Virus record (IMG/VR): IMGVR_UViG_3300017991_000048 | Location: 248,001-312,000 of that record | Length of the DNA: 64,000 bases | Reading direction: 5' to 3' (one strand) | Shown: positions 1 through 64,000 of the stretch, piece by piece | Layout of the letters: each line of letters opens with the position of its first letter | Numbering within the stretch: the stretch's first letter is position 1 | Made by a program: the position numbers and the translations under genes | Notes under the pieces: model-generated | What the model was told of the DNA's origin: nothing | Seen by the model: the letters and a program-made list of their open reading frames with translations, nothing else | The model's database searches: none

Positions 1-210
1 CGCTAGCCTGATGACACTTCCGAGAGAACTCTTTTGGAAAGGCTCTAAATCGACATCTCTCTTCGCGTCTTTAACCTCTTCAAGATAAGCTCCAATTGTA
101 CCCCAGGCTTCCTCACACCTCGCTTGGAGCGCTTGCACATGAGACCTCAGGACATCTACCGGCGGTCTGTCTCTACCTACCGCTTTTTTTGTTTTCCATT
201 TCTGATCCAT
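1..210 (-). CDS. Hypothetical protein with MDxxWK-type leader, truncated by window edge (not in ORF track)
   Basis: My translation: GGAGG SD, ATG at 210, MDQKWKTKKAVGRDRPPVDVLRSHVQALQARCEEAWG..., open to position 1. Confidence 0.7.
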   Translation of the reverse strand, partial: MDQKWKTKKAVGRDRPPVDVLRSHVQALQARCEEAWGTIGAYLEEVKDAKRDVDLEPFQKSSLGSVIRLA

Positions 211-287
211 AGCAATCTCCTCCGTCACTTCCCACAAACTATAGAAACTTTTTCCGAATCTCCCGTACAGCATCCGTTTTGGTCAAC

Positions 288-1712
288 TCACGCCCACGCC
301 GCGTAATCATCAGCTAGTTCCAACAAGAACCTGCCAGCTTCCCCTACTACACGCCCTGGTTTGACATTCAAAGCCGTCATTATCTCCCTGCCATCCAAGA
401 CAGGCTTTTTGGATACAGGCAAAGGCGACTCTTTGATCCGCTTGATCCGTTCCCTGAGTTGTTTAACATTGTGCTTTTGCGGGATAGATCCTAACTCATC
501 TGCCTCAGATACATCTAAAGTAGCATCTACGAGTTCGTCACCAAGATCCCGAATAAACTTTCTTATTGCCTTGTCCGTAACTTCGGGACCAAGATAGTGC
601 GGTCGCATGTGGTGACGGACCATACCCACAACTTTCTTGATAGTAGCAGCATCAAACTTGAGACGGTACAAGATAGCTTTTGCCATCTCCGCTCCCACCT
701 CTTCATGTCCGTGGAAACTTATAGCACCCTCGACAATCTCTTGTGTCTTAGGTTTACCAACATCATGTAATAAAGCTCCCAGTTGCCCTTCAATAGTCGG
801 CGGAGCATGACGAAGTACGTTCAGAGTATGTTTATAAACGTCACCCTCTGCGTGGTACTTCTTTCCCTGCTGGACGCCTTGCATGGCTTCGACTTCAGGT
901 AAGATATACTTTAGCAAGCCCATGAGCTTCATCAGCCTGATGGCACGGTCTAACTTACCGAGTTTCATTACCTTTTTCAGTTCATCCATAATGCGTTCAG
1001 CGGATACTATTTCAATACGAGATGCATTCCGCCGCACTGTCTTTATTACGGACTTAGGTATCTGCCAGTTATATTTACATTGAAAACGGACCAATCGAAT
1101 CATACGAAGGGGATCGTCATTAAGAATCTTGTCCAATGATACTCGCGGGTGCCCTCGTAAGATGCCCTTTTCAATGTCATGCTTACTGGTGCCCGTAAGA
1201 TCGACAACCTCTCCCGATGTCAGATCCTTAAGGAGCATGTTAACGGTAAAGTCCCGCCGTTCAACATCCTCTTCAAGCGTAGCTGGCATTACTTTACGCT
1301 GGCGTGAAGTAGGATCAGTAAACTTTTCCTTCATGGTATCGGCAAACTCTATTACCGCTCCCTTTGTACGATAGGTCTGCCCTTTATATTCTATATTATC
1401 TTTGAATGTAATTTGCCAAATAGGGTACTGCGCTCCCATATGATGGGGCCGGGTTATCTCTCTGGAAAACATATTGTGAAGATAAGTTGTTATCTTCTTG
1501 GCCCCACCCCGCATGTCCACCACGATATCTAAGTCTTTAGCTTCCAGACCTATATATTCGTCACGAATGTACCCTCCGACCGCCATGGCTTTACCGGCAA
1601 ATGGTGTCCCAGGCAAGACACGCTTTAGAAGACGTTCAACTTCTTTTTCCGATATTGAGGCTACGCGGCTGTTTAGGTATCGCTGAACAACTCTGTGGTT
1701 ACAAGTTTCCAA
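288..1712 (-). CDS. cca: Class II CCA-adding tRNA nucleotidyltransferase with HD domain
   Basis: Motifs VGGYIRD...KDLDIVV, RRDFTVN, DDPLRMIRLVRF, SAERI, H...LLHDVGKP, FHGHEEVGA. Extra N-terminal leader HRVVQRYLNSRVAS. The C-terminus may be frameshifted (see findings). Confidence 0.93.
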   Translation of the reverse strand: METCNHRVVQRYLNSRVASISEKEVERLLKRVLPGTPFAGKAMAVGGYIRDEYIGLEAKDLDIVVDMRGGAKKITTYLHNMFSREITRPHHMGAQYPIWQITFKDNIEYKGQTYRTKGAVIEFADTMKEKFTDPTSRQRKVMPATLEEDVERRDFTVNMLLKDLTSGEVVDLTGTSKHDIEKGILRGHPRVSLDKILNDDPLRMIRLVRFQCKYNWQIPKSVIKTVRRNASRIEIVSAERIMDELKKVMKLGKLDRAIRLMKLMGLLKYILPEVEAMQGVQQGKKYHAEGDVYKHTLNVLRHAPPTIEGQLGALLHDVGKPKTQEIVEGAISFHGHEEVGAEMAKAILYRLKFDAATIKKVVGMVRHHMRPHYLGPEVTDKAIRKFIRDLGDELVDATLDVSEADELGSIPQKHNVKQLRERIKRIKESPLPVSKKPVLDGREIMTALNVKPGRVVGEAGRFLLELADDYAAWA

Positions 1713-1887
1713 GTGCTTTTCCGAGAGCTTTATAAGCTTTCTTCAAGTCGTCAACCGCTTTTTCCATATCCTCTGAGGCTCTGAGAACCGGATTGGCCAA
1801 CGTTTGGTAATCTTGCATCTCGATCAGAAGATTTTTCATCTTACCAGCCTGCTTATCTTCAGATACTTTCCAGCGTTTGTTGTCCAT
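1699..1887 (-). CDS. Small helical protein with MDNKRWKVS leader
   Basis: ORF track 1699..1938; likely start is the ATG at 1887 after GAGGT SD. Confidence 0.65.
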   Translation of the reverse strand: MDNKRWKVSEDKQAGKMKNLLIEMQDYQTLANPVLRASEDMEKAVDDLKKAYKALGKALGNL

Positions 1888-1900
1888 ATCTACCTCAGTC

Positions 1901-2653
1901 TCAAAATGATGTCTTTTCCCAGTCGCGGCCCCAGTCACGTCCCGTAAACTCGCCTGTCTCTGCGCTCAACTCTACCTGTACTTCCCACTCATCACCTTCG
2001 TAAGTGGTTCCAGTCACCACTATGGACTGTTGTTTATCCCCTCTAACTCCATAATCATCGGTGCGGACATCCTCAAAATCTTCAGGCATTCCAATACTTT
2101 CTTCAACTTGTTTTGTCTCGCCTGAGAACTGATTCATCATTTCGACTCTAAGCTCTACTATGCCAGAATGAACATCAGCATCAACATCGTAAATATACCA
2201 AATGTGCCCAATATGACCGCCTCTTGGGATAAACTTGTGACGGATCTTACCGGTGGGCTTTCCAGTCTTATAAGTTTTTAGCCAACGTTGCACCGTTTCG
2301 TTGTATATGTCATTCACATCTTCTTGATCTCCGGGAATTTGTTTCCTGGCAGCGGTTCTGACGTCATCTTCCAGGTACTTGAAAACATCAATATAAGGCT
2401 GGACCTTTGAGGACATTACGACATCCCAAACCCCCATCGCAGCATACCTATCCCAAAAATCCCTCTGTTTGAGTTCTCTTTCGACCAAGTTTGCCGCTTT
2501 ACGAGGATCAAGCCCTTCAACATCATGTAATAAATCCATTGCTTGACTCATGCCCATAGGCGTGTTGTCGAAAGCGCCTGTTTTACCTAGAGCTTCTTCA
2601 AAAGCTGATCGGGGGTTGTTTATGGCGTTTTCAAAGGCTTTTCTGGGATTCAT
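1901..2653 (-). CDS. Hypothetical protein with tandem NPRKAFE/NPRSAFEEALGKTG leaders
   Basis: 250-aa ORF with SD; leader shared with many genes in the window. Confidence 0.75.
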   Translation of the reverse strand: MNPRKAFENAINNPRSAFEEALGKTGAFDNTPMGMSQAMDLLHDVEGLDPRKAANLVERELKQRDFWDRYAAMGVWDVVMSSKVQPYIDVFKYLEDDVRTAARKQIPGDQEDVNDIYNETVQRWLKTYKTGKPTGKIRHKFIPRGGHIGHIWYIYDVDADVHSGIVELRVEMMNQFSGETKQVEESIGMPEDFEDVRTDDYGVRGDKQQSIVVTGTTYEGDEWEVQVELSAETGEFTGRDWGRDWEKTSF

Positions 2654-2674
2654 TTTGCTCTCCGCTCCACAAAT

Positions 2675-3193
2675 TTATCTCAAATAGCTAGGGGCTAATT
2701 CCTTCGACAGCCAAATGCGAGCTTCTGTTAAAGCCTCTCTCGCCTTAGCCAAGCTCTGCCAAACACGAACTTTCAATAATGACTTTCGAGGGTGCGCCTC
2801 AGCAAAAACATCTCCAAGTTTACGTTCTATGGCAAGTAACTGTTTGCCTAACGCATTGACATCACGGTCAAAATCACGCTCAGAGGCAAAAAGTCTGCGC
2901 GGTCTCCATGACGGATCTTTCTCCATCATTTCCGAACCAACATCACGCTGAGCCCGATAAAGGTAAGCCTCTACCTCTTCCAGCTTGTCGAAAACTACAT
3001 TCGCGGCTCTGGATACCTCAGGCTTATACCTCTTGTTCTTGCCGCTTACCCTCTGCACCGCTTCCATAGCCTCTTGGATCTCATCTAACAACGCTTCCAG
3101 ATCATCTGCAAGCTTCTGGTTCTGGTCTGATCCCAGAGCAGTTTTCTGTAAGTATCGGGTAACAACGCTGTCCTTCATGTCAATCTCCAACAT
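2675..3193 (-). CDS. Hypothetical coiled-coil protein with SVVTRYLQKTA leader
   Basis: 172-aa ORF; probable start MKDSVV at 3178 after GGAG. Confidence 0.7.
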   Translation of the reverse strand: MLEIDMKDSVVTRYLQKTALGSDQNQKLADDLEALLDEIQEAMEAVQRVSGKNKRYKPEVSRAANVVFDKLEEVEAYLYRAQRDVGSEMMEKDPSWRPRRLFASERDFDRDVNALGKQLLAIERKLGDVFAEAHPRKSLLKVRVWQSLAKAREALTEARIWLSKELAPSYLR

Positions 3194-3197
3194 TAGA

Positions 3198-3554
3198 CTA
3201 CAACGGGAAAATCTCTCGGCTCATCTGGTCGGCGTACTCGTCAGGGTCGCCAAACTCTTTGACAAACTTTCTTTCCGCGTCCGCTAGTTGGCCAAAGGTC
3301 TTCATGGACACACGCTCCAACTCCTTCACAGCACCTTTGATCATCCTAATCATAGCCTCAGCATCCCTTCTAGCTGGACGGTCTAGGTAGGACGCGGCAT
3401 TATCATAGGGCCTTACTGTCCCCATAAGAGCATCTTCAATGTCATGTATATCGTTCCACACTTTATCGAGCACCCGCCCTACAGGGCCTTCTGTAAGGAT
3501 TGCTTTTCTCTTGATGGCACTCTCAAATGCTTTTCTGGGGTTGCTCATGATCAA
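3198..3554 (-). CDS. Hypothetical protein with NPRKAFESAIKRKA leader
   Basis: 118-aa ORF with GGAG SD. Confidence 0.7.
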   Translation of the reverse strand: MIMSNPRKAFESAIKRKAILTEGPVGRVLDKVWNDIHDIEDALMGTVRPYDNAASYLDRPARRDAEAMIRMIKGAVKELERVSMKTFGQLADAERKFVKEFGDPDEYADQMSREIFPL

Positions 3555-3651
3555 TCTCCAAACAAAACGCCAATACGGTAAACCCTATACAGACTAGAAC
3601 GCAGGTTTCAACCAATAGCTAACCTCCGACTCACCGTTTCACGTGAAACAC

Positions 3652-3966
3652 TCACTCTTCTACCGGAGGGGGTGTTCCTGGTTTATGTCCCTTATCGATA
3701 ACAAAGTGCTGTGGCTTCCACCGGATCTTGTACTTGCGAGCGAGACTTTTGGCTGCTTTCGCAGCCTCTTCAAAATCACTTTTCCACACGCTCACAAAGG
3801 AGGATTTCTCAATGACTTTGCCGCCTTGAGAAAGCCCCACATCCGCTCGCCAGCCGTTGTTCTCCGCAGCCGTTACGGATACCATAAGGGTGACTTTGCC
3901 AGTCCCTCCAATGAAGTTGTATTGCCACCTATCTTCGGCTGCTACTTTCCATCGTAATGCGTCCAT
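3652..3966 (-). CDS. Hypothetical protein with MDALRWKVAA leader
   Basis: 104-aa ORF directly downstream of the sheath gene. Confidence 0.7.
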   Translation of the reverse strand: MDALRWKVAAEDRWQYNFIGGTGKVTLMVSVTAAENNGWRADVGLSQGGKVIEKSSFVSVWKSDFEEAAKAAKSLARKYKIRWKPQHFVIDKGHKPGTPPPVEE

Positions 3967-4000
3967 TATGATACCCTCACTCGTTGGAGAACAACACCTC

Positions 4001-7000
4001 CTAGATTCGTGCTCTGAGGTTGAAAGTCAGCATGATGTACAGCAGCGGGAAGATCGGGCTGTAGTACATCTCAAACCTCAGAATCGTAGGATCGTCAGGG
4101 TCGATAGCCGCTGTCATTCCTGCGAAGGCGCTGACAATCTCTGCCTGAGTCAGCGATTTGAACAGCCCTGTCATGGACACCACGACTTCATTAGTGCGAG
4201 CCGCCAAGAACTTCGTCCCGATGAACGAGTCCAGTACAATCCGAGATTGCTGCTGAACAAAGTCAGCGATCTGAATGACTGTCGGAAGTCTGGTCAACAC
4301 CGAAGTCATATTGGTTGTCAGTCCCTGTCGGATTCGGATAATCGGGTCCAAATCTTCCAGAAGCGTGACACCGGCAACCGCCGTCTGGTTAGCCTCAACC
4401 GGATCAAGGATTCGCGGAATCCGGGTAAAGCCCTGGATCTTGCGACGAGTGTATGGAGTCGCCACGTCCACCGCAGGCGAAACCACCGCACCTGCAACAG
4501 CAGCCCCAAAGAAGCTACCATCCACAAGGCTCTCAAATGACTGGCCCACCTCATCGGTCAGAGTAATAACCGCTGAATCAGGATAGATAGCTACGATACG
4601 GCTTGAGTTCAAGCCCTGAGCCACCGATTGCGCTGTGGTCGGTGAAGTACCGGACGCGAAACCAATCATACCGGTACGTTCCGCCTGATTCCTGATATTA
4701 CTCTGAATCTCACAATGTGAGGTAAGGTGTGTGTACACCTCCGTATCCGTGGACCCTGGAACCAGAATATCCGGTCGGATATTACCCGGAAGCGGGGTCG
4801 CCAGTTCGTCAATCGCCTCGTTGTATGACTGGGCGCTGGCTTGGTTCGTATTGGTGACCTTTAGAACCTGCTTCATAATAAGCAGGATGGCACCGTTCAG
4901 AATCGCCAAGTATCCAGCCAAAGTCAGTCGATTCTCAGCCGATGTACGACCGAAGTTCGCCTCAATTGTCTTGAGTTGCTGGAAGATTCTGGGCGAGTAG
5001 TCCTGCTTCAGATAACGGTAGGAAATGAAATAGAAATCTCCCACCGATGGCTCAACTCCATCCGGGTTGTAAGTGGTCAATGAAGCCGTATCATTGACTC
5101 CCACACCCACGGTGTTCGTCACAAGCAACTCCAGCCCTCCAACAGAGTAGCGCGGAACCGAAGGACTCACGTGGAAGGTCTGGGAAACCTCCAACGTGAA
5201 GTAACCAGCAGGATCATAAGTACCAGTGGCTGACGGAAGAACCGTAAACCTCAGGCCCGTCCGAGCATCCGTGTAAGTCTGGCCTGGAATTCCAGTACCC
5301 GCCGACCCTACTCCAGAGGTAGAAGTCACCACATAGTTGCTCTGCGGATCTTCACCAACATCCCCGTCAGTGCCCGGAGTAACATCGATTCCAGTTGTCA
5401 CGTTGAACGCTGAGTTTGCCGAGTTCACAAATCCGATGCTGGAAGTAGCGGCTCCAGTGGTCAGCGACTCGATTGTGATGTAGTCGTTACCACTCAACGG
5501 AGACACATAAGCCACCGCTCCAGCCGCGAAACCCGCAGTATCCATAAGGATATCCACTACTTCTTGGGCAGCGACCTGTGTCTGGCCCACAAAGTCGTTC
5601 TGAGTGAAGCCAAGCACATCGTTAGCCGAACCACCAAGAATCAGGATCGAAGACCCTGTATCGTTTGTGGTACTGGTCAGGCGGATCTTATCCAGATTGA
5701 CACCAGTTCCGACAGAAGCCACCGATGCCACTACCGCATTGATGTCCGCTATTATTGTCGCCGGGAGAACCGCCGCTCCAGCCGTCAATGTGATGGTGTA
5801 ATCCACCCCATCCACGCGGACAATGAATGTGTCATTCAGTCCAGCCGTAATATTGAACGGACCCGCCAGGGTGCCGACCGTCGTAGCTGCCTTACAAATC
5901 GCGCCTGTGGTTCCATTCACACTTGCGAAAGTCGTCAGTCCAAGAGTGCCCTCAGCCGTTCCCTGGTTGATCGTGACACTAGCCACGTCATCAAAGCCAG
6001 CCGGGAGAGCACCCGGAACTTGGCGACCCTGGATAATGAAGAAAATATCCCCAGTCGCAGCGCCGATCTGACTGAAACTAGCCAGATTGTTCGGAGCCGT
6101 GGCCACAAAGTTAGGATCGGCGTCAATCGCGGCATTAATTTCAGCCACAATGAAAGCCGGGGTCTGGTTACCAGACGTCAGACTGATCGTTCCAATCGTG
6201 AAACCATCAATCGTGAGACTGAGGTCATTGCCCGGAGCAGGATCAATCGTGATCTTGCCAGCGTCCGGACCAGTCTGGATCGGCGTAACTTTGCTGCCTA
6301 CCATGAACGCCTGGGTCGCGGCTGCCAGATTCGAGGTCTGGTTGACACCGTTTACCTGCGTTACCCATGTAGCCGAGAAGGGGGAATAGAACCTGTAAGG
6401 AGCCTCTCCCTTGATCGTGTAGGCTGCATTACTGGCGGTCGTCGTTCCGAAAGTCACTGTCACGACTTCGGACACCGGAGTTCCGCCTGCGTGGAAAGCA
6501 TCGGGCACCTGCTCAGAGCCACGAGGCCACTGAACAATCTGACTCAAACCAGCCTTGGTTCCAAACCGAACCTCATAGAGATTGGTATCCAGAACAGTTG
6601 AGAATACTGTGTACTCTCCAGTTCCGATAGGACCGGCAACCTGATTTGTCAGAGTGAAGGTATCATCCGCCAGAGTGCTGTAATAAAACGTCGCATAGGC
6701 GTTGTAGTCAGGCGGCTGCGGCTCTTTGAGGACGATACGACGGTTTATCCCGTCCACAACTGTAACCGGCACAGCAGGCCGGTTCGTGGCGTCAAGAAGG
6801 TTCCGTCCTGTATAGACCGTAATAAGATCCGGTCGGTTCGTCACGAGAGCCTGACGGCTGTTGGCCACCGAATTGAAGGTCTGAAGCCCCAAAACAGTGC
6901 TCCGTCCATTACCCATGGTCGGAACCTCAGGCAACAGAAAATCTGTCTCAGATACGGTAGCCGGGATGGTGGTAGTATCAGTGACCCGCGTACACGCGCC

Positions 7001-8287
7001 CAGATACATCCTATTGTCGATCAAAGTCCCGACTATCTGACCACCAGATCCAGTGTCTCCATCAAAAGGAGTAGCGCCGGGAGTTGTCGTCGCGGCAACC
7101 ACCTGGAAACTGGCACCCCAGTTGATAATACTTACATCCGTGCTTGGGTTCGAAACCACGAAATCCGTGCCCTGGATATAATCATTACGCCCTGGAGAAA
7201 TACCGCACCGTAAAACAGTCGTCACAAGACTGTTGGGCAGGTAGTCAAATGTGTCCTGCCATGTATTGGCCCAGTACTCAATTGTTACAGTCGAGCCAGT
7301 AGCTGGAGCGAAAGGCAGTGTTACAATGCCGTTCGTGCCGTCTACAGCTTCGACTACTACCTGAGTTCCATCGACCTTGGCCACTACCTTGGACGGATCG
7401 GTGGTTGTGATACCGCCGCCTGATCCGTCCACGATCGGACGATTGAAAACCCGAAAGTCCGTGTTACGGTCTGTAGAAGCGCCTTCCGAGAAACCCAATG
7501 GTCCATTCGCAGAGCCACTTCCAATAACGATACTGATTGGGCTCAGAAACTGAACGTGGTCCAAGCCCTGAGCATCCTGAAATACCGCAACCGAAAGATT
7601 GGGTATAGCAGCAGCGCTGATGACCGACACCAGGGTTGCGGCACTCAGTGAGCCACCCGGAAGTGTAACCGTGGACTCTGTGCCGTCCACCTCAATGATA
7701 AATTCATCATTGATACCGGTCGTAATATCAAACGGAGCGTACCCCGGAGATATTAGAGTGGCATTCTCGGTTGTAACCTGATCTGAAAGATCATCGGTAA
7801 ATGCCGTATCCCCACGGTGGAAATAGTAAGTTGCCCGGACCGCATCGTTTGGCTGAGTCGGCACCTGTAAGGTTATCAGACCTTGTTGGCCCTGCATTGA
7901 CCCCAAAGATACCGGCGAGCCATTTACCGTTACGGAGACCGTTCTAACATCATTGGTCACCCGGCCAAACCCCTGACCGTCCACGATCGGATAGTTTCTT
8001 ACCTGGAAGGTTGTAAATGTTCCATCCTGAACACCCAACACGAGATTTGAGGGATTCGTGTCATCGACAACCCAACTCTCAGATACATCCTCATTGACAA
8101 TCTGCTGGTCAACTGTGGACGACGACCCACGGACAAGCTCAAAATCGGTTTGTTCTAACTCTTCCTGACCCACACCAATTAGAGCGGGAATTCTAATCCC
8201 TGCTGTCAGATTTGAGGCATTTGTCTCAGTGAGTGTGCGTGTGTAAACGCCTGGGGGAGCGTATGAAATAAACGGACCTATAGCCAT
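4001..8287 (-). CDS. Contractile tail sheath protein, enlarged by inserted beta-rich domains
   Basis: N-terminal YAPPGVY sheath signature; C-terminal sheath-like domain (RIRQGLTT...ADFVQQQSRIVLDSFIG...FEMYYSPIFPLLYIMLTFNL); T/G/V-rich inserts. Confidence 0.9.
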   Translation of the reverse strand: MAIGPFISYAPPGVYTRTLTETNASNLTAGIRIPALIGVGQEELEQTDFELVRGSSSTVDQQIVNEDVSESWVVDDTNPSNLVLGVQDGTFTTFQVRNYPIVDGQGFGRVTNDVRTVSVTVNGSPVSLGSMQGQQGLITLQVPTQPNDAVRATYYFHRGDTAFTDDLSDQVTTENATLISPGYAPFDITTGINDEFIIEVDGTESTVTLPGGSLSAATLVSVISAAAIPNLSVAVFQDAQGLDHVQFLSPISIVIGSGSANGPLGFSEGASTDRNTDFRVFNRPIVDGSGGGITTTDPSKVVAKVDGTQVVVEAVDGTNGIVTLPFAPATGSTVTIEYWANTWQDTFDYLPNSLVTTVLRCGISPGRNDYIQGTDFVVSNPSTDVSIINWGASFQVVAATTTPGATPFDGDTGSGGQIVGTLIDNRMYLGACTRVTDTTTIPATVSETDFLLPEVPTMGNGRSTVLGLQTFNSVANSRQALVTNRPDLITVYTGRNLLDATNRPAVPVTVVDGINRRIVLKEPQPPDYNAYATFYYSTLADDTFTLTNQVAGPIGTGEYTVFSTVLDTNLYEVRFGTKAGLSQIVQWPRGSEQVPDAFHAGGTPVSEVVTVTFGTTTASNAAYTIKGEAPYRFYSPFSATWVTQVNGVNQTSNLAAATQAFMVGSKVTPIQTGPDAGKITIDPAPGNDLSLTIDGFTIGTISLTSGNQTPAFIVAEINAAIDADPNFVATAPNNLASFSQIGAATGDIFFIIQGRQVPGALPAGFDDVASVTINQGTAEGTLGLTTFASVNGTTGAICKAATTVGTLAGPFNITAGLNDTFIVRVDGVDYTITLTAGAAVLPATIIADINAVVASVASVGTGVNLDKIRLTSTTNDTGSSILILGGSANDVLGFTQNDFVGQTQVAAQEVVDILMDTAGFAAGAVAYVSPLSGNDYITIESLTTGAATSSIGFVNSANSAFNVTTGIDVTPGTDGDVGEDPQSNYVVTSTSGVGSAGTGIPGQTYTDARTGLRFTVLPSATGTYDPAGYFTLEVSQTFHVSPSVPRYSVGGLELLVTNTVGVGVNDTASLTTYNPDGVEPSVGDFYFISYRYLKQDYSPRIFQQLKTIEANFGRTSAENRLTLAGYLAILNGAILLIMKQVLKVTNTNQASAQSYNEAIDELATPLPGNIRPDILVPGSTDTEVYTHLTSHCEIQSNIRNQAERTGMIGFASGTSPTTAQSVAQGLNSSRIVAIYPDSAVITLTDEVGQSFESLVDGSFFGAAVAGAVVSPAVDVATPYTRRKIQGFTRIPRILDPVEANQTAVAGVTLLEDLDPIIRIRQGLTTNMTSVLTRLPTVIQIADFVQQQSRIVLDSFIGTKFLAARTNEVVVSMTGLFKSLTQAEIVSAFAGMTAAIDPDDPTILRFEMYYSPIFPLLYIMLTFNLRARI

Positions 8288-8309
8288 ATCAGGATTCTCC
8301 TAGATCAAA

Positions 8310-8375
8310 TTATTTTTTACATTTAGATGCTATCAGGCTAGAAGTTCGATCTGGGTTTGGATCTGGGTCTGGCGA
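8310..8375 (-). promoter_or_regulatory. Putative leader element upstream of sheath: YARAY hexamer repeats plus AAATGTA
   Basis: Minus strand CAGACC CAGATC CAAACC CAGATC ... GCCTGATAGCATCTAAATGTAAA; similar elements at about 29085-29160 and 59400-59425. Confidence 0.35.
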
Positions 8376-8414
8376 ACAGCGTTATCAAGGTGCGAAAACA
8401 AAAGAATTAAGCAC

Positions 8415-8840
8415 TTATTCGCCTTTTCCCTCATTGATGAGCCGCAAAGCCTCATTAGCGAGAGCTTTACGAGCCTTTCTCCCCTGTGGGCTCATAGGCT
8501 CATAATCAATAAATCCATCCCCCGAATGACGAATTAAAGCATGGGTTTCCCCTTGTTTTCGGGCTTCCTTTTTGACTTCTTCCCGTTTTTCGATGTGCTC
8601 CCACCGTTTTTCAGCGCTGCGTCCTACAACCTTGTCGGCAGTAGGATAATCCTGATCGTGGACCCCGGAATTAGCCGAAGCTGAACCCCCTTCAGCAAAC
8701 GCGAACCCGAAATCTGATACCACCAAAGGCGCATGACCCTGACATTCCGGACATTCATGGTTTACATGGTTCCCGGCTTTTAGGTTGCGCTCAAATCTAA
8801 TATTACACTCAGAACATTCAAAACTATATTTAGGCATCAC
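8415..8840 (-). CDS. FmdB-like zinc-ribbon protein
   Basis: MPKYSFECSEC...HECPEC pattern. Confidence 0.75.
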   Translation of the reverse strand: MMPKYSFECSECNIRFERNLKAGNHVNHECPECQGHAPLVVSDFGFAFAEGGSASANSGVHDQDYPTADKVVGRSAEKRWEHIEKREEVKKEARKQGETHALIRHSGDGFIDYEPMSPQGRKARKALANEALRLINEGKGE

Positions 8841-10033
8841 AAAATTCTTTCAAAATTGTTGTTCCGATCCTTAATGACCGGCATCGTGGCAAAAAGTAAC
8901 TTGCTCTGCACATCACCAATGATCGTAGTTGCTTGTATTGGGTCGAGAGGGGTTGCTGCCTTATCCATATCTGAGGTCGTCGCTGTTACCTGACTAACCG
9001 TTAGAGGCAACGGAATATGAATCTCCCAGTCGGCCTGCATCTGGAGAGAAAGAGAAGCGTTATAAAAGTAATCGTCTCCCGTCTCATCATAAATCTCTTC
9101 TGCCTCACCCCCGATAGAAATGTCAGTGATTTCAATACCTTCGGCTGATAAATCATCACGCTTCTGGCCCCAAAGATACATGACCGTAAGATCTGCGATC
9201 TCTTCCATTTGCATCGGATCTCTTGCGATAGCATCAAGATCAAAAGAAGCGTCAAACCGACCACCGTAAGCTTTGGCCGTCTCAACTCGATCCTCATATA
9301 CTACTACAGCAACCTTATCTCCTTTACGGGCTCGTTTTCCGAAAGCGAGAACAACGCCGCGTAAGGTTGTAAAGTCCGCTGTATTCCACTGGAACTTGAC
9401 CGGCCCCACAGAAGCGACAGCATATCTGTAATCAGCAGTTAGAATCGAGCCCTTGGGGGAACGGTGTAAGAGTTCAATCGCTCCGGTGTTATAATCTACC
9501 CGGTAATGCTCACCCTCAACTAGCCTAAATCTTCGGTTCTCCCATAAGCGTAAGGTTCCTTCGACGGGCTTTTGTTGGAGTTGGGCTTCACTTTCAACTC
9601 CTGATTCAAATCTAAGAACCGGTTCATCATTTACGGTTAACAAGGGGTCAACCATAAACTCCCCTTCAGTTTGTGCGCTGTCCGGAACCTCTAGGATCTC
9701 AATATAATAAATGCCAGGAGGGATGGGCATTTTCCCTCCATTCTTCTTTACACAAGCCAAGTCCTCTGTGACCCATTCTAACGGATGGGCGGGAGCCCCT
9801 ACATAAGCTAACATTACGTGGCTCATTACCACCCCTATAAAGTTATCAGCGGATAGCTGAACCTTATTGGCGCTGGAACCCTTAACAACAATCCCAAACT
9901 GAGGGCGCTCTTCAAAAGCATACCGGTTTTGAATATACGGTGCTACTTTTTCATAAATTGGATGGTTGGCAAAACTGTCTTTCAGTTCTAGTACGAGCCG
10001 ACGCTTAAGCGCTTGCAGTAGATAGTAGTACAT
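8837..10033 (-). CDS. Putative tail completion / sheath terminator protein
   Basis: 398 aa between neck genes and sheath; beta-rich insert. Assignment mainly from gene position. Confidence 0.4.
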   Translation of the reverse strand: MYYYLLQALKRRLVLELKDSFANHPIYEKVAPYIQNRYAFEERPQFGIVVKGSSANKVQLSADNFIGVVMSHVMLAYVGAPAHPLEWVTEDLACVKKNGGKMPIPPGIYYIEILEVPDSAQTEGEFMVDPLLTVNDEPVLRFESGVESEAQLQQKPVEGTLRLWENRRFRLVEGEHYRVDYNTGAIELLHRSPKGSILTADYRYAVASVGPVKFQWNTADFTTLRGVVLAFGKRARKGDKVAVVVYEDRVETAKAYGGRFDASFDLDAIARDPMQMEEIADLTVMYLWGQKRDDLSAEGIEITDISIGGEAEEIYDETGDDYFYNASLSLQMQADWEIHIPLPLTVSQVTATTSDMDKAATPLDPIQATTIIGDVQSKLLFATMPVIKDRNNNFERIL

Positions 10034-11103
10034 TACCCCGCATGTTCTTCCATTGCGAGAACCAATAGCCCTTCGGCCACAGCCGTCATCGGGTCTTTGG
10101 CAGCACGGACTTCACTAATCTCAATAGGGAAGCCGCGTTTCTTGATAGCCTCAAATTCCTCGATGAAAACCTCTATAAAACCAGTCGCCCGACTCGTCCC
10201 ACCGGAGATTATGAAGGGAATAGGATGAGGCAGATCAATGGACGCCTGTACCTTCCTAAATTGAACAGCTATGTTCTCCAGACAGTATTTGATCAGCGCC
10301 CGGACGTATAAAGCAATAGCCTCTTCTTCACGGCTTTTCGCATTGGCAAGATTGATGCCCTTTTCCTTCACAGCACACATTCTAGCCGCTGTTGAACCTA
10401 TGGCTTTCGCAGCCTGTGTGTCTACCCAATCGCCACATCTGGCACACGCAAAATCTAACCCCTTAACAGTCTGATATGCGAGTGCGATGTTCATCATCCC
10501 ACTACCGAAAGAAGCGGCAAGACCAGAGAAATTCTCCTTCACACACTGGGAGTAAACAATAGCCATAGCCTCATTCATAGGATGGGGCGTGTAGCCCAAT
10601 TCCGTAAGAATCTTACGGAATACCTCCGTGTGGTAGATAATGTCCTGAGCCACATCGTCCACAGGAGCCGCTGGAACACTGTAGAAACAATGCTCTTTGG
10701 GTGCTACCGGCTTGCCCAGAACATTCTCAATCAAAAGACTTAGAATCTGCTGTGCATCTAACTCAGCCGCCGATATTACGCCATGACTCAAAGGGCGGCG
10801 GACTTCACGCTTGAACAAGTTGGCCATGTTAAGGGCGGCATCTCCCAGAACAACAAGAGATCCTTCCCTTTCCACATAGTCCACTTTGGACAAGCGTAAT
10901 GTTTTCTTAGACTCAATATCCAGGTCTATGAAAACATCTCGAATGCGCTTGGTTTCAACTTGACTGCCATCTCCCGTCTGACGGGCCGACACCAAGTTCA
11001 TGGTTCCTAAGTCTAGCCCACAACCGGCTGGTTTTGCAGCTTGGGGTTGAGGCGGTTGAGCTTGATTTGCCGGTGGCGTCTGATCTGGTGTTTGATTTCC
11101 CAT
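10033..11103 (-). CDS. Actin-like ATPase (MreB/ParM/Alp superfamily)
   Basis: Phosphate-1 GLDLGTMN, phosphate-2 SFGSGMMN, adenosine ISGGTS, connect-2 AVAEG motifs. Confidence 0.85.
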   Translation of the reverse strand: MGNQTPDQTPPANQAQPPQPQAAKPAGCGLDLGTMNLVSARQTGDGSQVETKRIRDVFIDLDIESKKTLRLSKVDYVEREGSLVVLGDAALNMANLFKREVRRPLSHGVISAAELDAQQILSLLIENVLGKPVAPKEHCFYSVPAAPVDDVAQDIIYHTEVFRKILTELGYTPHPMNEAMAIVYSQCVKENFSGLAASFGSGMMNIALAYQTVKGLDFACARCGDWVDTQAAKAIGSTAARMCAVKEKGINLANAKSREEEAIALYVRALIKYCLENIAVQFRKVQASIDLPHPIPFIISGGTSRATGFIEVFIEEFEAIKKRGFPIEISEVRAAKDPMTAVAEGLLVLAMEEHAG

Positions 11104-11140
11104 CTAGTTCTCCATTTGATCTTAGCCCTTTACAGGGAGA

Positions 11141-11189
11141 AGCCCACGCACAGCCTCGTGCTCGCACTACAAGAGCACAAGCGTGGACT
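11141..11189 (-). promoter_or_regulatory. Long bulged hairpin in the 5' UTR of the actin-like gene
   Basis: Minus strand AGTCCACGC-TTGTGCTC-loop-GAGCACGA-GGCTGT-GCGTGGGCT. Confidence 0.4.
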
Positions 11190-11215
11190 TCTAACAACCT
11201 ACACCGCTTTTACGA

Positions 11216-11476
11216 CTATTCCTTATCGGCTTCCTCTCCGCTGTCTTCCTTCAACGCTTTACCCACCTGGGCTGGCGTGAACCGGACCGGAAGGGTCGTA
11301 AAAGGCTTCCCAGTGAAAGGCGACTTGATTGGCCTTACCTTCTTGTCGAGATAGAAGATATTGCCCTCAGGATCTGTGTACTTCCACAGAAAGGTCTGCG
11401 CTCCCTCTTTCTCAACGGCAGTTCTTTCTGCAATCTCAGTTGCCTGAGTCAATAAACTAGCTTGTCTTGGATGCAT
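11216..11476 (-). CDS. Hypothetical protein
   Basis: 86-aa ORF with AAGGAG SD; RQAS and RTA motifs near the N-terminus. Confidence 0.7.
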   Translation of the reverse strand: MHPRQASLLTQATEIAERTAVEKEGAQTFLWKYTDPEGNIFYLDKKVRPIKSPFTGKPFTTLPVRFTPAQVGKALKEDSGEEADKE

Positions 11477-11520
11477 GAGAAAAACTCCTTTCCTCTGGTG
11501 TTATATCAAGAAAACATTAT

Positions 11521-12165
11521 TTAAGATTCTTTCGGGTTCTTCCCACTTTTCTTCAATTTACGTAGCTGGCTGGCTGCCTCAGCCGCCTCAGACGGGACAG
11601 ACTCAGCCTTGATGTCAATTCGAGCTTCCACATCCTCCGGGTGAATCTTATCCGGGAGAAACATCGGGGCCTCTCCGTCTACTTTCTCAGAATCATCCTG
11701 TGCAAAAGCAGCCTGACCCACAGGCACCATAATCTGAGTCTGGTTCTGTAATGCTGATAGAATCTCATCCAGCTTCTGGGCCGTTTGTGAGTCATCCTGC
11801 TTTTCCCGTAATACTTTATTTTCTGCTTCCAGGGCTTTCAATCGCGTTGAAAGCCCACGAACCTGAGCTTCTAGTTGCTCAACTTCATAACTGTTGTTGT
11901 CCGAAGTTGGAACAAATTGAGGCGGAGGGGCGGCTGTAGGCAACTGAAAAAGGCACTTTTGGTTTATGGCTCGCCACAGATCCTTGGATTGGACAGCCAA
12001 ATGCCCTGGTATAATAACCTGCACCCCGTGTGGTACATCCCGCCCTATATCCTCGATCACATGCGTACCGACAACCAAGCCAATGACCCGGATATCCCCC
12101 TGTCTAGACCCTCGTATAACCATCTTTGTTCTTCTCCACAACCAAATGAGCCACAGCATAGTCAC
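11521..12165 (-). CDS. Hypothetical coiled-coil protein
   Basis: 214-aa ORF; real start probably the ATG at 12123 (MVIRGS). Confidence 0.65.
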   Translation of the reverse strand: MTMLWLIWLWRRTKMVIRGSRQGDIRVIGLVVGTHVIEDIGRDVPHGVQVIIPGHLAVQSKDLWRAINQKCLFQLPTAAPPPQFVPTSDNNSYEVEQLEAQVRGLSTRLKALEAENKVLREKQDDSQTAQKLDEILSALQNQTQIMVPVGQAAFAQDDSEKVDGEAPMFLPDKIHPEDVEARIDIKAESVPSEAAEAASQLRKLKKSGKNPKES

Positions 12166-12662
12166 CTAGTAAAAGCAGCCCGTACCTGTTTCCGTACCTC
12201 TTTTTCGAATTTGGTCTTCAAAAACGCCCGTGATTCCTTCTTGGCCTTTTCTATAAAGTCTGATGGCCGTCTTCCAGGGTGTATCCATCTGCCGTCTTGC
12301 ATGGATTTAGCTGTCGCACTTCGGAAAATAATCTCCCCGCGCTCAGTCACAATCGGAATGGGCCGTCTTGCTTTGGTGAGCCACGTCATCTGCTCTGCTT
12401 TCTGACCCTTGACCAAAGGAGCAAAAGCCGGGTGCAACGCGACAATACGTAAACTGGAAGGCTTGACTTCGATCTTAAGAGCCTTGGACAAGGCTCTCTT
12501 TGCCCGGTCTGAAAAGGTTGTCTGCTTCAGCTTTGACCGAACCCTACGCAAAAGATCTCTCTTGGAGTGCTTTAGAAATACACTGACATCCCTGTCTCCA
12601 GGCAGTTCGCCTGGAAGCAACGGCTTAAGATAGACACGAGAGGCTATGAAGGGTTTGGCCAT
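12162..12662 (-). CDS. Basic putative neck/tail-joining protein
   Basis: 166 aa, K/R-rich, WIHPG motif, directly after the head-closure gene; weak resemblance to HK97 gp10-like proteins. Confidence 0.4.
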   Translation of the reverse strand: MAKPFIASRVYLKPLLPGELPGDRDVSVFLKHSKRDLLRRVRSKLKQTTFSDRAKRALSKALKIEVKPSSLRIVALHPAFAPLVKGQKAEQMTWLTKARRPIPIVTERGEIIFRSATAKSMQDGRWIHPGRRPSDFIEKAKKESRAFLKTKFEKEVRKQVRAAFTR

Positions 12663-12663
12663 G

Positions 12664-15297
12664 TCAGAACTCGATATTTTCCCATACCGGTGTTCGGCCT
12701 CTCAACTCACGCTCATCAGGTATGTTAGGTTTCTCGGTCGGTTCAGCCCTGGCTTCCTGTTCCGGGCCACGGGGCTTGAACTGCACTGCCTCGTATTTAA
12801 CAGGATTGCCCACCATTACTTGGTATCGAATATCTTTCTCATCCAGATGCCCGATATTGAAATGCTGCTGCAACACCATGCCTCTGTTACTTGGGAATCT
12901 AACTGCCCCTATCGAATATCGCATTCCGTTAATTTTCACCAAAAAGTCGCGCTGAGACAGGATAGGCGTAGGTCCAGTCCATACCTCATACATATGCTCT
13001 AAAGTACGACCTGTGTCCTTTTGCGTGATTCTCCGCTCTGCGTCGTCCGGGGCTATCATAGCGTCGTAAGGGCCTTCATATCCCCCTAAGATTCCCGTTC
13101 CATAACAATTATGCACCACAATCCCTTGGACAACATAAGTGTGCTCCCCCTCCACCTCTAAGTTATAGACAACCCCCTCATAAGGGACTGTATGAATGTC
13201 TCTTATCTTTGCTAACCCGTCCCGTTCAAATTTCCATCTACCTTTTCTAAAGGCATGATGGAAATTTTCATCTTCCCAATTAACACAATAAGCCAGTTTG
13301 CGAGGGTTACCTTTAGGAGTCAAACTTGCACTACGTTGATGGCGGACTAAAGGCTGCTTACCTAAACGATGGCAAATTTCTGTGAGTTGAAGAGCGAGTA
13401 CTTCGGAGGTTTGGGTTACCTCACTGCCAGCTTTCCACCCATCTCCATCATATATACCTTGGAGAAGCCACTTTTGTTTTTCTGGCGGCAACCACATAAG
13501 TTCTTCTGGGATTCGTTTCTGATCACAACGACCACCAAGCCAAGCGGGGAACCACTCCGATAAATGAGAGCCGTTCACACTAACAACTGCCCTAAAACCA
13601 GGCCCCAAGGTGATAGAAGCGGTGTAACCATACTTCTCAAAGTAAACTTTAACTCTGTTCTGAAACTCTACCTCGTCAGCGTGTAAAGCAAAAGTAATAC
13701 TTCGTGCGGCAGCCGAACCCTCAGCTATATATAGGCCAACCACCCACAAAAAATCTTCATCCACTTCAAATCTGACGTCTCCTTGTCGCGCTGGCCCGAA
13801 CTTAGCTGTTTTACGACAGCTTTGAGGCACCTCAACATATTCTAAATCTTCAATAATTCTAGGGTACTGCGCGACAAGCCAGCCGTGCTCTTCTAGCTCG
13901 TTTGCTGGCACCCACTCTAAAGAATGTGCTTTCTTATGCTCAAGACGATACGCCTGCACAATTTGCTTAGCCTCTGTTTCGTTTTCAAATGTTCCAAGAC
14001 TAATTCGCTTACCCTTATACCCGGAGCCAACTCTGGCCCACCAGCGACCACTAGGTAGCCGCCGTACTCCTGGTCCCTGCCCTTCGACACCCCGAATAAT
14101 ATCACCTTTTTTCAGAAGACGCCCACACGTCTTTGGACCACAACGTGAAACATTATGATGGCCTACAAGCGCACGAAAAGGATGATTAGGGGTAGCTAAA
14201 AGAGGACTGGTCGAGACTGCTGATGTAATGGAAACTAGGTCACCTGAAAACGGGGTTTCAAAAAGGCGCGTTACTTTTTGAAAAGATCCGTCTGATGACA
14301 AAACACGATCTCCAACACTAATGTCTTTAATAAAACGATAACCTCGTTCAGTTCTTACTAAAGTTTCAGGTGTAAAGCATACATGGCAATCGTTGACAGG
14401 CTGATGGTAAAGCTCTTCCCCAATACAAACACACGGAAGCCCCACCTCTTTACGAATGAAAAGCTTTACTCTCTCGCCGCCTTGTTCCAGAATCCATCGG
14501 TTTCTTCGCACCGCCTCTCGCCAGATATAATCCAGCTTTTCAATCTCCATCGAACTCGTGGCTACAGCTTCTTCAATCGGAGTCTCGATCAAGTGCTCGC
14601 ACCGGACCTTGCTCAAATCACAATCAATGGGCACCGCCACAGTTGTTACACGGTAAAAGACCCTTTGGCCCAAATCGGTCTTTAGAAGCGACCGGTTTCT
14701 GCGATATGTAACCGTCACTACACTATCGGGACCGGGCACCAAGGACGGGTCTAATGTCTGGGACTCGACATTTGCATAAATGTAAGGGTCAATTTCAACT
14801 TCCCCGGAAAACCCGTCCACCCGTAAAGGTTTGACCGTAACATCGTCAATTCTGACCCATACATCGGACGGAAGATTGGCGACCACCGCCTGGGAACCCT
14901 CTTTGACAATGGGACAATGTAATGTCTTGAAAACCCAACGTGGCGCAGCGGCTCCAGCGGCGGACCCACATTCATCTCTCATAACAAAGCGGTCGGAGAC
15001 ATCCTCATCGATTATGAGTTCGTTGTCTGTCCGGTCCCGCCAAAACGTCGTACAAGCCAACGTGTCAGTGATCCGGTGAAAGGGGCCGAACTCTGAATCA
15101 AACGACCGGTAGATATTAACACCCAAAATCCTGTACTCACTGTTCAGAGCCAGAATTGCAGGATTGTCCCACCTGAGATCGAAAACCCCCGGTTGATAGC
15201 CGCTGGTCAGGAACAAGTTAAGGGGCGGCAATGGCCATGGAGTCTTGGTGTACTCCAGGTCCATAATATTTCGATCACGATTAGTCGCGTAAGGCAT
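12664..15297 (-). CDS. Putative head-closure/neck protein (FN3-like N-terminus, Cys cluster) interrupted by an intein
   Basis: Spliced extein about 453 aa: PLPPLNL...LRWDNP...VNIYRS (FN3-like); CVC...DCHV|CYGTGILGGY; C-terminal TPILSQRDFLV..NGMRYSI. Confidence 0.6.
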   Translation of the reverse strand: MPYATNRDRNIMDLEYTKTPWPLPPLNLFLTSGYQPGVFDLRWDNPAILALNSEYRILGVNIYRSFDSEFGPFHRITDTLACTTFWRDRTDNELIIDEDVSDRFVMRDECGSAAGAAAPRWVFKTLHCPIVKEGSQAVVANLPSDVWVRIDDVTVKPLRVDGFSGEVEIDPYIYANVESQTLDPSLVPGPDSVVTVTYRRNRSLLKTDLGQRVFYRVTTVAVPIDCDLSKVRCEHLIETPIEEAVATSSMEIEKLDYIWREAVRRNRWILEQGGERVKLFIRKEVGLPCVCIGEELYHQPVNDCHVCFTPETLVRTERGYRFIKDISVGDRVLSSDGSFQKVTRLFETPFSGDLVSITSAVSTSPLLATPNHPFRALVGHHNVSRCGPKTCGRLLKKGDIIRGVEGQGPGVRRLPSGRWWARVGSGYKGKRISLGTFENETEAKQIVQAYRLEHKKAHSLEWVPANELEEHGWLVAQYPRIIEDLEYVEVPQSCRKTAKFGPARQGDVRFEVDEDFLWVVGLYIAEGSAAARSITFALHADEVEFQNRVKVYFEKYGYTASITLGPGFRAVVSVNGSHLSEWFPAWLGGRCDQKRIPEELMWLPPEKQKWLLQGIYDGDGWKAGSEVTQTSEVLALQLTEICHRLGKQPLVRHQRSASLTPKGNPRKLAYCVNWEDENFHHAFRKGRWKFERDGLAKIRDIHTVPYEGVVYNLEVEGEHTYVVQGIVVHNCYGTGILGGYEGPYDAMIAPDDAERRITQKDTGRTLEHMYEVWTGPTPILSQRDFLVKINGMRYSIGAVRFPSNRGMVLQQHFNIGHLDEKDIRYQVMVGNPVKYEAVQFKPRGPEQEARAEPTEKPNIPDERELRGRTPVWENIEF
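13108..14379 (-). mobile_element. Intein (424 aa) with LAGLIDADG homing endonuclease and AP2-like insert
   Basis: Block A CFTPETLV, block B ATPNHPF, LAGLIDADG helices VVGLYIAEG and LLQGIYDGDG, blocks F/G VYNLEVEGEHTYVVQGIVVHN followed by Cys+1. Confidence 0.93.
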
Positions 15298-15339
15298 GTG
15301 GTAAACCCCTACACTAGAGTCTTACCACAAGAAAAAGCG

Positions 15340-15666
15340 CTACGCTGGCGGCTTTTCTGGTGGCTCTGGCGGCGACAGGAGTCTCAAAACACCCGTTTTG
15401 GAATCGATCTCTACCTGTGTGAGCGGAGATAACCCACGTTCTACAAGAACCTGCTCGAACAGGCGCTTTCTCTGCTCGCTCGCCGTGTGCGCTGCTGAGA
15501 GTAGGCGCACACGGTTCTCTTCCTGGTTCAAAAGCTGCAAAGCAACGGCAACCCGCGCATCCTCCAACTCCGTAAATCGTGCCAAAATATCAGGCGGGAC
15601 CGGATCATCCGGGGTAAGCTTTCTCGGCTTTTCGGGCTCACTTGTATCTTTATTTTCATCGACCAT
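15340..15666 (-). CDS. Hypothetical protein
   Basis: 108-aa ORF in operon orientation. Confidence 0.65.
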   Translation of the reverse strand: MVDENKDTSEPEKPRKLTPDDPVPPDILARFTELEDARVAVALQLLNQEENRVRLLSAAHTASEQRKRLFEQVLVERGLSPLTQVEIDSKTGVLRLLSPPEPPEKPPA

Positions 15667-15683
15667 GCGGGTGCCTACACCAG

Positions 15684-15905
15684 TTAATAGATTTTGACAC
15701 CGTTACCCATTACAATTAGACGGTAATCGGACCCAAACGCCTTTTTTAACTCCCACTCCAGAGCTTCCACTTCACGCAAGACCTCATCGAACTCTTCATC
15801 CAATAGAGGCTTTTGAGGGGGATGTGTACGCTCTCTGACCTTATTAATTCTTCGGAGAGTGGGCACATATGCTGTCTTGGACGTGCGTTTGTATGAATAA
15901 TCCAT
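15684..15905 (-). CDS. Small protein with YSYKRTSKTA leader
   Basis: 73 aa, AAGGAG SD. Confidence 0.65.
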   Translation of the reverse strand: MDYSYKRTSKTAYVPTLRRINKVRERTHPPQKPLLDEEFDEVLREVEALEWELKKAFGSDYRLIVMGNGVKIY

Positions 15906-15915
15906 ACGATTCTCC

Positions 15916-17367
15916 TTACGTTACAGCGTTCACGAACTCTGATAATGCTTTTCGATACTTTCCGGGAGCGCTTCGCTTGAGTGCTTTGAAAAACTCACTG
16001 GGCTTCATTTTGTCCACAGCGGCGTAACCACCGAAAGCCTTCATCCTCTCATGCCAATCCCTGGTATGAAGATCAGGGTATGGAATTGTCCCGGTGAATA
16101 ACTTGATCGCAGTCCTATATTCCAGGGGTGGGTTTAGCTCTTCCCCTCGATCCTTGCGCTCCTTCTGATCTTTACGATGTGCCTCTTCAGCCCACTTCCA
16201 ACGGGTCTTGAATTTCTCAATCGAATCAGCCAGACGAGTATAAAATTCAAAATCGTCCAGGGCATGTATATCCACCTGTTGAACACGAAGCCCCTGTTCT
16301 CTTAACTTTCTTTGTAACTTTTTGACTTCAGGATTGTCCTCCCGCCATAATGGGTGTCCAGGTCTTAACTCTTGCTGAAACTCCGGGGTCTGAATCTTAC
16401 GAGAAGGGAAACCAGGGCGGCGTCCACGCAACCCTGGCTGCATAACTATATTACGATCAACAACGAAAGCTAAATAACTCTGGGCGAAATGTTGTAACTC
16501 ATGTCGTAAAGAATTGCCGAGACCCTCAAGACCCTCCCACCGGAGAGTGTGCGGAATAATAATAGTTAGAATCCTTTGTCGCTCCTGCCAAGACGCCTTT
16601 ACGCCTTCAATTGGCTTGGTTGTGAGTTTTACCTTTATGCTTCGCCAGTCTTTGGTCCTGATTCTCTCAATTGACTCCTCCATGTTCTTGATGAGGTCTC
16701 TACGAAACTCTACCATTCCGGGCTTATCTGGCTGCTCAGGTTTCTGGCTAAAGAACTCTATAGCCTCTTGCTGCTCTTTGACAAACTCGTCTATCTGCCT
16801 CTGAAATCTTCTCTCCAAATCCTTTGAATTGTATCTCCACCCTTTAAGATCGACAGGAAACTCCTTTACGGCCTCATCGCCCTTGAGCGAAACACCGGGC
16901 TGAACTCTCTTTTTGATGTCCGCTATCTCTCTTTGAATTCCAGCTATATCTCGCCTTTGACGCTCGTAATGGTTGTCGATACGCTCTTTGAAATACTCAT
17001 ATCTATTATCCGCTCGTTCTTGAAGCTCCTTCTGCTTTTCTGGGGTCATCTTTTGAAACAAACGAACACTATCACGTTCGCCGGGATGCCCAAAGGCCCA
17101 CGACAATTTATAAAATTCCTTATAAGACTTCCACGTTGGATTGGCTTTATACTCTTTGGCCGCTTCAAGAAGGTCTGCTAAAGTCTTGTCATAGTCATCT
17201 TTCTGCTTCCGACCCTCAAGATTTGACTGAGCCTTTTTAAGCTCGTGATCTGACACCACTGCCACCACCCAATCATAGATCTCTTTGTACATCGCTGGCG
17301 GGGCTTCTAATATCCCGGCAGTCCGTAAGGATACGCCTCTGCGATCGTAGGTGTACGGTTCAATCAT
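15916..17367 (-). CDS. Protein with YTYDRR...RTA leader and HExxH (zincin-like) motif
   Basis: LRHELQHFAQ motif preceded by beta-strand-like ILTIII; coiled-coil N-half. Confidence 0.7.
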   Translation of the reverse strand: MIEPYTYDRRGVSLRTAGILEAPPAMYKEIYDWVVAVVSDHELKKAQSNLEGRKQKDDYDKTLADLLEAAKEYKANPTWKSYKEFYKLSWAFGHPGERDSVRLFQKMTPEKQKELQERADNRYEYFKERIDNHYERQRRDIAGIQREIADIKKRVQPGVSLKGDEAVKEFPVDLKGWRYNSKDLERRFQRQIDEFVKEQQEAIEFFSQKPEQPDKPGMVEFRRDLIKNMEESIERIRTKDWRSIKVKLTTKPIEGVKASWQERQRILTIIIPHTLRWEGLEGLGNSLRHELQHFAQSYLAFVVDRNIVMQPGLRGRRPGFPSRKIQTPEFQQELRPGHPLWREDNPEVKKLQRKLREQGLRVQQVDIHALDDFEFYTRLADSIEKFKTRWKWAEEAHRKDQKERKDRGEELNPPLEYRTAIKLFTGTIPYPDLHTRDWHERMKAFGGYAAVDKMKPSEFFKALKRSAPGKYRKALSEFVNAVT

Positions 17368-18619
17368 TGTCTATACCGCTTGATAAAAACTCCACCACCC
17401 TCGTTCTAACCGCATCCGAATCGGTCTTGACTTCTGACTCCCATACCACGAGGCAGTCTATGCCAATGTCTCGGAAAGCTTCTACTAGCTCGTTTTCGTG
17501 TTCAAAACTGGAACGACCTGTAAACATTCGAGAATGCCAAAAGTCACCGAAAACCTCTACAACCTTACGGACCCCACGTTTGGGTTGTTTTGGATCGGGT
17601 CCAGCGAGGATAAAATCTGGGTTCTTATGATGTTTGAGCTTAGGTAACCACCGCCAAAAAGCCCCATTACCGACATAGAGCAACTCAGGGTTTAGAGAGG
17701 CAAAACGCCGTTCCAACTTATTCTGCTTCCGAGTGATTCCAGCAGCAACTAAAGCCTTATACGCGATAGCGGGTACTTTCATCGGGTGTGGCACTCCGTA
17801 CTGTTTCATAAATACCGCTCGCAGCTTCCTCTTCCCCTCTTCTGAAGCAAAAAAATGGTCACCGTAACGTTCGATCATTGTCTCAAGTTGTTGCTGACGT
17901 AAAACAAAACTCTGACCCGTCCATTCAACACCCCAATGTTCAAGATTAGTCTGTCGAGCCTTTTCGACAATTTCGGGCGAGCAAGATGGGGCCACACCCC
18001 CATAACGTTCTTGGTTCGTTGTCTCTATCTTTAGTCGGACAATCGGAGACGCCAAAGTTTCTTCTGTACCATAACGCTCAAGATTGGTTGCTTTAGTTTT
18101 AGCTCTAACCTCTGGGGATTGGCTTGGGTTCTCCACCCCGTACTTATCAAGATTGGTCTCTCGGATTTTTGCTTGAGTTTCAGGCCATGCAAAAGGATTA
18201 TCTTGGCCTTTGAGAACAGGGCGCTTGCCCTCAAGAGAAGATTGGACTTTCTCAAAAAGAACTGACTCTTTTGAAAACACATTTTCCGCACCGTAACGTT
18301 CTTTACAAGTCTCTTTCCGACGTTCCTCGGCTTCTTCAATATAACAAGGATTTGTAATCCCTTCCCCGTGAGTAGATTGAAGAGTTTCAGCTAGCCGTGC
18401 CATTTGCACTGCGCCTCGATCACGGTTTTTCCATGTGTCACACCTTTGGCGATGTCGCTTCATTTGTGTCAGCGACGTAGCCTCGTGCCCACATAGACAA
18501 GGGCGCGGCTTTGTATTGCCCAGTTTCTCTTTCCAACCGGCACAAACGGACTTATGCCGAGAATTGATACTATCGGAGTTAGGGAAATGAGTTTGACAAT
18601 AAGGACAGGTGGTAGGCAT
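17360..18619 (-). CDS. Putative free-standing homing endonuclease (Zn fingers, TNLxxYGVEN repeats, Vsr/DUF559-like nuclease)
   Basis: CPYC...HKSVC, CLC...HRQRC, repeats KERYGAEN/TNLDKYGVEN/TNLERYG, C-terminal PDFIL...EVFGDFWH...LVVWESE; likely start ATG 18619 (ORF track starts at 18637). Confidence 0.75.
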   Translation of the reverse strand: MPTTCPYCQTHFPNSDSINSRHKSVCAGWKEKLGNTKPRPCLCGHEATSLTQMKRHRQRCDTWKNRDRGAVQMARLAETLQSTHGEGITNPCYIEEAEERRKETCKERYGAENVFSKESVLFEKVQSSLEGKRPVLKGQDNPFAWPETQAKIRETNLDKYGVENPSQSPEVRAKTKATNLERYGTEETLASPIVRLKIETTNQERYGGVAPSCSPEIVEKARQTNLEHWGVEWTGQSFVLRQQQLETMIERYGDHFFASEEGKRKLRAVFMKQYGVPHPMKVPAIAYKALVAAGITRKQNKLERRFASLNPELLYVGNGAFWRWLPKLKHHKNPDFILAGPDPKQPKRGVRKVVEVFGDFWHSRMFTGRSSFEHENELVEAFRDIGIDCLVVWESEVKTDSDAVRTRVVEFLSSGIDND

Positions 18620-18625
18620 TTGTAA

Positions 18626-18653
18626 ATAATAACACAAACGCCAAATATGTCAA
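18626..18653 (-). promoter_or_regulatory. Sigma70-type promoter of the endonuclease gene (probably leaderless mRNA)
   Basis: TTGACA (18653-18648), 16 nt, TG-n-TATTAT (18631-18626), ATG 6 nt downstream, no SD. Confidence 0.6.
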
Positions 18654-18685
18654 CCCTCATCTTGGGGTTAGTACACCGCAGCCTA

Positions 18686-19606
18686 CTAAAAGCCCAAAAA
18701 TTTCCTGGGTGACAGAACGCCCCGACCGGTGTACGGCCCAAAACTCGACCTGATTCCCATACCAAACCGGGGCTGCTGCAACCCCTTGACCACATTGACC
18801 GTGAGCTTCGCTTTCTCAAGTTGCTTATCGAATTGATCAGACGCCCCTTGGTATGCACCCTCGTACTTACTGGATTTCTCCATATCCAGTGAGATGCCGC
18901 CGATCGAATAGTTGAATTCATCGGCAATCCAGTTCAAACGCAAAGCGTTCAGAGCATGAAGCATAGCCCCTGTAAGTAACATGGTTCGCCATTCTGGAAA
19001 CTGTGCAACCATCTGATCAATGGTCGAAAAAGGCGTCCGTGGAGGAGACGCTGAAATCATATCCAAAGACCTCAAAAGGTACTCTTGAAGCTCAATGTCT
19101 TCCCAAATATATCCAAATACCCGGCTGAACTGCTGAATTGTGACCTCATGCGTCGGGGGTCTGAAATGGTAGTTTCTATCCGGGTTATTGTCCCTCAAAA
19201 GTATCCGCAACCGGCCCATCAGATCCAGTTCAACAGTTGTAGCGGTCGGCGCTCCCCCGGTAATCATCGTGGCACTTGCGGTAGACAGACCGGCCTTATC
19301 CGTTACAGAAAATTCTTGAACTACCTGCTGTACCGGTGCGCCGACAAGCTCCCGGAAAGTCCACCTGATCCTGTAGTCCCCAAGATTAGCGTCCAGGGGA
19401 ACAACGATGGAAGCATAATATTCACCTACGGAGGGGTTAGCCGGTGTCCGTTCTGGCAGTCCCACCAAAACCTCTTGCCCGGTCGTAAAATCATACAAGG
19501 CAAACGAGATTTCAGCAGCATCAACAGGCACGTTGGAAGCATTGACCAGATAGATATTCAGGTCATTACGCCCAAGTTGCTGCCCTCTGTAGAAAGTAGT
19601 TCCCAT
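18686..19606 (-). CDS. Putative head-tail connector (neck 1) with N-terminal Ig-like domain
   Basis: Ig-like N-domain (GEYYASIV...GDYRIRWTF) resembling the C-domain of 24436..25191; helical C-domain YSIGGISLDMEKSSKY; position before the head-closure gene. Confidence 0.45.
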   Translation of the reverse strand: MGTTFYRGQQLGRNDLNIYLVNASNVPVDAAEISFALYDFTTGQEVLVGLPERTPANPSVGEYYASIVVPLDANLGDYRIRWTFRELVGAPVQQVVQEFSVTDKAGLSTASATMITGGAPTATTVELDLMGRLRILLRDNNPDRNYHFRPPTHEVTIQQFSRVFGYIWEDIELQEYLLRSLDMISASPPRTPFSTIDQMVAQFPEWRTMLLTGAMLHALNALRLNWIADEFNYSIGGISLDMEKSSKYEGAYQGASDQFDKQLEKAKLTVNVVKGLQQPRFGMGIRSSFGPYTGRGVLSPRKFLGF

Positions 19607-19773
19607 TTATTAGTTAGCTTCTTCGGATTTATAGCTTACCATCCTTAATTCTCTGTTCAATCACATCCCTATTCGAACCCGTAATGGTTTTACCATCAAG
19701 TACTCTGATCGCATTAATCGCTCTTGACATAGACCCTCCGCCCGTAGAACCTCGGTCTGGCGACCAAAACCGA

Positions 19774-19959
19774 TCAGATAAAGGCCCAAAACTGACCCTC
19801 GATTTCTTTAGAATTCCGCTTGGTAAGCTTGACCTCTTTTATCGTTGGGCGGCCTGATCGAGACCTCGTTTCAAGCTTTAATGTTCTAGGCTTTGCGTCG
19901 GCGGCTTTGGCAAGAGCCTCTTCAAATGCTTTCCTTGGATTTCCCATGAAACACCTCAA
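19774..19959 (-). CDS. Small protein with NPRKAFEEALAKAA leader; probably continues by frameshift to 19629
   Basis: 61-aa ORF; the +1 frame after TTTT at 19788-19791 is open for 52 more codons. Confidence 0.55.
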   Translation of the reverse strand: MRCFMGNPRKAFEEALAKAADAKPRTLKLETRSRSGRPTIKEVKLTKRNSKEIEGQFWAFI

Positions 19960-20939
19960 ACCCGTAACTGCTTATTGATAAATTCCATTTCTTCCCGTGA
20001 GAGCTTTGCCCGGTCGCCTCGCTCTATCCACAAACTATACTGAGTGCGTTCCCCGGAAGAATAATCTTGTTCATCTTCACTAATAAGCCAATCGTGTGCC
20101 GGGTTGGGGTGGCTTGACGACCACTCTATCCAACTTTTATAGCTCACATCACTATCATCTAAAAGCTCTTCCAGGGTGTCAAACTTTTCACTTTTACGGA
20201 TAAGCCAGCCTCTGTCATCGGTATCGCCAGCTTCGATAGCCTCTTCGTCCCATGTCTCATAGGTCATCTTGAAGTAATAACCCTTCCACTGACGAGCTAG
20301 CTTTGGATCTCTAAGTTCTAACTGCTCTAAATCGTCATCGTCAAGAACAATGATATCCGCTGTATTAACCGCTGTTTTTTCCAAGGCTTCTTCAAATGCT
20401 TTTCTTGGGTTTGTCATTGCTGTCTTACCTTTCTCACGCTGCTCCCATAATTCTGCGTGAGTATCATAAAGATCGGCGCTCAATTCATCAAGATCGCCGC
20501 CTCTAGCCCCATAAGAAGTAGCCATGTTTTGTACCTCTATCGCAACGTCGGCAAAATACTCAAACATATCCATTGCATCTTTTTTCTGAACGGCCCTACT
20601 GAAGTTATTAACAGCCTTTGCCAAATCACGTAACGCACGATCACCGCTCCCGCTGTGCCACTCATAATCCCACGGGGACTCCGACGCTCTGTAAAGATCA
20701 TCCACTACTTTACTGGTTATATTAGTGTTCCTCCACCCAATAGCTTTCAAAGCCATCGTACAGCTATCCGCAATGTCACTCAGAAGTCTCAGCCCTTTTT
20801 CTGTGTCTACTGGGCCACCTAGCTCTTTAACCTCTTTCTCCATCTCCCGCGCCCACCTCGCCAACTGCGACCAATTAATATCTCGGTCGCTGGACACTTT
20901 GGAAAGAGCTTTTTCAAATGCTTTACGCGGGTTCGTCAT
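19956..20939 (-). CDS. Two-module protein, each module starting with MTNPRKAFE
   Basis: N-terminal MTNPRKAFEKALSKVS; internal KTA-MTNPRKAFEEALEKTA (ATG at 20417). Confidence 0.8.
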   Translation of the reverse strand: MTNPRKAFEKALSKVSSDRDINWSQLARWAREMEKEVKELGGPVDTEKGLRLLSDIADSCTMALKAIGWRNTNITSKVVDDLYRASESPWDYEWHSGSGDRALRDLAKAVNNFSRAVQKKDAMDMFEYFADVAIEVQNMATSYGARGGDLDELSADLYDTHAELWEQREKGKTAMTNPRKAFEEALEKTAVNTADIIVLDDDDLEQLELRDPKLARQWKGYYFKMTYETWDEEAIEAGDTDDRGWLIRKSEKFDTLEELLDDSDVSYKSWIEWSSSHPNPAHDWLISEDEQDYSSGERTQYSLWIERGDRAKLSREEMEFINKQLRV

Positions 20940-20948
20940 TACAGTCTC

Positions 20949-23900
20949 CTAGTCCTCTTCTAAAACTCGCTGCTTGATATGATCCTTCGCATCTTTATCG
21001 AGATCTTCCCAATCAACGCCCTTACCCAAATGCTTACCTTCTTTGGCTTCACCCCACTGCGAGATGCTGCCACCGCCGCGACCCGCTCCAAACCCAAGTG
21101 ACATCTTGTAGCCAGGGTTAACGCTCGCGTCCCAGTCTTTACCGTCTACGATAACGGTGTACCGATCCGCCGTTTCTCCCCCATTATCATACACACGGAT
21201 CTTTGTGCCCTTCGCCAGTTCATGTGTCTTGGGCTTGCCTCTTCGGGTCTTCTTGGCCTTGGGTTTCTCTTCCTTAGGCTTTTCCTCCTTCTTATCCTCG
21301 CCTACGGCACTATACTCGCCCTTCTTTAGATCATCACCCCAGACATGAAAAGTCATATCTTCGGGCATTCTCTTTTCTTCGGGATTATTAGGATTTACAA
21401 AATGCCCTTCAAACCCTGGAGAAGGCTTGCCCTTGACTTTGGTCACACGGACGACATTAACTGTCCCACGCTCTTTGTTCTCTTGAACCAGAAGCTGTCC
21501 GTCTTTTACATCCTCCAACTTTGTAACGGGGTTGCCTTTCTTCAGCGAACCCAAACCAGAGCCTTTGCCCTTGGGTTGGTCGTCAGCTTTTCCTTTTTCC
21601 TTGGGCTTGCCCTCTTCTTTAACCTTGGAAGGCTCCTGCTTTTTTACAGTATGCCTCTTGGGGTCAGCCTTGGGGTGCTTTTGCAAGTACTTTTTCCGAG
21701 CCTCCTCTGTCGGGAATACAATAGCCGTTTTTTCGATGGCTTCTCTTACAATTTGTGTGAAGCTTGTCTCGGAAGCGCTCTTATGTAAGGCCATCCATGT
21801 ATCGTGTGAGTTTTCTGCCCTCATGCCCTCGAAGACAAGGTTATCTTTGAGAGCCTGTCTAAGATTCCTGTTTATAATTCTAAGAGCCTCATCAGGGCCT
21901 ATCTTGCCCATTTCCAAATGAATCAAAGCGTAAACAATGTCTTGCCCCGCTCCAACAATATAGTCAGCGCCACGGGTATGCCCCATCGCAAAACCCCAAC
22001 GTTCTAAAACTTCAGGGTCCATTATCCGCCTGGATCTTACATCTCGTTCAAGATCCTTCAAAAGCGTGTACGGACCAGCAGCGGCTGCTTTTCCAAGACC
22101 CAAGGCTTGCTCAAAAGCCTCTCTCGGATTGAATGCCGTCTTCTCAGGCCCACGCCAGAATGTGGTGCCTTCAATCCTGTCTTTCAGCGCAGCACAGAAA
22201 GCTCCGGTGTCAGATACCTTACCCTCCATCTTCTTCATGCACTTCTTGACATCACCGCCTACAGACTTCCAGAACTTCTTACGACTCTCGTCAGTCCAGC
22301 CCTTCGGCATTTTTTCCCACTTATCGGCAAAGACTTCCGATGCAGCAATCTTATCTACCCTTAAATCGATCATCTTCTTGGCACACGGAAGACAAATGTC
22401 AGCCACCTCTTCCGCCGTCAGGTAGAAATCCTCCTGGTCGTCTCGGACCTTGCCCAGAGCCTCTTCAAATGCTTTTCTCGGATTACCCATGGATGTCTCC
22501 TTTGCCTTCCCAAGCTCTGTCCTGGCTGTCTTGCCAAAGGATGCCCTCTTGTGTATTGCCCATTCTCGCACTCTACTTCTCTCAAGCTTGTCAAGTATTT
22601 CATCTACTTTATTATACAACCAAGGAGTTGGTCTTGTGTACCGAGCACCAACTTGCCCCTTTGCAGGTGCCAACAAAACTCCCTTTGGTCCAGCGTTCAA
22701 AGCGATATCCGCAGCTTGGAATATCCCTTGAGCAGCGCTTAATCCTAAATCATAAGGAGGGACTCGAAGATCCCTTACATGGCGGACTTCATTATTAATA
22801 ATCTTGGTTGTTATCTCTTCCGCCAACTCTGACATAAGTTTGGAAATTTTCAGTGTCTCTTCAAACGCCACTCGCGGGTTGGAAGAGGCTTGTTTTTCGC
22901 TGTATGTTGCCAGACTTACCGTATGCATCAGGTGTTCATAAGGCGCTTTCAAGTCTTTGGCTCGATGCTCGTAACCGTATCCAGCCATAGGAGCCAAAGG
23001 GTCATCCTTGGGCTTTTTGCCCTCGTCTTTTTCCGGTTTTTTGGGCTTCTCTTCCGGTTTCTTCTTCTCTGGCCCGGATAGTTGCCGTAATTGTTTCACT
23101 AAACTATCACGAAGCTTTTCATCTTCTTTATTATCCGCTGGAAGCCCCTCAAATTCTTTTGCTGCCTCTTCAAGCCGTTTATGAGGAAAAGCCTTTCCAG
23201 CCGACAAATGAGAACCAACTTCATTGATGGCAGGTGTTCCAGGTCCCTGCCACTGTTGGATTTCACCGCCTAAGTCCTTGTGCTTTTGGGAGGGTTCAAA
23301 CTTTTTGTCCGTAGGTTCCTCTTTTTTGACCGTATGTTTCTTGGGGTCGGCTTTGGGGTGCTCCTGGAGATACTTTTTCCGGGCCTCTTCCGTTGGGAAC
23401 TCCATGGCTAGTCTTACAGCCTCTGCAAACACAGAGGCTTCCTTCTGAGGCTTTAGAGCCTTGATCCTCTGTTGGAGTTCTTCAACATTACGTTTCATTC
23501 TCTTGATGTCCTTCTGAAGCTCTGCCTTTTCCTTCTTGGTAGCTTTCTCTAACCTCTCGCTGTCTTCACTGATTGCCTTTTCGATCTTCTTGATCTGGTC
23601 TTCAAGCCGAGCTACTTGGTACTCCTTTTCCCGCTTCGGACGCTTTCTAACTTCTTTCTTCTCAACAGTGTGGTGACTGGGGTCGGCTTTGGGATGCTCT
23701 CTGAGGTACTTATTCCGAGCCTTCTGGGAAGGATGGACCTTGGCCGTCAAAACTTGCTCAAACGCCTCAACAGCTAACTTTGAAATCATCCGCTTTTTAT
23801 TACGGATCACTTCCTCAAGACCCTTTACCACGGACTGGGCTCCCGATAGTGTCAGGTTTTCAACCTCTTTACCAGCCTTCAGGTCAGTGACGGCCTTACG

Positions 23901-23990
23901 CATTTCCGCAAGATTCTTCTCATCTCGCTTCAGAGCGGCTTCCCACTCAGACTTGGAAATTTCCAAAGCTACTTTTTCCCGTGTTATCAT
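20949..23990 (-). CDS. 1013-aa lysine-rich multi-module protein with internal leader motifs
   Basis: Internal NPRVAFEE, MGNPRKAFEEALGK, NPREAFEQAL; three HPKADPxxHTV modules; many K/R-x-A sites. Confidence 0.85.
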   Translation of the reverse strand: MITREKVALEISKSEWEAALKRDEKNLAEMRKAVTDLKAGKEVENLTLSGAQSVVKGLEEVIRNKKRMISKLAVEAFEQVLTAKVHPSQKARNKYLREHPKADPSHHTVEKKEVRKRPKREKEYQVARLEDQIKKIEKAISEDSERLEKATKKEKAELQKDIKRMKRNVEELQQRIKALKPQKEASVFAEAVRLAMEFPTEEARKKYLQEHPKADPKKHTVKKEEPTDKKFEPSQKHKDLGGEIQQWQGPGTPAINEVGSHLSAGKAFPHKRLEEAAKEFEGLPADNKEDEKLRDSLVKQLRQLSGPEKKKPEEKPKKPEKDEGKKPKDDPLAPMAGYGYEHRAKDLKAPYEHLMHTVSLATYSEKQASSNPRVAFEETLKISKLMSELAEEITTKIINNEVRHVRDLRVPPYDLGLSAAQGIFQAADIALNAGPKGVLLAPAKGQVGARYTRPTPWLYNKVDEILDKLERSRVREWAIHKRASFGKTARTELGKAKETSMGNPRKAFEEALGKVRDDQEDFYLTAEEVADICLPCAKKMIDLRVDKIAASEVFADKWEKMPKGWTDESRKKFWKSVGGDVKKCMKKMEGKVSDTGAFCAALKDRIEGTTFWRGPEKTAFNPREAFEQALGLGKAAAAGPYTLLKDLERDVRSRRIMDPEVLERWGFAMGHTRGADYIVGAGQDIVYALIHLEMGKIGPDEALRIINRNLRQALKDNLVFEGMRAENSHDTWMALHKSASETSFTQIVREAIEKTAIVFPTEEARKKYLQKHPKADPKRHTVKKQEPSKVKEEGKPKEKGKADDQPKGKGSGLGSLKKGNPVTKLEDVKDGQLLVQENKERGTVNVVRVTKVKGKPSPGFEGHFVNPNNPEEKRMPEDMTFHVWGDDLKKGEYSAVGEDKKEEKPKEEKPKAKKTRRGKPKTHELAKGTKIRVYDNGGETADRYTVIVDGKDWDASVNPGYKMSLGFGAGRGGGSISQWGEAKEGKHLGKGVDWEDLDKDAKDHIKQRVLEED

Positions 23991-23993
23991 TGT

Positions 23994-24452
23994 CTACCTC
24001 GCGCTCAACCCTACATCCTGTTGTTGCCACTCAATGGCTTTCAAAAGCTTCTCCGCTCTCGGTGCAAAAGCTGTCTTGAGTTTCCGCAAGCTGTCTCCGT
24101 AATCCCCCGTCTTGAGGTCGAAATCTCGGTTGAATTTTCTCATCACAGCGTTGTTATTATTCCTTACCTCTGACCAAGGCCCTAAAGTCTGAAAAAGTAT
24201 ACTCATGGTTCTTGGGGTTATCTCAATATAAAAACGTCCTGTCTTGCTTCTAAGGTCTGTGCTCCAGACATCATAATCTCTGCTCCAACCCGCAACATCG
24301 ACCTTCCAATCATGTCCTAACTTTCGCGCCACATCCTCTACTGTTACTTTAAATCTGTCGTGTAAGCTTATACCTTCAGTAAATTCTTCATCGTAATAAA
24401 AGCCCGTCTTGGCTTGATAACGATCAACTACCCTGTCATTCATCCCAACCAT
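23994..24452 (-). CDS. Hypothetical protein with RVVDRYQAKTG leader
   Basis: 152 aa; probable start ATG 24443. Confidence 0.7.
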   Translation of the reverse strand: MVGMNDRVVDRYQAKTGFYYDEEFTEGISLHDRFKVTVEDVARKLGHDWKVDVAGWSRDYDVWSTDLRSKTGRFYIEITPRTMSILFQTLGPWSEVRNNNNAVMRKFNRDFDLKTGDYGDSLRKLKTAFAPRAEKLLKAIEWQQQDVGLSAR

Positions 24453-25191
24453 ATTTACAATACCGCTCCAGGGTGTCGCCCGTTACAGGGCACGAAATTG
24501 CGTCCAGAACCTGGAAATAACAATCCTCTTCCACTACAGGATCATTATAGGTTCTTTGATAACACCAGCGGACCATCCAAAGCCCCGGCTGGCCGCATTC
24601 CCCGGCTGTCCCGGTTACGTAATAACAGCCAAGTTTATGCTTGGCTGGTCGCTGGTTGCCCGGTCCTATTTGCTCCAGGGCACATCCGGGCTGCATCTGG
24701 TACATTGTGTAGCCTACGGCCTCAGGGTCGTAAGGTTTGCCACTGCCATCTATGACCGAATAAATCAGGTCGCCCCATGTAAATATATGACCCCACCGGA
24801 AACCCACCGATACTACCGGAGCCTCGCAAATTGGCGGCGGAACATGGACAACATCCATGTAGGCTGTAACAACGGCAACCCCATAAATTGGGTCGTATTC
24901 CGAGAAATTCAGATGCCCCTCACCGTGGGTCTGACCCCGAACACCGACTCTCCGGAGCAAATCGGCTGTAACATTGCTCCCGCCGTCAGCTATGCCAGCG
25001 ATATCAGCTATGCTGTCATCGATCAAATCCCCCGCTCCGGTCACATGACCAGAGACATAAAAGACCCCGATTGTACTCCCGCCTACATTTGCTGCCCCAA
25101 CAATGGGATCAACGATATTATGAATCAGCGTAACCGAGCCGTTTACGCTCGCTGCACCTGTCGTTGTTCCGTCAATGTCATAAAGAGGCAT
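24436..25191 (-). CDS. Putative minor virion protein: Gly/Ala/Val beta-repeats plus Ig-like domain
   Basis: GAANVGG/GIADGG-type repeats; C-domain (FRWGHIF..GDL...GCYYV...GLWMVRWCY) similar to the N-domain of 18686..19606. Confidence 0.55.
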   Translation of the reverse strand: MPLYDIDGTTTGAASVNGSVTLIHNIVDPIVGAANVGGSTIGVFYVSGHVTGAGDLIDDSIADIAGIADGGSNVTADLLRRVGVRGQTHGEGHLNFSEYDPIYGVAVVTAYMDVVHVPPPICEAPVVSVGFRWGHIFTWGDLIYSVIDGSGKPYDPEAVGYTMYQMQPGCALEQIGPGNQRPAKHKLGCYYVTGTAGECGQPGLWMVRWCYQRTYNDPVVEEDCYFQVLDAISCPVTGDTLERYCKYGWDE

Positions 25192-25203
25192 TCCATCTCG
25201 ATC

Positions 25204-25476
25204 CTACAACTTATTTACGCTGGCCTTTAACTTAGCCGGGGTGAAATGGCCTTTATTATCAGCCCATACAATGTGGATAACATTGTTTTCGCCCACACCT
25301 ATAAAAAGGCCCATTGCCCCTCCGACAGCCGTAACTAAGGTTCCCGCAGTAATATCCCCCTGGCCTTTATACCTCTTGACCCCTTGCTGTTTGGCAAGTT
25401 GCTTGTCGAGAGTGTCCTTCAGTCCTGCGACTTTCTGAGCGCCCAGAGCCTGTTCAAATGCTTTACGAGGGTTCAT
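25204..25476 (-). CDS. Small protein with NPRKAFEQALGAQKVA leader
   Basis: 90-aa ORF, GGAG SD. Confidence 0.7.
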   Translation of the reverse strand: MNPRKAFEQALGAQKVAGLKDTLDKQLAKQQGVKRYKGQGDITAGTLVTAVGGAMGLFIGVGENNVIHIVWADNKGHFTPAKLKASVNKL

Positions 25477-25490
25477 GCCAAACTCCTATT

Positions 25491-25874
25491 CTAAATAATG
25501 CCGAAAACAAGCATCCAGGACGGAGCCCCATCTGGCCCGATGCCGTCCGGTTCAACTCTTTTGCCAGTAACGGACTTGGCAACACCGTCAAACATCCACT
25601 TCTCCATTACTCTTATCGACGGAGGTCTGGAAATACCAGAGACGTAGTTATGTAAATTTTCCGTGTGTACGGTGACCATATTACCAGCATCGTCCGTGAG
25701 TTCCGTTCGGGCTCCTGAACGACCGGGCCAACTCAAACTAACCCTGGACCCGCTCTCAATCGAATCGCCTCTTTTGTTCGCAACGTCTCTTTTAAGCCTG
25801 TAAGAACGGGCCTCAACGATTCTTTCGTGGGCCTGTTTGTTTATGGCTTCTTCAAATGCTTTACGAGGGTTCAT
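25491..25874 (-). CDS. Protein with NPRKAFEEAINKQA leader
   Basis: 127-aa ORF. Confidence 0.7.
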   Translation of the reverse strand: MNPRKAFEEAINKQAHERIVEARSYRLKRDVANKRGDSIESGSRVSLSWPGRSGARTELTDDAGNMVTVHTENLHNYVSGISRPPSIRVMEKWMFDGVAKSVTGKRVEPDGIGPDGAPSWMLVFGII

Positions 25875-25875
25875 T

Positions 25876-26259
25876 TTAGGTCTCCTGGACTATCAGTTGT
25901 CCTGCGGGGAATCTAACTTGATCTGAGGCCAGAATCAGCCGTGGTGTGCTCAGAGTGCCGTAATACATCATGTTACCACCGGCACTCGCATCCAAAAGAG
26001 CAAAAGCCTCGATGGTTCCCCACGTTGCCGTGGCAACCGGGAACAGTATCTCGCCCGTGTTTGACGACTGTCCGTTAACAGGGACCGTGACCGTCACTAA
26101 CTGCCGCCCATACCCGCCACCAGAAACCTCAGTGCCACCACCAGCAGGGGTGGGAGTCGCTGTATAGAGCGCCACGTAAACCAGCGCGGGAGACGTATAC
26201 GGGGTGTTCCGGAGAGCCGCGTTTACGAAGTTGTCACTGAGATAATATGTCTTTGGCAT
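25876..26259 (-). CDS. Minor tail/fibre-associated protein, paralogue of 28063..28449
   Basis: VYVALYT..PT...GTEVSGGGYGRQ...FPVATATWGT...GNMMYYG pattern. Confidence 0.7.
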   Translation of the reverse strand: MPKTYYLSDNFVNAALRNTPYTSPALVYVALYTATPTPAGGGTEVSGGGYGRQLVTVTVPVNGQSSNTGEILFPVATATWGTIEAFALLDASAGGNMMYYGTLSTPRLILASDQVRFPAGQLIVQET

Positions 26260-26267
26260 TTAGACCC

Positions 26268-26894
26268 TCACATCCAGAATTTCTTATCCGATAGCTCCAC
26301 TCCCGGCATCCGTTGAGCTTTCGCTTTCAATACCTGTGCCTTGCCAGGACCGATTCGCCCTGACCAGCGGTAACCTATTCTTACGGTTCCAGAGTAATCT
26401 GTTCCGTTGCAGTTGAGCCTTCCGGGTCTCAAATCCGTAAAGTCTGGACCCACTACGAGAGCATTGGCAATTTTCCGGACAACCTTGACCGCATCATCTA
26501 TCCGCCGTTTCGCGTCGGCGGGGTCCATACCGGCAGACGCGATAGTTATGTTTGTCCAGAAGTAAGCGCCGTCTTTGTCCGCGTACATCACAACATCTGG
26601 AAAAGTCTCACCAAGAGTTATGGCTTGCTTTTTCAGGGTTTCTTCAAATGCTTTTCTGGGGTTAGCCGCCATGCCTTCGCTCTCCATTTTCTCAAGACGA
26701 GTATAATAATCAGACAATTCTGCAAGATGGTCTTTGGCTATCTCTTTTGCGATTGCCGGGTCGTCTGTGTGCTCCTTCTCAACCTCGATCCCCATCTCAA
26801 GTTGCTCTTTATCAAACTTGTCATCAGGGACATCAGTGTGCTTGCCCACGCCTTCTTTTTGTAACGCTTCTTCGTAAGCTCTGCGAGGGTCCAT
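26268..26894 (-). CDS. DUF5661-like domain protein with two leader motifs
   Basis: FDKEQLEMGIEVEKEHTDDPAIAKEIAKDHLAELSDYYTRL recalled as DUF5661; N-terminal DPRRAYEEAL and internal MAANPRKAFEETLKKQA. Confidence 0.7.
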   Translation of the reverse strand: MDPRRAYEEALQKEGVGKHTDVPDDKFDKEQLEMGIEVEKEHTDDPAIAKEIAKDHLAELSDYYTRLEKMESEGMAANPRKAFEETLKKQAITLGETFPDVVMYADKDGAYFWTNITIASAGMDPADAKRRIDDAVKVVRKIANALVVGPDFTDLRPGRLNCNGTDYSGTVRIGYRWSGRIGPGKAQVLKAKAQRMPGVELSDKKFWM

Positions 26895-26902
26895 AGTTTC
26901 AC

Positions 26903-27328
26903 CTATGTGCTACAGCCGCACCCATCCGATGGTCGGACAAATGAGGCCGTCAGACCTTGTGGAGTTTGCGGTGCCGTTTCTTTGACATCAAAGTCTTGAG
27001 CTAGAATCTGTTTTCCTGCGGGGTACGACAACATATTACGCCAATAGCCCAACATGTTTGGTCGAAACCTTATGTTATAAAATCCAGGGTCACTGGAGAT
27101 TTCATTCATGTAGATGTTGCCAGACACTACCTGAGCGTCGGTCACACCATCCCCAGAAATCAGGGGCCAGGGCTGAATAACATTATTGAAAAATAGGTGA
27201 GAAACTAAATCAGAAGGGATAAGCCCTATAGCCCGTGAGAACCCATCAGACAGGAAGAAATCAAACTGGTCCAATATCACCGTATTGGCTCGAACAACTC
27301 TTCCACGGGTAGTGTGCGCTGTTGTCAT
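26903..27328 (-). CDS. Hypothetical protein (Ig-like, probably virion)
   Basis: 141 aa; PGFYNIRF...GYWRNMLSY. Confidence 0.6.
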   Translation of the reverse strand: MTTAHTTRGRVVRANTVILDQFDFFLSDGFSRAIGLIPSDLVSHLFFNNVIQPWPLISGDGVTDAQVVSGNIYMNEISSDPGFYNIRFRPNMLGYWRNMLSYPAGKQILAQDFDVKETAPQTPQGLTASFVRPSDGCGCST

Positions 27329-27477
27329 TAGCCATTCTTCTTAGGAGTTTCCTGTGGACGACCTTGAGTACCCGCCGACGCAGAGCCTGAAAAGGCAGCC
27401 GACAGGGACACTCTTCTAACAGGGGCAGCAGAAGCTGATGACGATCCCTTGATTTCTATTTTCAATTCAACGACCAC
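27328..27477 (-). CDS. 49-aa Ser/Ala-rich ORF (not in ORF track)
   Basis: GAGG SD, GTG start, MVVELKIEIKGSSSASAAPVRRVSLSAAFSGSASAGTQGRPQETPKKNG; exactly fills the gap between neighbours. Confidence 0.5.
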   Translation of the reverse strand: MVVELKIEIKGSSSASAAPVRRVSLSAAFSGSASAGTQGRPQETPKKNG

Positions 27478-27989
27478 TATCGTTCCTCCTCACGACCTGT
27501 AACTGGGCCTACTGAAAACGATGGTGGGGGTGGCGCTGCTGGCACGATCCGAATAGTCGGCACAGTAATGGGCCTTGCCGTTGCAGGAATTTGTGGACCA
27601 CTCAAAGTGTTGGTTACAGTGATCCCTGCTGGATCGAATATAAAAATTGAGTTGCCAGCAGTTGTTAGTTCCGCACCAAGTAATAAGTCAATTGGAGCCG
27701 TGACAGACGAGTCACCGGCCATCAAAGTAGAGGCTTCGTAATCTACAGTAGCCGCCGCAGCCATGGAGGAATCGGCAACCATTGTAATGCTATCCTCATC
27801 GTAAATATCGACGTCAGCATAAATGGATGACTCGCCATCCATTGTAGAAGCTGCATCATATACAACTCCAGCCGCTCCTGAGAACGACGAGTCGCCGTTC
27901 ATCGTTGAGGCAGCCGCATAAACCGCAGCCGCTCCAGCGGTTACAGACGAGTCCGCATTTAAAGTAGCATCAGCTTCGATTACAGCCAT
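27477..27989 (-). CDS. Beta-repeat putative fibre/spike protein
   Basis: About 19-aa repeats of A.STM.GDSS..A...V.Y.A. Confidence 0.65.
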   Translation of the reverse strand: MAVIEADATLNADSSVTAGAAAVYAAASTMNGDSSFSGAAGVVYDAASTMDGESSIYADVDIYDEDSITMVADSSMAAAATVDYEASTLMAGDSSVTAPIDLLLGAELTTAGNSIFIFDPAGITVTNTLSGPQIPATARPITVPTIRIVPAAPPPPSFSVGPVTGREEER

Positions 27990-28017
27990 CAGTGGCCTCC
28001 ACTTTTAAAAGGTTTAA

Positions 28018-28046
28018 GAAAGGAGGGTCCAATGGACCCTCCTTCT
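28018..28046 (-). terminator. Intrinsic terminator-like hairpin
   Basis: AGGAGGGTCC-aat-GGACCCTCCT 10-bp stem with T-rich flanks, just after 28063..28449. Confidence 0.6.
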
Positions 28047-28062
28047 TTGGCCCCAACTTTGG

Positions 28063-28449
28063 CTAGGACTCGGTGACAGTGAGTGCCGAAGCAGCAAAGT
28101 TTAGCTGATCGCCAACACCCACAGTCTTGGAAGCGGTAAGATTCCCGAAATACAGGATATTACCAGCGGCGGCGGCATCGCAAACCGCAGCGGCTACCAC
28201 AGTGCCCCATGCACCGGTCGCTACCGGGAATGTGACAGGAGCTGAATTCGCAATGGAGCCAGCAGCGGCGGCTGCCCATGTGATCGACTGGCGAGCATAG
28301 GCACCACCAGCAACCTCGGTGCCAGCAGTCGTGGCGGTCGGAGCCACAGTGTAAAGGGCTGCGTAAACCGTTGCAGCCTGGACATACGGAGTGTTCCTCA
28401 ATACGTGATCAAGAAGAGCCGTGGATAGGGTTTGGTACTTAGCAGCCAT
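28063..28449 (-). CDS. Minor tail/fibre-associated protein, paralogue of 25876..26259
   Basis: VYAALYT..PT...GTEVAGGAYARQ...FPVATGAWGT...GNILYFG. Confidence 0.75.
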   Translation of the reverse strand: MAAKYQTLSTALLDHVLRNTPYVQAATVYAALYTVAPTATTAGTEVAGGAYARQSITWAAAAAGSIANSAPVTFPVATGAWGTVVAAAVCDAAAAGNILYFGNLTASKTVGVGDQLNFAASALTVTES

Positions 28450-28593
28450 AATAATTTTCCTTTGTTGTTAGGGCCATTATCAAGCCGAAAAATCGGCAGA
28501 TACAACTAAAGGATAAATCTAAAGATTAACGAGCTATGGGGGTGAGAAACGTAAGGTTCCTATCGGTCGTTGCTGCACACATGTACCTACAAG

Positions 28594-28836
28594 TCACACC
28601 ATGTGGCATACTGATTTCAGAGACTTGATATTGTGAGCGTAAGGTTGGGCCGCAACCTTGCCAGTGTTATTGAACCAAGCAGTTTTAAGTTCATCTATAT
28701 TTGCTATGGTCGTATCGAATACAAAATAGACCCGGTTATTCTCCCGGTCCGTCCTTACCATTTCTACGCCTGCTGTTTGCAGATATGCTGCAAAGTAGAG
28801 ATCGGGCGTCTTGAAGGTACTATTATTCTTTTTCAT
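28594..28836 (-). CDS. DUF5659-like small protein
   Basis: FKTPDLYFAAYLQTAG...RVYFVF pattern recalled as DUF5659. Confidence 0.65.
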   Translation of the reverse strand: MKKNNSTFKTPDLYFAAYLQTAGVEMVRTDRENNRVYFVFDTTIANIDELKTAWFNNTGKVAAQPYAHNIKSLKSVCHMV

Positions 28837-28865
28837 CTTTTCTGTTCCCTCTCAAGCACTGGTTT

Positions 28866-29078
28866 TTAAATACAAAACGCTTGCGCCATTAAACCTACAT
28901 CGTCTTTGGCCAACGAGCAGCCAAGCCTCAGCACCCCCTGCATCGACAGAACGACCGTGCCACCGCACAAGTGGCTTTTATGAGAGACGGTAAAGAATTC
29001 TAAGATGTGCGGCTTACTCTGGCCGCGCTTAGAACACTGCTTCTTTCCATCTATAATTGGAAGCTTTGGGGGTCTCAT
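28866..29078 (-). pseudogene. Possible decayed zinc-finger/endonuclease remnant
   Basis: KKQCSKRGQSKP...EFF resembles CxxC-finger starts of HNH/EndoVII enzymes with Cys to Arg (CGC); RSFCRCRGC lies in another frame. Confidence 0.25.
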
Positions 29079-29176
29079 TTTAATTTTTCATCTAAGCAGC
29101 TTACGCTGAACTATTGCTATCCGATCCCGTATCTGAGTCTACATTTACATCTAAGCAGGCAAAGCCTGAAAACAAT

Positions 29177-30289
29177 CTAGGTCACTGTGAACAAGTTCGA
29201 AGCAAAGCTTGTGAACTGTACAATAACCGTGGAGCCTGCAACACCAAGACCACCCAACAATGAAGCCGGGATCACAATCGTGGTAGGAGCAACACCGCCC
29301 TGAGTACCGCCTGAGAGGGTTGTCCTGATGGTGTACTGGTGGAGCTTGATCGAAGTCGCGCCGTCAGCAGACGTAACCCTCACAGTGGTGTCATCAATCT
29401 CAGGATCAGCGTGTCCCAGATTGGTTCCTGTGATGGTGATATCACCAGCATTCGGAGCACCGCTTGCAGCCGCACCGATCACTGTCAGAGGGGCTGAAAA
29501 CGGAGTCACACCGTCGTCTGCCACAACCTCAATGGCCGCACCGGGAGTAAATGGCGGAAGCCGATTTGGGTCCGGATTCCAAGTGGGGGCCAGGAACCCA
29601 GAAATCATACCGACCTGGAAGCTCTTGATCGCCACATCCGTTTCGATGAACTGAGGTGCAATACTATCTGCAAGAGCATCGTACTGGGCTTGGGTGCCAC
29701 CCGAACCGACAGTGCCTATAAGAGTTGCGATAGAGACATCCAACGGACCTCCGACCGGCAACGTGGCCGTAATAACAGCAGCCGTGGTCGGAACAGTTGT
29801 CGCTCCAGGAGCCCAACCAACCACACCGTTGAAAGTCGAAGGCGGATCAGCGTCTACCTCAACATAGCTTCCAGTGCCGGTTGTGTTGCTCTGAATTACC
29901 AGAAAAGTCCCGACAAAATCGTCCAAACGAGCAGTGGCATCCACTCCCGCTGTGGCCAAAGCTGTGTTCACAGCCGCCACCAGAGCAGCCCCAGAAGCAT
30001 AAACTCCAGCCGCCACCGTGACAGATGTGAAAGGAGCAGCCGCCGCCAGTTTGATCTCCAGGTTGTCATCAACACCAAGAGTAACCGTGGCTCCTGCCGA
30101 AATGTCAGTGCTTCCTGTACGACCCGCAGGGATATCGCCCAAAGCAGTACCCACAACAGTTGTATCAGGACGCCCCACACGTCGCTCTTGTCCCTCTGGC
30201 TCTGTGGGCGGGTTATACCGACTGATTGGTTCCAGATCCATCAATGCCAACGGTCCTGGTATATCGCCTCTAATAACTCCAACGCGCAT
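29177..30289 (-). CDS. Putative virion protein with sheath-like insert and IPT/Ig-like domain
   Basis: T/A/G/V-rich; GDITITGTNL...TIVIPASL shared with 30689..31297. Confidence 0.6.
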   Translation of the reverse strand: MRVGVIRGDIPGPLALMDLEPISRYNPPTEPEGQERRVGRPDTTVVGTALGDIPAGRTGSTDISAGATVTLGVDDNLEIKLAAAAPFTSVTVAAGVYASGAALVAAVNTALATAGVDATARLDDFVGTFLVIQSNTTGTGSYVEVDADPPSTFNGVVGWAPGATTVPTTAAVITATLPVGGPLDVSIATLIGTVGSGGTQAQYDALADSIAPQFIETDVAIKSFQVGMISGFLAPTWNPDPNRLPPFTPGAAIEVVADDGVTPFSAPLTVIGAAASGAPNAGDITITGTNLGHADPEIDDTTVRVTSADGATSIKLHQYTIRTTLSGGTQGGVAPTTIVIPASLLGGLGVAGSTVIVQFTSFASNLFTVT

Positions 30290-30299
30290 AGCTAGCTCC

Positions 30300-30674
30300 T
30301 TATTCTTCTGCGGTCTCTTTGAACTTTCCGCGTAGTTGATCTCTTTTCAATAACTTGAGGATTGCTCCATAGTCAGAGTAAAAACCTGACACAGATTTGA
30401 GAAATCTGAGTTGATCTCCCTTCCAAGCGAATTTGGCGTCCCTGGTCCAAAGTCGCATCCGTTGTAAGTACTTGAGGTACTTTGACGCATATTCGAGAGT
30501 TTTAAGCTCATCCCGCGCCAACTCAAGATTTGCAAACCGCGACTCAACATCCTTAAGAATAAGTAAAACCTGTCGCATAAGGAAGAGATCCCTTGGTCGC
30601 CATTTTTGATGTACGGCTTGAAAGGTTGACGCCTCTTCTTGCTCCAGAATCCATGGGATGTAACGGTATTGCAC
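30300..30674 (-). CDS. Hypothetical protein
   Basis: 124-aa ORF, GTG start after AAGG. Confidence 0.55.
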   Translation of the reverse strand: MQYRYIPWILEQEEASTFQAVHQKWRPRDLFLMRQVLLILKDVESRFANLELARDELKTLEYASKYLKYLQRMRLWTRDAKFAWKGDQLRFLKSVSGFYSDYGAILKLLKRDQLRGKFKETAEE

Positions 30675-30688
30675 ACTCGGTTTTTCCT

Positions 30689-31297
30689 TTACGGAGTTAC
30701 AGCCACCACTGCCGTAAGCTGCTCGTTGGCTTGCACCTGAGCCGAAGTCACGGCTGGACCGATACCCGGAACCAACGCAGCCGGGATGACAATGGAGGTT
30801 GCTCCCACCGTACCACCGCCGCCTGTGATCTGCGTCTGGGTCAAAGTGACGGCTCCGAAGCCGGTAATGATGACCGATGTAATGTCAGGCGTGACTGACA
30901 AAAAGGTCGTTCCTGTCAAAGTCAAATCGCCCGGACCCGGATTATTAATCTGAGCTACCGTCAGAGTCGGGGCCTGAATTTGGGTTGCAGTCAGCGACAC
31001 AACACTAATGTGTCCTGAGTTCTGAAACCCGTAAATCTTACCCTTACCGGCTGAGTGGGTGACCCGCTGAGTTTCCTGGAGATCGATATACCCCTGGATC
31101 AGAGGGAAGCCTTCCGCCGTTTGAGTGAGGGGAACGTAACACTCCTGCTTCGGCTTACCTATAATGCCATCCCTGACATAAGCATCCGGATCAGCCGTAG
31201 AACCAAGACGATGGTACTGCTTATTGGGAAGACCGTCGTCAATATCATCAATCAGAACAGCGTTCTGAACAGTCTGTTGGTGAATGAGCCTTAACAT
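30689..31297 (-). CDS. Putative virion protein with IPT/Ig-like domain
   Basis: GDLTLTGTTF...SIVIPAAL, paralogous to the C-terminus of 29177..30289. Confidence 0.6.
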   Translation of the reverse strand: MLRLIHQQTVQNAVLIDDIDDGLPNKQYHRLGSTADPDAYVRDGIIGKPKQECYVPLTQTAEGFPLIQGYIDLQETQRVTHSAGKGKIYGFQNSGHISVVSLTATQIQAPTLTVAQINNPGPGDLTLTGTTFLSVTPDITSVIITGFGAVTLTQTQITGGGGTVGATSIVIPAALVPGIGPAVTSAQVQANEQLTAVVAVTP

Positions 31298-31572
31298 ATA
31301 GAGCCTCTCAATTTTTGTTCGACTGCAATCTCGTAGATCTCACAGTTGATAGGGACCTTCGTTGAAAGGCAGCCAATAAAAGAAAGTGCAGAACTTTCGA
31401 CCGCCTTTGGCGTTTTCCGGGACGTCATGTTTCAGACGTTCATTAGATAATTCTCAGAAAACGGACGAATCCCAGAGTTCAATACTATGTAATGTCCTTG
31501 TGCTGGCTCTGCCTACTACCCAAACGACCGCTGTCTGCTGCCATAATTATCAATATGTACCGACACTTCCAG

Positions 31573-32472
31573 CTAACCCCCAAGCAATGCTACAAACTTG
31601 TCTATGCACTGTTCCATCGAGTACCGGCTCTCAACCCACTCCCGACACCACGCAGGATCTTTAGGCTCAATCACCCTCAACTCCTGAAACGTATTCCAAA
31701 GGCATTCCTTGGGCCATATCTGATCTGCTCCAGGCCAAGCATGAATAAGAGGTGTTAGCCCCATTGCCATAGCTTCCGCAATTCCCATACCGAAGCTCTC
31801 GGTCACACTGGTAGACAGGAGAAAACGCTTGCCCTTCAGAAACTCCTGAGTCTGAACCCAACCGTGGTATGTAACATTTGGCAGTTCTAAGTCCTTGAGA
31901 TACCACCCGACCTGTTCATCCTGAATGGTCCCTCCGACATGAAATTGCCTCTCTGGCATTGAGGCCCAAACCGTGCGTAATAAAGTCGGACCTTTTTTCT
32001 TATTCAGGTATCCAACATAAGCAATAAGATTGCTGTCCAGGCTAGCTTCGTCTTGAAGTTGATACTTATCGAGATCGACGCCATTTGGGATGAGATGAAT
32101 TCTTAGGGTTGGATGTTTAAAAAGCTTACCCCTCACAATTTCTCTGAACCTTGGAGACACAACCACGAGATCCGATACGTTACCCCAAGTTATACGTCTC
32201 AGATACTCAGTCTGAGCCTCATACCCGTGTAACCGGATAACAACCTTGGGTCTTTTTTGGAGTTCCCCCAAGCGAGCAGTTATAACTCTTGCGTTATCAT
32301 CACAAAAATCTATAAATATCACATCAGGAGCCAAATCAACGACTTGCTGCCACGCATTATTGGTATAGACATACGACGTTTTGGTGATCTCCCAGTCCGA
32401 AAGTCGCTCCTTCAGGTAAGGGACCAGCGAAAAGCTGTCGGCAACCTGAGCTATAAACAGCTTCATTTCCAC
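31573..32472 (-). CDS. GT-B (GT4-like) glycosyltransferase
   Basis: IHLIPNGVDLDKY, YVGYLNKKKG, ESFGMGIAEAMAMG (Ex7E). Confidence 0.88.
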   Translation of the reverse strand: MEMKLFIAQVADSFSLVPYLKERLSDWEITKTSYVYTNNAWQQVVDLAPDVIFIDFCDDNARVITARLGELQKRPKVVIRLHGYEAQTEYLRRITWGNVSDLVVVSPRFREIVRGKLFKHPTLRIHLIPNGVDLDKYQLQDEASLDSNLIAYVGYLNKKKGPTLLRTVWASMPERQFHVGGTIQDEQVGWYLKDLELPNVTYHGWVQTQEFLKGKRFLLSTSVTESFGMGIAEAMAMGLTPLIHAWPGADQIWPKECLWNTFQELRVIEPKDPAWCREWVESRYSMEQCIDKFVALLGG

Positions 32473-32978
32473 CCCATGATATGCCGTCGGCCCTCTCTGC
32501 TGGTTATCATAACGCTGTTCTCAAAGTCTACAGGGGTCCACTGTGAGAGGTGCTCTTCATGCTTGTTCCCATGAGACGCTTGTTGCCCACTCCAATATGC
32601 GGGGGTTGAGACAAGGTAATGTTTTTTGACGGAACCTAATAATTTCAAGCCGTCCTCACGACTCAAATGCTCAATGACATCCACGAGCAAAATCAGATCA
32701 TACCTCTCAAATATAGGCAGTACCTCCATGACATTACTGTAATAAATTTTATCGTAAACAGCATGGAGAGGGGATTTATAATCTTCGAAAACTTCTACGC
32801 CATCTACTACGGGCGTAATATTCTTCCAGTACTTTAGATACTCAATACACAGTGCGCCCCATTTACCATAGCCTACGCCAATGTCCAGGATAGTTTCAGG
32901 GCACATCTCCATCACTTTGTAAACAAGCTCAGGGATCACATCCGGTCTACAACTGGGCATCTTGTGCCCTCCTTCCAT
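32463..32978 (-). CDS. Class I SAM-dependent methyltransferase
   Basis: ILDIGVGYGKWG motif I, DVIEHL; likely start MPSC at 32960. Confidence 0.8.
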   Translation of the reverse strand: MEGGHKMPSCRPDVIPELVYKVMEMCPETILDIGVGYGKWGALCIEYLKYWKNITPVVDGVEVFEDYKSPLHAVYDKIYYSNVMEVLPIFERYDLILLVDVIEHLSREDGLKLLGSVKKHYLVSTPAYWSGQQASHGNKHEEHLSQWTPVDFENSVMITSREGRRHIMGWK

Positions 32979-33564
32979 AAACGTAAAAATCCGCCAAACT
33001 GCCGTCAGAGTGTTTGGGATAAGGCCACGGGTTGTCCACTTTTTTAATCAAGTCCCACGGAAGGAATGCGGCTTCTACGTAACTGGTAAACTCTCGCTCC
33101 CGTTCATGTGCCGCTGTTCTGTTCTCAAAGTTAGATGAGTAGATGATCACAAACTTCTGGGCAGCGCAAAACAAGGCATCCATATAGTTAAAGTACACCT
33201 CATCCTCCACCAAGTGATAAATCACGTCTAAACTTAATGCCAACTCAGCAGAATCATCCAAACGTATGGGATTCCCCACTAACTGAAATCTTTTGTTGGG
33301 ATCAGACTTGTACTTGTTTGTACAAAGCTCGATAGCCTTTTCAGAAACGTCCACACCCAGATAATCCGGGGCCTGTAGTAAGCCAAGTTGATTTCCATCC
33401 CCGCACCCAAGCTCCACTACCGATTGGATCTGATTTTCCGCTATGAAGTCATTGATCACACCGGCCTTAAATTCCGCCAGCTTGCCGTAAGAACCCCATC
33501 CTGAGTTTCCCCCGTTACAATAACGCTGCTGCCAATACTTAGCGGAATAAGGTTTTACGTGCAT
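32947..33564 (-). CDS. Class I SAM-dependent methyltransferase
   Basis: SVVELGCGDG, YLGVDVSE, SLDVIYHLVED. Confidence 0.82.
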   Translation of the reverse strand: MHVKPYSAKYWQQRYCNGGNSGWGSYGKLAEFKAGVINDFIAENQIQSVVELGCGDGNQLGLLQAPDYLGVDVSEKAIELCTNKYKSDPNKRFQLVGNPIRLDDSAELALSLDVIYHLVEDEVYFNYMDALFCAAQKFVIIYSSNFENRTAAHEREREFTSYVEAAFLPWDLIKKVDNPWPYPKHSDGSLADFYVYGRRAQDAQL

Positions 33565-34829
33565 TTTATAACAAACTTTGACCCTTTGGTAATCTCTACG
33601 CTGCTGAAATATGAATCCAACAGGTCGTGCAACCTTTTCTCGGTGAAATAATTGTTGTGCATGTTCATATAATCACCGATAGGAGAAGCAGGGGTAGACG
33701 ATACCAGTACGTGATCTTGGCTCAACTTGGGCATTAATTTATCCAAAAACTCATCCCACTCTTTCGTGGATACGTGCTCAAGGATGTCCATCAAAAATAC
33801 AATGTCAATATCCTTCTCTGGTATTCGATCGATCTCAGTTACCGAAAGCGTATAGAGAGGGACACTTGAATCATCAATATGTTTGGAAGCAATCTCTTTG
33901 GCGGCAGGGGCGTAGTCTATCCCTATACATTTCTTTGCACCCTGTTTTTTGCACCATTTGAGAGCTTCGCCTCTACCAAACCCTACGTCCAAAACTACCT
34001 TGCCCTCAACCTCGACCATTTTGATTAAACTCAGCTTTTGCTGCGAGATCGAGTTCTCCCTAAACTCTTTCAGCCCCTCAACACCTATCTCTTGTCCGTT
34101 GAACTTAGATATGCCACCGAGAAAATAAGTCTCATCGTAAAGGTGCCTTATCTTCTCTGAGTTCATTTCCTCTACATGAATGTCCTCTGTCACCTTATAG
34201 TTGGTTAACTTATCGTAAGTAAGAGAATACCCTAAGAGAGTGTCAGGCAAAATCTCATCAATGGCTCTCAACAGCTTCTCTGGCGGCTCTTTAGGCTGGA
34301 TCGGAGTCTCATACGAGGCCCACCCCACTCGCTCCTGGACCCGTTTATAATAGCTATCCGCTTTTGTTAAAGAATACCAACTAGCTATTTGATCCAGAAC
34401 TTGATCATGTTTGTCGCTTATAAGATCTTCATACCGAACCCAATGGCATCCGCGTGTATACCACTCCACATGCCTGAGCCAGTTTGCCACCCCTTGCTTT
34501 CCGACAAACAGATCGGAGTCCCGCTTACATAACGGGTCCAACAGCCGCCAAAAAGACATCAAGGTATCGATCGGGTGTCGAACAATATACAATGTCCTTT
34601 TCGGATCTCTGGCCCAAAGATTATGCGTATGCCAAAGATGGTGCCAGGGTATTATAGCCCGACTTCCAGGACCCCACACCTCATCGCCCCGGACAAATTT
34701 ATACCCGCTAGGCATTCTCACGGAGGACGATACATCAGGCAGCTCAAAATTCTTCCAAATCGTAGCTCCCAGAAGATGAGTACCGCTTCTTTTATGCGAA
34801 CAGATTCTTATCGGAATCTCCGGTGGCAT
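33555..34829 (-). CDS. Sulfotransferase-like domain fused to SAM methyltransferase
   Basis: N-half SHKRSGTHLL (5'-PSB loop), YIVRHPIDTLMS (3'-PB), VRYEDL; C-half VLDVGFGRGE, GIDYA, DILEHV. Confidence 0.75.
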   Translation of the reverse strand: MPPEIPIRICSHKRSGTHLLGATIWKNFELPDVSSSVRMPSGYKFVRGDEVWGPGSRAIIPWHHLWHTHNLWARDPKRTLYIVRHPIDTLMSFWRLLDPLCKRDSDLFVGKQGVANWLRHVEWYTRGCHWVRYEDLISDKHDQVLDQIASWYSLTKADSYYKRVQERVGWASYETPIQPKEPPEKLLRAIDEILPDTLLGYSLTYDKLTNYKVTEDIHVEEMNSEKIRHLYDETYFLGGISKFNGQEIGVEGLKEFRENSISQQKLSLIKMVEVEGKVVLDVGFGRGEALKWCKKQGAKKCIGIDYAPAAKEIASKHIDDSSVPLYTLSVTEIDRIPEKDIDIVFLMDILEHVSTKEWDEFLDKLMPKLSQDHVLVSSTPASPIGDYMNMHNNYFTEKRLHDLLDSYFSSVEITKGSKFVIKCT

Positions 34830-36484
34830 TACACGTTCCTCACAAACAACACATCTTTATTTGTGGCTGATTTGGCGTATCGTTTCCAAGCCGCTGCATT
34901 ATTAGGGCCGCACATCTGAGCCATGAATAATAGTGCCTCTTTAAACTCAGCATTGATAAGGATCGCCTGTAAGCAGTTATCCTTCGCCTCTTTCCAGTTC
35001 CCCAAGTTATGATGGCATCTTGCCATCCGTAATCGTGCCTCAGCCATCTCTGATGCCCAACTCGCCTGTTTTAAATACAACTCATATGTATCAATGGCTT
35101 TTTGCCACTCACTTCGATAGTAGTGTTCCCGCGCCAAATAAAACTTGTATCGGGCATTGTTAGGCTCTTTTTCGACCGCCTTGGTCATTATCCGAAACAT
35201 GCGACCCTGATCGCGGTCGTGTGCTTCACTCCGTCCGTATATAATTTTTACGCCACTGAAAGCGTCAGCCAATCGTGTTATTGCCTCATGTCCAATCCCG
35301 TGAAAACGTAAGCCGCGCCGGTTACGCCAAAAACGTACCGGATAGTTGATTTGGTTTGTCCCTTTGGCTTGTAACGCACATGACAATGCCCACGCCGTCG
35401 AAGGCACCTCACTTATGCCTCTACGCAGCTTGGCAATTCCGTTTGGCTCTAACACTTCATCAGCGTCAATACTCAAAATCCAGTCGGTTGTACTCCGGGC
35501 GATGGCAAAGTTCCGGGCATCGTCAAACTCATCTTTCCAGACATATTCGCCTTCGGATACTTTATCCGTATACTTCCGAGCTATATCCGGTGTCCCGTCA
35601 TCAGACCCCGTGTCCACAACCACTATCTCATCTATACCTTTGAGGGAACTCAAACACGTATCCAGACATGAGGATTCGTTCTTAACAATCATGGCGGCAC
35701 CGATTGTAGGTTCTGACTTTGGCATCGGTAGGCTTGCGAACAGTTCGGTGTGTTCGGCTGTCTCAGGCTCGATCTTACCCTTGGTGCTGGTCTTCACTAA
35801 CTCATGGTATTCCTTACGAATTTCGGACTGCATTCCCGTCTCAGGGTGAGCACTAAGTTGGTCAGGATGGATACCCCGTTGGAAAGTCGCTTCCTTAATT
35901 TCTCCAACAGTCAAGCCTATTCGTTCGGCTCGTACAATAAATTCATAGTCAGCGGCACAACGCCACGGTTCGTAACCCCCTACCCGCTCCCAAGATGCTT
36001 TCCAGATGCCAAAAGCTCCGTAAGCCAACAGTTTATCGTGGGTAACCTGACGGACAATATCTACCCCTTGTCTCACAAGCGCCTGTCGATCCGCAAGAAA
36101 GGGATAAGGAATATCATCGGCCCCAAAAAACATTACATAAGGATGCTGAGCCAGCGGGACCAGAGTATTGAACACGATATAAGGTCCGTGGTTTTCTGGG
36201 AACCACACTACTCGTGTGTTGGATGGCAGTTGTATAGAACATAGTAACTCCAGCGTCTCAGAACAGCCGTCCACCCCTATGAGAATCTCCAGAGGCATTT
36301 GGACTTTGTTGTCTTGAGAAGCAAAAGCGTCCAGACAGTCGCCAATATGTTCTGTAGCGTTCCACGCGGAGATGATAATGCTCATCCCCTCAATATCAGG
36401 CTGTGGAGCATCTTTCGACTTTGGCTTTTTAGCTCGTACTGGTGCCTTTTTCTTCGTCTTCTTTTTACTCGCCATAACATCCAA
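34829..36484 (-). CDS. Double GT2 glycosyltransferase with C-terminal TPRs
   Basis: IIISAWN..HIGDCL, FFGADD; second GT2 AMIVKNE...VVVDTGSDDGT, IDADE; TPR-like helices FYLAREHYY...A. Confidence 0.88.
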   Translation of the reverse strand: MDVMASKKKTKKKAPVRAKKPKSKDAPQPDIEGMSIIISAWNATEHIGDCLDAFASQDNKVQMPLEILIGVDGCSETLELLCSIQLPSNTRVVWFPENHGPYIVFNTLVPLAQHPYVMFFGADDIPYPFLADRQALVRQGVDIVRQVTHDKLLAYGAFGIWKASWERVGGYEPWRCAADYEFIVRAERIGLTVGEIKEATFQRGIHPDQLSAHPETGMQSEIRKEYHELVKTSTKGKIEPETAEHTELFASLPMPKSEPTIGAAMIVKNESSCLDTCLSSLKGIDEIVVVDTGSDDGTPDIARKYTDKVSEGEYVWKDEFDDARNFAIARSTTDWILSIDADEVLEPNGIAKLRRGISEVPSTAWALSCALQAKGTNQINYPVRFWRNRRGLRFHGIGHEAITRLADAFSGVKIIYGRSEAHDRDQGRMFRIMTKAVEKEPNNARYKFYLAREHYYRSEWQKAIDTYELYLKQASWASEMAEARLRMARCHHNLGNWKEAKDNCLQAILINAEFKEALLFMAQMCGPNNAAAWKRYAKSATNKDVLFVRNV

Positions 36485-36502
36485 CTACACCAAATTTGGA
36501 TG

Positions 36503-37525
36503 TTATGCGGTGGTGGTTCTCGATATCAACATAGACCAAGTAATGTGTCGATCTGAGCCTGCTGCTGTTCTATAGAGAAACGCTTTGGCCTTCCACTGGG
36601 GTAAGATGGTAGCTGGAATGTTATTATAGACAGTCAAGTCTTCATGCCCATCTCCCATCAACCACATTTTCCGTAGGTACGCTGCTAATGGTATATCAGC
36701 ATCAAACAAATTGTGTGTGCCTGTCCCCGGCGTGTAAGTTAGGCTGTCAGTAGCTGCCACGTAAGTGAAAAACCCATCACCATCCGGTGCTGCCACTGGA
36801 ACAGCTTTTGTGAAGTTTACATTAGCATTCAACTTCTCTGTAAGGTTCACATCCCAATCAGGACCGTCAGCGCCCGGTGTACTGGGATCAACGATCATGT
36901 TTCCAACACCAGGAATGGCGAGTTTACCATAAGCTCCTGAACCTGGATTGCTCACAATATTTGATGTGGCCGGGGCAAAAAGGCTGAATGTGGCATAATC
37001 ACCAAATTCACAATTTTTCCAGAGAACATGGCCTCCACCTAAACGTATGACCTCGATAAATTGTGAAGTAATAGTTGTATCACCCTCTGCGGTCAACTCT
37101 GCTTTGAACGCTGTACCATCTCCGACAGTACCATTAGTGATATCATCGCCTTCGCCACACCAAATCACATACTGTGCAATAGGCCATGTGTTTGCGGCCA
37201 CGACAGGCGATCCATCATCATCCACTGGACCATTTATGTGTACTTTCGGAATGCCTTCATCAGTTGTCGGATCTTCAAGCGGCAGACCTGAATGAGCGCC
37301 TATAATACCGCCGCACGGGTCGGTGGTATCTCCATCAAGAACAGTCTTATCAGCGGCGGGTAAAGAGTTTTTGAAAACGACATCTAACTCATCCCCTGTG
37401 ATGTCTATTCTATCAAGAGCGATTGTGATAGCACTCTCTTGAATTTCAAGGGTCAGTCTGGGAGCATCACACGCGCCAGCTACAATGTCATTCGCTATAG
37501 AATATGTGTAAGTAGTCTCAGCCAT
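36503..37525 (-). CDS. Putative fibre-associated protein
   Basis: N-terminal ~75 aa (TYTYSI..D...EI.ESAI..ALD.I...GDE.D..F) paralogous to 37525..38112. Confidence 0.55.
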   Translation of the reverse strand: MAETTYTYSIANDIVAGACDAPRLTLEIQESAITIALDRIDITGDELDVVFKNSLPAADKTVLDGDTTDPCGGIIGAHSGLPLEDPTTDEGIPKVHINGPVDDDGSPVVAANTWPIAQYVIWCGEGDDITNGTVGDGTAFKAELTAEGDTTITSQFIEVIRLGGGHVLWKNCEFGDYATFSLFAPATSNIVSNPGSGAYGKLAIPGVGNMIVDPSTPGADGPDWDVNLTEKLNANVNFTKAVPVAAPDGDGFFTYVAATDSLTYTPGTGTHNLFDADIPLAAYLRKMWLMGDGHEDLTVYNNIPATILPQWKAKAFLYRTAAGSDRHITWSMLISRTTTA

Positions 37526-38111
37526 CAGTCTCTCTCCATCAAGACAATAGTAGCCCTACGAATATAAGCTGCGCCCTGTCTCCCTTGAGCTTTGAATTGT
37601 AATTTGACTTGTGGCGTATCGCCTGAATTAAACTCTATGTATGCCTCTCCGCTAGAATACCGCCACCGATTCTTAATCCAGTTATCAGTACAGTACTCGA
37701 TCCCATCAACTTCAATTCGAGTTTCAATTCTTGTAGAGCTACTATTCGATGTTTTTACTTCGTAACTCCATGCAACTCGGTAAGTACCGCCAGTTACAGG
37801 ATCAAGAGTTGAATTTATCTTATCCCGGTACTCTGTTGTAGTGCTTATGCTCTCTTCCTCAGATGTTACCGTTTGAGGCGCATCTGTGGTGTCCGTACCT
37901 TGATGTGCTGCTACAAGCCCATCAAGAATGGTTTGATCGCCACCACTGAGAGCGTCATCGAACCAAATATCACACTCATCTCCGCTGGTGAAAATATAAT
38001 CCAAAGCCGTAACAATCGCGGAACCCTCAATCTCTTTTGTCAATATGGTACTGTTGACTTTCTGGTTTGGAAAATCACCGCTGATACTATAAGTGTATTT
38101 AGTAGCAGCCA

Positions 38112-38112
<1 letters not shown>
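37525..38112 (-). CDS. Putative fibre-associated protein with fibre-tip-like C-domain
   Basis: Shared N-domain with 36503..37525; C-domain resembles the collagen protein's C-terminal tip. Confidence 0.55.
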
Positions 38113-45556
<7,444 letters not shown>

Positions 45557-45564
45557 ATGTCCTC

Positions 45565-46005
45565 TTACTTAATAAAGGGGTCATAAGTTTTTGCGCTTTT
45601 GTTCGCTGCATCGGCGGCTGTGACAACACCGTGCTCACCTTTTACTTTTTGATAAGTAGACTGGTAGGCTAAATCCTTGGCTTCTTCCCAAGATGATGTC
45701 GTTTGGCCTTGAAAATTAGGCTGTAACTCTTTGGGTTTAACGTGCTCTTTTTGCCGCCTTTTCATCTCCCGGCTACGGCTAGCCCGGTAAGCATTCTCTT
45801 TGGCACCCTTAGATACCCAACCCCCGGATTCTCCATCTTTGAGCACAAACCCAACATTACTGGGGTTGAACACTATTTGAGCCTGACCGCCGCAATCACA
45901 ATCGAGCCTCAGTTGGCCTTTTGATACAAGGTCGTACTGCTTAAACGTAAGCTTCCGATCTTGCGCCTTCTGACAATCTTTACATTCAGTGTTATATACA
46001 GGCAT
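45565..46005 (-). CDS. FmdB-like zinc-ribbon protein
   Basis: MPVYNTECKDC...DCDCGG; F.LK...GW. Confidence 0.7.
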   Translation of the reverse strand: MPVYNTECKDCQKAQDRKLTFKQYDLVSKGQLRLDCDCGGQAQIVFNPSNVGFVLKDGESGGWVSKGAKENAYRASRSREMKRRQKEHVKPKELQPNFQGQTTSSWEEAKDLAYQSTYQKVKGEHGVVTAADAANKSAKTYDPFIK

Positions 46006-46019
46006 TTTTTATCCGATCT

Positions 46020-46862
46020 TTATTTGGGTTTGCCTACCGTCCATCCTTTAGTGTGTGTCAGAACCGCAGCCACGTGCTTACACACACGGTTGATACCAGT
46101 AGGATCTCTAATGATTGGAAAACTCGCAGTGCCACGAGGCTTCCCATCAATAAACTCTTCGGTGACGCCGTGATACTCCGGACCTTGCCACCGCCATGCT
46201 GGACATGAACATTTGATGTCCAAGTCCATCTTGGAAAACTTTGTCACCTTTCCGGGACGGAAAGCTTTAATCTTAACAACCTTGGGTCCGTTGCCACAGT
46301 CAACAGAAAAGACCCAACGTAAATTCTTGGTGTCCACTCTTTTGGTGCTCACCGCACAACGAGACGCTCTCTCAACATACCTGGGGTTCAGCCCCTCCGT
46401 TATTGCATCCATACGGAGTGCAACTTTGATCCTGGAACCGCTTTTAATCCGAAGCGCGGGGGTCTGTGATAGCTGATAAAGCCCTACAACAAACTCAGCC
46501 GACGCAGACTTTGTGTTCGGGATACCGTCACGGTAAGGATACTTTGTCTTTGGGCCGACCCACTTGCCTTTACCAAAGGTGCCTATACCGTCGTGTTTAT
46601 CGGCGTTGTCCTCATTAATCTCTGGACGGTTCTGTTCTTTCAGCAGATCATCGGCCTCATCAACTCTATAAATGGACTCATCTTTTGGCTTATCAAAATC
46701 CCTGGTATCCTTTACAGGCTTTACATAGGTCTTTGTTCCAGGGATATCTTTATCAAGAGACAGCCCTTTACTCGCAGGATCACCAGTAGGCAATCCTGAC
46801 TCCGCAACAGTTTCACCGTATGCGGGGCGAGTTATAAGAGGCTGTGATAATGAGGAACTCAT
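46020..46862 (-). CDS. SWIM-type zinc-finger protein
   Basis: DIKCSCPAW...VCKHVAAVL (CxC...CxH). Confidence 0.7.
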   Translation of the reverse strand: MSSSLSQPLITRPAYGETVAESGLPTGDPASKGLSLDKDIPGTKTYVKPVKDTRDFDKPKDESIYRVDEADDLLKEQNRPEINEDNADKHDGIGTFGKGKWVGPKTKYPYRDGIPNTKSASAEFVVGLYQLSQTPALRIKSGSRIKVALRMDAITEGLNPRYVERASRCAVSTKRVDTKNLRWVFSVDCGNGPKVVKIKAFRPGKVTKFSKMDLDIKCSCPAWRWQGPEYHGVTEEFIDGKPRGTASFPIIRDPTGINRVCKHVAAVLTHTKGWTVGKPK

Positions 46863-46864
46863 AT

Positions 46865-48484
46865 CTATTTGAACTTATCCTTGTTCTTCTGATGTTCCTC
46901 TCTCCACTTCTTGGCATCTTCAGGACTCATATTTTTGGTAGGATCAGCAGGTTTCCCCTCCTCGAATCGAGACTCTACTTCTTTCTCAGCTTCTTTTTCG
47001 TCTGAGGCGTAGTTCCTCATACCCATGGGCAGCGATGCCATATAGACTTCCTCATCCATAACTTCACTTTCAAAACGCCGCCAAGCATCTTCGGCTTTTT
47101 TCCCCACCATAAAAGTTTTGTCTCTAGGCCAATACAGCACCAAATCGCCACGCTTGAATGGGGTTCCATCGGATGCTTGACCTGGATACCGAGCGTGTAT
47201 CCAACGCGGATCGTATGAAGCAGCTTCTTTGTCTGAAGCTCTATACTCCCGGCGACCTTCCCCTTCATCGATCAAAGCTTTGACCCGCTCCGCTTCACGG
47301 GAAGATTTCTTGACCTTATAACCTAACAACTCTAAGTCTCTGGCCAAATCTCTTATCGTGTTAGTGACCTTCCAGTAAGAACTGTGAATCTCTTTGGCTC
47401 TGTCAATGATATTGTCAGGCATCCCCGCAAGCGGACCCATATCCGCCGCGAATCCCGTCAAAGCGTCTTCCAACGATTGATCTATGGTGCTGTTCTCACC
47501 CACACAAACAAAGAAGTTTTCAGCCGCTTGGATCAAAGCGGCCTGAAGATCCTCTGTGGACACCCCTTCGCCGTGCGGACGATTTCGAATCCTAAGAGGT
47601 TTAAGATTAGCCGCTGTCTTTGTCTCTGGTTCTTCTTGAGCCGCTGTCCTGTTCTCGTTCAAATAATCAGGATTGACCAAGAAGCTCTCGTTCGTAACCT
47701 TCCCGCGTGTCAACATTTGATGCTTTTCAGCTACAATGGTTCCACGATCCTTATAAACGGCTCCCATTGTCCGTTTGGTATGCATATAATGAGGACGCGG
47801 CCACCTAGCGTTAGCCAAAGCTTCGTTGAACTCCGCCTCTGTCGCGCTCTGCAACGCTTCAAACAACGCCGTGCGAACATCCATAGCCTCTGCCAATACA
47901 TTCCGAAGTTGTGAGGCTAATGCCATCCGACTCGGACGCTCTTCATCGGTTTTCAAAAGATTCGCAGCCAGACCACGCAGAGTGTCGGCAACCTGATCCC
48001 CTGTAGCGGTCTTTGACTGCCCTTCTAACTGAGAGATCAAGGCAGCCAACTTCTCTATATCTGCCTGTCCCGTGGACTCCACCTCTGTTGCTAAACGTTC
48101 AAGTTCGGCCACAGCCTCTGGAATATTCATAGCTATCTCTCCCTTAGATTGCTTAACCCGTCGAATCCGAATGTCTTTAAGGGCGTTCTCAAGTTCCTCG
48201 ACCTTCTCAGGATTCAAGGTGTCCTTGATTTCCTCATAATCTAACTTGGCCGCACCCAAGGCTGCGGCACTGAGAGCCCTGTCCAACCCTAATAAAGTCT
48301 CTGGAACCCCGTAGATCAGATGAGCAGCGACCTCAAAAAAATGGTCTTTATGCTCAGACTTGTTGATGAGTTTAACTCCCTCATCTACATACTTCCGAAG
48401 CTGAGCGCACTTCAGCCTAGCGTCTCCCAATTCCTCAAGGAGGAAGACCGATATGTTACTGGCTTCTTTGTTATGTTCTTCCAC
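46865..48484 (-). CDS. 539-aa multi-module hypothetical protein rich in K/R-x-A motifs
   Basis: KEAS, KTAT, RTAA, KTAA, KEAAS; RPSRMALASQL shared with 52664..53176. Confidence 0.75.
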   Translation of the reverse strand: MEEHNKEASNISVFLLEELGDARLKCAQLRKYVDEGVKLINKSEHKDHFFEVAAHLIYGVPETLLGLDRALSAAALGAAKLDYEEIKDTLNPEKVEELENALKDIRIRRVKQSKGEIAMNIPEAVAELERLATEVESTGQADIEKLAALISQLEGQSKTATGDQVADTLRGLAANLLKTDEERPSRMALASQLRNVLAEAMDVRTALFEALQSATEAEFNEALANARWPRPHYMHTKRTMGAVYKDRGTIVAEKHQMLTRGKVTNESFLVNPDYLNENRTAAQEEPETKTAANLKPLRIRNRPHGEGVSTEDLQAALIQAAENFFVCVGENSTIDQSLEDALTGFAADMGPLAGMPDNIIDRAKEIHSSYWKVTNTIRDLARDLELLGYKVKKSSREAERVKALIDEGEGRREYRASDKEAASYDPRWIHARYPGQASDGTPFKRGDLVLYWPRDKTFMVGKKAEDAWRRFESEVMDEEVYMASLPMGMRNYASDEKEAEKEVESRFEEGKPADPTKNMSPEDAKKWREEHQKNKDKFK

Positions 48485-48487
48485 GCA

Positions 48488-48528
48488 AAATCTCTCCGAA
48501 GTGAAACGTAATCACGGGAGAGATTTCA
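48488..48528 (-). promoter_or_regulatory. Hairpin sequestering the SD of the 539-aa gene
   Basis: AAATCTCTCC...GTGA-loop-TCAC...GGAGAGATTT; the GGAGAG arm is 7 nt before the GTG at 48484. Confidence 0.5.
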
Positions 48529-48544
48529 CAAGAAAAAACCCAAC

Positions 48545-49645
48545 TTAGCCCTGAAAGACTTCTGGAAACTCTTTTACCAGTTTGGCCTTAAAATCATCAG
48601 ATTCCGCTGCGAACACAGCCTTTATTACATCAGGCCGGTTTTCAAAATCAGCCTGGAGCCGAGCCATCTTTTTCTTTGGCGTAGCTGTAAAATCATAGGA
48701 ATCTGGAAATTCCGCACATATGCTGCGAGCAATCTGAACCCTGGCATCCTCAGTGCCTTTGAGTGCGGCCTTTGTCTTCTTGGCTCTCGGATGGGGCTCA
48801 GCCAGGGTTTTCTTAGGTCCGCCAGTGTTCTGGAATGTGATACCTTCTTCCACGAGGGTAGACTTCTGTGGCTTCCCATCCGACCCGGAGAGGTCCGCCA
48901 CGGCTACTCCACCGCCGACCTTCTGAGTTAGCTTCATGCCCTCTTTTTCCGTGGTTTTGGCCGTTTTGACCTTTCCTACCGAAGTGGGCTTATTCTTATC
49001 AGAAGCGTCGGAATCTACATACTGAGAGCGTAATGATTGCTTTTTCTCCAAATAAACTGCCCGATCCTCAGGAGACATACGATCCAAAGCTTCCTCTTCA
49101 GAAATACCCTCACCCGGATCAATTTGGACATTTTCCGCTGCTCTGACGGCTGAACCGGCTGACTCTGCTGTCAATGAATCCTTGGACTTAGCGGGAGTTT
49201 TTAGAGCCCGGACCGCAACTCCATCCTGCTTCTCTATAATGGCGTCATGCACTTTTCCGTGTGCTGTCTTATTCTGTTCTCTCGTCGAACTCGCGTGTTC
49301 AGCCGTGCTCATTACAACCTGCTCATCCATGTCGGTTGTTACGGACTCAACAGGCTTGGCCTCTCCGTCATCGTCAGTAGCCGGTCGAACCTTAATATTG
49401 GCTGAAACCGGCTTACCGTACTCCGGATTTCCCTCTTCATAGGCATCAGCCAGGACCAGCCAATTGGCTTTGATCGCCCCGCGAAGTTGCGGAAAATTGT
49501 ATGTTGCCCCGGCGTACTCAACGGTTGAACCGTCAAAGCTTACCTCAGAGTCCTTGGCCACCGTAATGTCAAAAGCACCCAAAGCAAAGCTACGGGTGGC
49601 TATAAAATTCTGAAACTCCCCTTGTTTGAATTTGATTTGTTCCAC
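48545..49645 (-). CDS. Hypothetical protein (charged low-complexity centre)
   Basis: 366-aa ORF, GGAG SD. Confidence 0.75.
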   Translation of the reverse strand: MEQIKFKQGEFQNFIATRSFALGAFDITVAKDSEVSFDGSTVEYAGATYNFPQLRGAIKANWLVLADAYEEGNPEYGKPVSANIKVRPATDDDGEAKPVESVTTDMDEQVVMSTAEHASSTREQNKTAHGKVHDAIIEKQDGVAVRALKTPAKSKDSLTAESAGSAVRAAENVQIDPGEGISEEEALDRMSPEDRAVYLEKKQSLRSQYVDSDASDKNKPTSVGKVKTAKTTEKEGMKLTQKVGGGVAVADLSGSDGKPQKSTLVEEGITFQNTGGPKKTLAEPHPRAKKTKAALKGTEDARVQIARSICAEFPDSYDFTATPKKKMARLQADFENRPDVIKAVFAAESDDFKAKLVKEFPEVFQG

Positions 49646-49721
49646 TATTAATCTCCATGTTCATTAGGGCATAGACCGCCCCTTATGAAAAACCATAAAT
49701 AAAGTATTAAGCCCAATTACT

Positions 49722-50363
49722 TTAAAGGGTCCAATCGATGGGTTCATTGAGCACGGCATTTGCCCTGGAGAAAGGCTTGCTCCCGAAAAACCCCTTGGAT
49801 GCACTCATCGGGCTTGGGTGTGCCGATTCGATAACGGTGTGCTTTTCGGTATCAATGAGGGATGCCTTGTCTCTTGCATATCGGCCCCAAAGCACAAAGA
49901 CCATGGACTGATCCCGGTCACTGAGAAGCTTGATCACAGCGTCCGTAAAGGTTTCCCACCCACGGTCTTTGTGAGATCCCGGCTCATGTGCCCTGACAGT
50001 CAGAACCGAGTTGAGTAAGAAAACGCCCTGTTGTGCCCATTTGGTTAGATTCCCGTGCGTGGGGATGGGGATTCCAAGGTCATTCCGTTGGGCTGTGCTT
50101 TTCTGTTCCGCCTACAACCCTGGCACCTCCAAGCCTGCAAAATATCTACAAAGAGCTTGGGCTTGGTTTCTGCCGTGATATGGGTCTTGACCCAGAATCA
50201 GGACACGGACCTTATCGAGCGGAGTCTTGAACGCTGTAAAAACTTGACCCTGAGGCGGGTATACAGTGGTTTCTGCGCGTTCCTGCTTTACGAATTCAAG
50301 GAGAGATTTGAAATAAGGCTTGTCGAACTCAGGATCTAAAGCGGTTTTCCAGGACGGATGCAC
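49722..50363 (-). pseudogene. ung: Family-1 uracil-DNA glycosylase disrupted by an internal 69-bp inversion
   Basis: Minus strand: HPSW...GQDPYHGRNQA, then NDLGIP...WAQQGVFLLN...FVLWG...HPSPMS. The missing GLCFSV...PPSLQNIYKEL segment is on the plus strand at 50089-50157. Re-inverting gives an intact ORF of about 213 aa from GTG 50363. Confidence 0.9.
50089..50157 (+). other. Inverted 69-bp segment of ung
   Basis: T GGG CTG TGC TTT TCT GTT ... TAC AAA GAG CT reads UDG residues on the opposite strand; both breakpoints are unambiguous. Confidence 0.92.
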
Positions 50364-50379
50364 ATGGGTGGTTACACCG

Positions 50380-50922
50380 TTATGGCAACGGTAAGGGCTT
50401 GGTGCCTTTAAACCCTGTACCCGGTAAAGAGCCTGCAATGGCATCTTGCTCTTCCTTGGACCAACTCCCAGCGCCTGGACGCTTACCCGCGTACACGGTA
50501 AAGAGTGCAAACAACCCGTTCCGGTTTGCCACTACTTTGGTATTACCCGAAGCAGATAACAGACCTTTTTGGTCCATTTGGGCCTTAAGTTCACGCCAAA
50601 CTCCTCCAAGAACTCTCTCTGCCTTCCGTAAACTACCAATAGTAGTACTAAAAGCCAAGCCAGCGTTCGGATAATCACCAACGTCATCAATTAGAACCCA
50701 TCCTGTTATACCCTTCGTACCAAGCGAAGCGTAAGGACCATCTAAAGAAGCAGTTTTCCAGTGGTTATGACGATTTTCCTCATCGCTGTATCCGGTGACT
50801 ATTGCTTGTTTTTCTGTCTTGCCCTCATCCTTGTCCTCGGATTTTTCCTTCATCTTCTTTTGCTGTTCCAAGAACTCAGGGGGAACCTTCTTCTTTGCGG
50901 CTTTCCAACGATTCTGATCCAT
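50380..50922 (-). CDS. Protein with MDQNRWKAA leader, KKKVPPEFLEQQKKMKEK module and internal NHWKTA
   Basis: 180-aa ORF, AAGGAG SD. Confidence 0.75.
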   Translation of the reverse strand: MDQNRWKAAKKKVPPEFLEQQKKMKEKSEDKDEGKTEKQAIVTGYSDEENRHNHWKTASLDGPYASLGTKGITGWVLIDDVGDYPNAGLAFSTTIGSLRKAERVLGGVWRELKAQMDQKGLLSASGNTKVVANRNGLFALFTVYAGKRPGAGSWSKEEQDAIAGSLPGTGFKGTKPLPLP

Positions 50923-50932
50923 GGTTCTCTCC

Positions 50933-51541
50933 TTAGCGGTCTACGCCAATATCTGAAATAAGCTTGTAAATCAAATCTTTCTGGCCGTTAGTGAACTTCC
51001 ACCTGACGTTCACGTTCTTGTCAGCCCAATCTTTTGGACTGCTTTTCTTTTCTTCTGACATGGCAAGCCAGTCAGCACACATCTCTGCAATATCCAGGTC
51101 TAACATCTTGGTAGCGTCCACCATTTCAGACGGCGGCTTGTCCCTGTCGTCGCGGTTTATCAAATCCACTTTCTTACTACAATGGAACTCAGGGTGGTGG
51201 CGGTTGTTCTTGACGTGGTGTTGCGTTGCCTCATTCATCTTGTCTTCGATACCATCAGGGGCATCGAACTTCTTACCATCGTCCTGGCACTTGTACTGCC
51301 ATGTGATCCAGATGTAAGGATCGATTTCAGGCTTCTTGAGCTTACTTTGGTCGTGGTCCTTGCCCTGTTCAACCAAACCCTTGAACTTCTTGGGGTCGTA
51401 CTTCTCAATCTTCTGACAATACTTCTGCACCCGCTCGATATGTTCACTGGTTCTCTTGTCAAACCAGTCCTTCATCTCCTGGGTAGGTTCGGTATCGGCA
51501 CGTAAGAATCGCGCCACTACGCGTCGAGCTGAAACGGTCAT
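50933..51541 (-). CDS. HD-superfamily hydrolase (DUF5662-like) with RRVVARFLRA leader
   Basis: HIERVQ, HDQSK, HHVKNNRHHPEFH, EMCADW. Confidence 0.75.
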   Translation of the reverse strand: MTVSARRVVARFLRADTEPTQEMKDWFDKRTSEHIERVQKYCQKIEKYDPKKFKGLVEQGKDHDQSKLKKPEIDPYIWITWQYKCQDDGKKFDAPDGIEDKMNEATQHHVKNNRHHPEFHCSKKVDLINRDDRDKPPSEMVDATKMLDLDIAEMCADWLAMSEEKKSSPKDWADKNVNVRWKFTNGQKDLIYKLISDIGVDR

Positions 51542-51547
51542 TTGTCC

Positions 51548-52012
51548 CTAATACTTTGGAGCTAACTCAGCCATCCGACGTATGAACCTGCGGGTAGCTG
51601 ATCTCCATGGTGCCAAATCCCTTACCTCTAACTCGTCACCAACATCATAGTCTAATAGCTCCTCCACTTCGTGTATGATCTCTCGCTCGACGTGATCCAC
51701 CAAACGATCTACATGACCAGAAGGTATGGTGCCTGCTGTCTTTGCGGCCAACGATCGTGGTCCATAACCTTTCTGAGGGCCGAGACGGTTAATTTGATTC
51801 TTTAGGATGCCCATCCACCTTATCACTTCATCAGCGGAAGTAAGCACCTCTTCAGGTTCGAACCTTGAGGCACCAAGCTCTTCATCTATGTACTTCAAAA
51901 GCTTTTTGACCTCACGAAGCTTTTGTTGAGCTTTCATATATTCGGCTCTCGTCACAGGGCTGCGCGAATAGGTGCCCACGGGAACAGCGGTCTTCCAACG
52001 GTTATGATCCAT
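51548..52012 (-). CDS. Two-module protein with MDHNRWKTA leader
   Basis: 154 aa; internal AKTAG. Confidence 0.7.
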   Translation of the reverse strand: MDHNRWKTAVPVGTYSRSPVTRAEYMKAQQKLREVKKLLKYIDEELGASRFEPEEVLTSADEVIRWMGILKNQINRLGPQKGYGPRSLAAKTAGTIPSGHVDRLVDHVEREIIHEVEELLDYDVGDELEVRDLAPWRSATRRFIRRMAELAPKY

Positions 52013-52021
52013 GATTCTCTC

Positions 52022-52651
52022 CTAATGTCCGTAGCCCCAGGCAGTCTGGTACTTGGGTTTGCCGTCCCACTTATAGGCGTGGCTGTAGCTTGTAAGCCTT
52101 ACAGAGTGGCCCGGTGACACCCGCTTGCGTTTGGGCGGTCCAGTGTATCTGCCCGGAACAGCCACCACATAATCCGCGCCTTCTGCTCTCCTGGCAACCT
52201 TCTGAGCTATCTCGCGGATCTCAATCTGTTTTGCTCCCGCGAGTCTCGTTACCTCATAAAAATCTACGTTGGTCTGGTCGTAGCCCCATGCAGAGTAAAG
52301 AATGTCTCCAACATTAAACTCGTGCTTGAACTCCCGCCGTTCCTTCTTTCTTCTTTCCTTTTCCTCCAAGGTTCTTCTGCGTCCGTCAGCCGAGTCTTCA
52401 ATATGTTTCTCGCGTTGGGCTTCGCTGCGGAAAGAATAGTGGTATAGAGGCTTCTGTGACTTACCCTGAAAAGCTATGGCAACATACTTGGGTCTGCCGT
52501 TCCGGTCCTCACCGTCATACTGATAAACCACCTGATCAGTGCCTCTGGGAACGTAAGGTTTCTGATCTCTGACCTCTTTGGGCAGATAGAAATCACGGGG
52601 CATTACCACCCGTGGACGGTAAGCTGTTTTGCGGTGGTCGTAAGAATACAT
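52022..52651 (-). CDS. Protein with YSYDHRKTA leader; WGYDQTNVDFY domain
   Basis: C-domain paralogous to 54493..54828. Confidence 0.75.
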   Translation of the reverse strand: MYSYDHRKTAYRPRVVMPRDFYLPKEVRDQKPYVPRGTDQVVYQYDGEDRNGRPKYVAIAFQGKSQKPLYHYSFRSEAQREKHIEDSADGRRRTLEEKERRKKERREFKHEFNVGDILYSAWGYDQTNVDFYEVTRLAGAKQIEIREIAQKVARRAEGADYVVAVPGRYTGPPKRKRVSPGHSVRLTSYSHAYKWDGKPKYQTAWGYGH

Positions 52652-52663
52652 TTCAGAGCCTTT

Positions 52664-53176
52664 CTACTCTTCAGATACCAAATCATCCACCAGGAATACG
52701 CTGACACGATCCCCCACCTGTTTTACACGGGTCTCGGCAAACTTTTCTAACCCTCGCGCCATGGCCATCATGGTTTCGTAGTATTTTTCGCGATCACGAT
52801 TATCTCGCACACCTACCGCAATCGTCTTCCTGCCCCTCCAATCCTCATTGAAATCAGTCCAGATCTTTAACTCTCTGTCAACAACCGGGAACAGGTGCTT
52901 CATCCACGCCAAGGCGTTATCCACGTGAGGTACTCGCCACGGCTCCGGAGTATAACCCGGAGCAACTCGTGCAGGAGTGGCCCAGGTGAAAGGTCGAAAA
53001 CGTGCTGGAAGCCTATCATAGATGCTTCTGGGATTTCTAGGCCCCAGAGCGACACGGCTCGCAAGGTCATTTAAATCAGATGCCAGCCTCTCCCGGCTTG
53101 GTTGGTCAGACTCACAATAAGCCACAAGGCGTCGGAGTTCATCTTGAAGGTCTTGGGGGTTAGCTATTTTTTTCAT
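52664..53176 (-). CDS. Protein with KKIANPQDL...PSRERLASDL...RVA N-terminal module
   Basis: 170-aa ORF, GAGG SD. Confidence 0.7.
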   Translation of the reverse strand: MKKIANPQDLQDELRRLVAYCESDQPSRERLASDLNDLASRVALGPRNPRSIYDRLPARFRPFTWATPARVAPGYTPEPWRVPHVDNALAWMKHLFPVVDRELKIWTDFNEDWRGRKTIAVGVRDNRDREKYYETMMAMARGLEKFAETRVKQVGDRVSVFLVDDLVSEE

Positions 53177-53190
53177 GTTCTTTGCCTCTC

Positions 53191-53754
53191 TTACTCATAA
53201 TATGCCAAGGCGTTATGATCCCCGGCGGCGTCAGTGATCAGTCCTTTTGCATCAGCTAAAACTTTAATCTCTAGTTCAGCAGACTCAATAGCATCCTCTA
53301 TCTGAGTAATTAACTCATTGGCGAGTTCATATCTTTCATCCTCAGACCTAGTTTTGTCCAAAGCATTGAAGTACGCCTTTGCCGCTTTTTCCAAGGGTTG
53401 ATTTTCATCTAAAAACTGCCTTCGCGCTATCGACCTAGCGATGTTATAAGCTTTGCGACGGACAGCAATATTGGGTTCTTCGGCAGCAGTTTTTTTGCTC
53501 TTCTGCTTTGACAAGAACTGAGGTGGTATTTTGCCTTTGCCTTTGCTGTCGCCGCCCTTCTTCTCATCTTTGTCGCTGTTGCCCTTGGCCTTTTCCTTCA
53601 TCTTCTTCTGCTGTTCCAAGAACTCAGGCGGAACCTTCTTCTTTGCGTATCGTTTGACAACACGTTCTGCTAATTTTGACATTAGAATTTTTCTCCAGCT
53701 ATTTTCTATGCAGTCCGATCTCCAGATGGGTCCACTCATCAACGTAGTCAACAT
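53191..53754 (-). CDS. Protein with ERVVKRYA leader and KKKVPPEFLEQQKKMKEK module
   Basis: Probable start ATG 53682 (MSKLAERVV) after GGAG. Confidence 0.72.
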   Translation of the reverse strand: MLTTLMSGPIWRSDCIENSWRKILMSKLAERVVKRYAKKKVPPEFLEQQKKMKEKAKGNSDKDEKKGGDSKGKGKIPPQFLSKQKSKKTAAEEPNIAVRRKAYNIARSIARRQFLDENQPLEKAAKAYFNALDKTRSEDERYELANELITQIEDAIESAELEIKVLADAKGLITDAAGDHNALAYYE

Positions 53755-54463
53755 CTACCCTAACAGTATCGCGGCCAAATTCCTTAATGACAGCCTGAGC
53801 CAGCGTATTCGCTTCTCTCAGATCCTCTCGACCAGGAGCATCATCTCCCATGTCACCGTGCTCTCTGGTGGAGTAAAACAAGTGCTTGGGACTCTCATCC
53901 TCCAAATCCATCCAGGTACGCTGTTTCTTGATAAAATCTTTGACATCCTTGATGGAGACTTCGCCCCCACGAGTGCCTTTCTTGGGGCCACCTAAAGCGA
54001 AAAGCAGAGCTTCAGGGGTAATCTTTGCCAAGACCTTTTTGATATCCCGGACCGTGGGCACTCTCTCAGACTTAACGGTATGCGCTGGATAAGCACCGCC
54101 AGTGGGTGGCACCCACAACTGCACCTCCCAAGTTGGCTCTTTTAGAATCCATCTTCCAGGAGTAACGTAATCCCCTCTTACTGCACGATGGTTCATCCGT
54201 CCAGAAATGGACATGATCTTATGCCCGTCAACTTCAATATCCTGCTCAAAACCCACATGGGAAGTGGGAATCCCATATATATTTTCTGGGGGATAGGCGA
54301 CCTTAAAGCCCTCTGGGAGCATAGTGAGTAAGATCTTACCTGCTCGCCTCGCGGTGCCTTTGGCGGTTTTGAACTCGCGCCCGTATAGCTCTATAGCGTC
54401 CCGGACCATCGACTCTTTTTTTGGTCTAGGGGTGGCAAAGCGTCTGTCGTAGCTGTAGTTCAT
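53699..54463 (-). CDS. Protein with NYSYDRRFA leader
   Basis: 254-aa ORF. Confidence 0.72.
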   Translation of the reverse strand: MNYSYDRRFATPRPKKESMVRDAIELYGREFKTAKGTARRAGKILLTMLPEGFKVAYPPENIYGIPTSHVGFEQDIEVDGHKIMSISGRMNHRAVRGDYVTPGRWILKEPTWEVQLWVPPTGGAYPAHTVKSERVPTVRDIKKVLAKITPEALLFALGGPKKGTRGGEVSIKDVKDFIKKQRTWMDLEDESPKHLFYSTREHGDMGDDAPGREDLREANTLAQAVIKEFGRDTVRVDVDYVDEWTHLEIGLHRK

Positions 54464-54492
54464 AACCCTGTCTTAGTAAGTGGATGAAAAGA

Positions 54493-54828
54493 TCAGTGGC
54501 CGTATAGCTTGCTGGTCTGGAACTTTGGTCTTCTGTCCCACTTTCGGGCGTAAACATTAGAGTCTATTTTGACAGTGCCATCCGGGGTAACCCGCTTACG
54601 CATGGGCTTGGAATTGCGAGCAAATCGGCCAATCATGGGTCTGATGAAAAACCCGTTCTTTGTCTGCCTGACGGTCTTTTGCGCGAGCGCCTGGATCTCG
54701 ACTTGGGGTTCTCCAAGGGTTCTGAGGATCTGATAGAAATCAACGTTGGAATCCTCATAGCCCCAGGACGCGAAGAGGACGTCTCCGGGGATGAGATTGT
54801 GAGCTATTTTCCATCGGAGGTGGTCCAC
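54493..54828 (-). CDS. Protein with MDHLRWKIA leader; WGYEDSNVDFY domain
   Basis: Paralogue of the C-domain of 52022..52651. Confidence 0.72.
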   Translation of the reverse strand: MDHLRWKIAHNLIPGDVLFASWGYEDSNVDFYQILRTLGEPQVEIQALAQKTVRQTKNGFFIRPMIGRFARNSKPMRKRVTPDGTVKIDSNVYARKWDRRPKFQTSKLYGH

Positions 54829-54851
54829 ACCTTAGACTACAAAATGGAGCA

Positions 54852-55115
54852 TTAAATGCCAACTTCTTGACGGGCATCTAAACAATGAGCACCCCCTACT
54901 TTATACTCTATGCAGTTCGCGGGTCGAATGTCATAAAGCCTGCACCTGACTTGTTCTCCGACTGTTCCTTCCAGGGCGTTACATCGCCCTTTGGTAGCAG
55001 CCATGTACCATCCTTGAACATATTCTTCGGGCAGTCTTGCCTGATCCTCCCTGGTCAATCTGACATGACTGCATACGCAGCAAGCCCCACAAGTCATACA
55101 ATCGAGGTCAGGCAC
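54852..55115 (-). CDS. YkgJ-family (CxxCxxCC) Zn/Fe-S cluster protein
   Basis: CMTCGACC...C..L....C..Y..RP..C. Confidence 0.85.
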   Translation of the reverse strand: MPDLDCMTCGACCVCSHVRLTREDQARLPEEYVQGWYMAATKGRCNALEGTVGEQVRCRLYDIRPANCIEYKVGGAHCLDARQEVGI

Positions 55116-55442
55116 CTAGTTGGTCCCTTCATCATACATAACATCTTCGGTAACAAAAGAACTGAGAAGCCCCTCTACCTCCAAGGATCTTAGCTTCTTT
55201 TCAGACCCCTCCACAGAAATAGTATGCGTATCTGCCACTATTTTAATATCTGGGTTCTTAGTGGTAACTTCACTCATTCTCACGCACAATCGAGCGGCTT
55301 CATTGTATAATGCAGCCTGTGCTTGAAGCCCTTTACTAATATTACCCTTGGCCTCTTCTATCTGAGCACTCAAATCAGACCCTTGTTTGTAAACCGGAAG
55401 TCGGAGTTCGTAGCATCTCGCCATATTACACCTCGCATTCAA
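55116..55442 (-). CDS. Hypothetical protein
   Basis: 108-aa ORF. Confidence 0.55.
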   Translation of the reverse strand: MNARCNMARCYELRLPVYKQGSDLSAQIEEAKGNISKGLQAQAALYNEAARLCVRMSEVTTKNPDIKIVADTHTISVEGSEKKLRSLEVEGLLSSFVTEDVMYDEGTN

Positions 55443-57720
55443 AAATTAAAATAGGTTCAAATCTGTCTTTTGCCTGCTTGCCAAAAGATGTTTTTAGCAT
55501 CCTCCAAGCAGCCTTTAATCGCATACCCTGATCCACAGCCACGTCCATCGTAATCTTCTCCAAAGGGATAACTTTACGTCCATCTTTAATGTCGGCTATA
55601 TTTACTGCAAAGACCGCACCGACCGACAGACAAGTCTTAACTTTGGCAAATAACGAGCAAAGAAAGTCTTCCACCCACTGATCTAGTGGCACAGGTGAGT
55701 TGCCTTCATACACTTCCTTCGTCCAATACGGAGGGGAAGTAAAAGCCATATCAGCTTTTACAAAACCATCTGGCATTGTTTGAATTTGGGACTCATACAG
55801 TTGAAAGCTGGAACGGTCTATCTCTAAAAACTCCGATAGTCTACTTCCCATACGCCAAAGAGCGTCCGTTGTAGTTTTCACAGGTTCCACCCCTACGTAT
55901 TTCCGTCCGATTACCAAAGTCCCAAGAAACCGTCCTCCCCACCCGGCACACGGATCTAAAACAATTCCGCCGGGTTGTGTATAAGCCTCTACCAAAGCTT
56001 TGGCTACAGCGGGGCGAAACTGTACGGGTGTCCGATTCAAAGAGGTTAGGACTGATCTTACCGCTGATCTTTTAAGGTTTGGTTTCTCCCCTTTCAAACA
56101 AAAACGTAATGCCTTTCGAAACCGATCATCATCATTAAAAGCACTTAAAGCCGAAAAATCCGAATCAACATTTCTCGCATTAAACCTATGCGGCATGTAC
56201 GCAGAGCAAAACCCCAAAGCAGCGTTCTCTACAGGCAAATCCTTGCCCTTGGGGGTATACCTTTTGACTGCCTCTACCCAACTTCCCAACCTTTTATCAG
56301 ACGGTGGCGCGGGGTAAGGGAACCCTAAAGTCCGATGGTATAAAAAAGCGGTATCCAAAAGCTCTTCTATCTCACCGTCGCTCATGTCTGACACAGAGGC
56401 TTTCGACAGTGACGAAACTTTCAGATGAGCGTCTTCTAAATTCGAGATTTGGATAAAATCTGAGACAGGGCGCGGTAACGAAACATTTACACGCCACCGA
56501 TCCCATTTTGACGGACTCCTGCTTACGGAAAACCCAAAGTCGGGCATCTCAGAAGCAGGCACCCTAAATGCCATTTCTAACGTTTGCGCTCTTTCGTCCA
56601 AACCTACAAAAAAATAAAAATCTGTCTTTGCGTGAGAGGACAAGGATCGAAAGAAAGTCCATCGCTTTCGTGATCTGTTCACTCTACGGAGCCGAACATT
56701 AACAGTCGCCCCGTCTGGATCTATAAAATCACAAAAAGCAAGCGGGTCATTTTCAGAGATGTGTTCAGATTGAGGGTACAAATGAGCGTAAATCAGTTCT
56801 CCTATACGCCCTAATATCAGACGCTCGTATTCAACTCGTACAACATCCTCTTTTATCTCCTGAGGCTTCCAAGCCTTCGCCGCGTCCAAAAAAGTGCAAA
56901 GTTTTCTATTAAGTACCTGTAACTCAGAATGACTCAGTTCATATATGCCTTCTGTATACTCACGGCTACCCGGATTCATTACTTTAAGTCGTGAAGGCAG
57001 TTCTTTTGATGGCATCAACCACGCACGTTCAATACAGGATCTATCCTCAGAAAAACCGACAAGAAATGTAGTATCGCTATCCGGTGTTAATTGAAACTTC
57101 CAAGTCTCTTTCTTTCCTGCTGTTTTAACACTAACTCTTCCGAAAGTACGGTGCTCTACGTCAAAATAAGCTTTGCCCCCGTATGTAGCAACGGCGTCAT
57201 GCGAATCCGGGTGCAAGTGCAAAAAGAGAAGTTCGCCCACTCTCCCCCACCATGTAGTGGAAAAAGGACGTAGCGTATCCAATTGATCGAGCCTACCACC
57301 TTCTCCGCTTCGGACTCTACGCCTACGACGCCTTTCTTGGCGTGACGAAACCTTTGCCCCTGGCTCTGGATTTTTACTAAAACAAGAATCGCAAAGCCGT
57401 CTGGTGTTCTTTTTGGACCGATCCTCAAAAGATTGACCGCACTTACAAACTTTATGGCGAGCTTTCTCACGGCAGGCATGACACCGAATATTTTTCTCGC
57501 CGGGACTCCGCTGGAACTTCTCTCCGCATGTTTGACATTTACGGATTCCAACATCAGGGGTCCGAAAGTAACTCTCATCTTTAGCTTTACCCGATCGAAA
57601 AGCTTTCTCTCTCCGAGCATGTTCGGTGCTGCAATACTTCGCACTGTTCTTCAGTGATGTATCTTGGAACGGCTGCCCACAGTGCCGGTAAGCGCATAAC
57701 TTATGACGACTCTTTCCCAT
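55426..57720 (-). CDS. Zn-finger + tandem nuclease-like domains + amino (N4-C/N6-A) DNA methyltransferase fusion
   Basis: N-terminal Cys clusters; two repeats GR(V/I)GEL...D...V(S/N)V(K/R)...W.F...F.VG; MTase motif I VLDPCAGWGGR and motif IV FTSPPY. Confidence 0.75.
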   Translation of the reverse strand: MGKSRHKLCAYRHCGQPFQDTSLKNSAKYCSTEHARREKAFRSGKAKDESYFRTPDVGIRKCQTCGEKFQRSPGEKNIRCHACREKARHKVCKCGQSFEDRSKKNTRRLCDSCFSKNPEPGAKVSSRQERRRRRRVRSGEGGRLDQLDTLRPFSTTWWGRVGELLFLHLHPDSHDAVATYGGKAYFDVEHRTFGRVSVKTAGKKETWKFQLTPDSDTTFLVGFSEDRSCIERAWLMPSKELPSRLKVMNPGSREYTEGIYELSHSELQVLNRKLCTFLDAAKAWKPQEIKEDVVRVEYERLILGRIGELIYAHLYPQSEHISENDPLAFCDFIDPDGATVNVRLRRVNRSRKRWTFFRSLSSHAKTDFYFFVGLDERAQTLEMAFRVPASEMPDFGFSVSRSPSKWDRWRVNVSLPRPVSDFIQISNLEDAHLKVSSLSKASVSDMSDGEIEELLDTAFLYHRTLGFPYPAPPSDKRLGSWVEAVKRYTPKGKDLPVENAALGFCSAYMPHRFNARNVDSDFSALSAFNDDDRFRKALRFCLKGEKPNLKRSAVRSVLTSLNRTPVQFRPAVAKALVEAYTQPGGIVLDPCAGWGGRFLGTLVIGRKYVGVEPVKTTTDALWRMGSRLSEFLEIDRSSFQLYESQIQTMPDGFVKADMAFTSPPYWTKEVYEGNSPVPLDQWVEDFLCSLFAKVKTCLSVGAVFAVNIADIKDGRKVIPLEKITMDVAVDQGMRLKAAWRMLKTSFGKQAKDRFEPILIFECEV

Positions 57721-57735
57721 AACCGTAGTTATAGG

Positions 57736-57764
57736 CTTTTAGCATTTACACAATGGGTTGTCAA
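57736..57764 (-). promoter_or_regulatory. Sigma70-type promoter of the methyltransferase fusion
   Basis: TTGACA (57764-57759), 17 nt, TG-n-TAAAAG (57741-57736); an alternative TATAAC lies 7 nt before the ATG. Confidence 0.55.
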
Positions 57765-57771
57765 GAAGAAC

Positions 57772-57803
57772 AAAAAGCCCGACCATGTGCAGGTCGGGCT
57801 TTT
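57772..57803 (-). terminator. Intrinsic terminator after the major capsid gene
   Basis: AAAAGCCCGACC-7-nt loop-GGTCGGGCTTTT with U-tract on the minus strand. Confidence 0.85.
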
Positions 57804-57833
57804 CGTAAGTGGCTGATTTTACTCAGCTACTCG

Positions 57834-58712
57834 CTAAACACGAGTGACAACAATACGGGTCAATCCGCGAGGATTGAAGGCACCGATACCCAGGTTCTCA
57901 AAACAACTGAAACCAATTGTCCGAGCCTTTGGATCGTCAGCCGACAGAACAGTGATCTCGGTACGAACCGGGATACGACCGAACTGCTCAGGCTCACAGC
58001 AAACATACGCGAAGCCTGACGGAACCAGCCTGGATGTGATGATCTGAGCACCCCAAAGAACAGCCTGTAGGCCGGTCTTGAGCAGGGTAGCCTGACTCTC
58101 GATATCCAGAATGTCACGTCCGAACTTACGGATGTCAGCGTAATCCGTTGCATTCATGTAGATCCGCGCAACCCGAAGGTCATGCCTCTCTATTTCTGCA
58201 AAGGCGTCAGCCAGTACTGCCGGTGAAATCGGAGCTACCACCGGTACATCGGGATTGGTCTGCCCAGGCAGCGTGTCGAAACCTGAAACAGCAATGCTGT
58301 CCAGAATCGCGAATACACGCTCATCCTCAGCCGCCTGAATCTGAGCCTTGGCCAAATCCTGGGCACGTTCGATCAGATCGAAACGACGCTCCTTGATCTG
58401 GGTCAGGGGGATTTCAGGGTTCGAGGCAATCTCAAACAAGGGGAAGATCACGCGACGTGGCTTCTGAATGGCAAGAATATTCTCACCCTCTTCGCCCACG
58501 ACAAATGCGGTCACGTCCGGGTCCTTGTCGTAGATAGGCAGAGCACCATCGGGAAGCTGCTCGACCAGGAAGGTCTTACGACCGACTGCCGAGTAGTCAC
58601 GACGAAGACGGAGCGGCTGAATCATGGAAGCGGCGAGCTTCGCACGACCGGCTGCGGTCTTGATGTACTCAGAAATAACCTGCTGCTTGACTTGATTTGA
58701 TACTTGTCCCAT
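57834..58712 (-). CDS. Major capsid protein (HK97-like fold)
   Basis: 292 aa after protease, scaffold and decoration genes, followed by a strong terminator; FEIASNPEI...IERAQDLAKAQIQAAEDERVF backbone-helix pattern; N-terminal YIKTAA. Confidence 0.8.
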   Translation of the reverse strand: MGQVSNQVKQQVISEYIKTAAGRAKLAASMIQPLRLRRDYSAVGRKTFLVEQLPDGALPIYDKDPDVTAFVVGEEGENILAIQKPRRVIFPLFEIASNPEIPLTQIKERRFDLIERAQDLAKAQIQAAEDERVFAILDSIAVSGFDTLPGQTNPDVPVVAPISPAVLADAFAEIERHDLRVARIYMNATDYADIRKFGRDILDIESQATLLKTGLQAVLWGAQIITSRLVPSGFAYVCCEPEQFGRIPVRTEITVLSADDPKARTIGFSCFENLGIGAFNPRGLTRIVVTRV

Positions 58713-58720
58713 GACTCCTC

Positions 58721-59359
58721 CTAGACCCTCATGTCAAGCACGAGCAGCGAACTGTTAGCATCTGGAGCAACTTTGACCACGCCGATCAGGGTCACGAACT
58801 CAATCGCATTTTGACCCGGAACATTGTACTCATAAGCGTCCGCGAGAACGTTGGTGACGTAGCCGTTGGCTGAACACCACAGCTTGTCCCCCGTTGCGTA
58901 TGTGATGGGAGTGCCAGCACTCTTGCCCAGTAGGATCTTTGTCTCGTAAATATCGAGTCCTACACAAGAGCCGCTGCCGCAAACATAGGGTCCGCGTCCC
59001 GAAGCCACACCCGGCGTATTCTCAAAGGGGTTGCCCAGGCTATCATTCAGAAAGATACCCAGAGGCAGATAACCAGGAGCATATGCAGCACCCGGCTGGA
59101 TAGGTCCACCGATATAGTTGTTGCCTATGTCGGGGCGAGTGAACGCAATCGAGGCACCAAGAACACCTTTCTTGGTAATACCTGAGAGCGTTGTAGAAAC
59201 GGTCGCGGCAGCGGTGACAATTGCGGGATTATCTTGCGTGAACGCATCCGGTGTCAGAAGACCCACAGAGTTGCGGGTCACGACATGGAGGAGTTGCACT
59301 CGTCCTGATGTCTCCCGAAAATCACCCGAACTTTGACCGCCGATAGCGTATGAAGTCAT
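58721..59359 (-). CDS. Putative capsid decoration/cement protein
   Basis: 212 aa, G/A/T-rich beta protein directly upstream of the major capsid gene; PLGIF...SG......G..V.L..YET. Confidence 0.55.
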   Translation of the reverse strand: MTSYAIGGQSSGDFRETSGRVQLLHVVTRNSVGLLTPDAFTQDNPAIVTAAATVSTTLSGITKKGVLGASIAFTRPDIGNNYIGGPIQPGAAYAPGYLPLGIFLNDSLGNPFENTPGVASGRGPYVCGSGSCVGLDIYETKILLGKSAGTPITYATGDKLWCSANGYVTNVLADAYEYNVPGQNAIEFVTLIGVVKVAPDANSSLLVLDMRV

Positions 59360-59384
59360 ATTATGACGTCTCCTTTTACAGGCG

Positions 59385-59450
59385 AAAAAATTAGGGTGCT
59401 TTACATTTGATCTGATCTAAGCACCCTAACGCCCAGAGAGACGTTAGGGT
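59385..59450 (-). promoter_or_regulatory. Overlapping terminator/antiterminator-like hairpins between scaffold and decoration genes
   Basis: Hairpin 1: 59450-59442 pairs with 59431-59423. Hairpin 2: 59429-59419 pairs with 59401-59391 and is followed by U6. They share 59423-59429. Confidence 0.55.
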
Positions 59451-59466
59451 GGGAAAATACCTTCGG

Positions 59467-60666
59467 CTACTTGATGCCGAAAACGTCGCGGACGTCAGGA
59501 GCCGACTTCCAAAGACTGGACAGTTGATCAATGCCGTCCTGACCAGCCGATGAAGAAGCGCCACCCAACTTGGACACGCCCTCAGAAGGACGGGTTCCAA
59601 CAGTCCGAGTCGAAGCTGTGCGGGTCGAAGCCTGCTTTTGCTGCTTCTGTTGCTGTTGGCCCTTCTCCTGATCCTGGCCTTCCTTCTCTTCGTCCTTGTC
59701 CTGCTGATCCTCAGCAAACAACTGACGCAGAACTGCATCCTCAGGACCAAGGTCGTTATTGGAGATGTCCATCTGAGGCGGCTCCATCTGGATATCCGTC
59801 TCAGCGGTCTGGCAACGGCCAAGCACGTCATCAAGATCCTCATCCATGACCACCTGCTCATCCATCACGTCCATAACCTGCTGACCCTGCTGTTGCTGCA
59901 ACGCCTGATCAATCATCTCCTGGACTTGCTGACCAACCTGCTGGATCTGCTCATCCTGAATCTGCTGTTGGGCCTGCTGTTGCTGGTCCTGTTGCTCCTG
60001 ATCCTGTTGGACCTGTTGCTGAACCTGATCCTGCTGAACCTGCTGTTGCTGCTGCTGTTGCTGGTCCTGCTGAGCCTGCTGGATCATCTCCTGAACCTGC
60101 TGTTGGGCAGCGCCATAGTTGCCGGTCTGAATCTGCTGAACTACCTGCTCAGCCATCGCCGTCATATCCACAGCCTGCTTTTCCTGGCCCTCATCCTTGT
60201 CCTCATCAGCATCTTCATCCTCACCGGCAAGACGCTTATGAGTGTCAATCAACTCCTGATCCGGAAGATGCATCAGAGCGACAGCCTGATCTTCGATCAT
60301 GTCCTCTGTCACAGATGCATGTTTGCCCTGATCAAGCAGCCTCTTGGCAACATCGATACAAAGATCCGCCTTCTTGAGCAGAATCTCTTTCGATGCTGTC
60401 TTTTCAGGATGGTTGAAAGTGTCACCCCTCATGTCAGGCATCCCGATCTCATTACGCCGGGTTTCTCCGCCTGAGTACTCAGACTCCCATGTGTTAGGTG
60501 AATGCACATCTTCAGCAAATGCCGAAGGGTCACCTATAACATAGGCGTCCGCAGGGGGTTGCGGATGGTCTTGGTTCATAGTGTAAGGATCTGCCACCTT
60601 CTTTAGAGCAGCAGCCTTTTCCATAACCTCTTCTCGATTCCAGGTAGAACGCTCACGCATTGGCAT
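59467..60666 (-). CDS. Capsid scaffold protein (Q/E/D-rich coiled coil)
   Basis: Located between protease and capsid genes; long poly-Q/QD stretches; many K/R-x-A motifs (KVA, KTAS, KHAS, KQA, KQASTRTAS). Confidence 0.7.
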   Translation of the reverse strand: MPMRERSTWNREEVMEKAAALKKVADPYTMNQDHPQPPADAYVIGDPSAFAEDVHSPNTWESEYSGGETRRNEIGMPDMRGDTFNHPEKTASKEILLKKADLCIDVAKRLLDQGKHASVTEDMIEDQAVALMHLPDQELIDTHKRLAGEDEDADEDKDEGQEKQAVDMTAMAEQVVQQIQTGNYGAAQQQVQEMIQQAQQDQQQQQQQQVQQDQVQQQVQQDQEQQDQQQQAQQQIQDEQIQQVGQQVQEMIDQALQQQQGQQVMDVMDEQVVMDEDLDDVLGRCQTAETDIQMEPPQMDISNNDLGPEDAVLRQLFAEDQQDKDEEKEGQDQEKGQQQQKQQKQASTRTASTRTVGTRPSEGVSKLGGASSSAGQDGIDQLSSLWKSAPDVRDVFGIK

Positions 60667-60710
60667 ATCCTTTGTGGGTTATTGTCCTTGTGGTTATATA
60701 GAAGGATTTT

Positions 60711-62219
60711 TTACGACCGTCCCAAGCTAAATAATCGGCCTTTTTCTAACAAACTGGCAGTTTCACTCCCTGTTAGCTTCCGACCAAGAACTTGACGACA
60801 AGCCGCCAAATATGACTCTACATCTTCATATGGGCCTGTTCCTCCTACATCAAGAACAGTCCTATAAACTCTTGTTTCACCAGCCATAAGTGCTTTCTTA
60901 TTCATTAAATCAAGCATTCGGGATACGGCCAAAATGTTCCGACCTGTAAATCCTGCCTTTTTAACTAATGGCCAACCACCACGCTTGTGTAAGATCAAGC
61001 CGTGAAAAACTTTCCTAGCATCTGCTTTTCCAATAAAAGAAACTACTAATTTAGCAATCCGCTGCCACTCAGGGTGCTTCATGGCGGATCGAATTAAAGT
61101 CTCATTTTGCTGATTAGGGTCTATAGCCCGGATGCTATCTACTTCTTTCTGACCGATTTCTTTTCTAATGTTTTCAATGGCTTGGTTACGCAGAGCATCT
61201 GTTAGATCAGTGATAGCTTTCTGAACCGGGTTCTCTTCTTCAGGTTCTGCTGGAGCCGTTTCTTCGCCTTCATCCTCAGTTTCAAACTGTTGTTCAGGCT
61301 CCTGTCCCTGTCCCTGGCTTTGCTCTTGCTGGCCCCATCCCTGGAAAGCCGCTCTGGACATCATGTTAGGATCAGCCACTGGAGCCGGTTGGCCCAAAGC
61401 TACTCGCATCTTACCTTCAAGCCCTTGAAGCTCTTCTGCCGTAAGAATATTTCTCAGAACAGCGCCCTTGAAAGCTGGATTGGCAACCCAAGATGCCTCG
61501 ATAAACTTTACGGAGTCAGGATCGGTATAATGGCCGCATAACTCCGCAATAATGCGTTCAACGCCAAGGTCATCCCTGAACTTGCTTCCTTTAAAGAACC
61601 GGACGCACTGACAGAGTTGTGCTTCATCCTGTGCTACATTTCCACACTTTGTACACGTTGTGGTAGCTGTAGAGCATCCCATGGATAGGGTGCCGAGCTT
61701 CCCGGTCTTGATAGCCCTAATCAGGGGCGCATGTTTAAGATCATTCGCAATCAGAATGTCAATGTATATGGATTCCCCGACATCCCTGGCAGCGGCGTCG
61801 ATAATCCGACCCTTAGAAAGCTCCGGAATCTGAACATGCTCAACGTAAGATTGCGCTCCGACAAAGGTCTTGAAACTTCCCAACAGGAGCCTTCGCTCGA
61901 AAGCATCGTTATTATTGTTAACGAACTGAGCGGTCTTGGGCGTAATGTAATAATCGCTATACTTACGATCAACCTCGAAACCCTCTACAAAATGCCGACC
62001 CATGGGAGCAGAAGCTTCGTCCACGTCCACGGAAGCCACAATCGTTGCGTGGCTGAGCATATATTTGGACGGGTCATACTCCTGAAGGATGATCCGGGCG
62101 GTCTTCTTCTGAAAATCCGGGGCAGGACTCAAGGCCCCACGACGCACAGCATCCCATTCCGCGAATTCAATTCCCGGTTTTTGTAAGGTTGCTTTTGCGT
62201 ATTTAAGAAATGCCATCAA
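60711..62219 (-). CDS. Putative prohead (maturation) protease, assemblin/HK97-like
   Basis: Candidate catalytic His (SYVEHVQ) and Ser (GTLSMGC), E.S.VANPAF strand, CxxC insert, position before the scaffold. Confidence 0.7.
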   Translation of the reverse strand: MMAFLKYAKATLQKPGIEFAEWDAVRRGALSPAPDFQKKTARIILQEYDPSKYMLSHATIVASVDVDEASAPMGRHFVEGFEVDRKYSDYYITPKTAQFVNNNNDAFERRLLLGSFKTFVGAQSYVEHVQIPELSKGRIIDAAARDVGESIYIDILIANDLKHAPLIRAIKTGKLGTLSMGCSTATTTCTKCGNVAQDEAQLCQCVRFFKGSKFRDDLGVERIIAELCGHYTDPDSVKFIEASWVANPAFKGAVLRNILTAEELQGLEGKMRVALGQPAPVADPNMMSRAAFQGWGQQEQSQGQGQEPEQQFETEDEGEETAPAEPEEENPVQKAITDLTDALRNQAIENIRKEIGQKEVDSIRAIDPNQQNETLIRSAMKHPEWQRIAKLVVSFIGKADARKVFHGLILHKRGGWPLVKKAGFTGRNILAVSRMLDLMNKKALMAGETRVYRTVLDVGGTGPYEDVESYLAACRQVLGRKLTGSETASLLEKGRLFSLGRS

Positions 62220-62225
62220 TCAGTC

Positions 62226-62471
62226 TCAGCGTTCAGCTTTCCTTATTAAATCAAGCATCTCATCAGTGCTTTCATAAAGAGCTTCCAGCTTTCCTTGTGT
62301 GTACGCCATTTGCCTCTTGTAGTCGCTTTTTGAAATGACCCCTGGTGTTCTAAGACGATCCTCTTGTCCCTCAATCTGTCTCTTCAAGACCTTAGAGTTC
62401 CACTCAAGTTTTCTTTTTATTTCTTCCAAAACAAGATGTTGATGAGCAGCGTAGCGGCGGTCATAAGTCAT
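62226..62471 (-). CDS. Small protein with MTYDRRYAA leader
   Basis: 81-aa ORF, AGGTG SD. Confidence 0.7.
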   Translation of the reverse strand: MTYDRRYAAHQHLVLEEIKRKLEWNSKVLKRQIEGQEDRLRTPGVISKSDYKRQMAYTQGKLEALYESTDEMLDLIRKAER

Positions 62472-62479
62472 AACATCAC

Positions 62480-62758
62480 CTAAAACTTCATACTCAACGT
62501 GCGTCCGATTTGATCTAATATCTTTGCCGTCTCTTTCGGGTCGTGGAAGCTCTTTATTCTGCGGACATTCTTAATCTCTATCCAGACAGCACGGTCGTTC
62601 TGAGACGGGCTAAACTCAATATCAAAGGCTCCCATACTGGCCTTACCCACCTGACGCCTTGGATCATACTTCACATTACGCCAACGTTTTTTGAGTTCAG
62701 CCGCAAACGCCGCACCCTCATCGCCCTGCTCAAAGCCGTAGCGTCGATCGTAGGTCAT
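62480..62758 (-). CDS. Small protein with MTYDRRYG leader
   Basis: 92-aa ORF. Confidence 0.7.
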   Translation of the reverse strand: MTYDRRYGFEQGDEGAAFAAELKKRWRNVKYDPRRQVGKASMGAFDIEFSPSQNDRAVWIEIKNVRRIKSFHDPKETAKILDQIGRTLSMKF

Positions 62759-62759
62759 A

Positions 62760-63488
62760 CTACCACCCTAGCGGCTCGCCCTGTGGGTTCAAAAAAGCGT
62801 CAGACTTGATAAGAAACAAATCCTGAGGACAGGCAAACAATCGAATTCGATTGCCCTCCGCCATCTTATACGTAGTCCGACGCATCTGTGCTCCGCACTT
62901 TGGGCAAGACGGTCTACCGGCTTTGATCTCATTCTGGGTCGCACGGTACTGACGATTCTGTGCAGCCCAGTATGCTGCGCTCTTTTCAGCATGTTGTTGG
63001 AGTCTGAGATCAGCCAGTCTTTCAGATACTCGATAGAACTTTTCGACTTCCGACCGTAAACTTTCATCAGAAACCCCAGAAGCTGCATAACGATGCCACA
63101 GCGCATCGTAAGCATGTACTTCGTTAGATCCCTGCTTCCAAAGTTTTGCCAGTTCGGTATAAAAACCGGCAGGCAAAGCGGTTCCTAACCACGGCGACTT
63201 TTCAGAGCCCCACCGTTTCCGATCCCTCTCGATATCGTAGCTCATGTACGATTGATCAAATTCAGGGGGCAGCCACATCGTGAGCTTAGGATTTACCTTA
63301 ACCACTTCATCGGGCGACATCCGTTCGTTACCGTAAGGCCACTGGACATCCAGGTTGCCCAACCCACGGTGAACCGCTGTCACACGACCTACAAACGGCG
63401 AAAGCGTATTGGCACTACTGCCGGGAGCAAACCGTTGAACGGTATCCCCGACATTATAGTCCTTAACGAGTTTCCAAAAGTCGATCAA
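62760..63488 (-). CDS. Hypothetical protein with C-terminal zinc ribbon
   Basis: CPKCG...LFACP; SH3-like N-terminal YNVGDTV. Confidence 0.7.
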   Translation of the reverse strand: MIDFWKLVKDYNVGDTVQRFAPGSSANTLSPFVGRVTAVHRGLGNLDVQWPYGNERMSPDEVVKVNPKLTMWLPPEFDQSYMSYDIERDRKRWGSEKSPWLGTALPAGFYTELAKLWKQGSNEVHAYDALWHRYAASGVSDESLRSEVEKFYRVSERLADLRLQQHAEKSAAYWAAQNRQYRATQNEIKAGRPSCPKCGAQMRRTTYKMAEGNRIRLFACPQDLFLIKSDAFLNPQGEPLGW

Positions 63489-63502
63489 TTTTTGACTCTA
63501 CT

Positions 63503-63964
63503 CTATGGGGCGAGCGGACGACCGTTCTCGGACTTCCCATGATGCACACCGGAAGAGTCGTCATTTCCGTATGCGCTCATGTACGGCTCATCGGCTTCCG
63601 TCTGAATCGGAGAGGACGGATTGCTGTATGTATTCATATACGGCTCATCCGCGTCTCGCTGAATCACCTCAGCCGTCTTGTCCGCCTTATCTTCATCCTC
63701 GTCAGCGGTCTTTTCAATAATCTGGGCCTGCCTGACGGTAAGAGAATCCTCACCATAAGCAGCCTGCTCCAGGTCATCAGCAACTCGATCAATTTCATTC
63801 ACGAGTTCCTTGGCATGATCAAAGTCCATACCCCATTTTTCGTGACCTTCTTGAACCGTGGATGCGATACGATCCAACCGGGCAAGAATTCGATCGGCGG
63901 TTTTGGTGTCAAACTCAACTTTTTCGGACATCTCATTCCTCGCTGTTTTTGCTGTGGTTAACAA
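63503..63964 (-). CDS. Acidic hypothetical protein with two ADEPYM repeats; may extend beyond the window
   Basis: Same frame is open from 64000 (RLAGEEDPQDETLLTTAKTA...); KTA motifs. Confidence 0.7.
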   Translation of the reverse strand: MLTTAKTARNEMSEKVEFDTKTADRILARLDRIASTVQEGHEKWGMDFDHAKELVNEIDRVADDLEQAAYGEDSLTVRQAQIIEKTADEDEDKADKTAEVIQRDADEPYMNTYSNPSSPIQTEADEPYMSAYGNDDSSGVHHGKSENGRPLAP

Positions 63965-64000
63965 AGTCTCGTCTTGAGGATCTTCCTCTCCTGCAAGCCG

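Follow-up and report, generated by a model that had tools for sequence, protein, structure and literature searches.

Swappable leader peptides of four classes among the head and tail genes of an uncultured huge bacteriophage

Short leader peptides of four sequence classes (A–D) were found on 25 of the ~69 genes, about a third of the head-and-tail block, in a 64,000-nucleotide stretch (the window) of the 398 kb genome of an uncultured huge bacteriophage akin to Bacillus phage G and Tunturiibacter phage Tunturi_5. These tags are swappable, are under selection at the peptide level, stand outside the folded body of the proteins that carry them and have a rare tripeptide in common with head-module proteins. 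No description of a leader system of this type was found in the literature searched, and within that scope such tags are previously undescribed in this phage lineage. Our best explanation, to which we give about an even chance, is that all four classes are propeptides with a link to head assembly, built as portable modules and usually closed by K-x-A (typically K-T-A). The leaders probably mark proteins for the head-assembly and protease machinery, and each is probably a short, helical docking element.

Every gene in the window is carried on the minus strand. As in an earlier note on this DNA, genes are named by the low end of the ORF, i.e. the stop-codon end (Table 1). That note had described the leader genes as scattered through the structural operon, and they were indeed seen around the portal-protease-capsid module and interleaved with the portal, protease, capsid, sheath and tail genes on the one strand. 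The ORF at 63503–63964 proved to be the end of an 899-aa gene, which leaves the window; the portal gene (66227–68032) lies just past it. The head maturation protease had no match in PDB or Pfam, and its catalytic part gave a poor AlphaFold model, both of which weigh against the head-assembly explanation.

Table 1. Leader peptides, related units and head-module genes, by position in the window.
Feature	Gene	Positions	Strand	Carrier or remarks
Class D variant MDQKWKTKKA	1-210	181..210	-	70-aa protein
Class C leader ..NHRVVQRYLNSRVA	288	1659..1712	-	CCA-adding enzyme 288-1712, TTG start
Class D leader MDNKRWKVSEDKQA	1699	1846..1887	-	62-aa protein
Class A leader in tandem, MNPRKAFENAIN-NPRSAFEEALGKTG	1901	2576..2653	-	N-terminus, 250-aa protein 1901-2653
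Class C leader ..KDSVVTRYLQKTA	2675	3137..3193	-	172-aa protein
Class A leader MSNPRKAFESAIKRKA	3198	3501..3548	-	N-terminus, 116-aa protein
Class D leader MDALRWKVA	3652	3940..3966	-	104-aa protein
Class B leader MDYSYKRTSKTA	15684	15870..15905	-	73-aa protein
Class B leader MIEPYTYDRRGVSLRTA	15916	17317..17367	-	483-aa protein
Class A leader MGNPRKAFEEALAKAA	19774	19900..19947	-	N-terminus, 57-aa protein
Class A internal unit, KTA-MTNPRKAFEEALE-KTA	19956	20370..20426	-	Separates the two halves of the protein; KTA either side
Class A leader MTNPRKAFEKALSKVS	19956	20892..20939	-	N-terminus, 327-aa protein 19956-20939
Class A internal units (three)	20949	22080..22895	-	aa 366-385, 498-516 and 617-637 of mosaic 1013-aa protein 20949-23990
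Class C leader ..NDRVVDRYQAKTG	23994	24402..24452	-	152-aa protein
Class A leader MNPRKAFEQALGAQKVA	25204	25426..25476	-	N-terminus, 90-aa protein
Class A leader MNPRKAFEEAINKQA	25491	25830..25874	-	N-terminus, 127-aa protein
Class A internal unit MAANPRKAFEETLKKQA	26268	26622..26672	-	Directly after the DUF5661 domain, adjoining it
Class A variant MDPRRAYEEALQKEG	26268	26850..26894	-	N-terminus, 208-aa DUF5661 protein
D-like unit ..KPADPTKNMSPEDAKKWR......KDKFK	46865	46868..46972	-	Extreme C-terminus, conserved 539-aa protein 46865-48484
Class D leader MDQNRWKAA	50380	50896..50922	-	180-aa protein
Class C leader MTVSARRVVARFLRA	50933	51497..51541	-	DUF5662 protein, 202 aa
Class D leader MDHNRWKTA	51548	51986..52012	-	154-aa protein
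Class B leader MYSYDHRKTA	52022	52622..52651	-	209-aa protein 52022-52651
Class C leader MSKLAERVVKRYAKKK	53191	53635..53682	-	163-aa protein; next segment KKVPPEFLEQQKK common to 50380-50922
Class B leader MNYSYDRRFAT	53699	54431..54463	-	254-aa protein
Class D leader (V)DHLRWKIA	54493	54802..54828	-	111-aa protein 54493-54828, GTG start
Major capsid protein, HK97 type		57834..58712	-	KTA at aa 18-20, N-arm
212-aa protein		58721..59359	-	Position of phage G capsid decoration protein; assigned from position alone
399-aa Glu/Gln/Lys-rich protein		59467..60666	-	Scaffold position, flanked by the protease and capsid genes; K[TQV]A at four sites
Head maturation protease		60711..62219	-	Protease aa ~36-278, then C-terminal helical domain
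Class B leader MTYDRRYAA	62226	62445..62471	-	81-aa protein, gene directly upstream of protease gene
Class B leader MTYDRRYG	62480	62735..62758	-	92-aa protein
899-aa protein, C-terminal end		63503..64000	-	Whole gene 63503-66202; five KTA sites

The earlier claim of four leader classes on about 25 proteins was confirmed, with counts far above chance. Relative to 100 Markov surrogates of the window searched in six frames, there were 11 matches for class A ([ND]PR.A[FY]E.A[LI], typically NPRKAFEEAL; 0.00 expected), 4 for class B (Y[ST]YDRR; 0.14 expected), 6 for class C (RVVxR[YF]; 0.41 expected) and 5 for class D (MDxxRWK; 0.37 expected), and all 11 strict class A matches lay in the coding frame. 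Of 24 matches, 21 began in the first 15 residues, a stretch that accounts for 5% of the proteome. An unbiased k-mer scan of the window and 79 related loci ranked RWK.A, Y.YDR, NPRKA and RVV.R highest among the N-terminal k-mers that unrelated bodies share.

The units are nevertheless not strictly N-terminal, as they had been taken to be, since some stand in tandem, others at junctions inside a protein and one at a C-terminus. Besides the N-termini of seven genes, class A copies were located inside 19956 (aa 175), 26268 (aa 78) and 20949 (aa 503 and aa 621; the copy at aa 369 is the variant NPRVAFEE). Units are found where modules meet: KTA or KQA borders the internal class A units, directly preceding two of the three in 20949, and the D-like unit of 46865 is found at internal domain junctions in relatives, with K-x-A next. 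Tandem, internal and C-terminal copies misfit a purely N-terminal signal and in this respect count against the head-assembly explanation, as does the presence of the NPRKAFE core within apparent ParB-like and integrase-like proteins.

The leaders are portable: the same orthologous body bears B, C or D in different genomes; one has a B or D leader in the window and C in relatives. DUF5662 bodies that are 58–73% identical begin with different N-termini (MSWYKKA-, MKIYKIA-, C-like and others), and homologues of the CCA-adding enzyme (Pfam PolyA_pol and HD) have C-like, B or other extensions ahead of the conserved body start. In the AlphaFold model of this enzyme the leader stands outside the fold, with pLDDT values of 51–60 for residues 1–20 and 97–98 for the body from residue 21. 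The downstream domains had been described as unrelated. This holds for most bodies, which form separate clusters, but not for 52022 (B), the C-terminal domain of which is homologous to the body of 54493 (D; 40% identity, E 2e-28), nor for 50380 (D) and 53191 (C), which have a post-leader segment in common. Portable tags, not remnants of paralogy, are what the exchanged leaders and the AlphaFold model support. That the tagged bodies include the CCA-adding enzyme and a DUF5662 protein, homologues of the latter being located elsewhere among metabolic and replication genes, is an observation against the head-assembly explanation.

The statement that leaders end at K/R-x-A was borne out in part: about 11 of 24 have a strict [KR][TVIQ]A within 20 aa, and in most of the others the motif relaxes to K-x-[AGS]. 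K[TVIQ]A was enriched threefold over the first 30 aa (16 observed, 5.4 expected). Using protein categories that were set after data inspection, KTA was enriched 7–11-fold across leader-bearing and head-module proteins. The leader-bearing proteins held 14 sites against 2.0 expected (p 2.5e-8), a signal that lies partly within the leaders, with 10 of the 14 sites past aa 30; the capsid N-arm, the protease, the 399-aa protein between them and the 899-aa protein upstream of the protease held 12 against 1.1 expected (p 3.7e-9). KTA was not enriched in tail, fibre and other proteins (3 observed, 4.4 expected), nor was any of five permuted tripeptides tested alongside. The protease has KKTA followed by R at aa 38–41, and when the window phage is aligned with LR745208.1, Tunturi_5 and phage G, KTA or TQA falls at one position ahead of the protease domain in all four of these distant relatives; in three of the four the capsid N-arm has K[TS]A followed by AGR. 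The KTA signature supports a link to head maturation that is specific as far as sequence goes, and so does the placement of leader genes around the portal-protease-capsid module. An N-terminal extension runs through the whole CCA family, and at its junction stands [ST]-x-[AS] instead of K-x-A, which counts against the head-assembly explanation.

Under the head-assembly explanation, the tag would bind a component of the assembling prohead, either the scaffold/protease core or the inner capsid surface, and through this binding the tagged protein would be built into the head. The protease would cut tagged proteins at or near K-x-A; its further substrates would be the N-arm of the capsid protein, its own chain, the proteins in scaffold position and multi-module polyproteins. 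Prohead binding, cleavage, retention in the virion and injection are what we infer for the tagged proteins. The earlier note had proposed a code for loading proteins into the head; the portable tags and the KTA link to head maturation support it in part, while its simple reading is strained by the internal and C-terminal units, by the relative LR745208.1, by tagged enzymes with homologues among metabolic genes and by the junction motif of the CCA family.

LR745208.1 has a capsid protein 84% identical to that of the window phage, yet class A–D leaders were looked for in it and none was found, which weighs against the head-assembly explanation. Only seven of its genes, dispersed over 485 kb, have a different leader, which is 27 aa long and looks like two helices with a Pro-containing turn between them. 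In favour of that explanation, no gene of this genome has as many KTA sites as the one immediately upstream of the protease, and K[TE]A is densest in the head-module bins.

The leaders could instead be short linear docking motifs for a hub other than the capsid, such as a chaperone of the phage or its host, an unfoldase or translocase of the AAA+ type, or a factory for replication or translation, with K-x-A as part of the binding motif and not a cleavage site. This is possible, though we consider it unlikely. Tandem and internal copies suggest avidity-type binding, the leaders resemble amphipathic helices, homologues of the CCA-adding enzyme and the DUF5662 protein sit among metabolic genes in other phages, and a survey of jumbo phages offers the speculation that AAA+ proteins of phages (BCS1, ClpX/ClpA) act as protein translocases in virion assembly (PMC7824862). 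Such a hub leaves unexplained the enrichment of KTA in the capsid N-arm, protease and scaffold-position proteins but not in tail proteins, and the coincidence of units with module junctions; neither ClpP nor ClpX of the phage G type could be detected in LR745208.1 or in as much of the window genome as is sequenced. ClpX-type unfoldases recognise short motifs at the N-terminus in which basic and hydrophobic residues abound, and phage G encodes both ClpP and ClpX, so the leaders might also be N-terminal degrons or timing signals for a host or phage protease in the cytoplasm. We regard this as quite improbable: ClpXP is not conserved in the close relative LR745208.1, the leader genes are co-oriented with late morphogenesis genes, and neither internal domain junctions nor a signature common to capsid and scaffold-position proteins would be expected of degrons.

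It is improbable that the leaders have no common function and are N-terminal helices inherited in fast-diverging families of small paralogous genes, which duplication and recombination would have spread through the genome. Some carriers are related past the leader, class A carriers are weakly similar to one another and all phage-type CCA family members have an N-terminal extension. However, most bodies form separate clusters, different leaders occur on the same body, class A is present on further bodies in independent metagenome contigs, and the cores stay nearly invariant as peptides while codons and bodies diverge, and are conserved across a clade with proteases only 44–74% identical. Conservation of the nucleic acid itself, as an element of regulation or translation initiation or as a hotspot of recombination, would agree with motifs at gene starts that adjoin ribosome-binding sites (a Shine-Dalgarno sequence is present at most leader ATGs), but is scarcely credible. 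Synonymous positions in the leader codons are free to vary, with all four Pro, five Arg and five Leu codons in use, so conservation acts at the peptide level and the idea is effectively refuted; the internal and C-terminal copies and the unconserved upstream DNA also speak against it. The Arg-Arg or Arg-rich cores of classes B and C look superficially like twin-arginine motifs, but export or membrane targeting (Sec, Tat or an amphipathic membrane anchor) is very improbable, given that no leader is followed by a hydrophobic h-region, charged sequence follows the core and class A is strongly charged.

Among known systems, the coat-binding helix-turn-helix of P22 scaffolding protein and the cargo-loading peptides of encapsulins are short helices that dock arbitrary cargo inside an HK97-fold shell, and are usually C-terminal, single-class and not removed. 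The helical look of the LR745208.1 leader recalls these; no homology between them and the leaders described here was detected, and shell binding by the latter is a candidate role only. In staphylococcal phage 80alpha the N-terminal extensions of capsid and scaffold have a common short peptide, which the host protease Prp cuts after an Ala; this single motif, copied from ribosomal protein L27, has only two substrates and is unrelated to the leader motif here. Both the T4 capsid targeting sequence (CTS) and the SPN3US motif end at Glu. The terminal motif here is K-x-A, unlike the A-X-E of SPN3US (PMC5694885, PMC10052503).

Like the T4 CTS, which is removed by the gp21 prohead protease, the leaders are short N-terminal peptides on otherwise unrelated proteins (PMC5694885, PMC9026906), with a terminal motif also present in major head proteins, genes among those for morphogenesis and, close by, a gene for a head maturation protease. 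As precedent for the head-assembly explanation, T4 CTSs have 10–20 residues and the short propeptides of SPN3US 20–24 (PMC5694885, PMC10052503). Where T4 has one sequence class, the leaders here fall into four or more, spread over 25 genes of a 64 kb stretch, with tandem, internal and C-terminal units; the lineage is G-like, and the small HK97-type capsid protein lacks a delta domain. The phiKZ-like SPN3US is likewise a giant phage in which many head proteins are processed (PMC10052503). Two substrates of its protease gp245 have N-terminal propeptides of 20–24 aa and long propeptides are cut at several sites; most propeptides are 111–254 aa, with no shared portable peptide, and ~80% of head proteins are uncleaved (PMC10052503). 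They have no sequence relationship to the leaders here. Phage P1 Dar antirestriction cargo and ‘polyvalent proteins’ illustrate enzymes and counter-defence proteins delivered from the capsid (PMC9024508, PMC7824862), and the mosaic 1013-aa protein is similar in resembling a multi-module, processable head protein. No common short leader code has been described for them, and domains typical of polyvalent proteins were looked for in the leader carriers and none was found. Lastly, the 172-aa class C protein may truly start at its second ATG, at 3178, which bears a Shine-Dalgarno sequence.

The source contig, IMGVR_UViG_3300017991_000048, is 398,071 bp in length, and every long ORF of the window is carried on the minus strand. 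The major capsid protein was 48% identical to that of Tunturiibacter phage Tunturi_5 (309 kb) and 40% identical to that of Bacillus phage G (498 kb), which by this comparison are its nearest cultured relatives. IMG/VR held 582 relatives of the capsid protein, of which the best 80 were at least 90% identical and came from contigs of up to 529 kb. Based on homologues of capsid, protease, sheath, tail and portal proteins (see table), the window represents the block of head and tail morphogenesis genes of an uncultured, G-like huge phage. Capsid-gene relatives were also found in genome bins (MAGs) of mutually inconsistent taxa (Actinomycetota, Legionellales, Methylobacter, Anaerolineaceae, Nitrospirae and even Altiarchaeales); these contigs are probably mis-binned phage, and therefore no host was assigned from them.

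Features of the morphogenesis block, with leader genes of a complete relative (window numbering unless stated)
Feature	Position	Strand	Match or remark
Tail sheath	4001-8287	-	
Homologue of annotated tail terminator	8837-10033	-	
Actin-like protein, 356 aa, among tail genes	10033-11103	-	Pfam Volactin, E 6.7e-72
Homologue of Tunturi_5 annotated 'minor tail protein', 877 aa	12664-15297	-	Interrupted by intein: Hint/intein splicing domains and LAGLIDADG region, aa ~304-730
Block of methyl-, sulfo- and probably glycosyl-transferase genes	~31573-36484		
Paralogous pair following the 2267-aa protein	36503-37525 and 37525-38112		
2267-aa protein	38112-44915	-	Mostly collagen-like G-x-T/G-x-x repeats
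71-aa ORF, probably a gene remnant in gene-poor gap 49646-50379	49722-49937	-	C-terminal part of uracil-DNA glycosylase domain only, PF03167 E 4e-4, below gathering score
Major capsid protein, HK97-fold	57834-58712	-	phrog_2522 E 1e-49; profile match to major head protein family
Head maturation protease	60711-62219	-	phrog_18299 E 2.5e-9
899-aa protein, running off window end	63503-66202	-	ORF listed as 63503-63964 is its C-terminal end; also L004 2511-5210
Portal, just outside window	66227-68032		phrog_16240 E 2e-31
LR745208.1 leader genes (comparison loci L090-L099)	~20.3, 226.1, 275.6, 351.6, 351.8, 390.9 and 398.6 kb of LR745208.1		

An earlier note had described four classes of short leader peptide in this region (A, NPRKAFEEAL; B, Y[ST]YDRR; C, RVVxR[YF]; D, MDxxRWK), and a six-frame regular-expression scan recovered all four where that note had placed them. 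Leaders are carried by 25 of the ~69 window genes (A 8, B 6, C 5, D 6). Only two matches lay outside minus-strand coding frames (a plus-strand B-like one and a C-like one in a non-coding frame), and between 4 and 11 were observed per class vs 0 to 0.4 expected from Markov surrogates and residue shuffles. The first 15 residues of each protein, together 5% of the proteome, hold the starts of 21 of the 24 regex matches, and similar 8-mers between different proteins were four times commoner at residues 2-21 than in internal segments. An unbiased count of N-terminal k-mers by distinct body clusters, performed on the window and 79 related loci, returned RWK.A, Y.YDR, NPRKA and RVV.R at the top. Searches of the leaders and small carriers against Pfam, PHROGs and NCBIfam matched only DUF5661, DUF5662, CCA-enzyme domains and phrog_37844.

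Comparison of the bodies behind the leaders indicates that the latter behave as portable tags, swappable between proteins. The downstream domains had been described as unrelated; the bodies do fall into separate clusters, but two pairs proved to be related. The C-terminal domain of g52022 (class B; genes are named by the low, stop-codon end of the ORF) shares 40% identity with the body of g54493 (class D), and g50380 (D) and g53191 (C) have a common segment directly behind their differing leaders. Relatives have a C or C-like leader on their orthologues of the g52022/g54493 body, and tandem B, C and A leaders were also found in them. The DUF5662 body, which follows a C leader in the window, has 291 homologues; among the 120 listed (58-73% identical), the first 8-20 residues took the forms M[SNT]WYK.A, M[KR]I[YIV][KR].A or MK.F.EW, with one C-like. 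In distant phages, DUF5662 homologues lie among metabolic and replication genes. Several small proteins of two distant AT-rich, DUF5662-bearing loci (L086, 19394-20396; L088, 7169-8883) begin with MKI.[LM]SK.QWE.[IL].., a recurrence suggesting that shared leaders may extend beyond the G-like clade.

The same arrangement was seen in 120 phage-type CCA-adding enzymes, in which a variable extension of 15-25 aa leads into a conserved body, with the catalytic GGxVRD motif ~25 residues past the start of that body. The extension is C-like in the closest relatives of the window, B in two sequences and of other amphipathic forms elsewhere. In the AlphaFold model of the window enzyme, pLDDT was 97-98 from residue 21 onward and 51-60 over residues 1-20, the leader (to ...SRVA) merely extending helix 1 into solvent.

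The units are not strictly N-terminal, as they also occur internally, in tandem and at a C-terminus. Internal class A units were located in 19956-20939, in 26268-26894 and three times in a mosaic 1013-aa protein (20949-23990). The 539-aa conserved protein g46865 (46865-48484) ends exactly in a D-like unit (..KPADPT.NMSPEDAKKW......KDKFK), which in relatives is positioned between the domains of longer fused ORFs and is followed by K-x-A. These internal and C-terminal placements suggest that the units mark module boundaries. A Shine-Dalgarno-like sequence precedes a Met codon in three internal A units (Met codons at 20417, 22490 and 26672), so that nested translation products are possible from them. 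The mosaic protein (minus strand) also contains a second repeat, ..EARKKYL.EHPKADP..HTVKK.., at aa ~88-113, 198-222 and 758-785, found once in the relative L038.

Leaders had been proposed to end at K/R-x-A; K-x-A does close most units, with the CCA family, whose junction is [ST]-x-[AS], departing from this. K[TVIQ]A was enriched threefold within the first 30 residues, and KTA or KQA flanks internal units. Leader carriers contained 14 KTA sites, against the 2.0 that their composition predicts. Those proteins of the head module (capsid, protease, the 399-aa protein between them and the 899-aa protein upstream of the protease) that lack a class A-D leader contained 12 (1.1 expected), and the remaining proteins (tail, fibre, transferase and others, 12,084 residues in all) contained 3 (4.4 expected). 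Enrichment was 7-11-fold and limited to leader carriers and head-module proteins, a pattern not shared by any of the five tripeptides obtained by permuting K, T and A. Sites include the capsid N-arm (aa 18-20), the portal near its N-terminus (aa ~51), five positions in the 899-aa protein and one ~40 residues into the protease, ahead of the protease domain. This last site is conserved by position: LR745208.1, a complete relative of 485 kb, has TQA there, and the window phage, Tunturi_5 and phage G have KTA. The gene richest in KTA sites in the whole of LR745208.1 is that immediately upstream of the protease. Such a distribution is what a recognition motif of the prohead protease would produce, and from it we infer that cleavage may occur at these sites. 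The family alignment of KTA-rich proteins merged unrelated clusters through low complexity and was used only to place g63503 as the C-terminal part of the 899-aa protein. Homologues of the latter are 900-1300 aa in many relatives, with a GGS...RV[VL].R[WF] unit near the N-terminus.

Both homology (39% identity to Tunturi_5 gp331, 2e-47; 30% to phage G gp19, 3e-17) and position (portal ... protease ... capsid) are those of a prohead protease. The protein had no match in Pfam or among PDB sequences, and its AlphaFold model stayed under pLDDT 50 throughout the catalytic part; it has invariant His and Ser residues. Across the 80 contigs of the clade, capsid identity is at least 90%, whereas the adjacent proteases are only 44-74% identical to that of the window, and the four leader cores persist across the contigs with these proteases. 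In the relatives L005-L083, protease genes sit ~2-4 kb upstream of the capsid gene, and several have protease ORFs of 920-1425 aa, which suggests insertions or inteins.

Classes A-D were absent from the complete LR745208.1 genome, though its capsid is 84% identical; there, seven scattered and otherwise unrelated genes start with a 27-aa leader, MTTLRSKLIRLAH..P.LRP.LLPLLKEA, that ends in K-x-A. In phage G (L085, 3.3-44.1 kb), at least 5, and loosely ~10, of 60 head-region proteins begin with MKRLIKKA or ..SRLKKTA, which is weaker evidence given the Lys-rich genome. A scan of metagenomes for class A, in which leaders were counted only where Met stood directly upstream, identified 15 on 11 further contigs, with K-x-A after most. 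The same scan returned ~24 unrelated matches with internal NPRKAFE, in apparently ParB-like and integrase-like proteins and one other family; these were over half of all matches, and thus the 9-mer alone is not diagnostic. Loci L114, L117, L119, L120, L126, L137 and L145 have NPRKAFE in a ParB-like-looking family (..FLRPNPRNPRKAFEEADL..L..SI..) and in integrase-like proteins; we take the resemblance to class A in these to be coincidental.

Several explanations can be considered for the recurrence of these peptides. Most leader start codons are preceded by a Shine-Dalgarno sequence. Conservation in DNA or RNA was rejected, since codons of the conserved residues vary freely at synonymous sites and DNA upstream lacks conservation, which indicates that selection acts on the peptide. 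A Sec or Tat export signal was rejected because no hydrophobic h-region follows the basic or twin-arginine part, the residues after the cores being polar or charged. Tags read by a phage-encoded ClpXP were likewise rejected, as no homologue was found in LR745208.1 or the window. Loading into the head, as put forward in the earlier note, is the best-supported candidate mechanism, and we consider its chances to be even; the four-class leaders on which that proposal was built were confirmed and extended. Injection of the tagged cargo is speculative.

Capsid targeting sequences of T4 and propeptides of SPN3US/phiKZ have already been described (PMC5694885, PMC10052503, PMC9026906). The leaders resemble the T4 type in that a short N-terminal peptide, here of four classes, is common to otherwise unrelated proteins, and differ from it in the additional placements of the window units. 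Cleavage in the phiKZ/SPN3US type follows A-X-E (or S/A/G-X-E), whereas window leaders end in K-x-A with no conserved x-E after the cores. Encapsulin-type cargo-loading peptides, which are terminal and bind the inner face of an HK97-fold shell, would be comparable in principle only. A candidate novelty is the multi-class, modular and lineage-specific form of such a propeptide or targeting sequence of the prohead. Neither N-terminal leaders common to several proteins nor propeptide motifs are mentioned in the phage G multi-omics study (PMC12484599), the phage G tail study (PMC8570332) or a survey covering 224 jumbo phages (PMC7824862). Purified phage G particles were reported to contain many non-structural enzymes (PMC12484599), compatible with extensive cargo but also with contamination.

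A broader scheme, which we offer tentatively and regard as rather unlikely in full, is that G-like megaphages use a combinatorial, fast-evolving address code of classes, tandems and K-x-A modules to load dozens of arbitrary proteins, including tRNA-repair and other enzymes, into the prohead as protease-processed cargo delivered with the DNA. Classes might then correspond to docking sites, copy numbers or release behaviour, and each sublineage would have its own code: A-D in the window phage, LRSKLIRLAH... in LR745208.1 and possibly the MKRLIKKA type in phage G.

Should the tags be propeptides for head targeting, they would account for the way in which very large phages pack numerous accessory proteins into their capsids, and sequence alone would suffice to predict cargo in hundreds of huge-phage genomes from uncultured phages. 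Several orthogonal short tags into an HK97-type shell would, if real, also serve in the engineering of phage or capsid nanocontainers. A tag on the CCA-adding enzyme would point to tRNA repair arriving as soon as infection begins. Even with a target other than the capsid, interchangeable and lineage-specific leaders on one third of the region's genes would constitute an unrecognised layer of phage proteome organisation. The idea is directly testable in the cultured relatives phage G and Tunturi_5.

Two paralogous pairs in the window are leaderless: 25876-26259 and 28063-28449 encode proteins of 127 and 128 aa (45% identity, E 5e-36), and 8415-8840 and 45565-46005 encode small zinc-ribbon-like proteins that are 25% identical.

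What the first reader, a model, noticed from the sequence alone, without database searches (positions are those of the whole stretch)
19956..26894. Cargo polyproteins built from fused leader-bearing genes that retain their old start signals
Internal leaders keep their Met, and often an SD. In the 1013-aa gene, AAGGAGACATCC-ATG at 22490 precedes MGNPRKAFEEALGK. In the 327-aa gene, the ATG at 20417 follows KTA with AAGGT upstream. In the 208-aa gene, the ATG at 26672 follows GAAGGC. This looks like read-through fusion of once separate genes, or deliberate nested starts, giving strings of modules separated by K/R-x-A sites that the protease could split.
Basis: partly seen in the sequence, partly recalled or inferred. 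Interest (0 to 1): 0.62.

Follow-up and report, generated by a model that had tools for sequence, protein, structure and literature searches.

The report
Leader-tagged phage head-cargo gene fusions
A 398-kb phage related to Bacillus phage G puts the same 15-residue leader in front of about a dozen genes and repeats it inside three longer genes that are in-frame fusions of units found as separate genes in related phages, which suggests (unproven) that strings of head cargo proteins are loaded together and then cut apart.

Summary
The peptide [M-x]-NPRKAFEEAL-x-K-x-A occurs 13 times in the window and 15-17 times in the 398-kb genome, always on the coding strand. It starts 7 window ORFs and lies inside three: once in the 327-aa gene, three times in the 1013-aa gene, once in the 208-aa gene. 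The ATGs at 22490, 20417 and 26672 are correct.

The fusion reading is well supported. Four of the five modules behind internal leaders are stand-alone genes elsewhere, each beginning right after its own, often different, leader. The 22490 junction (AAG GAG ACA TCC ATG) has the layout of the real gene boundary 1013->327 (TAG GAG ACT GTA ATG). Shine-Dalgarno-like motifs precede internal leader Mets far more often than other internal ATGs. Leader copies differ at synonymous sites, so the peptide itself is under selection.

My best reading is T4-like capsid-targeting propeptides reiterated in fused cargo genes and removed by the prohead protease. Packaging, cleavage and internal initiation remain untested. 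I rate it a new variant of a known kind.

The parts
26268..26894 (-). 208-aa two-module gene: N-terminal leader + DUF5661, then an internal leader + module B
   Evidence: ORF. Residues 16-72 match Pfam DUF5661 at E 2.2e-14, 54 bits against a cut-off of 27. Module B is a stand-alone 127-aa gene with its own leader in G001 (L003 6133-6516, 56% identity).
26862..26891 (-). N-terminal leader DPRRAYEEAL of the 208-aa gene (ATG at 26894)
26634..26672 (-). Internal leader M-AA-NPRKAFEETL, followed by KKQA. The ATG is at 26672, preceded by GGAGAGCGAAGGC.
25491..25874 (-). 127-aa gene with N-terminal leader MNPRKAFEEAINKQA
   Evidence: 34.3 bits, the best leader score
25204..25476 (-). 90-aa gene with N-terminal leader MNPRKAFEQALGAQKVAG
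20949..23990 (-). 1013-aa multi-module gene. It has a degenerate leader near its N-terminus, three HPxAD repeat units each behind a leader-like helix, an internal type-3 tag, three canonical internal leaders, and a C-terminal domain.
   Evidence: The G001 homologue is 632 aa and shares only residues 5-85 and 496-630.
22851..22895 (-). Junction EKQA-SS-NPRVAFEETL (internal leader 1, no Met)
   Evidence: The junction K[QT]A-S-x-[ND]P is conserved in G001 although the downstream modules differ. An independent contig is identical across it.
22455..22507 (-). Junction AKETS-M-G-NPRKAFEEAL (internal leader 2), with AAGGAG 6 nt before the ATG at 22490
   Evidence: G001 has the same SD/ATG layout with non-homologous upstream sequence. 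Independent contigs are identical.
22131..22490 (-). Module M2 (CxxC ... PKGW ... CMKKM ... AFCAAL)
   Evidence: It is a stand-alone ORF of about 113-130 aa just upstream of the 306-aa gene in 8 more distant relatives, aligned from residue 17, i.e. after the leader. Its core matches the last ~45 residues of the Haloarcula virus HATV-3 portal protein.
22101..22142 (-). Junction EKTA-F-NPREAFEQAL (internal leader 3, no Met)
   Evidence: An independent contig is identical.
21765..22100 (-). Module M3 (AAGPYTLL ... WGFAMGHTRGADY ... SHDTW)
   Evidence: Stand-alone homologues P0006 (201 aa) and P0007 (129 aa) start the domain right after their own leader (…SKKTA|AAGPYTLL). They end where the next junction motif begins here.
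22962..22988 (-). Internal copy, Met retained, of a second N-terminal tag type (MAGYGYEHR; compare MYSYDHRKTA)
19956..20939 (-). 327-aa two-module gene: leader + helical module A, then an internal leader + module B
   Evidence: Module B has five stand-alone homologues of 129-209 aa, up to 72% identical, with other N-termini. In the AF2 model the leader helix and linker are low-confidence and the domain from about residue 45 is confident.
20370..20426 (-). Junction GKTA-M-T-NPRKAFEEAL-EKTA. The ATG is at 20417 and K-T-A lies on both sides of the leader.
20937..20951 (-). Real gene boundary TAG GAG ACT GTA ATG. The 1013-aa stop, an SD and the 327-aa start lie in the same frame, three codons apart.
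   Evidence: It is the template for the stop-loss model of the 22490 junction.
19774..19947 (-). 57-aa gene with N-terminal leader MGNPRKAFEEALAKAA (just outside the finding's range)
3198..3548 (-). 116-aa leader-bearing gene (MSNPRKAFESAIKRKA)
   Evidence: Homologues in L066 and L068 align from residue 19, after the leader, and carry another N-terminal tag.
1901..2653 (-). 250-aa gene with a tandem double leader (MNPRKAFENAIN-NPRSAFEEALGKTGA)
60711..62219 (-). Homologue of head maturation proteases
   Evidence: phrog_18299, E 2.5e-9. It is 39% identical (E 6e-39) to the annotated head maturation protease of Tunturiibacter phage Tunturi_5.
59467..60666 (-). Acidic, Q-rich scaffold-like protein with three K[TQ]A sites
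   Evidence: The sites are conserved or recurrent in 37 homologues of 45-67% identity.
57834..58712 (-). Major capsid protein
   Evidence: 40% identity to the major head protein gp27 of Bacillus phage G and 48% to that of Tunturi_5

Best explanation
The window belongs to a complete 398-kb phage of the Bacillus-phage-G lineage. About a dozen of its genes begin with one short amphipathic leader, NPRKAFEEAL-x-K-[T/Q]-[A/G]. I read this leader as the counterpart of the T4 capsid-targeting sequence (MKTYQEFIAE): a propeptide that brings otherwise unrelated proteins into the prohead and is then cut off by the prohead protease, most likely after K-[T/Q]-A.

The 208-, 327- and 1013-aa genes are in-frame fusions of such leader-plus-domain units. 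They probably arose by loss of a stop codon in the very short, sometimes in-frame, spacers between neighbouring leader genes. Each unit therefore still carries its Met and often its ribosome-binding site.

The fused product would enter the prohead as one chain with several targeting helices. The protease would then cut it at the K-[T/Q]-A sites on either side of the leaders into separate cargo domains.

Shown: the leader family, its selection at the peptide level, the modularity and fusion state, the retained start signals, and the enrichment and conservation of K-[T/Q]-A in head proteins.

Inferred: capsid targeting, cleavage, cargo status, and the direction of change (fusion rather than fission).
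For: 1. Leader family. There are 13 copies in the window and 15-17 in the genome, all in the coding frame. P2, R3, A5 and E7 are invariant.
2. Selection on the peptide. Codon identity between copies at identical residues averages only 0.48, so the conservation is not recent DNA duplication. Internal copies score as high as N-terminal ones: 26-34 bits against 23-34.
3. Stand-alone homologues. Four of the five modules behind internal leaders are separate genes elsewhere. 208_B is a 127-aa gene in G001. M2 is a small ORF in 8 relatives. 327_B has five stand-alone homologues. M3 has two. DUF5661 is a recognised autonomous domain family. A module of the G001 fusion starts one residue after its internal leader's ...EKQ; its stand-alone relative starts right after an N-terminal tag.
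4. Junction layout. AAG GAG ACA TCC ATG at 22490 matches the real boundary TAG GAG ACT GTA ATG at 20951-20937. G001 has the same SD-ATG layout with a different upstream module. SD-like motifs are enriched before internal leader Mets.
5. K[TQ]A enrichment. There are 42 observed against 10.5 +/- 3.3 expected in genes of genome 260-324 kb (0 of 1000 within-protein shuffles). The rest of the genome has 57 against 44. Six control tripeptides, including the reverse A[TQ]K, are not significantly enriched. The sites lie on one or both sides of the leaders. They are conserved or recurrent in hypervariable scaffold proteins. In P0007 the leader ends ...SKKTA and the conserved domain starts at the next residue.
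6. Head context. A protease homologue, a scaffold-like protein and the MCP lie in the window. The genes are interleaved with Gp80-type head-fibre genes. The M2 core forms the C-terminal tail of a portal protein in HATV-3. DUF5661 sits inside a DUF2213 protein between the terminase and capsid genes of Vibrio phage VPs20.
7. Precedent. T4 internal proteins carry a 10-19-residue propeptide that targets them to the core and is removed by gp21 (PMC9026906; 10.1101/2021.01.19.427310).
Against: There is no proteomic, structural or expression evidence; the phage is uncultured and comes from sediment metagenomes.

The protease assignment rests on homology to annotated proteases. Pfam gave no hit, and the AF2 model of the protease domain was unusable at pLDDT 39.5. 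Protease-leader docking gave no verdict.

Only 6 of 15 leaders end in strict K-[TQ]-[AG], although 10 of 15 have K-x-[A/G]. Two internal leaders are not preceded by K[TQ]A. The 260-324 kb region for the enrichment test was chosen after looking at the bins.

Related tag types also occur at C-termini in relatives. One sits on a CCA-adding enzyme. Both fit a non-cleaved docking tag, or a target other than the capsid, at least as well.

Fission of an ancestral polyprotein in the relatives is not formally excluded.
Confidence: 0.55

Rival explanations
1. The leader is a permanent docking helix, like an encapsulin cargo-loading peptide or a scaffold-binding helix, and is not a cleaved propeptide. 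Proteins with several copies are multivalent tethers that stay intact in the virion or in the assembly intermediate.
For: Related tags occur at C-termini as well as N-termini in relatives, and as tandem doubles. The G001 632-aa gene ends in a leader-like RMDFEEALRKAAR with nothing behind it. Internal copies are under peptide-level selection. The MCP is small and has no delta domain.
Against: This model does not explain why K-[T/Q]-A is fourfold enriched across head-region proteins and conserved in scaffold proteins. It also does not explain why the conserved domains of stand-alone homologues begin immediately after ...KTA. A protease homologue is encoded next to the scaffold and the MCP.
Confidence: 0.2
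2. The internal SD+ATG signals are functional. The fused genes are nested in-frame genes, as in lambda C/Nu3 or the T4 gp21 short form, and give both the long chain and shorter leader-bearing products. This can coexist with the best explanation.
For: SD-like motifs precede 5 of 6 internal leader Mets in three genomes, against 2.5-7% of other internal ATGs. AAGGAG-N6-ATG is kept in both G000 and G001, whose M2 modules are only about 72-75% identical. T4 gp21 has an essential internal start (PMC9026906).
Against: Two of the five internal leaders have neither Met nor SD. The 20417 site has only a weak AAGGT. The K-E codons AAG GAG give an SD by themselves in these Glu/Lys-rich proteins. Conservation of the 18-nt junction between G000 and G001 is not above the local background. 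Recent fusion explains the same data.
Confidence: 0.3
3. The tag directs proteins somewhere other than the capsid interior. Candidates are a tail or ejection apparatus, an intracellular assembly site, a chaperone, or a phage-encoded unfoldase/protease.
For: A second tag family (xxRVVxRYL) marks 13 ORFs, including a tRNA nucleotidyltransferase. Stand-alone homologues of 327_B lie among non-structural genes, next to a ClpX-like gene in L170. The leader genes at 1901-3548 lie beside tail-like DUF2460 genes.
Against: The main cluster is interleaved with head-fibre genes. Two modules are tied to portal and prohead proteins in other viruses. Packaged enzymes are normal for large phages, for example T4 Alt and N4 vRNAP (PMC5512222). 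Virion genes are scattered in jumbo phages.
Confidence: 0.12
4. The internal motifs are ordinary parts of single folded proteins or chance repeats, or the long ORFs are assembly artefacts.
For: None beyond the short motif length.
Against: There are 17 profile matches in one genome, all in the coding frame. Modules behind the motifs have stand-alone homologues whose ends coincide with the motif positions. The AF2 model separates the leader from the domain. The junctions are identical in contigs from independent samples, and a fused homologue exists in two further assemblies.
Confidence: 0.02

Closest known systems
Capsid targeting sequences (CTS) of phage T4 internal proteins IPI-III and Alt, removed by the prohead protease gp21
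   Same: Both are short (10-19 aa) N-terminal amphipathic peptides shared by otherwise unrelated proteins of one phage. Both are followed by a short conserved motif that could be the protease site. The layouts are alike: K-T-Y-Q-E-F-I in T4 against R-K-A-F-E-E-A-L here (10.1101/2021.01.19.427310; PMC9026906). The payloads vary between close relatives in both cases.
   Different: The tag here is reiterated inside long ORFs, with Met and SD retained. The candidate site is K-[T/Q]-A, not L/I-x-E. The protease is not detectably T4-gp21-like by Pfam. Several tag types coexist and are exchanged on homologous domains. Nothing has been shown experimentally.
N-terminal propeptides of head and ejection proteins in phiKZ-like giant phages (SPN3US gp245, motif A-X-E)
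   Same: Both are giant-phage heads with many internal proteins processed at a short motif. That motif also occurs repeatedly in propeptides and scaffold-like proteins (PMC10052503).
   Different: Those propeptides are mostly long (111-254 aa) and are not a shared short tag. No strings of leader-plus-domain units have been reported. The phage lineage and the motif are different.
Polyvalent proteins of phages and conjugative elements (Iyer et al. 2017, PMC5512222)
   Same: Both are large mosaic multi-domain proteins encoded with virion genes. Both are proposed to be packaged, injected and sometimes processed, and their domain content differs between close relatives.
   Different: None of the signature domains (MuF, ART, MPTase, PBECR and others) was found. 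Polyvalent proteins are not described as having a reiterated targeting leader with retained start signals between their domains.
Nested in-frame head-assembly genes (lambda C/Nu3; T4 gp21 internal start)
   Same: Both have an in-frame internal ribosome-binding site and ATG inside a head-morphogenesis gene.
   Different: In those cases the nested product is a scaffold or protease fragment of a single gene, not a formerly independent cargo gene. Use of the internal starts here is untested.

Membership tests
T4-type capsid targeting sequence / prohead-protease propeptide | One short N-terminal peptide shared by several otherwise unrelated proteins of the same phage | tested here: met
   There are 15-17 copies on about 12 ORFs, and the downstream domains are unrelated to one another.
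T4-type capsid targeting sequence / prohead-protease propeptide | The peptide ends in the cleavage motif that the prohead protease also uses in scaffold and other head proteins | tested here: inconclusive
   K-x-[A/G] follows 10 of 15 leaders. K[TQ]A is fourfold enriched in head-region proteins and conserved in scaffolds. No cleavage data exist.
T4-type capsid targeting sequence / prohead-protease propeptide | The peptide is sufficient to bring a protein into the capsid, and the mature protein is in the virion | not testable with these tools
   The phage is uncultured. Docking of the leader to the protease gave no verdict.
T4-type capsid targeting sequence / prohead-protease propeptide | A prohead protease is encoded with the scaffold and the MCP | tested here: met
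   60711-62219 is homologous to annotated head maturation proteases and lies next to a scaffold-like gene and the MCP. The catalytic fold is not confirmed.
Polyvalent proteins (Iyer et al. 2017) | Two to 15 domains in one polypeptide, drawn from the recognised set of conflict domains (MuF, ART, peptidases, nucleases and others) | tested here: not met
   The proteins are multi-domain, but Pfam and PHROGs find only DUF5661 above cut-off and no signature domain.
Polyvalent proteins (Iyer et al. 2017) | Encoded among virion genes, with mosaic domain content between relatives | tested here: met
   The slot between the 251-aa and 306-aa gene homologues holds from 98 aa to about 1400 aa of different modules in relatives.
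Protease-processed polyprotein | One translation product cut into separate functional proteins | not testable with these tools
   Only sequence evidence exists: autonomous modules and K[TQ]A at the junctions.
Nested in-frame genes (lambda C/Nu3 type) | In-frame internal SD and start codon | tested here: met
   AAGGAG-N6-ATG at 22490 and GGAGA before 26672, enriched over background.
Nested in-frame genes (lambda C/Nu3 type) | The shorter product is made | not testable with these tools
   No RNA or ribosome data exist; no RNA run holds the sequence.
DUF5661 (PF18905) | Match above the Pfam gathering score | tested here: met
   Residues 16-72 of the 208-aa protein score 54 bits against a cut-off of 27.
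Phage-G-like huge phages | Major capsid protein and protease homologous to those of Bacillus phage G and its relatives | tested here: met
   The MCP is 40% identical to phage G gp27, 48% to Tunturi_5, and 84% to the uncultured 485-kb phage LR745208.1. The protease is homologous to that of Tunturi_5; the summary also counts two Bacillus records, which were not inspected.

The most novel reading that the evidence does not exclude
A whole clade of phage-G-like huge phages may load its heads through interchangeable short terminal tags. There are at least three types, each lineage-specific in sequence. Cargo genes would toggle between separate ORFs and in-frame strings by gain or loss of a single stop codon. 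Each unit would keep its own tag, its K-[T/Q]-A cleavage site and a working ribosome-binding site. One locus would then give both a polyprotein and nested single units. That would be a polycistron/polyprotein hybrid organisation not described for tailed phages, together with a new protease specificity.
Probability: 0.3. Interest if true: 0.78.

Novelty: new variant of a known kind. Interest (0 to 1): 0.62.

Why it matters
If the leader is a capsid-targeting propeptide, it gives a sequence-only way to list the packaged (probably ejected) proteins of an uncultured clade that has 581 IMG/VR contigs with a recognisable relative of its MCP (best 80 at 90% identity or more). It also predicts the protease specificity, K-[T/Q]-A.

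The fused genes show how phage cargo repertoires can grow. A stop codon between neighbouring leader genes is lost, and the result still works because each unit brings its own tag and cleavage sites.

The tag could also become a packaging handle for engineering in cultured relatives such as phage G and Tunturi_5, as the T4 CTS has been.

Tried and rejected
- **Docking.** Complex prediction of the protease N-domain (19-row alignment) with residues 1-45 of the 127-aa leader protein gave no verdict (score 0.00). It is evidence neither way.
- **Protease model.** The AF2 model of the protease domain had pLDDT 39.5 and was unusable, so it was not searched.
- **Fold search.** Foldseek of the 327_B model against the PDB found nothing at E <= 0.001.
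- **Atlas look-ups.** Searches with the 1013-aa C-terminal part and with 327_A gave no usable hit.
- **PDB sequence search.** The protease sequence matched nothing.
- **Related loci.** The search for related loci with the whole 327-aa protein and with M3 plus the C-terminal part found no close relatives in IMG/VR.
- **327_A.** The word search found no homologues.
- **Module M1.** M1 (residues 373-500) has no homologue in the fetched loci. No word search was left for it.
- **HPxAD repeat.** tblastn of the repeat unit against GenBank phages found nothing.
- **MCP N-terminus.** K-T-A in the MCP N-terminus is conserved, but the whole MCP is >=90% identical, so this says nothing.
- **Tripeptide counts on homologous head loci.** Shared ancestry inflates these counts, so I did not use them as a test.
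- **Stop-codon read-through or recoding.** Rejected: the genome has no suppressor tRNA and uses all three stops normally.
- **Frame of neighbouring leader genes.** I first thought three neighbouring pairs were in one frame. On checking, only 1013->327 is; 327->57 aa and 127->90 aa are not.
- **Literature.** A search for the leader sequence returned only unrelated nisin papers.
Full report
**What the window is.** The window is bases 248,001-312,000 of a single 398,071-bp virus record with direct terminal repeats, rated 100% complete. Nearly all window genes are on the minus strand.

- The 292-aa protein at 57834-58712 is the major capsid protein. It is 40% identical to gp27 of Bacillus phage G, 48% to Tunturiibacter phage Tunturi_5, and 84% to the uncultured 485-kb phage LR745208.1.
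- 581 IMG/VR stretches encode a relative of the MCP, and the 80 best are 90% identical or more.
- Upstream of the MCP lie a 212-aa gene and an acidic, Q-rich scaffold-like protein (59467-60666).
- Further upstream is a 502-aa homologue of annotated head maturation proteases at 60711-62219 (phrog_18299; 39% identity to the Tunturi_5 protease).
- The genome has 42 tRNAs, none a suppressor, and uses all three stop codons. The standard code therefore applies.
- The DNA comes from sediment metagenomes, and no RNA run holds it.

**The observation.** A six-frame scan finds [ND]PRxA[FY]ExxL 13 times in the window, always in the coding frame of minus-strand ORFs. Two more copies lie elsewhere in the genome. 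A profile built from the 13 copies gives 17 matches in this genome, 11 in the closest relative G001 (416 kb) and 6 in G002 (411 kb). It gives none in more distant relatives.

- Seven window ORFs start with the motif: 26894, 25874, 25476, 20939, 19947, 3548 and 2653. The last carries a tandem double.
- Five copies are internal: residue 177 of the 327-aa gene, residues 371, 503 and 621 of the 1013-aa gene, and residue 78 of the 208-aa gene.
- Three of the five internal copies keep a Met one to three residues before N-P-R, exactly like the N-terminal copies. The other two have F or SS instead.
- Contigs from independent samples reproduce the 22127, 22490 and 22877 junctions without a difference.
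- A fused homologue of the 1013-aa gene exists in two other assemblies.

**The leader is a selected peptide, not a DNA repeat.** Between copies, codons for identical residues agree only 48% of the time on average. Even so, P2, R3, A5 and E7 are invariant and N1 and F6 nearly so. Internal copies score 26-34 bits against the profile, the same range as N-terminal ones. The internal leaders are therefore not decaying relics.

**The modules are autonomous units.**

- *208_B* (residues 75-208) is a separate 127-aa gene with its own N-terminal leader in G001, at the same place in the gene order.
- *M2* (1013-aa residues 503-620) is a separate ORF of roughly 113-130 aa just upstream of the conserved 306-aa gene in eight more distant relatives. 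The alignment starts at residue 17, after the leader, and those ORFs begin with a different tag such as ...RVAHRYSGSKKVA.
- *327_B* has five stand-alone homologues of 129-209 aa, up to 72% identical, again with other N-termini. Its AF2 model has a confident alpha/beta domain from about residue 45. The leader helix and linker are low-confidence.
- *M3* (residues 621-742) has two stand-alone homologues. P0007 reads MDNQKVAKQLVKIAKELVGSKKTA|AAGPYTLL..., and both end just where the next junction motif (SFTQIVREAIEKTA) starts in the window gene.
- *208_A* is DUF5661, a Pfam family of its own.
- In G001 the homologue of the 1013-aa gene is 632 aa and shares only residues 5-85 and 496-630.
- One of the G001-specific modules begins one residue after its internal leader's ...EKQ. 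It aligns at E 1e-20 with residues 10-87 of a stand-alone 405-aa protein, immediately after that protein's N-terminal tag.
- No homologues were found for 327_A or M1.

**How the fusions probably arose.** The real boundary between the 1013-aa and 327-aa genes reads GAC TAG GAG ACT GTA ATG ACG AAC CCG. The stop codon, overlapping an AGGAG ribosome-binding site, lies three in-frame codons before the next start. The internal junction at 22490 reads GCA AAG GAG ACA TCC ATG GGT AAT CCG. That is the same layout with TAG replaced by AAG.

G001 has GCC AAG GAG GCG TCC ATG AGC AAC CCG at the orthologous junction, while the sequence upstream of it is unrelated. The unit therefore moved, or was kept, together with its translation-start region.

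SD-like 5-mers at -16..-5 precede 2.5% of internal ATGs genome-wide and 3 of 45 other internal ATGs in the cargo genes. They precede 2 of 3 internal leader Mets here and all 3 in G001 and G002.

Second copies in tandem double leaders have no Met. That fits local duplication rather than gene fusion for those copies. Among neighbouring leader genes only 1013->327 are in the same frame today.

**A candidate cleavage motif.** Most leaders end in K-x-[A/G] at positions 12-14 (10 of 15; strict K-[TQ]-[AG] in 6). Three of the five internal leaders are directly preceded by K-T-A or K-Q-A.

Within-protein shuffling was used as the control.

| Gene set | K[TQ]A observed | Expected | Shuffles reaching observed |
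|---|---|---|---|
| Genome 260-324 kb (head and neighbouring structural genes) | 42 | 10.5 +/- 3.3 | 0 of 1000 |
| Rest of the genome | 57 | 44.3 +/- 6.2 | 3 of 100 |

Six control tripeptides, including the reverse A[TQ]K, are not significantly enriched. Only about six of the 42 sites belong to leaders.

The scaffold-like protein has three sites. In 37 homologues of 45-67% identity the first site is almost invariant (DTFNHxE-KTA-S). [E/D/Q]-K-[Q/T]-A recurs within the hypervariable acidic stretch, and QKQA...RTAS is kept near the C-terminus.

The region was chosen after looking at 20-kb bins, so the exact P value is post hoc, but the effect is large. I take K-[T/Q]-A as the likely prohead-protease site. 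This is an inference.

**Head context of the payloads.** The leader genes are interleaved with two Gp80-type head-fibre genes (PF23140). The core of M2 matches the last ~45 residues of the HATV-3 portal protein. DUF5661 lies inside a DUF2213 protein between the terminase and capsid genes of Vibrio phage VPs20. No module has a recognisable enzymatic or anti-defence domain.

**The wider pattern.** The slot between the homologues of the 251-aa and 306-aa genes is hypervariable. It holds one 98-aa ORF in L006 and about 1400 aa in this phage. Other lineages carry their own junction motifs:

- AAEAFRxxL occurs five times in a 456-aa ORF of L035.
- NPKAAYDLLDQAY occurs twice in a 515-aa ORF of L023.
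- AF[RQ]HA[LV]TVRNV is at three N-termini in L011.
- An internal, Met-retaining copy of a type-2 tag lies in L009.

This genome also has a type-2 tag (xxRVVxRYL) at 13 N-termini, one C-terminus and only 8 internal places. It has a type-3 tag (MxYSYDHRKTA) at six N-termini. A Met-retaining type-3 copy lies inside the 1013-aa gene.

Homologous domains carry type 1 here and type 2 elsewhere, so the tags look interchangeable. An unrelated 462-kb phage (LR756500.1) starts at least four ORFs, one of them a DUF5661 protein, with MKFLKSYEEFLNE. That closely resembles the T4 CTS.

**Comparison with what is known.** The nearest precedent is the T4 capsid targeting sequence. It is a 10-19-residue N-terminal propeptide (MKTYQEFIAE in IPIII) that brings internal proteins to the scaffolding core and is removed by gp21. 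Variable payloads between relatives are seen as a way to diversify packaged proteins (10.1101/2021.01.19.427310; PMC9026906).

Giant phiKZ-like phages process many head proteins at A-X-E, mostly through long propeptides (PMC10052503). Polyvalent proteins are mosaic, packaged multi-domain proteins, but with other domains and without reiterated tags (PMC5512222). Nested in-frame starts are known from lambda C/Nu3 (my own knowledge) and T4 gp21 (PMC9026906).

I found no description of this leader. I know of no description of reiterated targeting leaders with retained start signals inside phage cargo genes. I therefore rate this a new variant of a known kind.

**Limits.** Nothing here shows that the proteins are packaged, that they are cut, or that the internal starts are used. 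The protease fold could not be modelled and the docking job gave no verdict. C-terminal tags in relatives and a tagged CCA-adding enzyme keep the non-cleaved docking-tag and other-destination rivals alive.

Noticed in passing
window 10033-11103 (-): A 356-aa protein matches the Volactin family of actin homologues (PF25216, E 6.7e-72), which I recall (not checked here) as described from haloarchaea. A phage-encoded actin in a phage-G-like huge phage.
   Followed up: no
window 12664-15297 (-): An 877-aa conserved structural-region gene carries an intein (Hint plus LAGLIDADG). The L008 homologue is 454 aa without it. Protease genes of some relatives are 920-945 aa and probably hold inteins as well.
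   Followed up: partly
window 288-1712, 2675-3193, 50933-51541 (-) and 10 further ORFs of the genome: A second N-terminal tag family, xxRVVxRY(F)L: 13 N-terminal, 1 C-terminal and 8 internal matches in 125,000 residues. It includes the tRNA nucleotidyltransferase. In relatives it also occurs at C-termini and on homologues of the type-1-tagged domains.
   Followed up: partly
window 52022-52651, 53699-54463, 15916-17367, 15684-15905 (-): A third N-terminal tag family, M(x)YSYD(H/R)R(K)TA, on six to eight ORFs. It ends in the same K/R-T-A.
   Followed up: partly
genome 92617-92693 (outside the window): A tRNA with a four-base anticodon (tccg), called by ARAGORN among 42 tRNAs; possibly a frameshift suppressor. 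No stop-codon suppressor tRNA is present.
   Followed up: no
L168 (LR756500.1, 462-kb uncultured phage) 688-7162: At least four ORFs begin with MKFLKSYEEFLNE-like peptides close to the T4 CTS MKTYQEFIAE. One of them is a DUF5661 protein.
   Followed up: no
window 38112-44915 (-) and 31573-36484 (-): A 2267-aa collagen-like fibre protein is followed by a cluster of glycosyltransferase- and methyltransferase-like genes.
   Followed up: no
window 17360-18637 (-): A homing endonuclease gene (phrog_3339) is inserted between the conserved 306-aa gene and the 483-aa gene.
   Followed up: no
window 23664-23735, 23328-23399, 21645-21716 (-): A 24-residue unit, [FH]P(T/S)xxARxKYLxxHPKADPxxHTV, occurs three times in the 1013-aa gene, each behind a leader-like helix. 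It is found as small separate ORFs or in other polyproteins in L006, L007, L011, L023 and L035. No family matches it.
   Followed up: partly
window 18686-19606 (-): A 306-aa protein of unknown function is conserved at 46-85% identity in 121 IMG/VR contigs and anchors the variable cargo slot. No family matches it.
   Followed up: no

What the first reader, a model, noticed from the sequence alone, without database searches (positions are those of the whole stretch)
59467..62219. K/R-x-A(S) as the probable recognition site of the encoded prohead protease
The scaffold (KKVA, EKTAS, KHAS, EKQA, KQASTRTAS), capsid protein (YIKTAA) and protease (KKTA) carry the same tripeptide that closes the cargo leaders, often with Ser at P1'. 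Established: herpesvirus assemblin, which shares a fold with HK97-type prohead proteases, cleaves after Ala in V/L-x-A|S, whereas T4 gp21 and phiKZ gp175 cleave after Glu. An Ala-P1, basic-P3 specificity would be distinct from those phage enzymes. The cleavage itself is inferred.
Basis: inference. Interest (0 to 1): 0.6.

Follow-up and report, generated by a model that had tools for sequence, protein, structure and literature searches.

The report
Lys-x-Ala cut site of a megaphage head protease
A 398-kb phage related to Bacillus phage G marks its scaffold, its head protease and about thirty leader-bearing "cargo" proteins with the same short motif (Lys/Arg-x-Ala, most often Lys-Thr-Ala), which is very probably where its head-maturation protease cuts; this differs from the Glu-specific cutting known from T4 and phiKZ-like giant phages, but no cleavage has been measured.

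Summary
All quoted motifs are at the stated places. In the scaffold (59467-60666, minus strand), [KR]xA occurs 10 times against 2.8 expected. The excess is specific to that spacing.

KTA is the most over-represented non-repeat tripeptide in the window: 29 against 5.8 expected. Its density is 1.1-2.1 per 1000 aa in the window and 0.15-0.3 over most of the rest of the 398-kb genome.

Four unrelated families of short N-terminal leaders all end in K/R-x-(A, rarely G or S). Internal leader copies are preceded by the same motif.

A blind scan of 1200 residue-pair patterns put KxA first in the scaffold-like proteins of distant relatives (phage G, Tunturi_5, Myrna, LR745208). The same scan put IxE and LxE first in T4, whose motif is known from experiment.

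The 502-aa protein is the only head protease found in the genome. It has a T4 gp21/herpesvirus-protease-like fold and an invariant His and Ser. Conserved K/R-x-A sites lie in the predicted disordered linkers on both sides of its catalytic domain.

Three points stay open:
- The bond that is cut is inferred, not shown.
- The capsid-protein site is uncertain.
- The Ser preference at P1' holds only in the scaffold.

Verdict: a new variant of a known kind, supported by sequence analysis only.

The parts
60711..62219 (-). Head-maturation (prohead) protease, 502 aa. The database copy starts one codon later and has 501 aa.
   Evidence: phrog_18299 'head maturation protease' 2.5e-9 and phrog_2774 4.5e-21. 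It is the only hit to phrog_18299 in the 398-kb genome, and no ClpP, S78, S49 or S77 was found. The AF2 model aligns to T4 gp21 (5jbl, Z 7.5, rmsd 4.0, 130 aligned) and to herpesvirus proteases (Z 5.5-6.8), which fill the top 17 rows.
61392..62081 (-). Catalytic domain, about aa 47-276, with the putative catalytic His128 (61836-61838, in SYVEH) and Ser179 (61683-61685, in TLSMG).
   Evidence: The structural matches span model residues 46-259/274. His and Ser are invariant in 55 homologues of 52-76% identity. They come in the order His then Ser, 51 residues apart; T4 gp21 has His85 and Ser140, 55 apart (sequence read).
62097..62105 (-). K39-T40-A41 of the protease, a putative N-terminal self-cleavage site.
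   Evidence: [RK]-[TA]-[AS] is kept in 49-50 of 55 homologues. It lies in a segment with pLDDT under 50 (27-46), just before the domain.
61347..61355 (-). R289-A290-A291 of the protease, a putative site that would free the catalytic domain from the C-terminal helical domain.
   Evidence: K/R-A-A is kept in 54 of 55 homologues. It lies in a disordered linker, pLDDT under 50 over 285-328.
59467..60666 (-). Scaffold-like protein, 399 aa, with a Gln-rich centre and ten [KR]xA sites.
   Evidence: It sits between the protease and the capsid gene and matches no family. [KR]xA 10 against 2.75, P<0.001, spacing-specific. KxA is the top non-polyQ pattern in the blind scan.
60391..60405 (-). EKTAS (aa 88-92), the best-conserved scaffold site.
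   Evidence: K89 and A91 are invariant in the alignment of four scaffolds that are 24-50% identical.
59611..59637 (-). KQAS-TRTAS (aa 344-352), a double site ahead of the conserved C-terminal tail.
   Evidence: A346 and R354 are invariant. The block KQASxRTASxRTVGTRP is conserved in three of four homologues beside a variable low-complexity region. Complex prediction placed this segment (330-399) on the protease domain with weak support only.
60592..60603 (-). KKVA (aa 22-25) of the scaffold.
   Evidence: Present. The aligned homologues have KKA or KTA here.
60313..60324 (-). KHAS (aa 115-118) of the scaffold.
   Evidence: Present. The homologues have KNAS, KAT or KAS, not strictly in register.
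60172..60183 (-). EKQA (aa 162-165) of the scaffold.
   Evidence: A165 is invariant, and KQA is kept in three of four homologues.
58721..59359 (-). 212-aa protein between the scaffold and capsid genes, probably a decoration protein. No site is predicted in it.
   Evidence: It holds the same position as phage G gp26 (annotated capsid decoration) and as its counterparts in L001, L005 and L006. Sequence similarity to gp26 is not significant. [KR]xA 2 against 1.1.
57834..58712 (-). Major capsid protein, 292 aa, with K18-T19-A20 (58653-58661) and K25-L26-A27 (58632-58640).
   Evidence: phrog_2522 1e-49. Matches phage G gp27 (PDB 6wkk) at 1e-63. Not enriched in [KR]xA. K25 and L26 are at least 90% conserved and A27 is invariant; K18 and A20 are below 90%.
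63503..63964 (-). 153-aa acidic protein upstream of the protease with four KTA, possibly a second core or scaffold protein.
   Evidence: KTA at aa 6, 21, 85 and 96. Homologues sit upstream of the protease in L005, L006 and L001. ID-[RK]-x-A-D is kept in the close relatives L005 and L006 but not in L001.
62226..62758 (-). Two small ORFs (81 and 92 aa) with the leader MTYDRR-Y-A/G (family c).
   Evidence: Predicted sites RYA|A (62448-62456) and RYG|F (62735-62743).
50380..54828 (-). Block of seven leader-bearing ORFs from families b (MD..RWK.A), c (YSYD[RH]R..A) and d (RVV.R[YF]).
   Evidence: Sites are listed: KAA|K, KTA|S, KTA|V, KIA|H, KTA|Y, RFA|T, RYA|K. ORFs 50380-50922 and 53191-53754 share a body that starts at the P1 Ala (AKKKVPPEF...) but carry different leaders.
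19774..26894 (-). Block with family a leaders (NPRKAFE.A[LI] then K.A) and two multi-unit proteins (327 and 1013 aa) with internal leader copies.
   Evidence: In the 327-aa protein the internal leader (MT-NPRKAFEEALE) is bracketed by KTA sites at aa 172-174 and 188-190. The 1013-aa protein has EKQA then SS-NPR, and PEKTA then F-NPR. Homologues of the 327-aa protein share only the unit that follows the internal leader.
288..3966 (-). Six further leader-bearing ORFs (families a, b and d).
   Evidence: Sites RVA|S, KVS|E, KTG|A, KTA|L, RKA|I and KVA|A.
15684..17367 (-). Two leader-bearing ORFs of family c (73 and 483 aa).
   Evidence: Sites KTA|Y (15870-15878) and RTA|G (17317-17325).

Best explanation
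The window carries the head-assembly module of a complete 398-kb phage related to Bacillus phage G. Its single serine prohead protease (assemblin/T4 gp21-like fold, His128 and Ser179) most likely recognises Lys/Arg at P3, any residue at P2 (Thr preferred) and Ala at P1 (rarely Gly or Ser), and cuts after that residue.

Proposed sequence of events:
1. Proteins destined for the capsid interior carry one of at least four unrelated short N-terminal leaders (8-20 aa). These act like T4 capsid-targeting sequences.
2. Each leader ends in the motif, so it is clipped off once the protease is activated inside the prohead.
3. The scaffold is cut at about ten such sites and leaves the shell.
4. Multi-unit cargo proteins are cut at internal leader junctions.
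5. The protease frees its own catalytic domain at conserved sites in the linkers on either side of it.

Shown: the motif, its statistics, its positions, its conservation and the protease fold. Inferred: that the motif is cleaved, that the bond after Ala is the one cut, that leader-bearing proteins are packaged, and that the capsid protein is trimmed.
For: 1. Spacing-specific enrichment in the scaffold: 10 against 2.8, z 4.7. Neighbouring spacings are about 1x.
2. KTA is 29 against 5.8 in the window. It is 4-9x enriched there and at background in the rest of the genome.
3. Thirty-one leader-linked sites in four unrelated leader families. P3 is K in 23 and R in 7. P2 is T in 11. P1 is A in 24, G in 4 and S in 3. 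The chance of [KR]xA within such a stretch is 0.14, giving a binomial tail of 3e-15. The sites are not independent within a family.
4. Unit boundaries coincide with the motif. Paralogues with different leaders share sequence from the P1 Ala onward. Internal leaders are bracketed by KTA/KQA. Homologues share only the unit that follows the internal leader.
5. The motif columns are conserved islands in fast-evolving scaffolds. In the protease they lie in disordered linkers flanking the catalytic domain.
6. The signal follows the protease family. Tunturi_5 gp332 has 20 against 7.7 and gp328 25 against 13.2. The LR745208 scaffold has 21 against 10.3. The Myrna gp97 protease-scaffold fusion has 31 against 15.3. 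Phage G gp19 has 10 against 3.4. All are spacing-specific, and Glu motifs are never enriched. The head regions of these phages show it too. Phage G has its own leader family that ends in KTA, KKA or K.S.
7. In a blind scan of 1200 pair patterns, KxA ranks first (62 against 26.6, z 6.9) and RxA third in the relatives. IxE and LxE rank first in T4, where the motif is known from experiment (PMC12991175).
8. The genome holds only one head-protease homologue. Its fold and invariant His and Ser fit the family.
9. Complex prediction of protease 40-292 with scaffold 330-399 gave weak support: score 0.49, best control 0.13. That mark was reached by 58 of 80 solved complexes and 2 of 110 mismatched pairs. 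At 0.60 or under, only 7 of those 80 solved complexes passed, as did both mismatches. The runs share at least 32% of contacts and the partner's pLDDT is at least 39.
Against: - There are no proteomic, N-terminal sequencing or biochemical data for this phage or any relative that I could read.
- The phage G virion mass-spectrometry paper (Gonzalez et al. 2020) is not held. It may already report sites that agree or disagree.
- The capsid protein is not enriched, and its KTA is less conserved than the rest of its N-terminal arm. Phage G has LETEE there.
- Leader-linked sites were chosen with a [KR]x[AGS] pattern, so their P3 and P1 identities are partly circular. One family d leader (50933-51541) has only LRA.
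- Sites within a leader family are paralogous, not independent.
- The protease model is only moderate (pLDDT 68.8, and under 50 around the catalytic His). The S1 pocket could not be examined.
- hhalign against T4 gp21 was not significant.
- The complex prediction is weak and gave no contacts.
Confidence: 0.7

Rival explanations
1. The protease recognises the motif, but the cut bond lies elsewhere. It could fall directly after the Lys/Arg (HK97 gp4 cuts its capsid protein after a Lys, from my own knowledge), or only a minority of the sites may be used.
For: Nothing in the sequence fixes the bond. P3 basic and P1 Ala are equally conserved. The junction evidence fits a cut anywhere within or just after the tripeptide.
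Against: Internal leader copies begin 1-2 residues after the Ala, just as N-terminal leaders begin 0-2 residues after Met. A cut after Ala would therefore recreate native-like leader ends. Herpesvirus proteases share the fold and cut after Ala (established knowledge). [KR] followed directly by A is not enriched.
Confidence: 0.13
2. K/R-x-A is part of a docking or targeting element that binds the scaffold, portal or capsid interior. It is not cleaved, and the leaders stay on the mature proteins.
For: The leaders themselves are conserved beyond the tripeptide (NPRKAFE, RWK, YSYDRR, RVVxRY) and must bind something. No cleavage data exist.
Against: The motif is multiplied in low-complexity scaffold regions that share no other sequence between relatives. 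It flanks the protease's own domain in disordered linkers. T4 shows the same statistical signature, and there it is a cleavage motif.
Confidence: 0.08
3. A host protease or another, unrecognised phage protease cuts at the motif, not the encoded prohead protease.
For: Some phages (80alpha-like, from my own knowledge) use a host protease to trim capsid and scaffold proteins. The genome has about 570 ORFs, mostly uncharacterised.
Against: The motif enrichment follows the protease family across hosts as different as Lysinibacillus, Mycobacterium and Tunturiibacter (Acidobacteriota). The protease carries conserved copies at its own domain borders. No ClpP, S49, S77 or S78 homologue is in the genome.
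Confidence: 0.05
4. The pattern is a compositional or paralogy artefact with no function.
For: Leader families are paralogous, so the counts are inflated. Lys/Ala-rich helical proteins can produce periodic patterns.
Against: The excess is specific to the i,i+2 spacing. It is absent from the rest of the genome. It appears in four unrelated leader families and in scaffolds that cannot be aligned to each other. It ranks first of 1200 patterns in relatives.
Confidence: 0.03

Closest known systems
T4 gp21 prohead protease with capsid-targeting sequences (IPI-III, Alt) and the gp22/gp67/gp68 core
   Same: Both have a serine protease of the same fold (Z 7.5 to 5jbl). Both have short N-terminal leaders shared by otherwise unrelated proteins, each ending in the protease motif. 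In both, the same motif is multiplied in the scaffold and present in the protease itself. T4 gp22 has [LI]xE 16 against 5.7 and gp21 7 against 2.5. Literature: PMC7411985 and PMC12991175.
   Different: The motif is K/R-x-A, not I/L-x-E, and Glu motifs are not enriched here. There are at least four leader families rather than one. Internal leader copies give polyprotein-like cargo. The protease has a 210-aa C-terminal helical domain. Sequence similarity to gp21 is not detectable.
phiKZ gp175 and SPN3US gp245 proteases of giant phages (S/A/G-x-E and A-x-E)
   Same: A giant phage with many internal or ejection proteins that are trimmed at N-terminal propeptides. In SPN3US, motifs recur inside the propeptides (PMC10052503).
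   Different: P1 is Glu in those phages. [AGS]xE is not enriched in this scaffold (6 against 6.4) or in the relatives. The phage lineage is also different: the capsid protein is of the phage G type.
Herpesvirus assemblin (V/L-x-A|S at the M site; Y-V/L-K/Q-A|S at the R site; own knowledge)
   Same: The protease fold is shared (Z 5.5-6.8 to KSHV, HCMV, HSV-2 and PrV proteases). P1 would be Ala. In the scaffold, Ser follows in 4 of 10 sites.
   Different: P3 is basic here rather than hydrophobic. [LIV]xA is depleted in the scaffold (1 against 4.8). P1' is not constrained at leader sites. Any relationship is at the level of fold only.
Bacillus phage G (gp19 protease, gp27 capsid protein, PDB 6wkk), Tunturiibacter phage Tunturi_5 and cluster C mycobacteriophages (Myrna gp97)
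   Same: The capsid proteins (40%, 48% and about 28% identity) and the proteases (about 30-39% over the domain) are homologous. The same K/R-x-A enrichment is present. Phage G has leaders that end in KTA or KKA.
   Different: The leaders are of different families. The scaffolds cannot be aligned. In Myrna the protease and scaffold are fused. Phage G lacks K-x-A at the capsid-protein position that holds KTA here. I found no published cleavage motif for any of these phages in the papers I could read.

Membership tests
Serine prohead proteases of the assemblin/T4 gp21/HK97 gp4 fold | Fold similar to solved members. | tested here: met
   AF2 model (pLDDT 68.8; 70-86 over most of the domain). The top 17 VIA rows are T4 gp21 (Z 7.5, rmsd 4.0, 130 aligned) and herpesvirus proteases (Z 5.5-6.8) over residues 46-259/274. 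In Foldseek, 5jbl was the top hit at only E 0.0099. Z values under 8 are middling by the tool's own note. phrog_18299 at 2.5e-9 adds sequence support.
Serine prohead proteases of the assemblin/T4 gp21/HK97 gp4 fold | A catalytic His followed about 50-70 residues later by a catalytic Ser, both invariant. | tested here: met
   H128 (SYVEH) and S179 (TLSMG) are invariant in 55 homologues and 51 residues apart. T4 gp21 has His85 and Ser140 (read). A residue-level alignment to T4 was not obtained; hhalign was not significant.
Serine prohead proteases of the assemblin/T4 gp21/HK97 gp4 fold | The gene sits in the head module next to the scaffold and capsid genes. | tested here: met
   The order is protease, scaffold, 212-aa protein, capsid protein on the minus strand. 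Four relatives show the same order.
Serine prohead proteases of the assemblin/T4 gp21/HK97 gp4 fold | Proteolytic activity on head proteins. | not testable with these tools
   This needs the enzyme or virion proteomics.
T4-type capsid-targeting-sequence (CTS) system | A short N-terminal peptide shared by otherwise unrelated proteins. | tested here: met
   There are four leader families. For example, the 52022 and 53699 ORFs share only YSYD.R. The 50380 and 53191 ORFs share a body but carry different leaders.
T4-type capsid-targeting-sequence (CTS) system | The leader ends in the motif that is also multiplied in the scaffold. | tested here: met
   Thirty of 31 leader-linked sites have [KR]x[AGS], and 24 have [KR]xA. 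The scaffold has 10 against 2.8.
T4-type capsid-targeting-sequence (CTS) system | Leader-bearing proteins are packaged in the head and the leader is removed. | not testable with these tools
   No virion proteome is available for this phage, and the phage G data could not be read.
Glu-specific giant-phage proteases (T4 I/LxE, phiKZ S/A/G-x-E, SPN3US AxE) | A P1 Glu motif over-represented in the scaffold and propeptides. | tested here: not met
   In the scaffold [LIV]xE is 4 against 5.2 and [AGS]xE is 6 against 6.4. Neither is enriched in any relative. The T4 control is positive for [LI]xE.
Herpesvirus assemblin-type specificity (V/L-x-A|S) | Hydrophobic P3, Ala P1 and Ser P1'. | tested here: not met
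   P1 Ala fits. However, P3 is K/R and [LIV]xA is depleted in the scaffold (1 against 4.8). Ser at P1' is seen in the scaffold only.

The most novel reading that the evidence does not exclude
The whole protease family may share a Lys-x-Ala specificity. That family covers phage G, Tunturi_5, cluster C mycobacteriophages and well over a thousand uncultivated large phages. On this reading the specificity is coupled to interchangeable short leaders that work as a capsid 'postal code'. The packaged or ejected proteome of uncultivated megaphages could then be read from sequence alone, including polyproteins that are cut into units inside the head.
Probability: 0.5. Interest if true: 0.7.

Novelty: new variant of a known kind. 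Interest (0 to 1): 0.58.

Why it matters
Maturation by a prohead protease and leader-directed packaging are known from T4, phiKZ and SPN3US. All of those enzymes cut after Glu.

A basic-P3, Ala-P1 rule for the phage G, megaphage and cluster C mycobacteriophage family would be a distinct specificity on the same fold. It would be closer to the herpesvirus enzymes at P1.

It would give a simple sequence rule for two predictions in large phages that are almost all uncultivated:
- which of their many unknown proteins are loaded into the capsid, and probably injected into the host;
- where the mature proteins begin.

The rule can be tested directly in cultured relatives: phage G, Tunturi_5, Myrna and Bxz1-type phages.

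Tried and rejected
- Pfam gave nothing for the protease or the scaffold.
- A PDB sequence search gave nothing for the protease.
- hhalign of the protease family against T4 gp21 was not significant. Only a 26-residue stretch aligned, so the catalytic residues rest on invariance, order and spacing.
- The AF2 model of the capsid protein was poor (pLDDT 41). This was probably because the 46 aligned sequences are 86-98% identical. I therefore could not check whether residues 1-20 belong to the mature N-arm or whether 6wkk models them. No fold search was run on that model.
- The phage G capsid and mass-spectrometry paper (J Mol Biol 2020) is not held under its DOI or PMC id. The 2025 phage G paper has no supplements held as text and says nothing on cleavage sites. 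The phage G tail paper says nothing either.
- Literature searches for a published motif in phage G or cluster C phages found none.
- The idea that Ser at P1' is part of the motif was rejected outside the scaffold.
- The scaffold site LWKSAPD was rejected as a conserved site. W, P and D are invariant, but K and A are not.
- The similarity of the decoration protein to phage G gp26 is not significant by sequence.
- Only the nearest relative (LR745208) and three cultured relatives were inspected at genome level, 19-41 kb each. Their whole genomes were not scanned.


Full report
**What is there**

The window is bases 248001-312000 of a single 398,071-bp virus contig with direct terminal repeats, rated complete. 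All of its real genes lie on the minus strand.

The finding covers two ORFs:
- A 502-aa protein at 60711-62219. It matches PHROG families for head-maturation proteases (phrog_18299 at 2.5e-9, phrog_2774 at 4.5e-21).
- A 399-aa Gln-rich protein at 59467-60666 that matches no family. By its position and composition it is the scaffold.

Downstream come a 212-aa protein (58721-59359) and the major capsid protein (57834-58712). The capsid protein matches phrog_2522 at 1e-49 and phage G gp27 (PDB 6wkk) at 1e-63.

The relatives are as follows:
- The uncultured 485-kb phage LR745208: capsid protein 84% identical, protease 33%.
- Tunturiibacter phage Tunturi_5 (309 kb).
- Bacillus phage G (498 kb).
- Cluster C mycobacteriophages such as Myrna.
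- More than 2000 capsid-protein clusters and about 1400 protease clusters from metagenomes, on contigs up to 620 kb.

**Checking the observation**

Against shuffles of each protein:
- The scaffold has 10 [KR]xA against 2.75 expected (P<0.001), and 4 [KR]xAS against 0.12.
- The protease has 12 against 6.7 (P=0.027).
- The capsid protein has 3 against 3.7 and is not enriched.

The scaffold excess is specific to the one-residue spacing. [KR]A, [KR]xxA, [KR]xxxA and Ax[KR] are all near 1x. [KR]xS, [KR]xG, [DE]xA and [QN]xA are not enriched. [LIV]xA is depleted.

**The motif is sharper than K/R-x-A**

A scan of all tripeptides in the window proteome puts KTA at 29 against 5.8 expected (z about 9). 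Only a collagen-like repeat and the leader motif NPR rank higher. Within xTA, Lys is 3.4x enriched. Within KTx, Ala is 4.1x enriched. Both are 1.1x in the rest of the genome.

KTA density is 1.1-2.1 per 1000 aa across the window and 0.15-0.3 over most of the rest of the genome. Two blocks outside the window (100-120 kb and 140-160 kb) are mildly raised and also carry leader-bearing genes.

[KR]xA in the first 25 residues is 37 against 18.6 in the window and 116 against 105.7 elsewhere.

**Leaders**

About thirty ORFs of the window begin with one of four unrelated short leaders:
- Family a: (M)NPRKAFE.A[LI].
- Family b: MD..RWK.
- Family c: (M).YSYD[RH]R, or MTYDRR.
- Family d: ..RVV.R[YF].

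In 30 of 31 cases the leader core is followed within a few residues by [KR]x[AGS], and in 24 by [KR]xA. The background chance of [KR]xA in such a stretch is 0.14, which gives a binomial tail of 3e-15.

I chose the sites with that pattern, and members of one family are paralogues, so the P value overstates independence. Four unrelated leader families nevertheless converge on the same ending. At these sites P3 is K in 23 and R in 7. P2 is T in 11 and V in 5. P1 is A in 24, G in 4 and S in 3. P1' is mixed, with Ser in 4 of 31.

**Unit boundaries coincide with the motif**
- ORFs 50380-50922 and 53191-53754 have different leaders (families b and d). They become 82% identical exactly from the P1 Ala onward.
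- ORFs 52022-52651 and 53699-54463 share nothing but the leader.
- A 327-aa protein (19956-20939) has a second, internal copy of its own leader, bracketed by KTA on both sides. A 1013-aa protein (20949-23990) has three internal leader copies, two of them preceded by EKQA or PEKTA.
- Homologues of the 327-aa protein share only the unit after the internal leader. In one homologue the protein starts there.

This is how a polyprotein cut at K-x-A would look.

**Conservation**

Four scaffolds that are 24-50% identical share little in their central low-complexity part. They do keep islands at HPE-KTA-S (K89 and A91 invariant), KKA, xKQA and KQASxRTASxRTVGTRP. One quoted-type site, LWKSAPD, is not conserved as K-x-A.

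In 55 protease homologues (52-76% identical) the conserved [KR]x[AS] sites are as follows (ORF numbering):
- K-[YF]-A at aa 6-8: 53 of 55.
- [RK]-[TA]-[AS] at aa 39-41: 49-50 of 55.
- K/R-A-A at aa 289-291: 54 of 55.
- K/R-x-A at aa 377-379: 49 of 55.

The second and third lie in segments with pLDDT under 50, on either side of the catalytic domain. That is where self-processing sites would be expected.

**The protease**

The AF2 model is moderate: pLDDT 68.8 overall, 70-86 over most of the catalytic domain, and under 50 around the His loop. The C-terminal helical domain scores about 93. The top 17 structural alignments are T4 gp21 (Z 7.5, rmsd 4.0, 130 residues) and herpesvirus proteases (Z 5.5-6.8) over residues 46-259/274. 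Foldseek alone was weak, with 5jbl first at E 0.0099.

His128 and Ser179 are invariant and 51 residues apart. In T4 gp21, His85 and Ser140 are 55 apart. The genome has no ClpP, S49, S77 or S78 homologue and only this one hit to the head-protease PHROG.

**The signal follows the protease family**

Spacing-specific [KR]xA enrichment recurs in these proteins:
- Tunturi_5 gp332: 20 against 7.7.
- Tunturi_5 gp328: 25 against 13.2.
- The LR745208 scaffold: 21 against 10.3.
- Myrna gp97, a protease-scaffold fusion: 31 against 15.3.
- Phage G gp19: 10 against 3.4.
- Phage G gp21: 8 against 4.0.
- The scaffolds in loci L005 and L006.

Glu motifs are never enriched. The scaffold here and Tunturi_5 gp332 have no detectable sequence similarity, so the shared signal is not simple inheritance of sequence.

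The 40-kb head regions of phage G, LR745208 and Tunturi_5 show the excess as a whole (z 3.3-4.2). In phage G, KTA is 10 against 2.8. Phage G also has its own leader family (MKRLIKK... and ...RLKK...) that ends in KTA, KKA or K.S.

**Positive control and blind scan**

In T4 the motif I/L-x-E is known from experiment (PMC12991175). The same shuffle test gives [LI]xE 16 against 5.7 in scaffold gp22 and 7 against 2.5 in protease gp21, again spacing-specific.

A blind scan of all 1200 residue-pair patterns (gap 0, 1 or 2) gave these rankings:
- T4 core proteins: IxE and LxE first.
- Scaffold-like proteins of the distant relatives: KxA first (62 against 26.6, z 6.9) and RxA third.
- This scaffold: KxA is the top clearly supported pattern apart from poly-Gln (8 against 1.6, z 4.9). 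TxN scored slightly higher on only four occurrences.

**Docking**

Complex prediction was run on the protease domain (40-292) with the scaffold segment 330-399. It returned weak support: score 0.49, best control 0.13. That mark was reached by 58 of 80 solved complexes and 2 of 110 mismatched pairs. At 0.60 or under, only 7 of those 80 solved complexes passed, as did both mismatches. The runs agree in at least 32% of contacts, and the partner's pLDDT is at least 39. No contacts were given. I count this as a minor point.

**What remains uncertain**
- No cleavage has been observed.
- The cut bond is placed after Ala for three reasons. Internal leaders begin 1-2 residues after Ala, much as N-terminal leaders begin 0-2 residues after Met. 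Herpesvirus enzymes of the same fold cut after Ala. Lys or Arg directly followed by Ala is not enriched. A cut elsewhere in the motif is not excluded.
- The capsid-protein site is doubtful. The whole N-terminal arm is conserved, K18 and A20 less so than K25-L26-A27. Some close homologues read IMSSAG or IKTPAG at that place. Phage G reads LETEE there, with an R-V-A a few residues on. The capsid model was too poor to help.
- From memory, the abstract of the phage G capsid paper speaks of a protease 'responsible for processing gp27'. I could not read the paper. Whether a motif has already been published for phage G is therefore unknown to me.

**Comparison with known systems**

The system works like the T4 gp21 capsid-targeting-sequence arrangement and the phiKZ/SPN3US propeptide systems (PMC7411985, PMC10052503). 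It differs from them in four ways:
- The motif has a basic P3 and Ala at P1, not Glu at P1.
- There are several leader families.
- Some cargo is polyprotein-like, with internal leader copies.
- The phage lineage is different.

With herpesvirus assemblin it shares the fold and probably P1 Ala, but not the hydrophobic P3.

**Verdict**

I rate it a new variant of a known kind. My confidence is about 0.7 that K/R-x-A is the protease's recognition motif, and somewhat lower that the cut falls right after the Ala.

Noticed in passing
window 288-3966, 15684-17367, 19774-26894, 50380-54828, 62226-62758 (minus strand); also genome 93-155 kb and 365-386 kb: Four unrelated families of short N-terminal leaders sit on about 30 ORFs with otherwise unrelated bodies: NPRKAFE.A[LI], MD..RWK, YSYD[RH]R or MTYDRR, and RVV.R[YF]. 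Further copies lie outside the window.
   Followed up: partly
window 19956-20939 and 20949-23990 (minus strand): A 327-aa and a 1013-aa protein contain internal copies of the family a leader, bracketed by KTA/KQA, so they look like polyproteins. Homologues of the 327-aa protein share only the C-terminal unit (conserved TYETW...GDTDDRGW).
   Followed up: partly
window 63503-63964 (minus strand): A 153-aa acidic protein has four KTA and a repeated DEPYM motif. It is conserved upstream of the protease in relatives and may be a second core or scaffold protein.
   Followed up: partly
window 38112-44915 (minus strand): A 2267-aa protein with long collagen-like G-x-T triplet repeats ([12 protein letters not shown]) dominates the tripeptide statistics of the window.
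   Followed up: no
window 55426-57720 (minus strand): A 764-aa protein just downstream of the capsid gene carries an N-terminal CGNR-type zinc finger and a C-terminal N6/N4 DNA methylase domain. In relatives this slot holds a LAGLIDADG homing endonuclease (L005, L006). One contig has a 1574-aa protein that hits both the LAGLIDADG and methylase families.
   Followed up: no
protease homologues P0141, P0143, P0158, P0165; contig listed: Some relatives have a protease of 620-800 aa with Hint/intein domains (PF14890, PF05203, PF07591). This suggests an intein inserted in the prohead protease gene.
   Followed up: no
genome outside the window (G000:C1): The tripeptide WDH (37 against 2.8 expected), together with LWD and DHL, is the most over-represented in the whole proteome. 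This points to a large paralogous family or repeat with an LWDH motif outside the window.
   Followed up: no
L003 (phage G 3289-44131) and L001 (LR745208): Phage G has its own leader family (MKRLIKK... and ...SRLKK...) on at least eight ORFs near its head genes. LR745208 has two ORFs that start with the same roughly 30-aa leader, MTTLRSKLIRLAH..P.LRP.LLPLLKEA.
   Followed up: partly
window 62216-62219: The protease ORF can start at TTG 62219 or at the adjacent ATG 62216. The public protein collection holds the 501-aa form.
   Followed up: no
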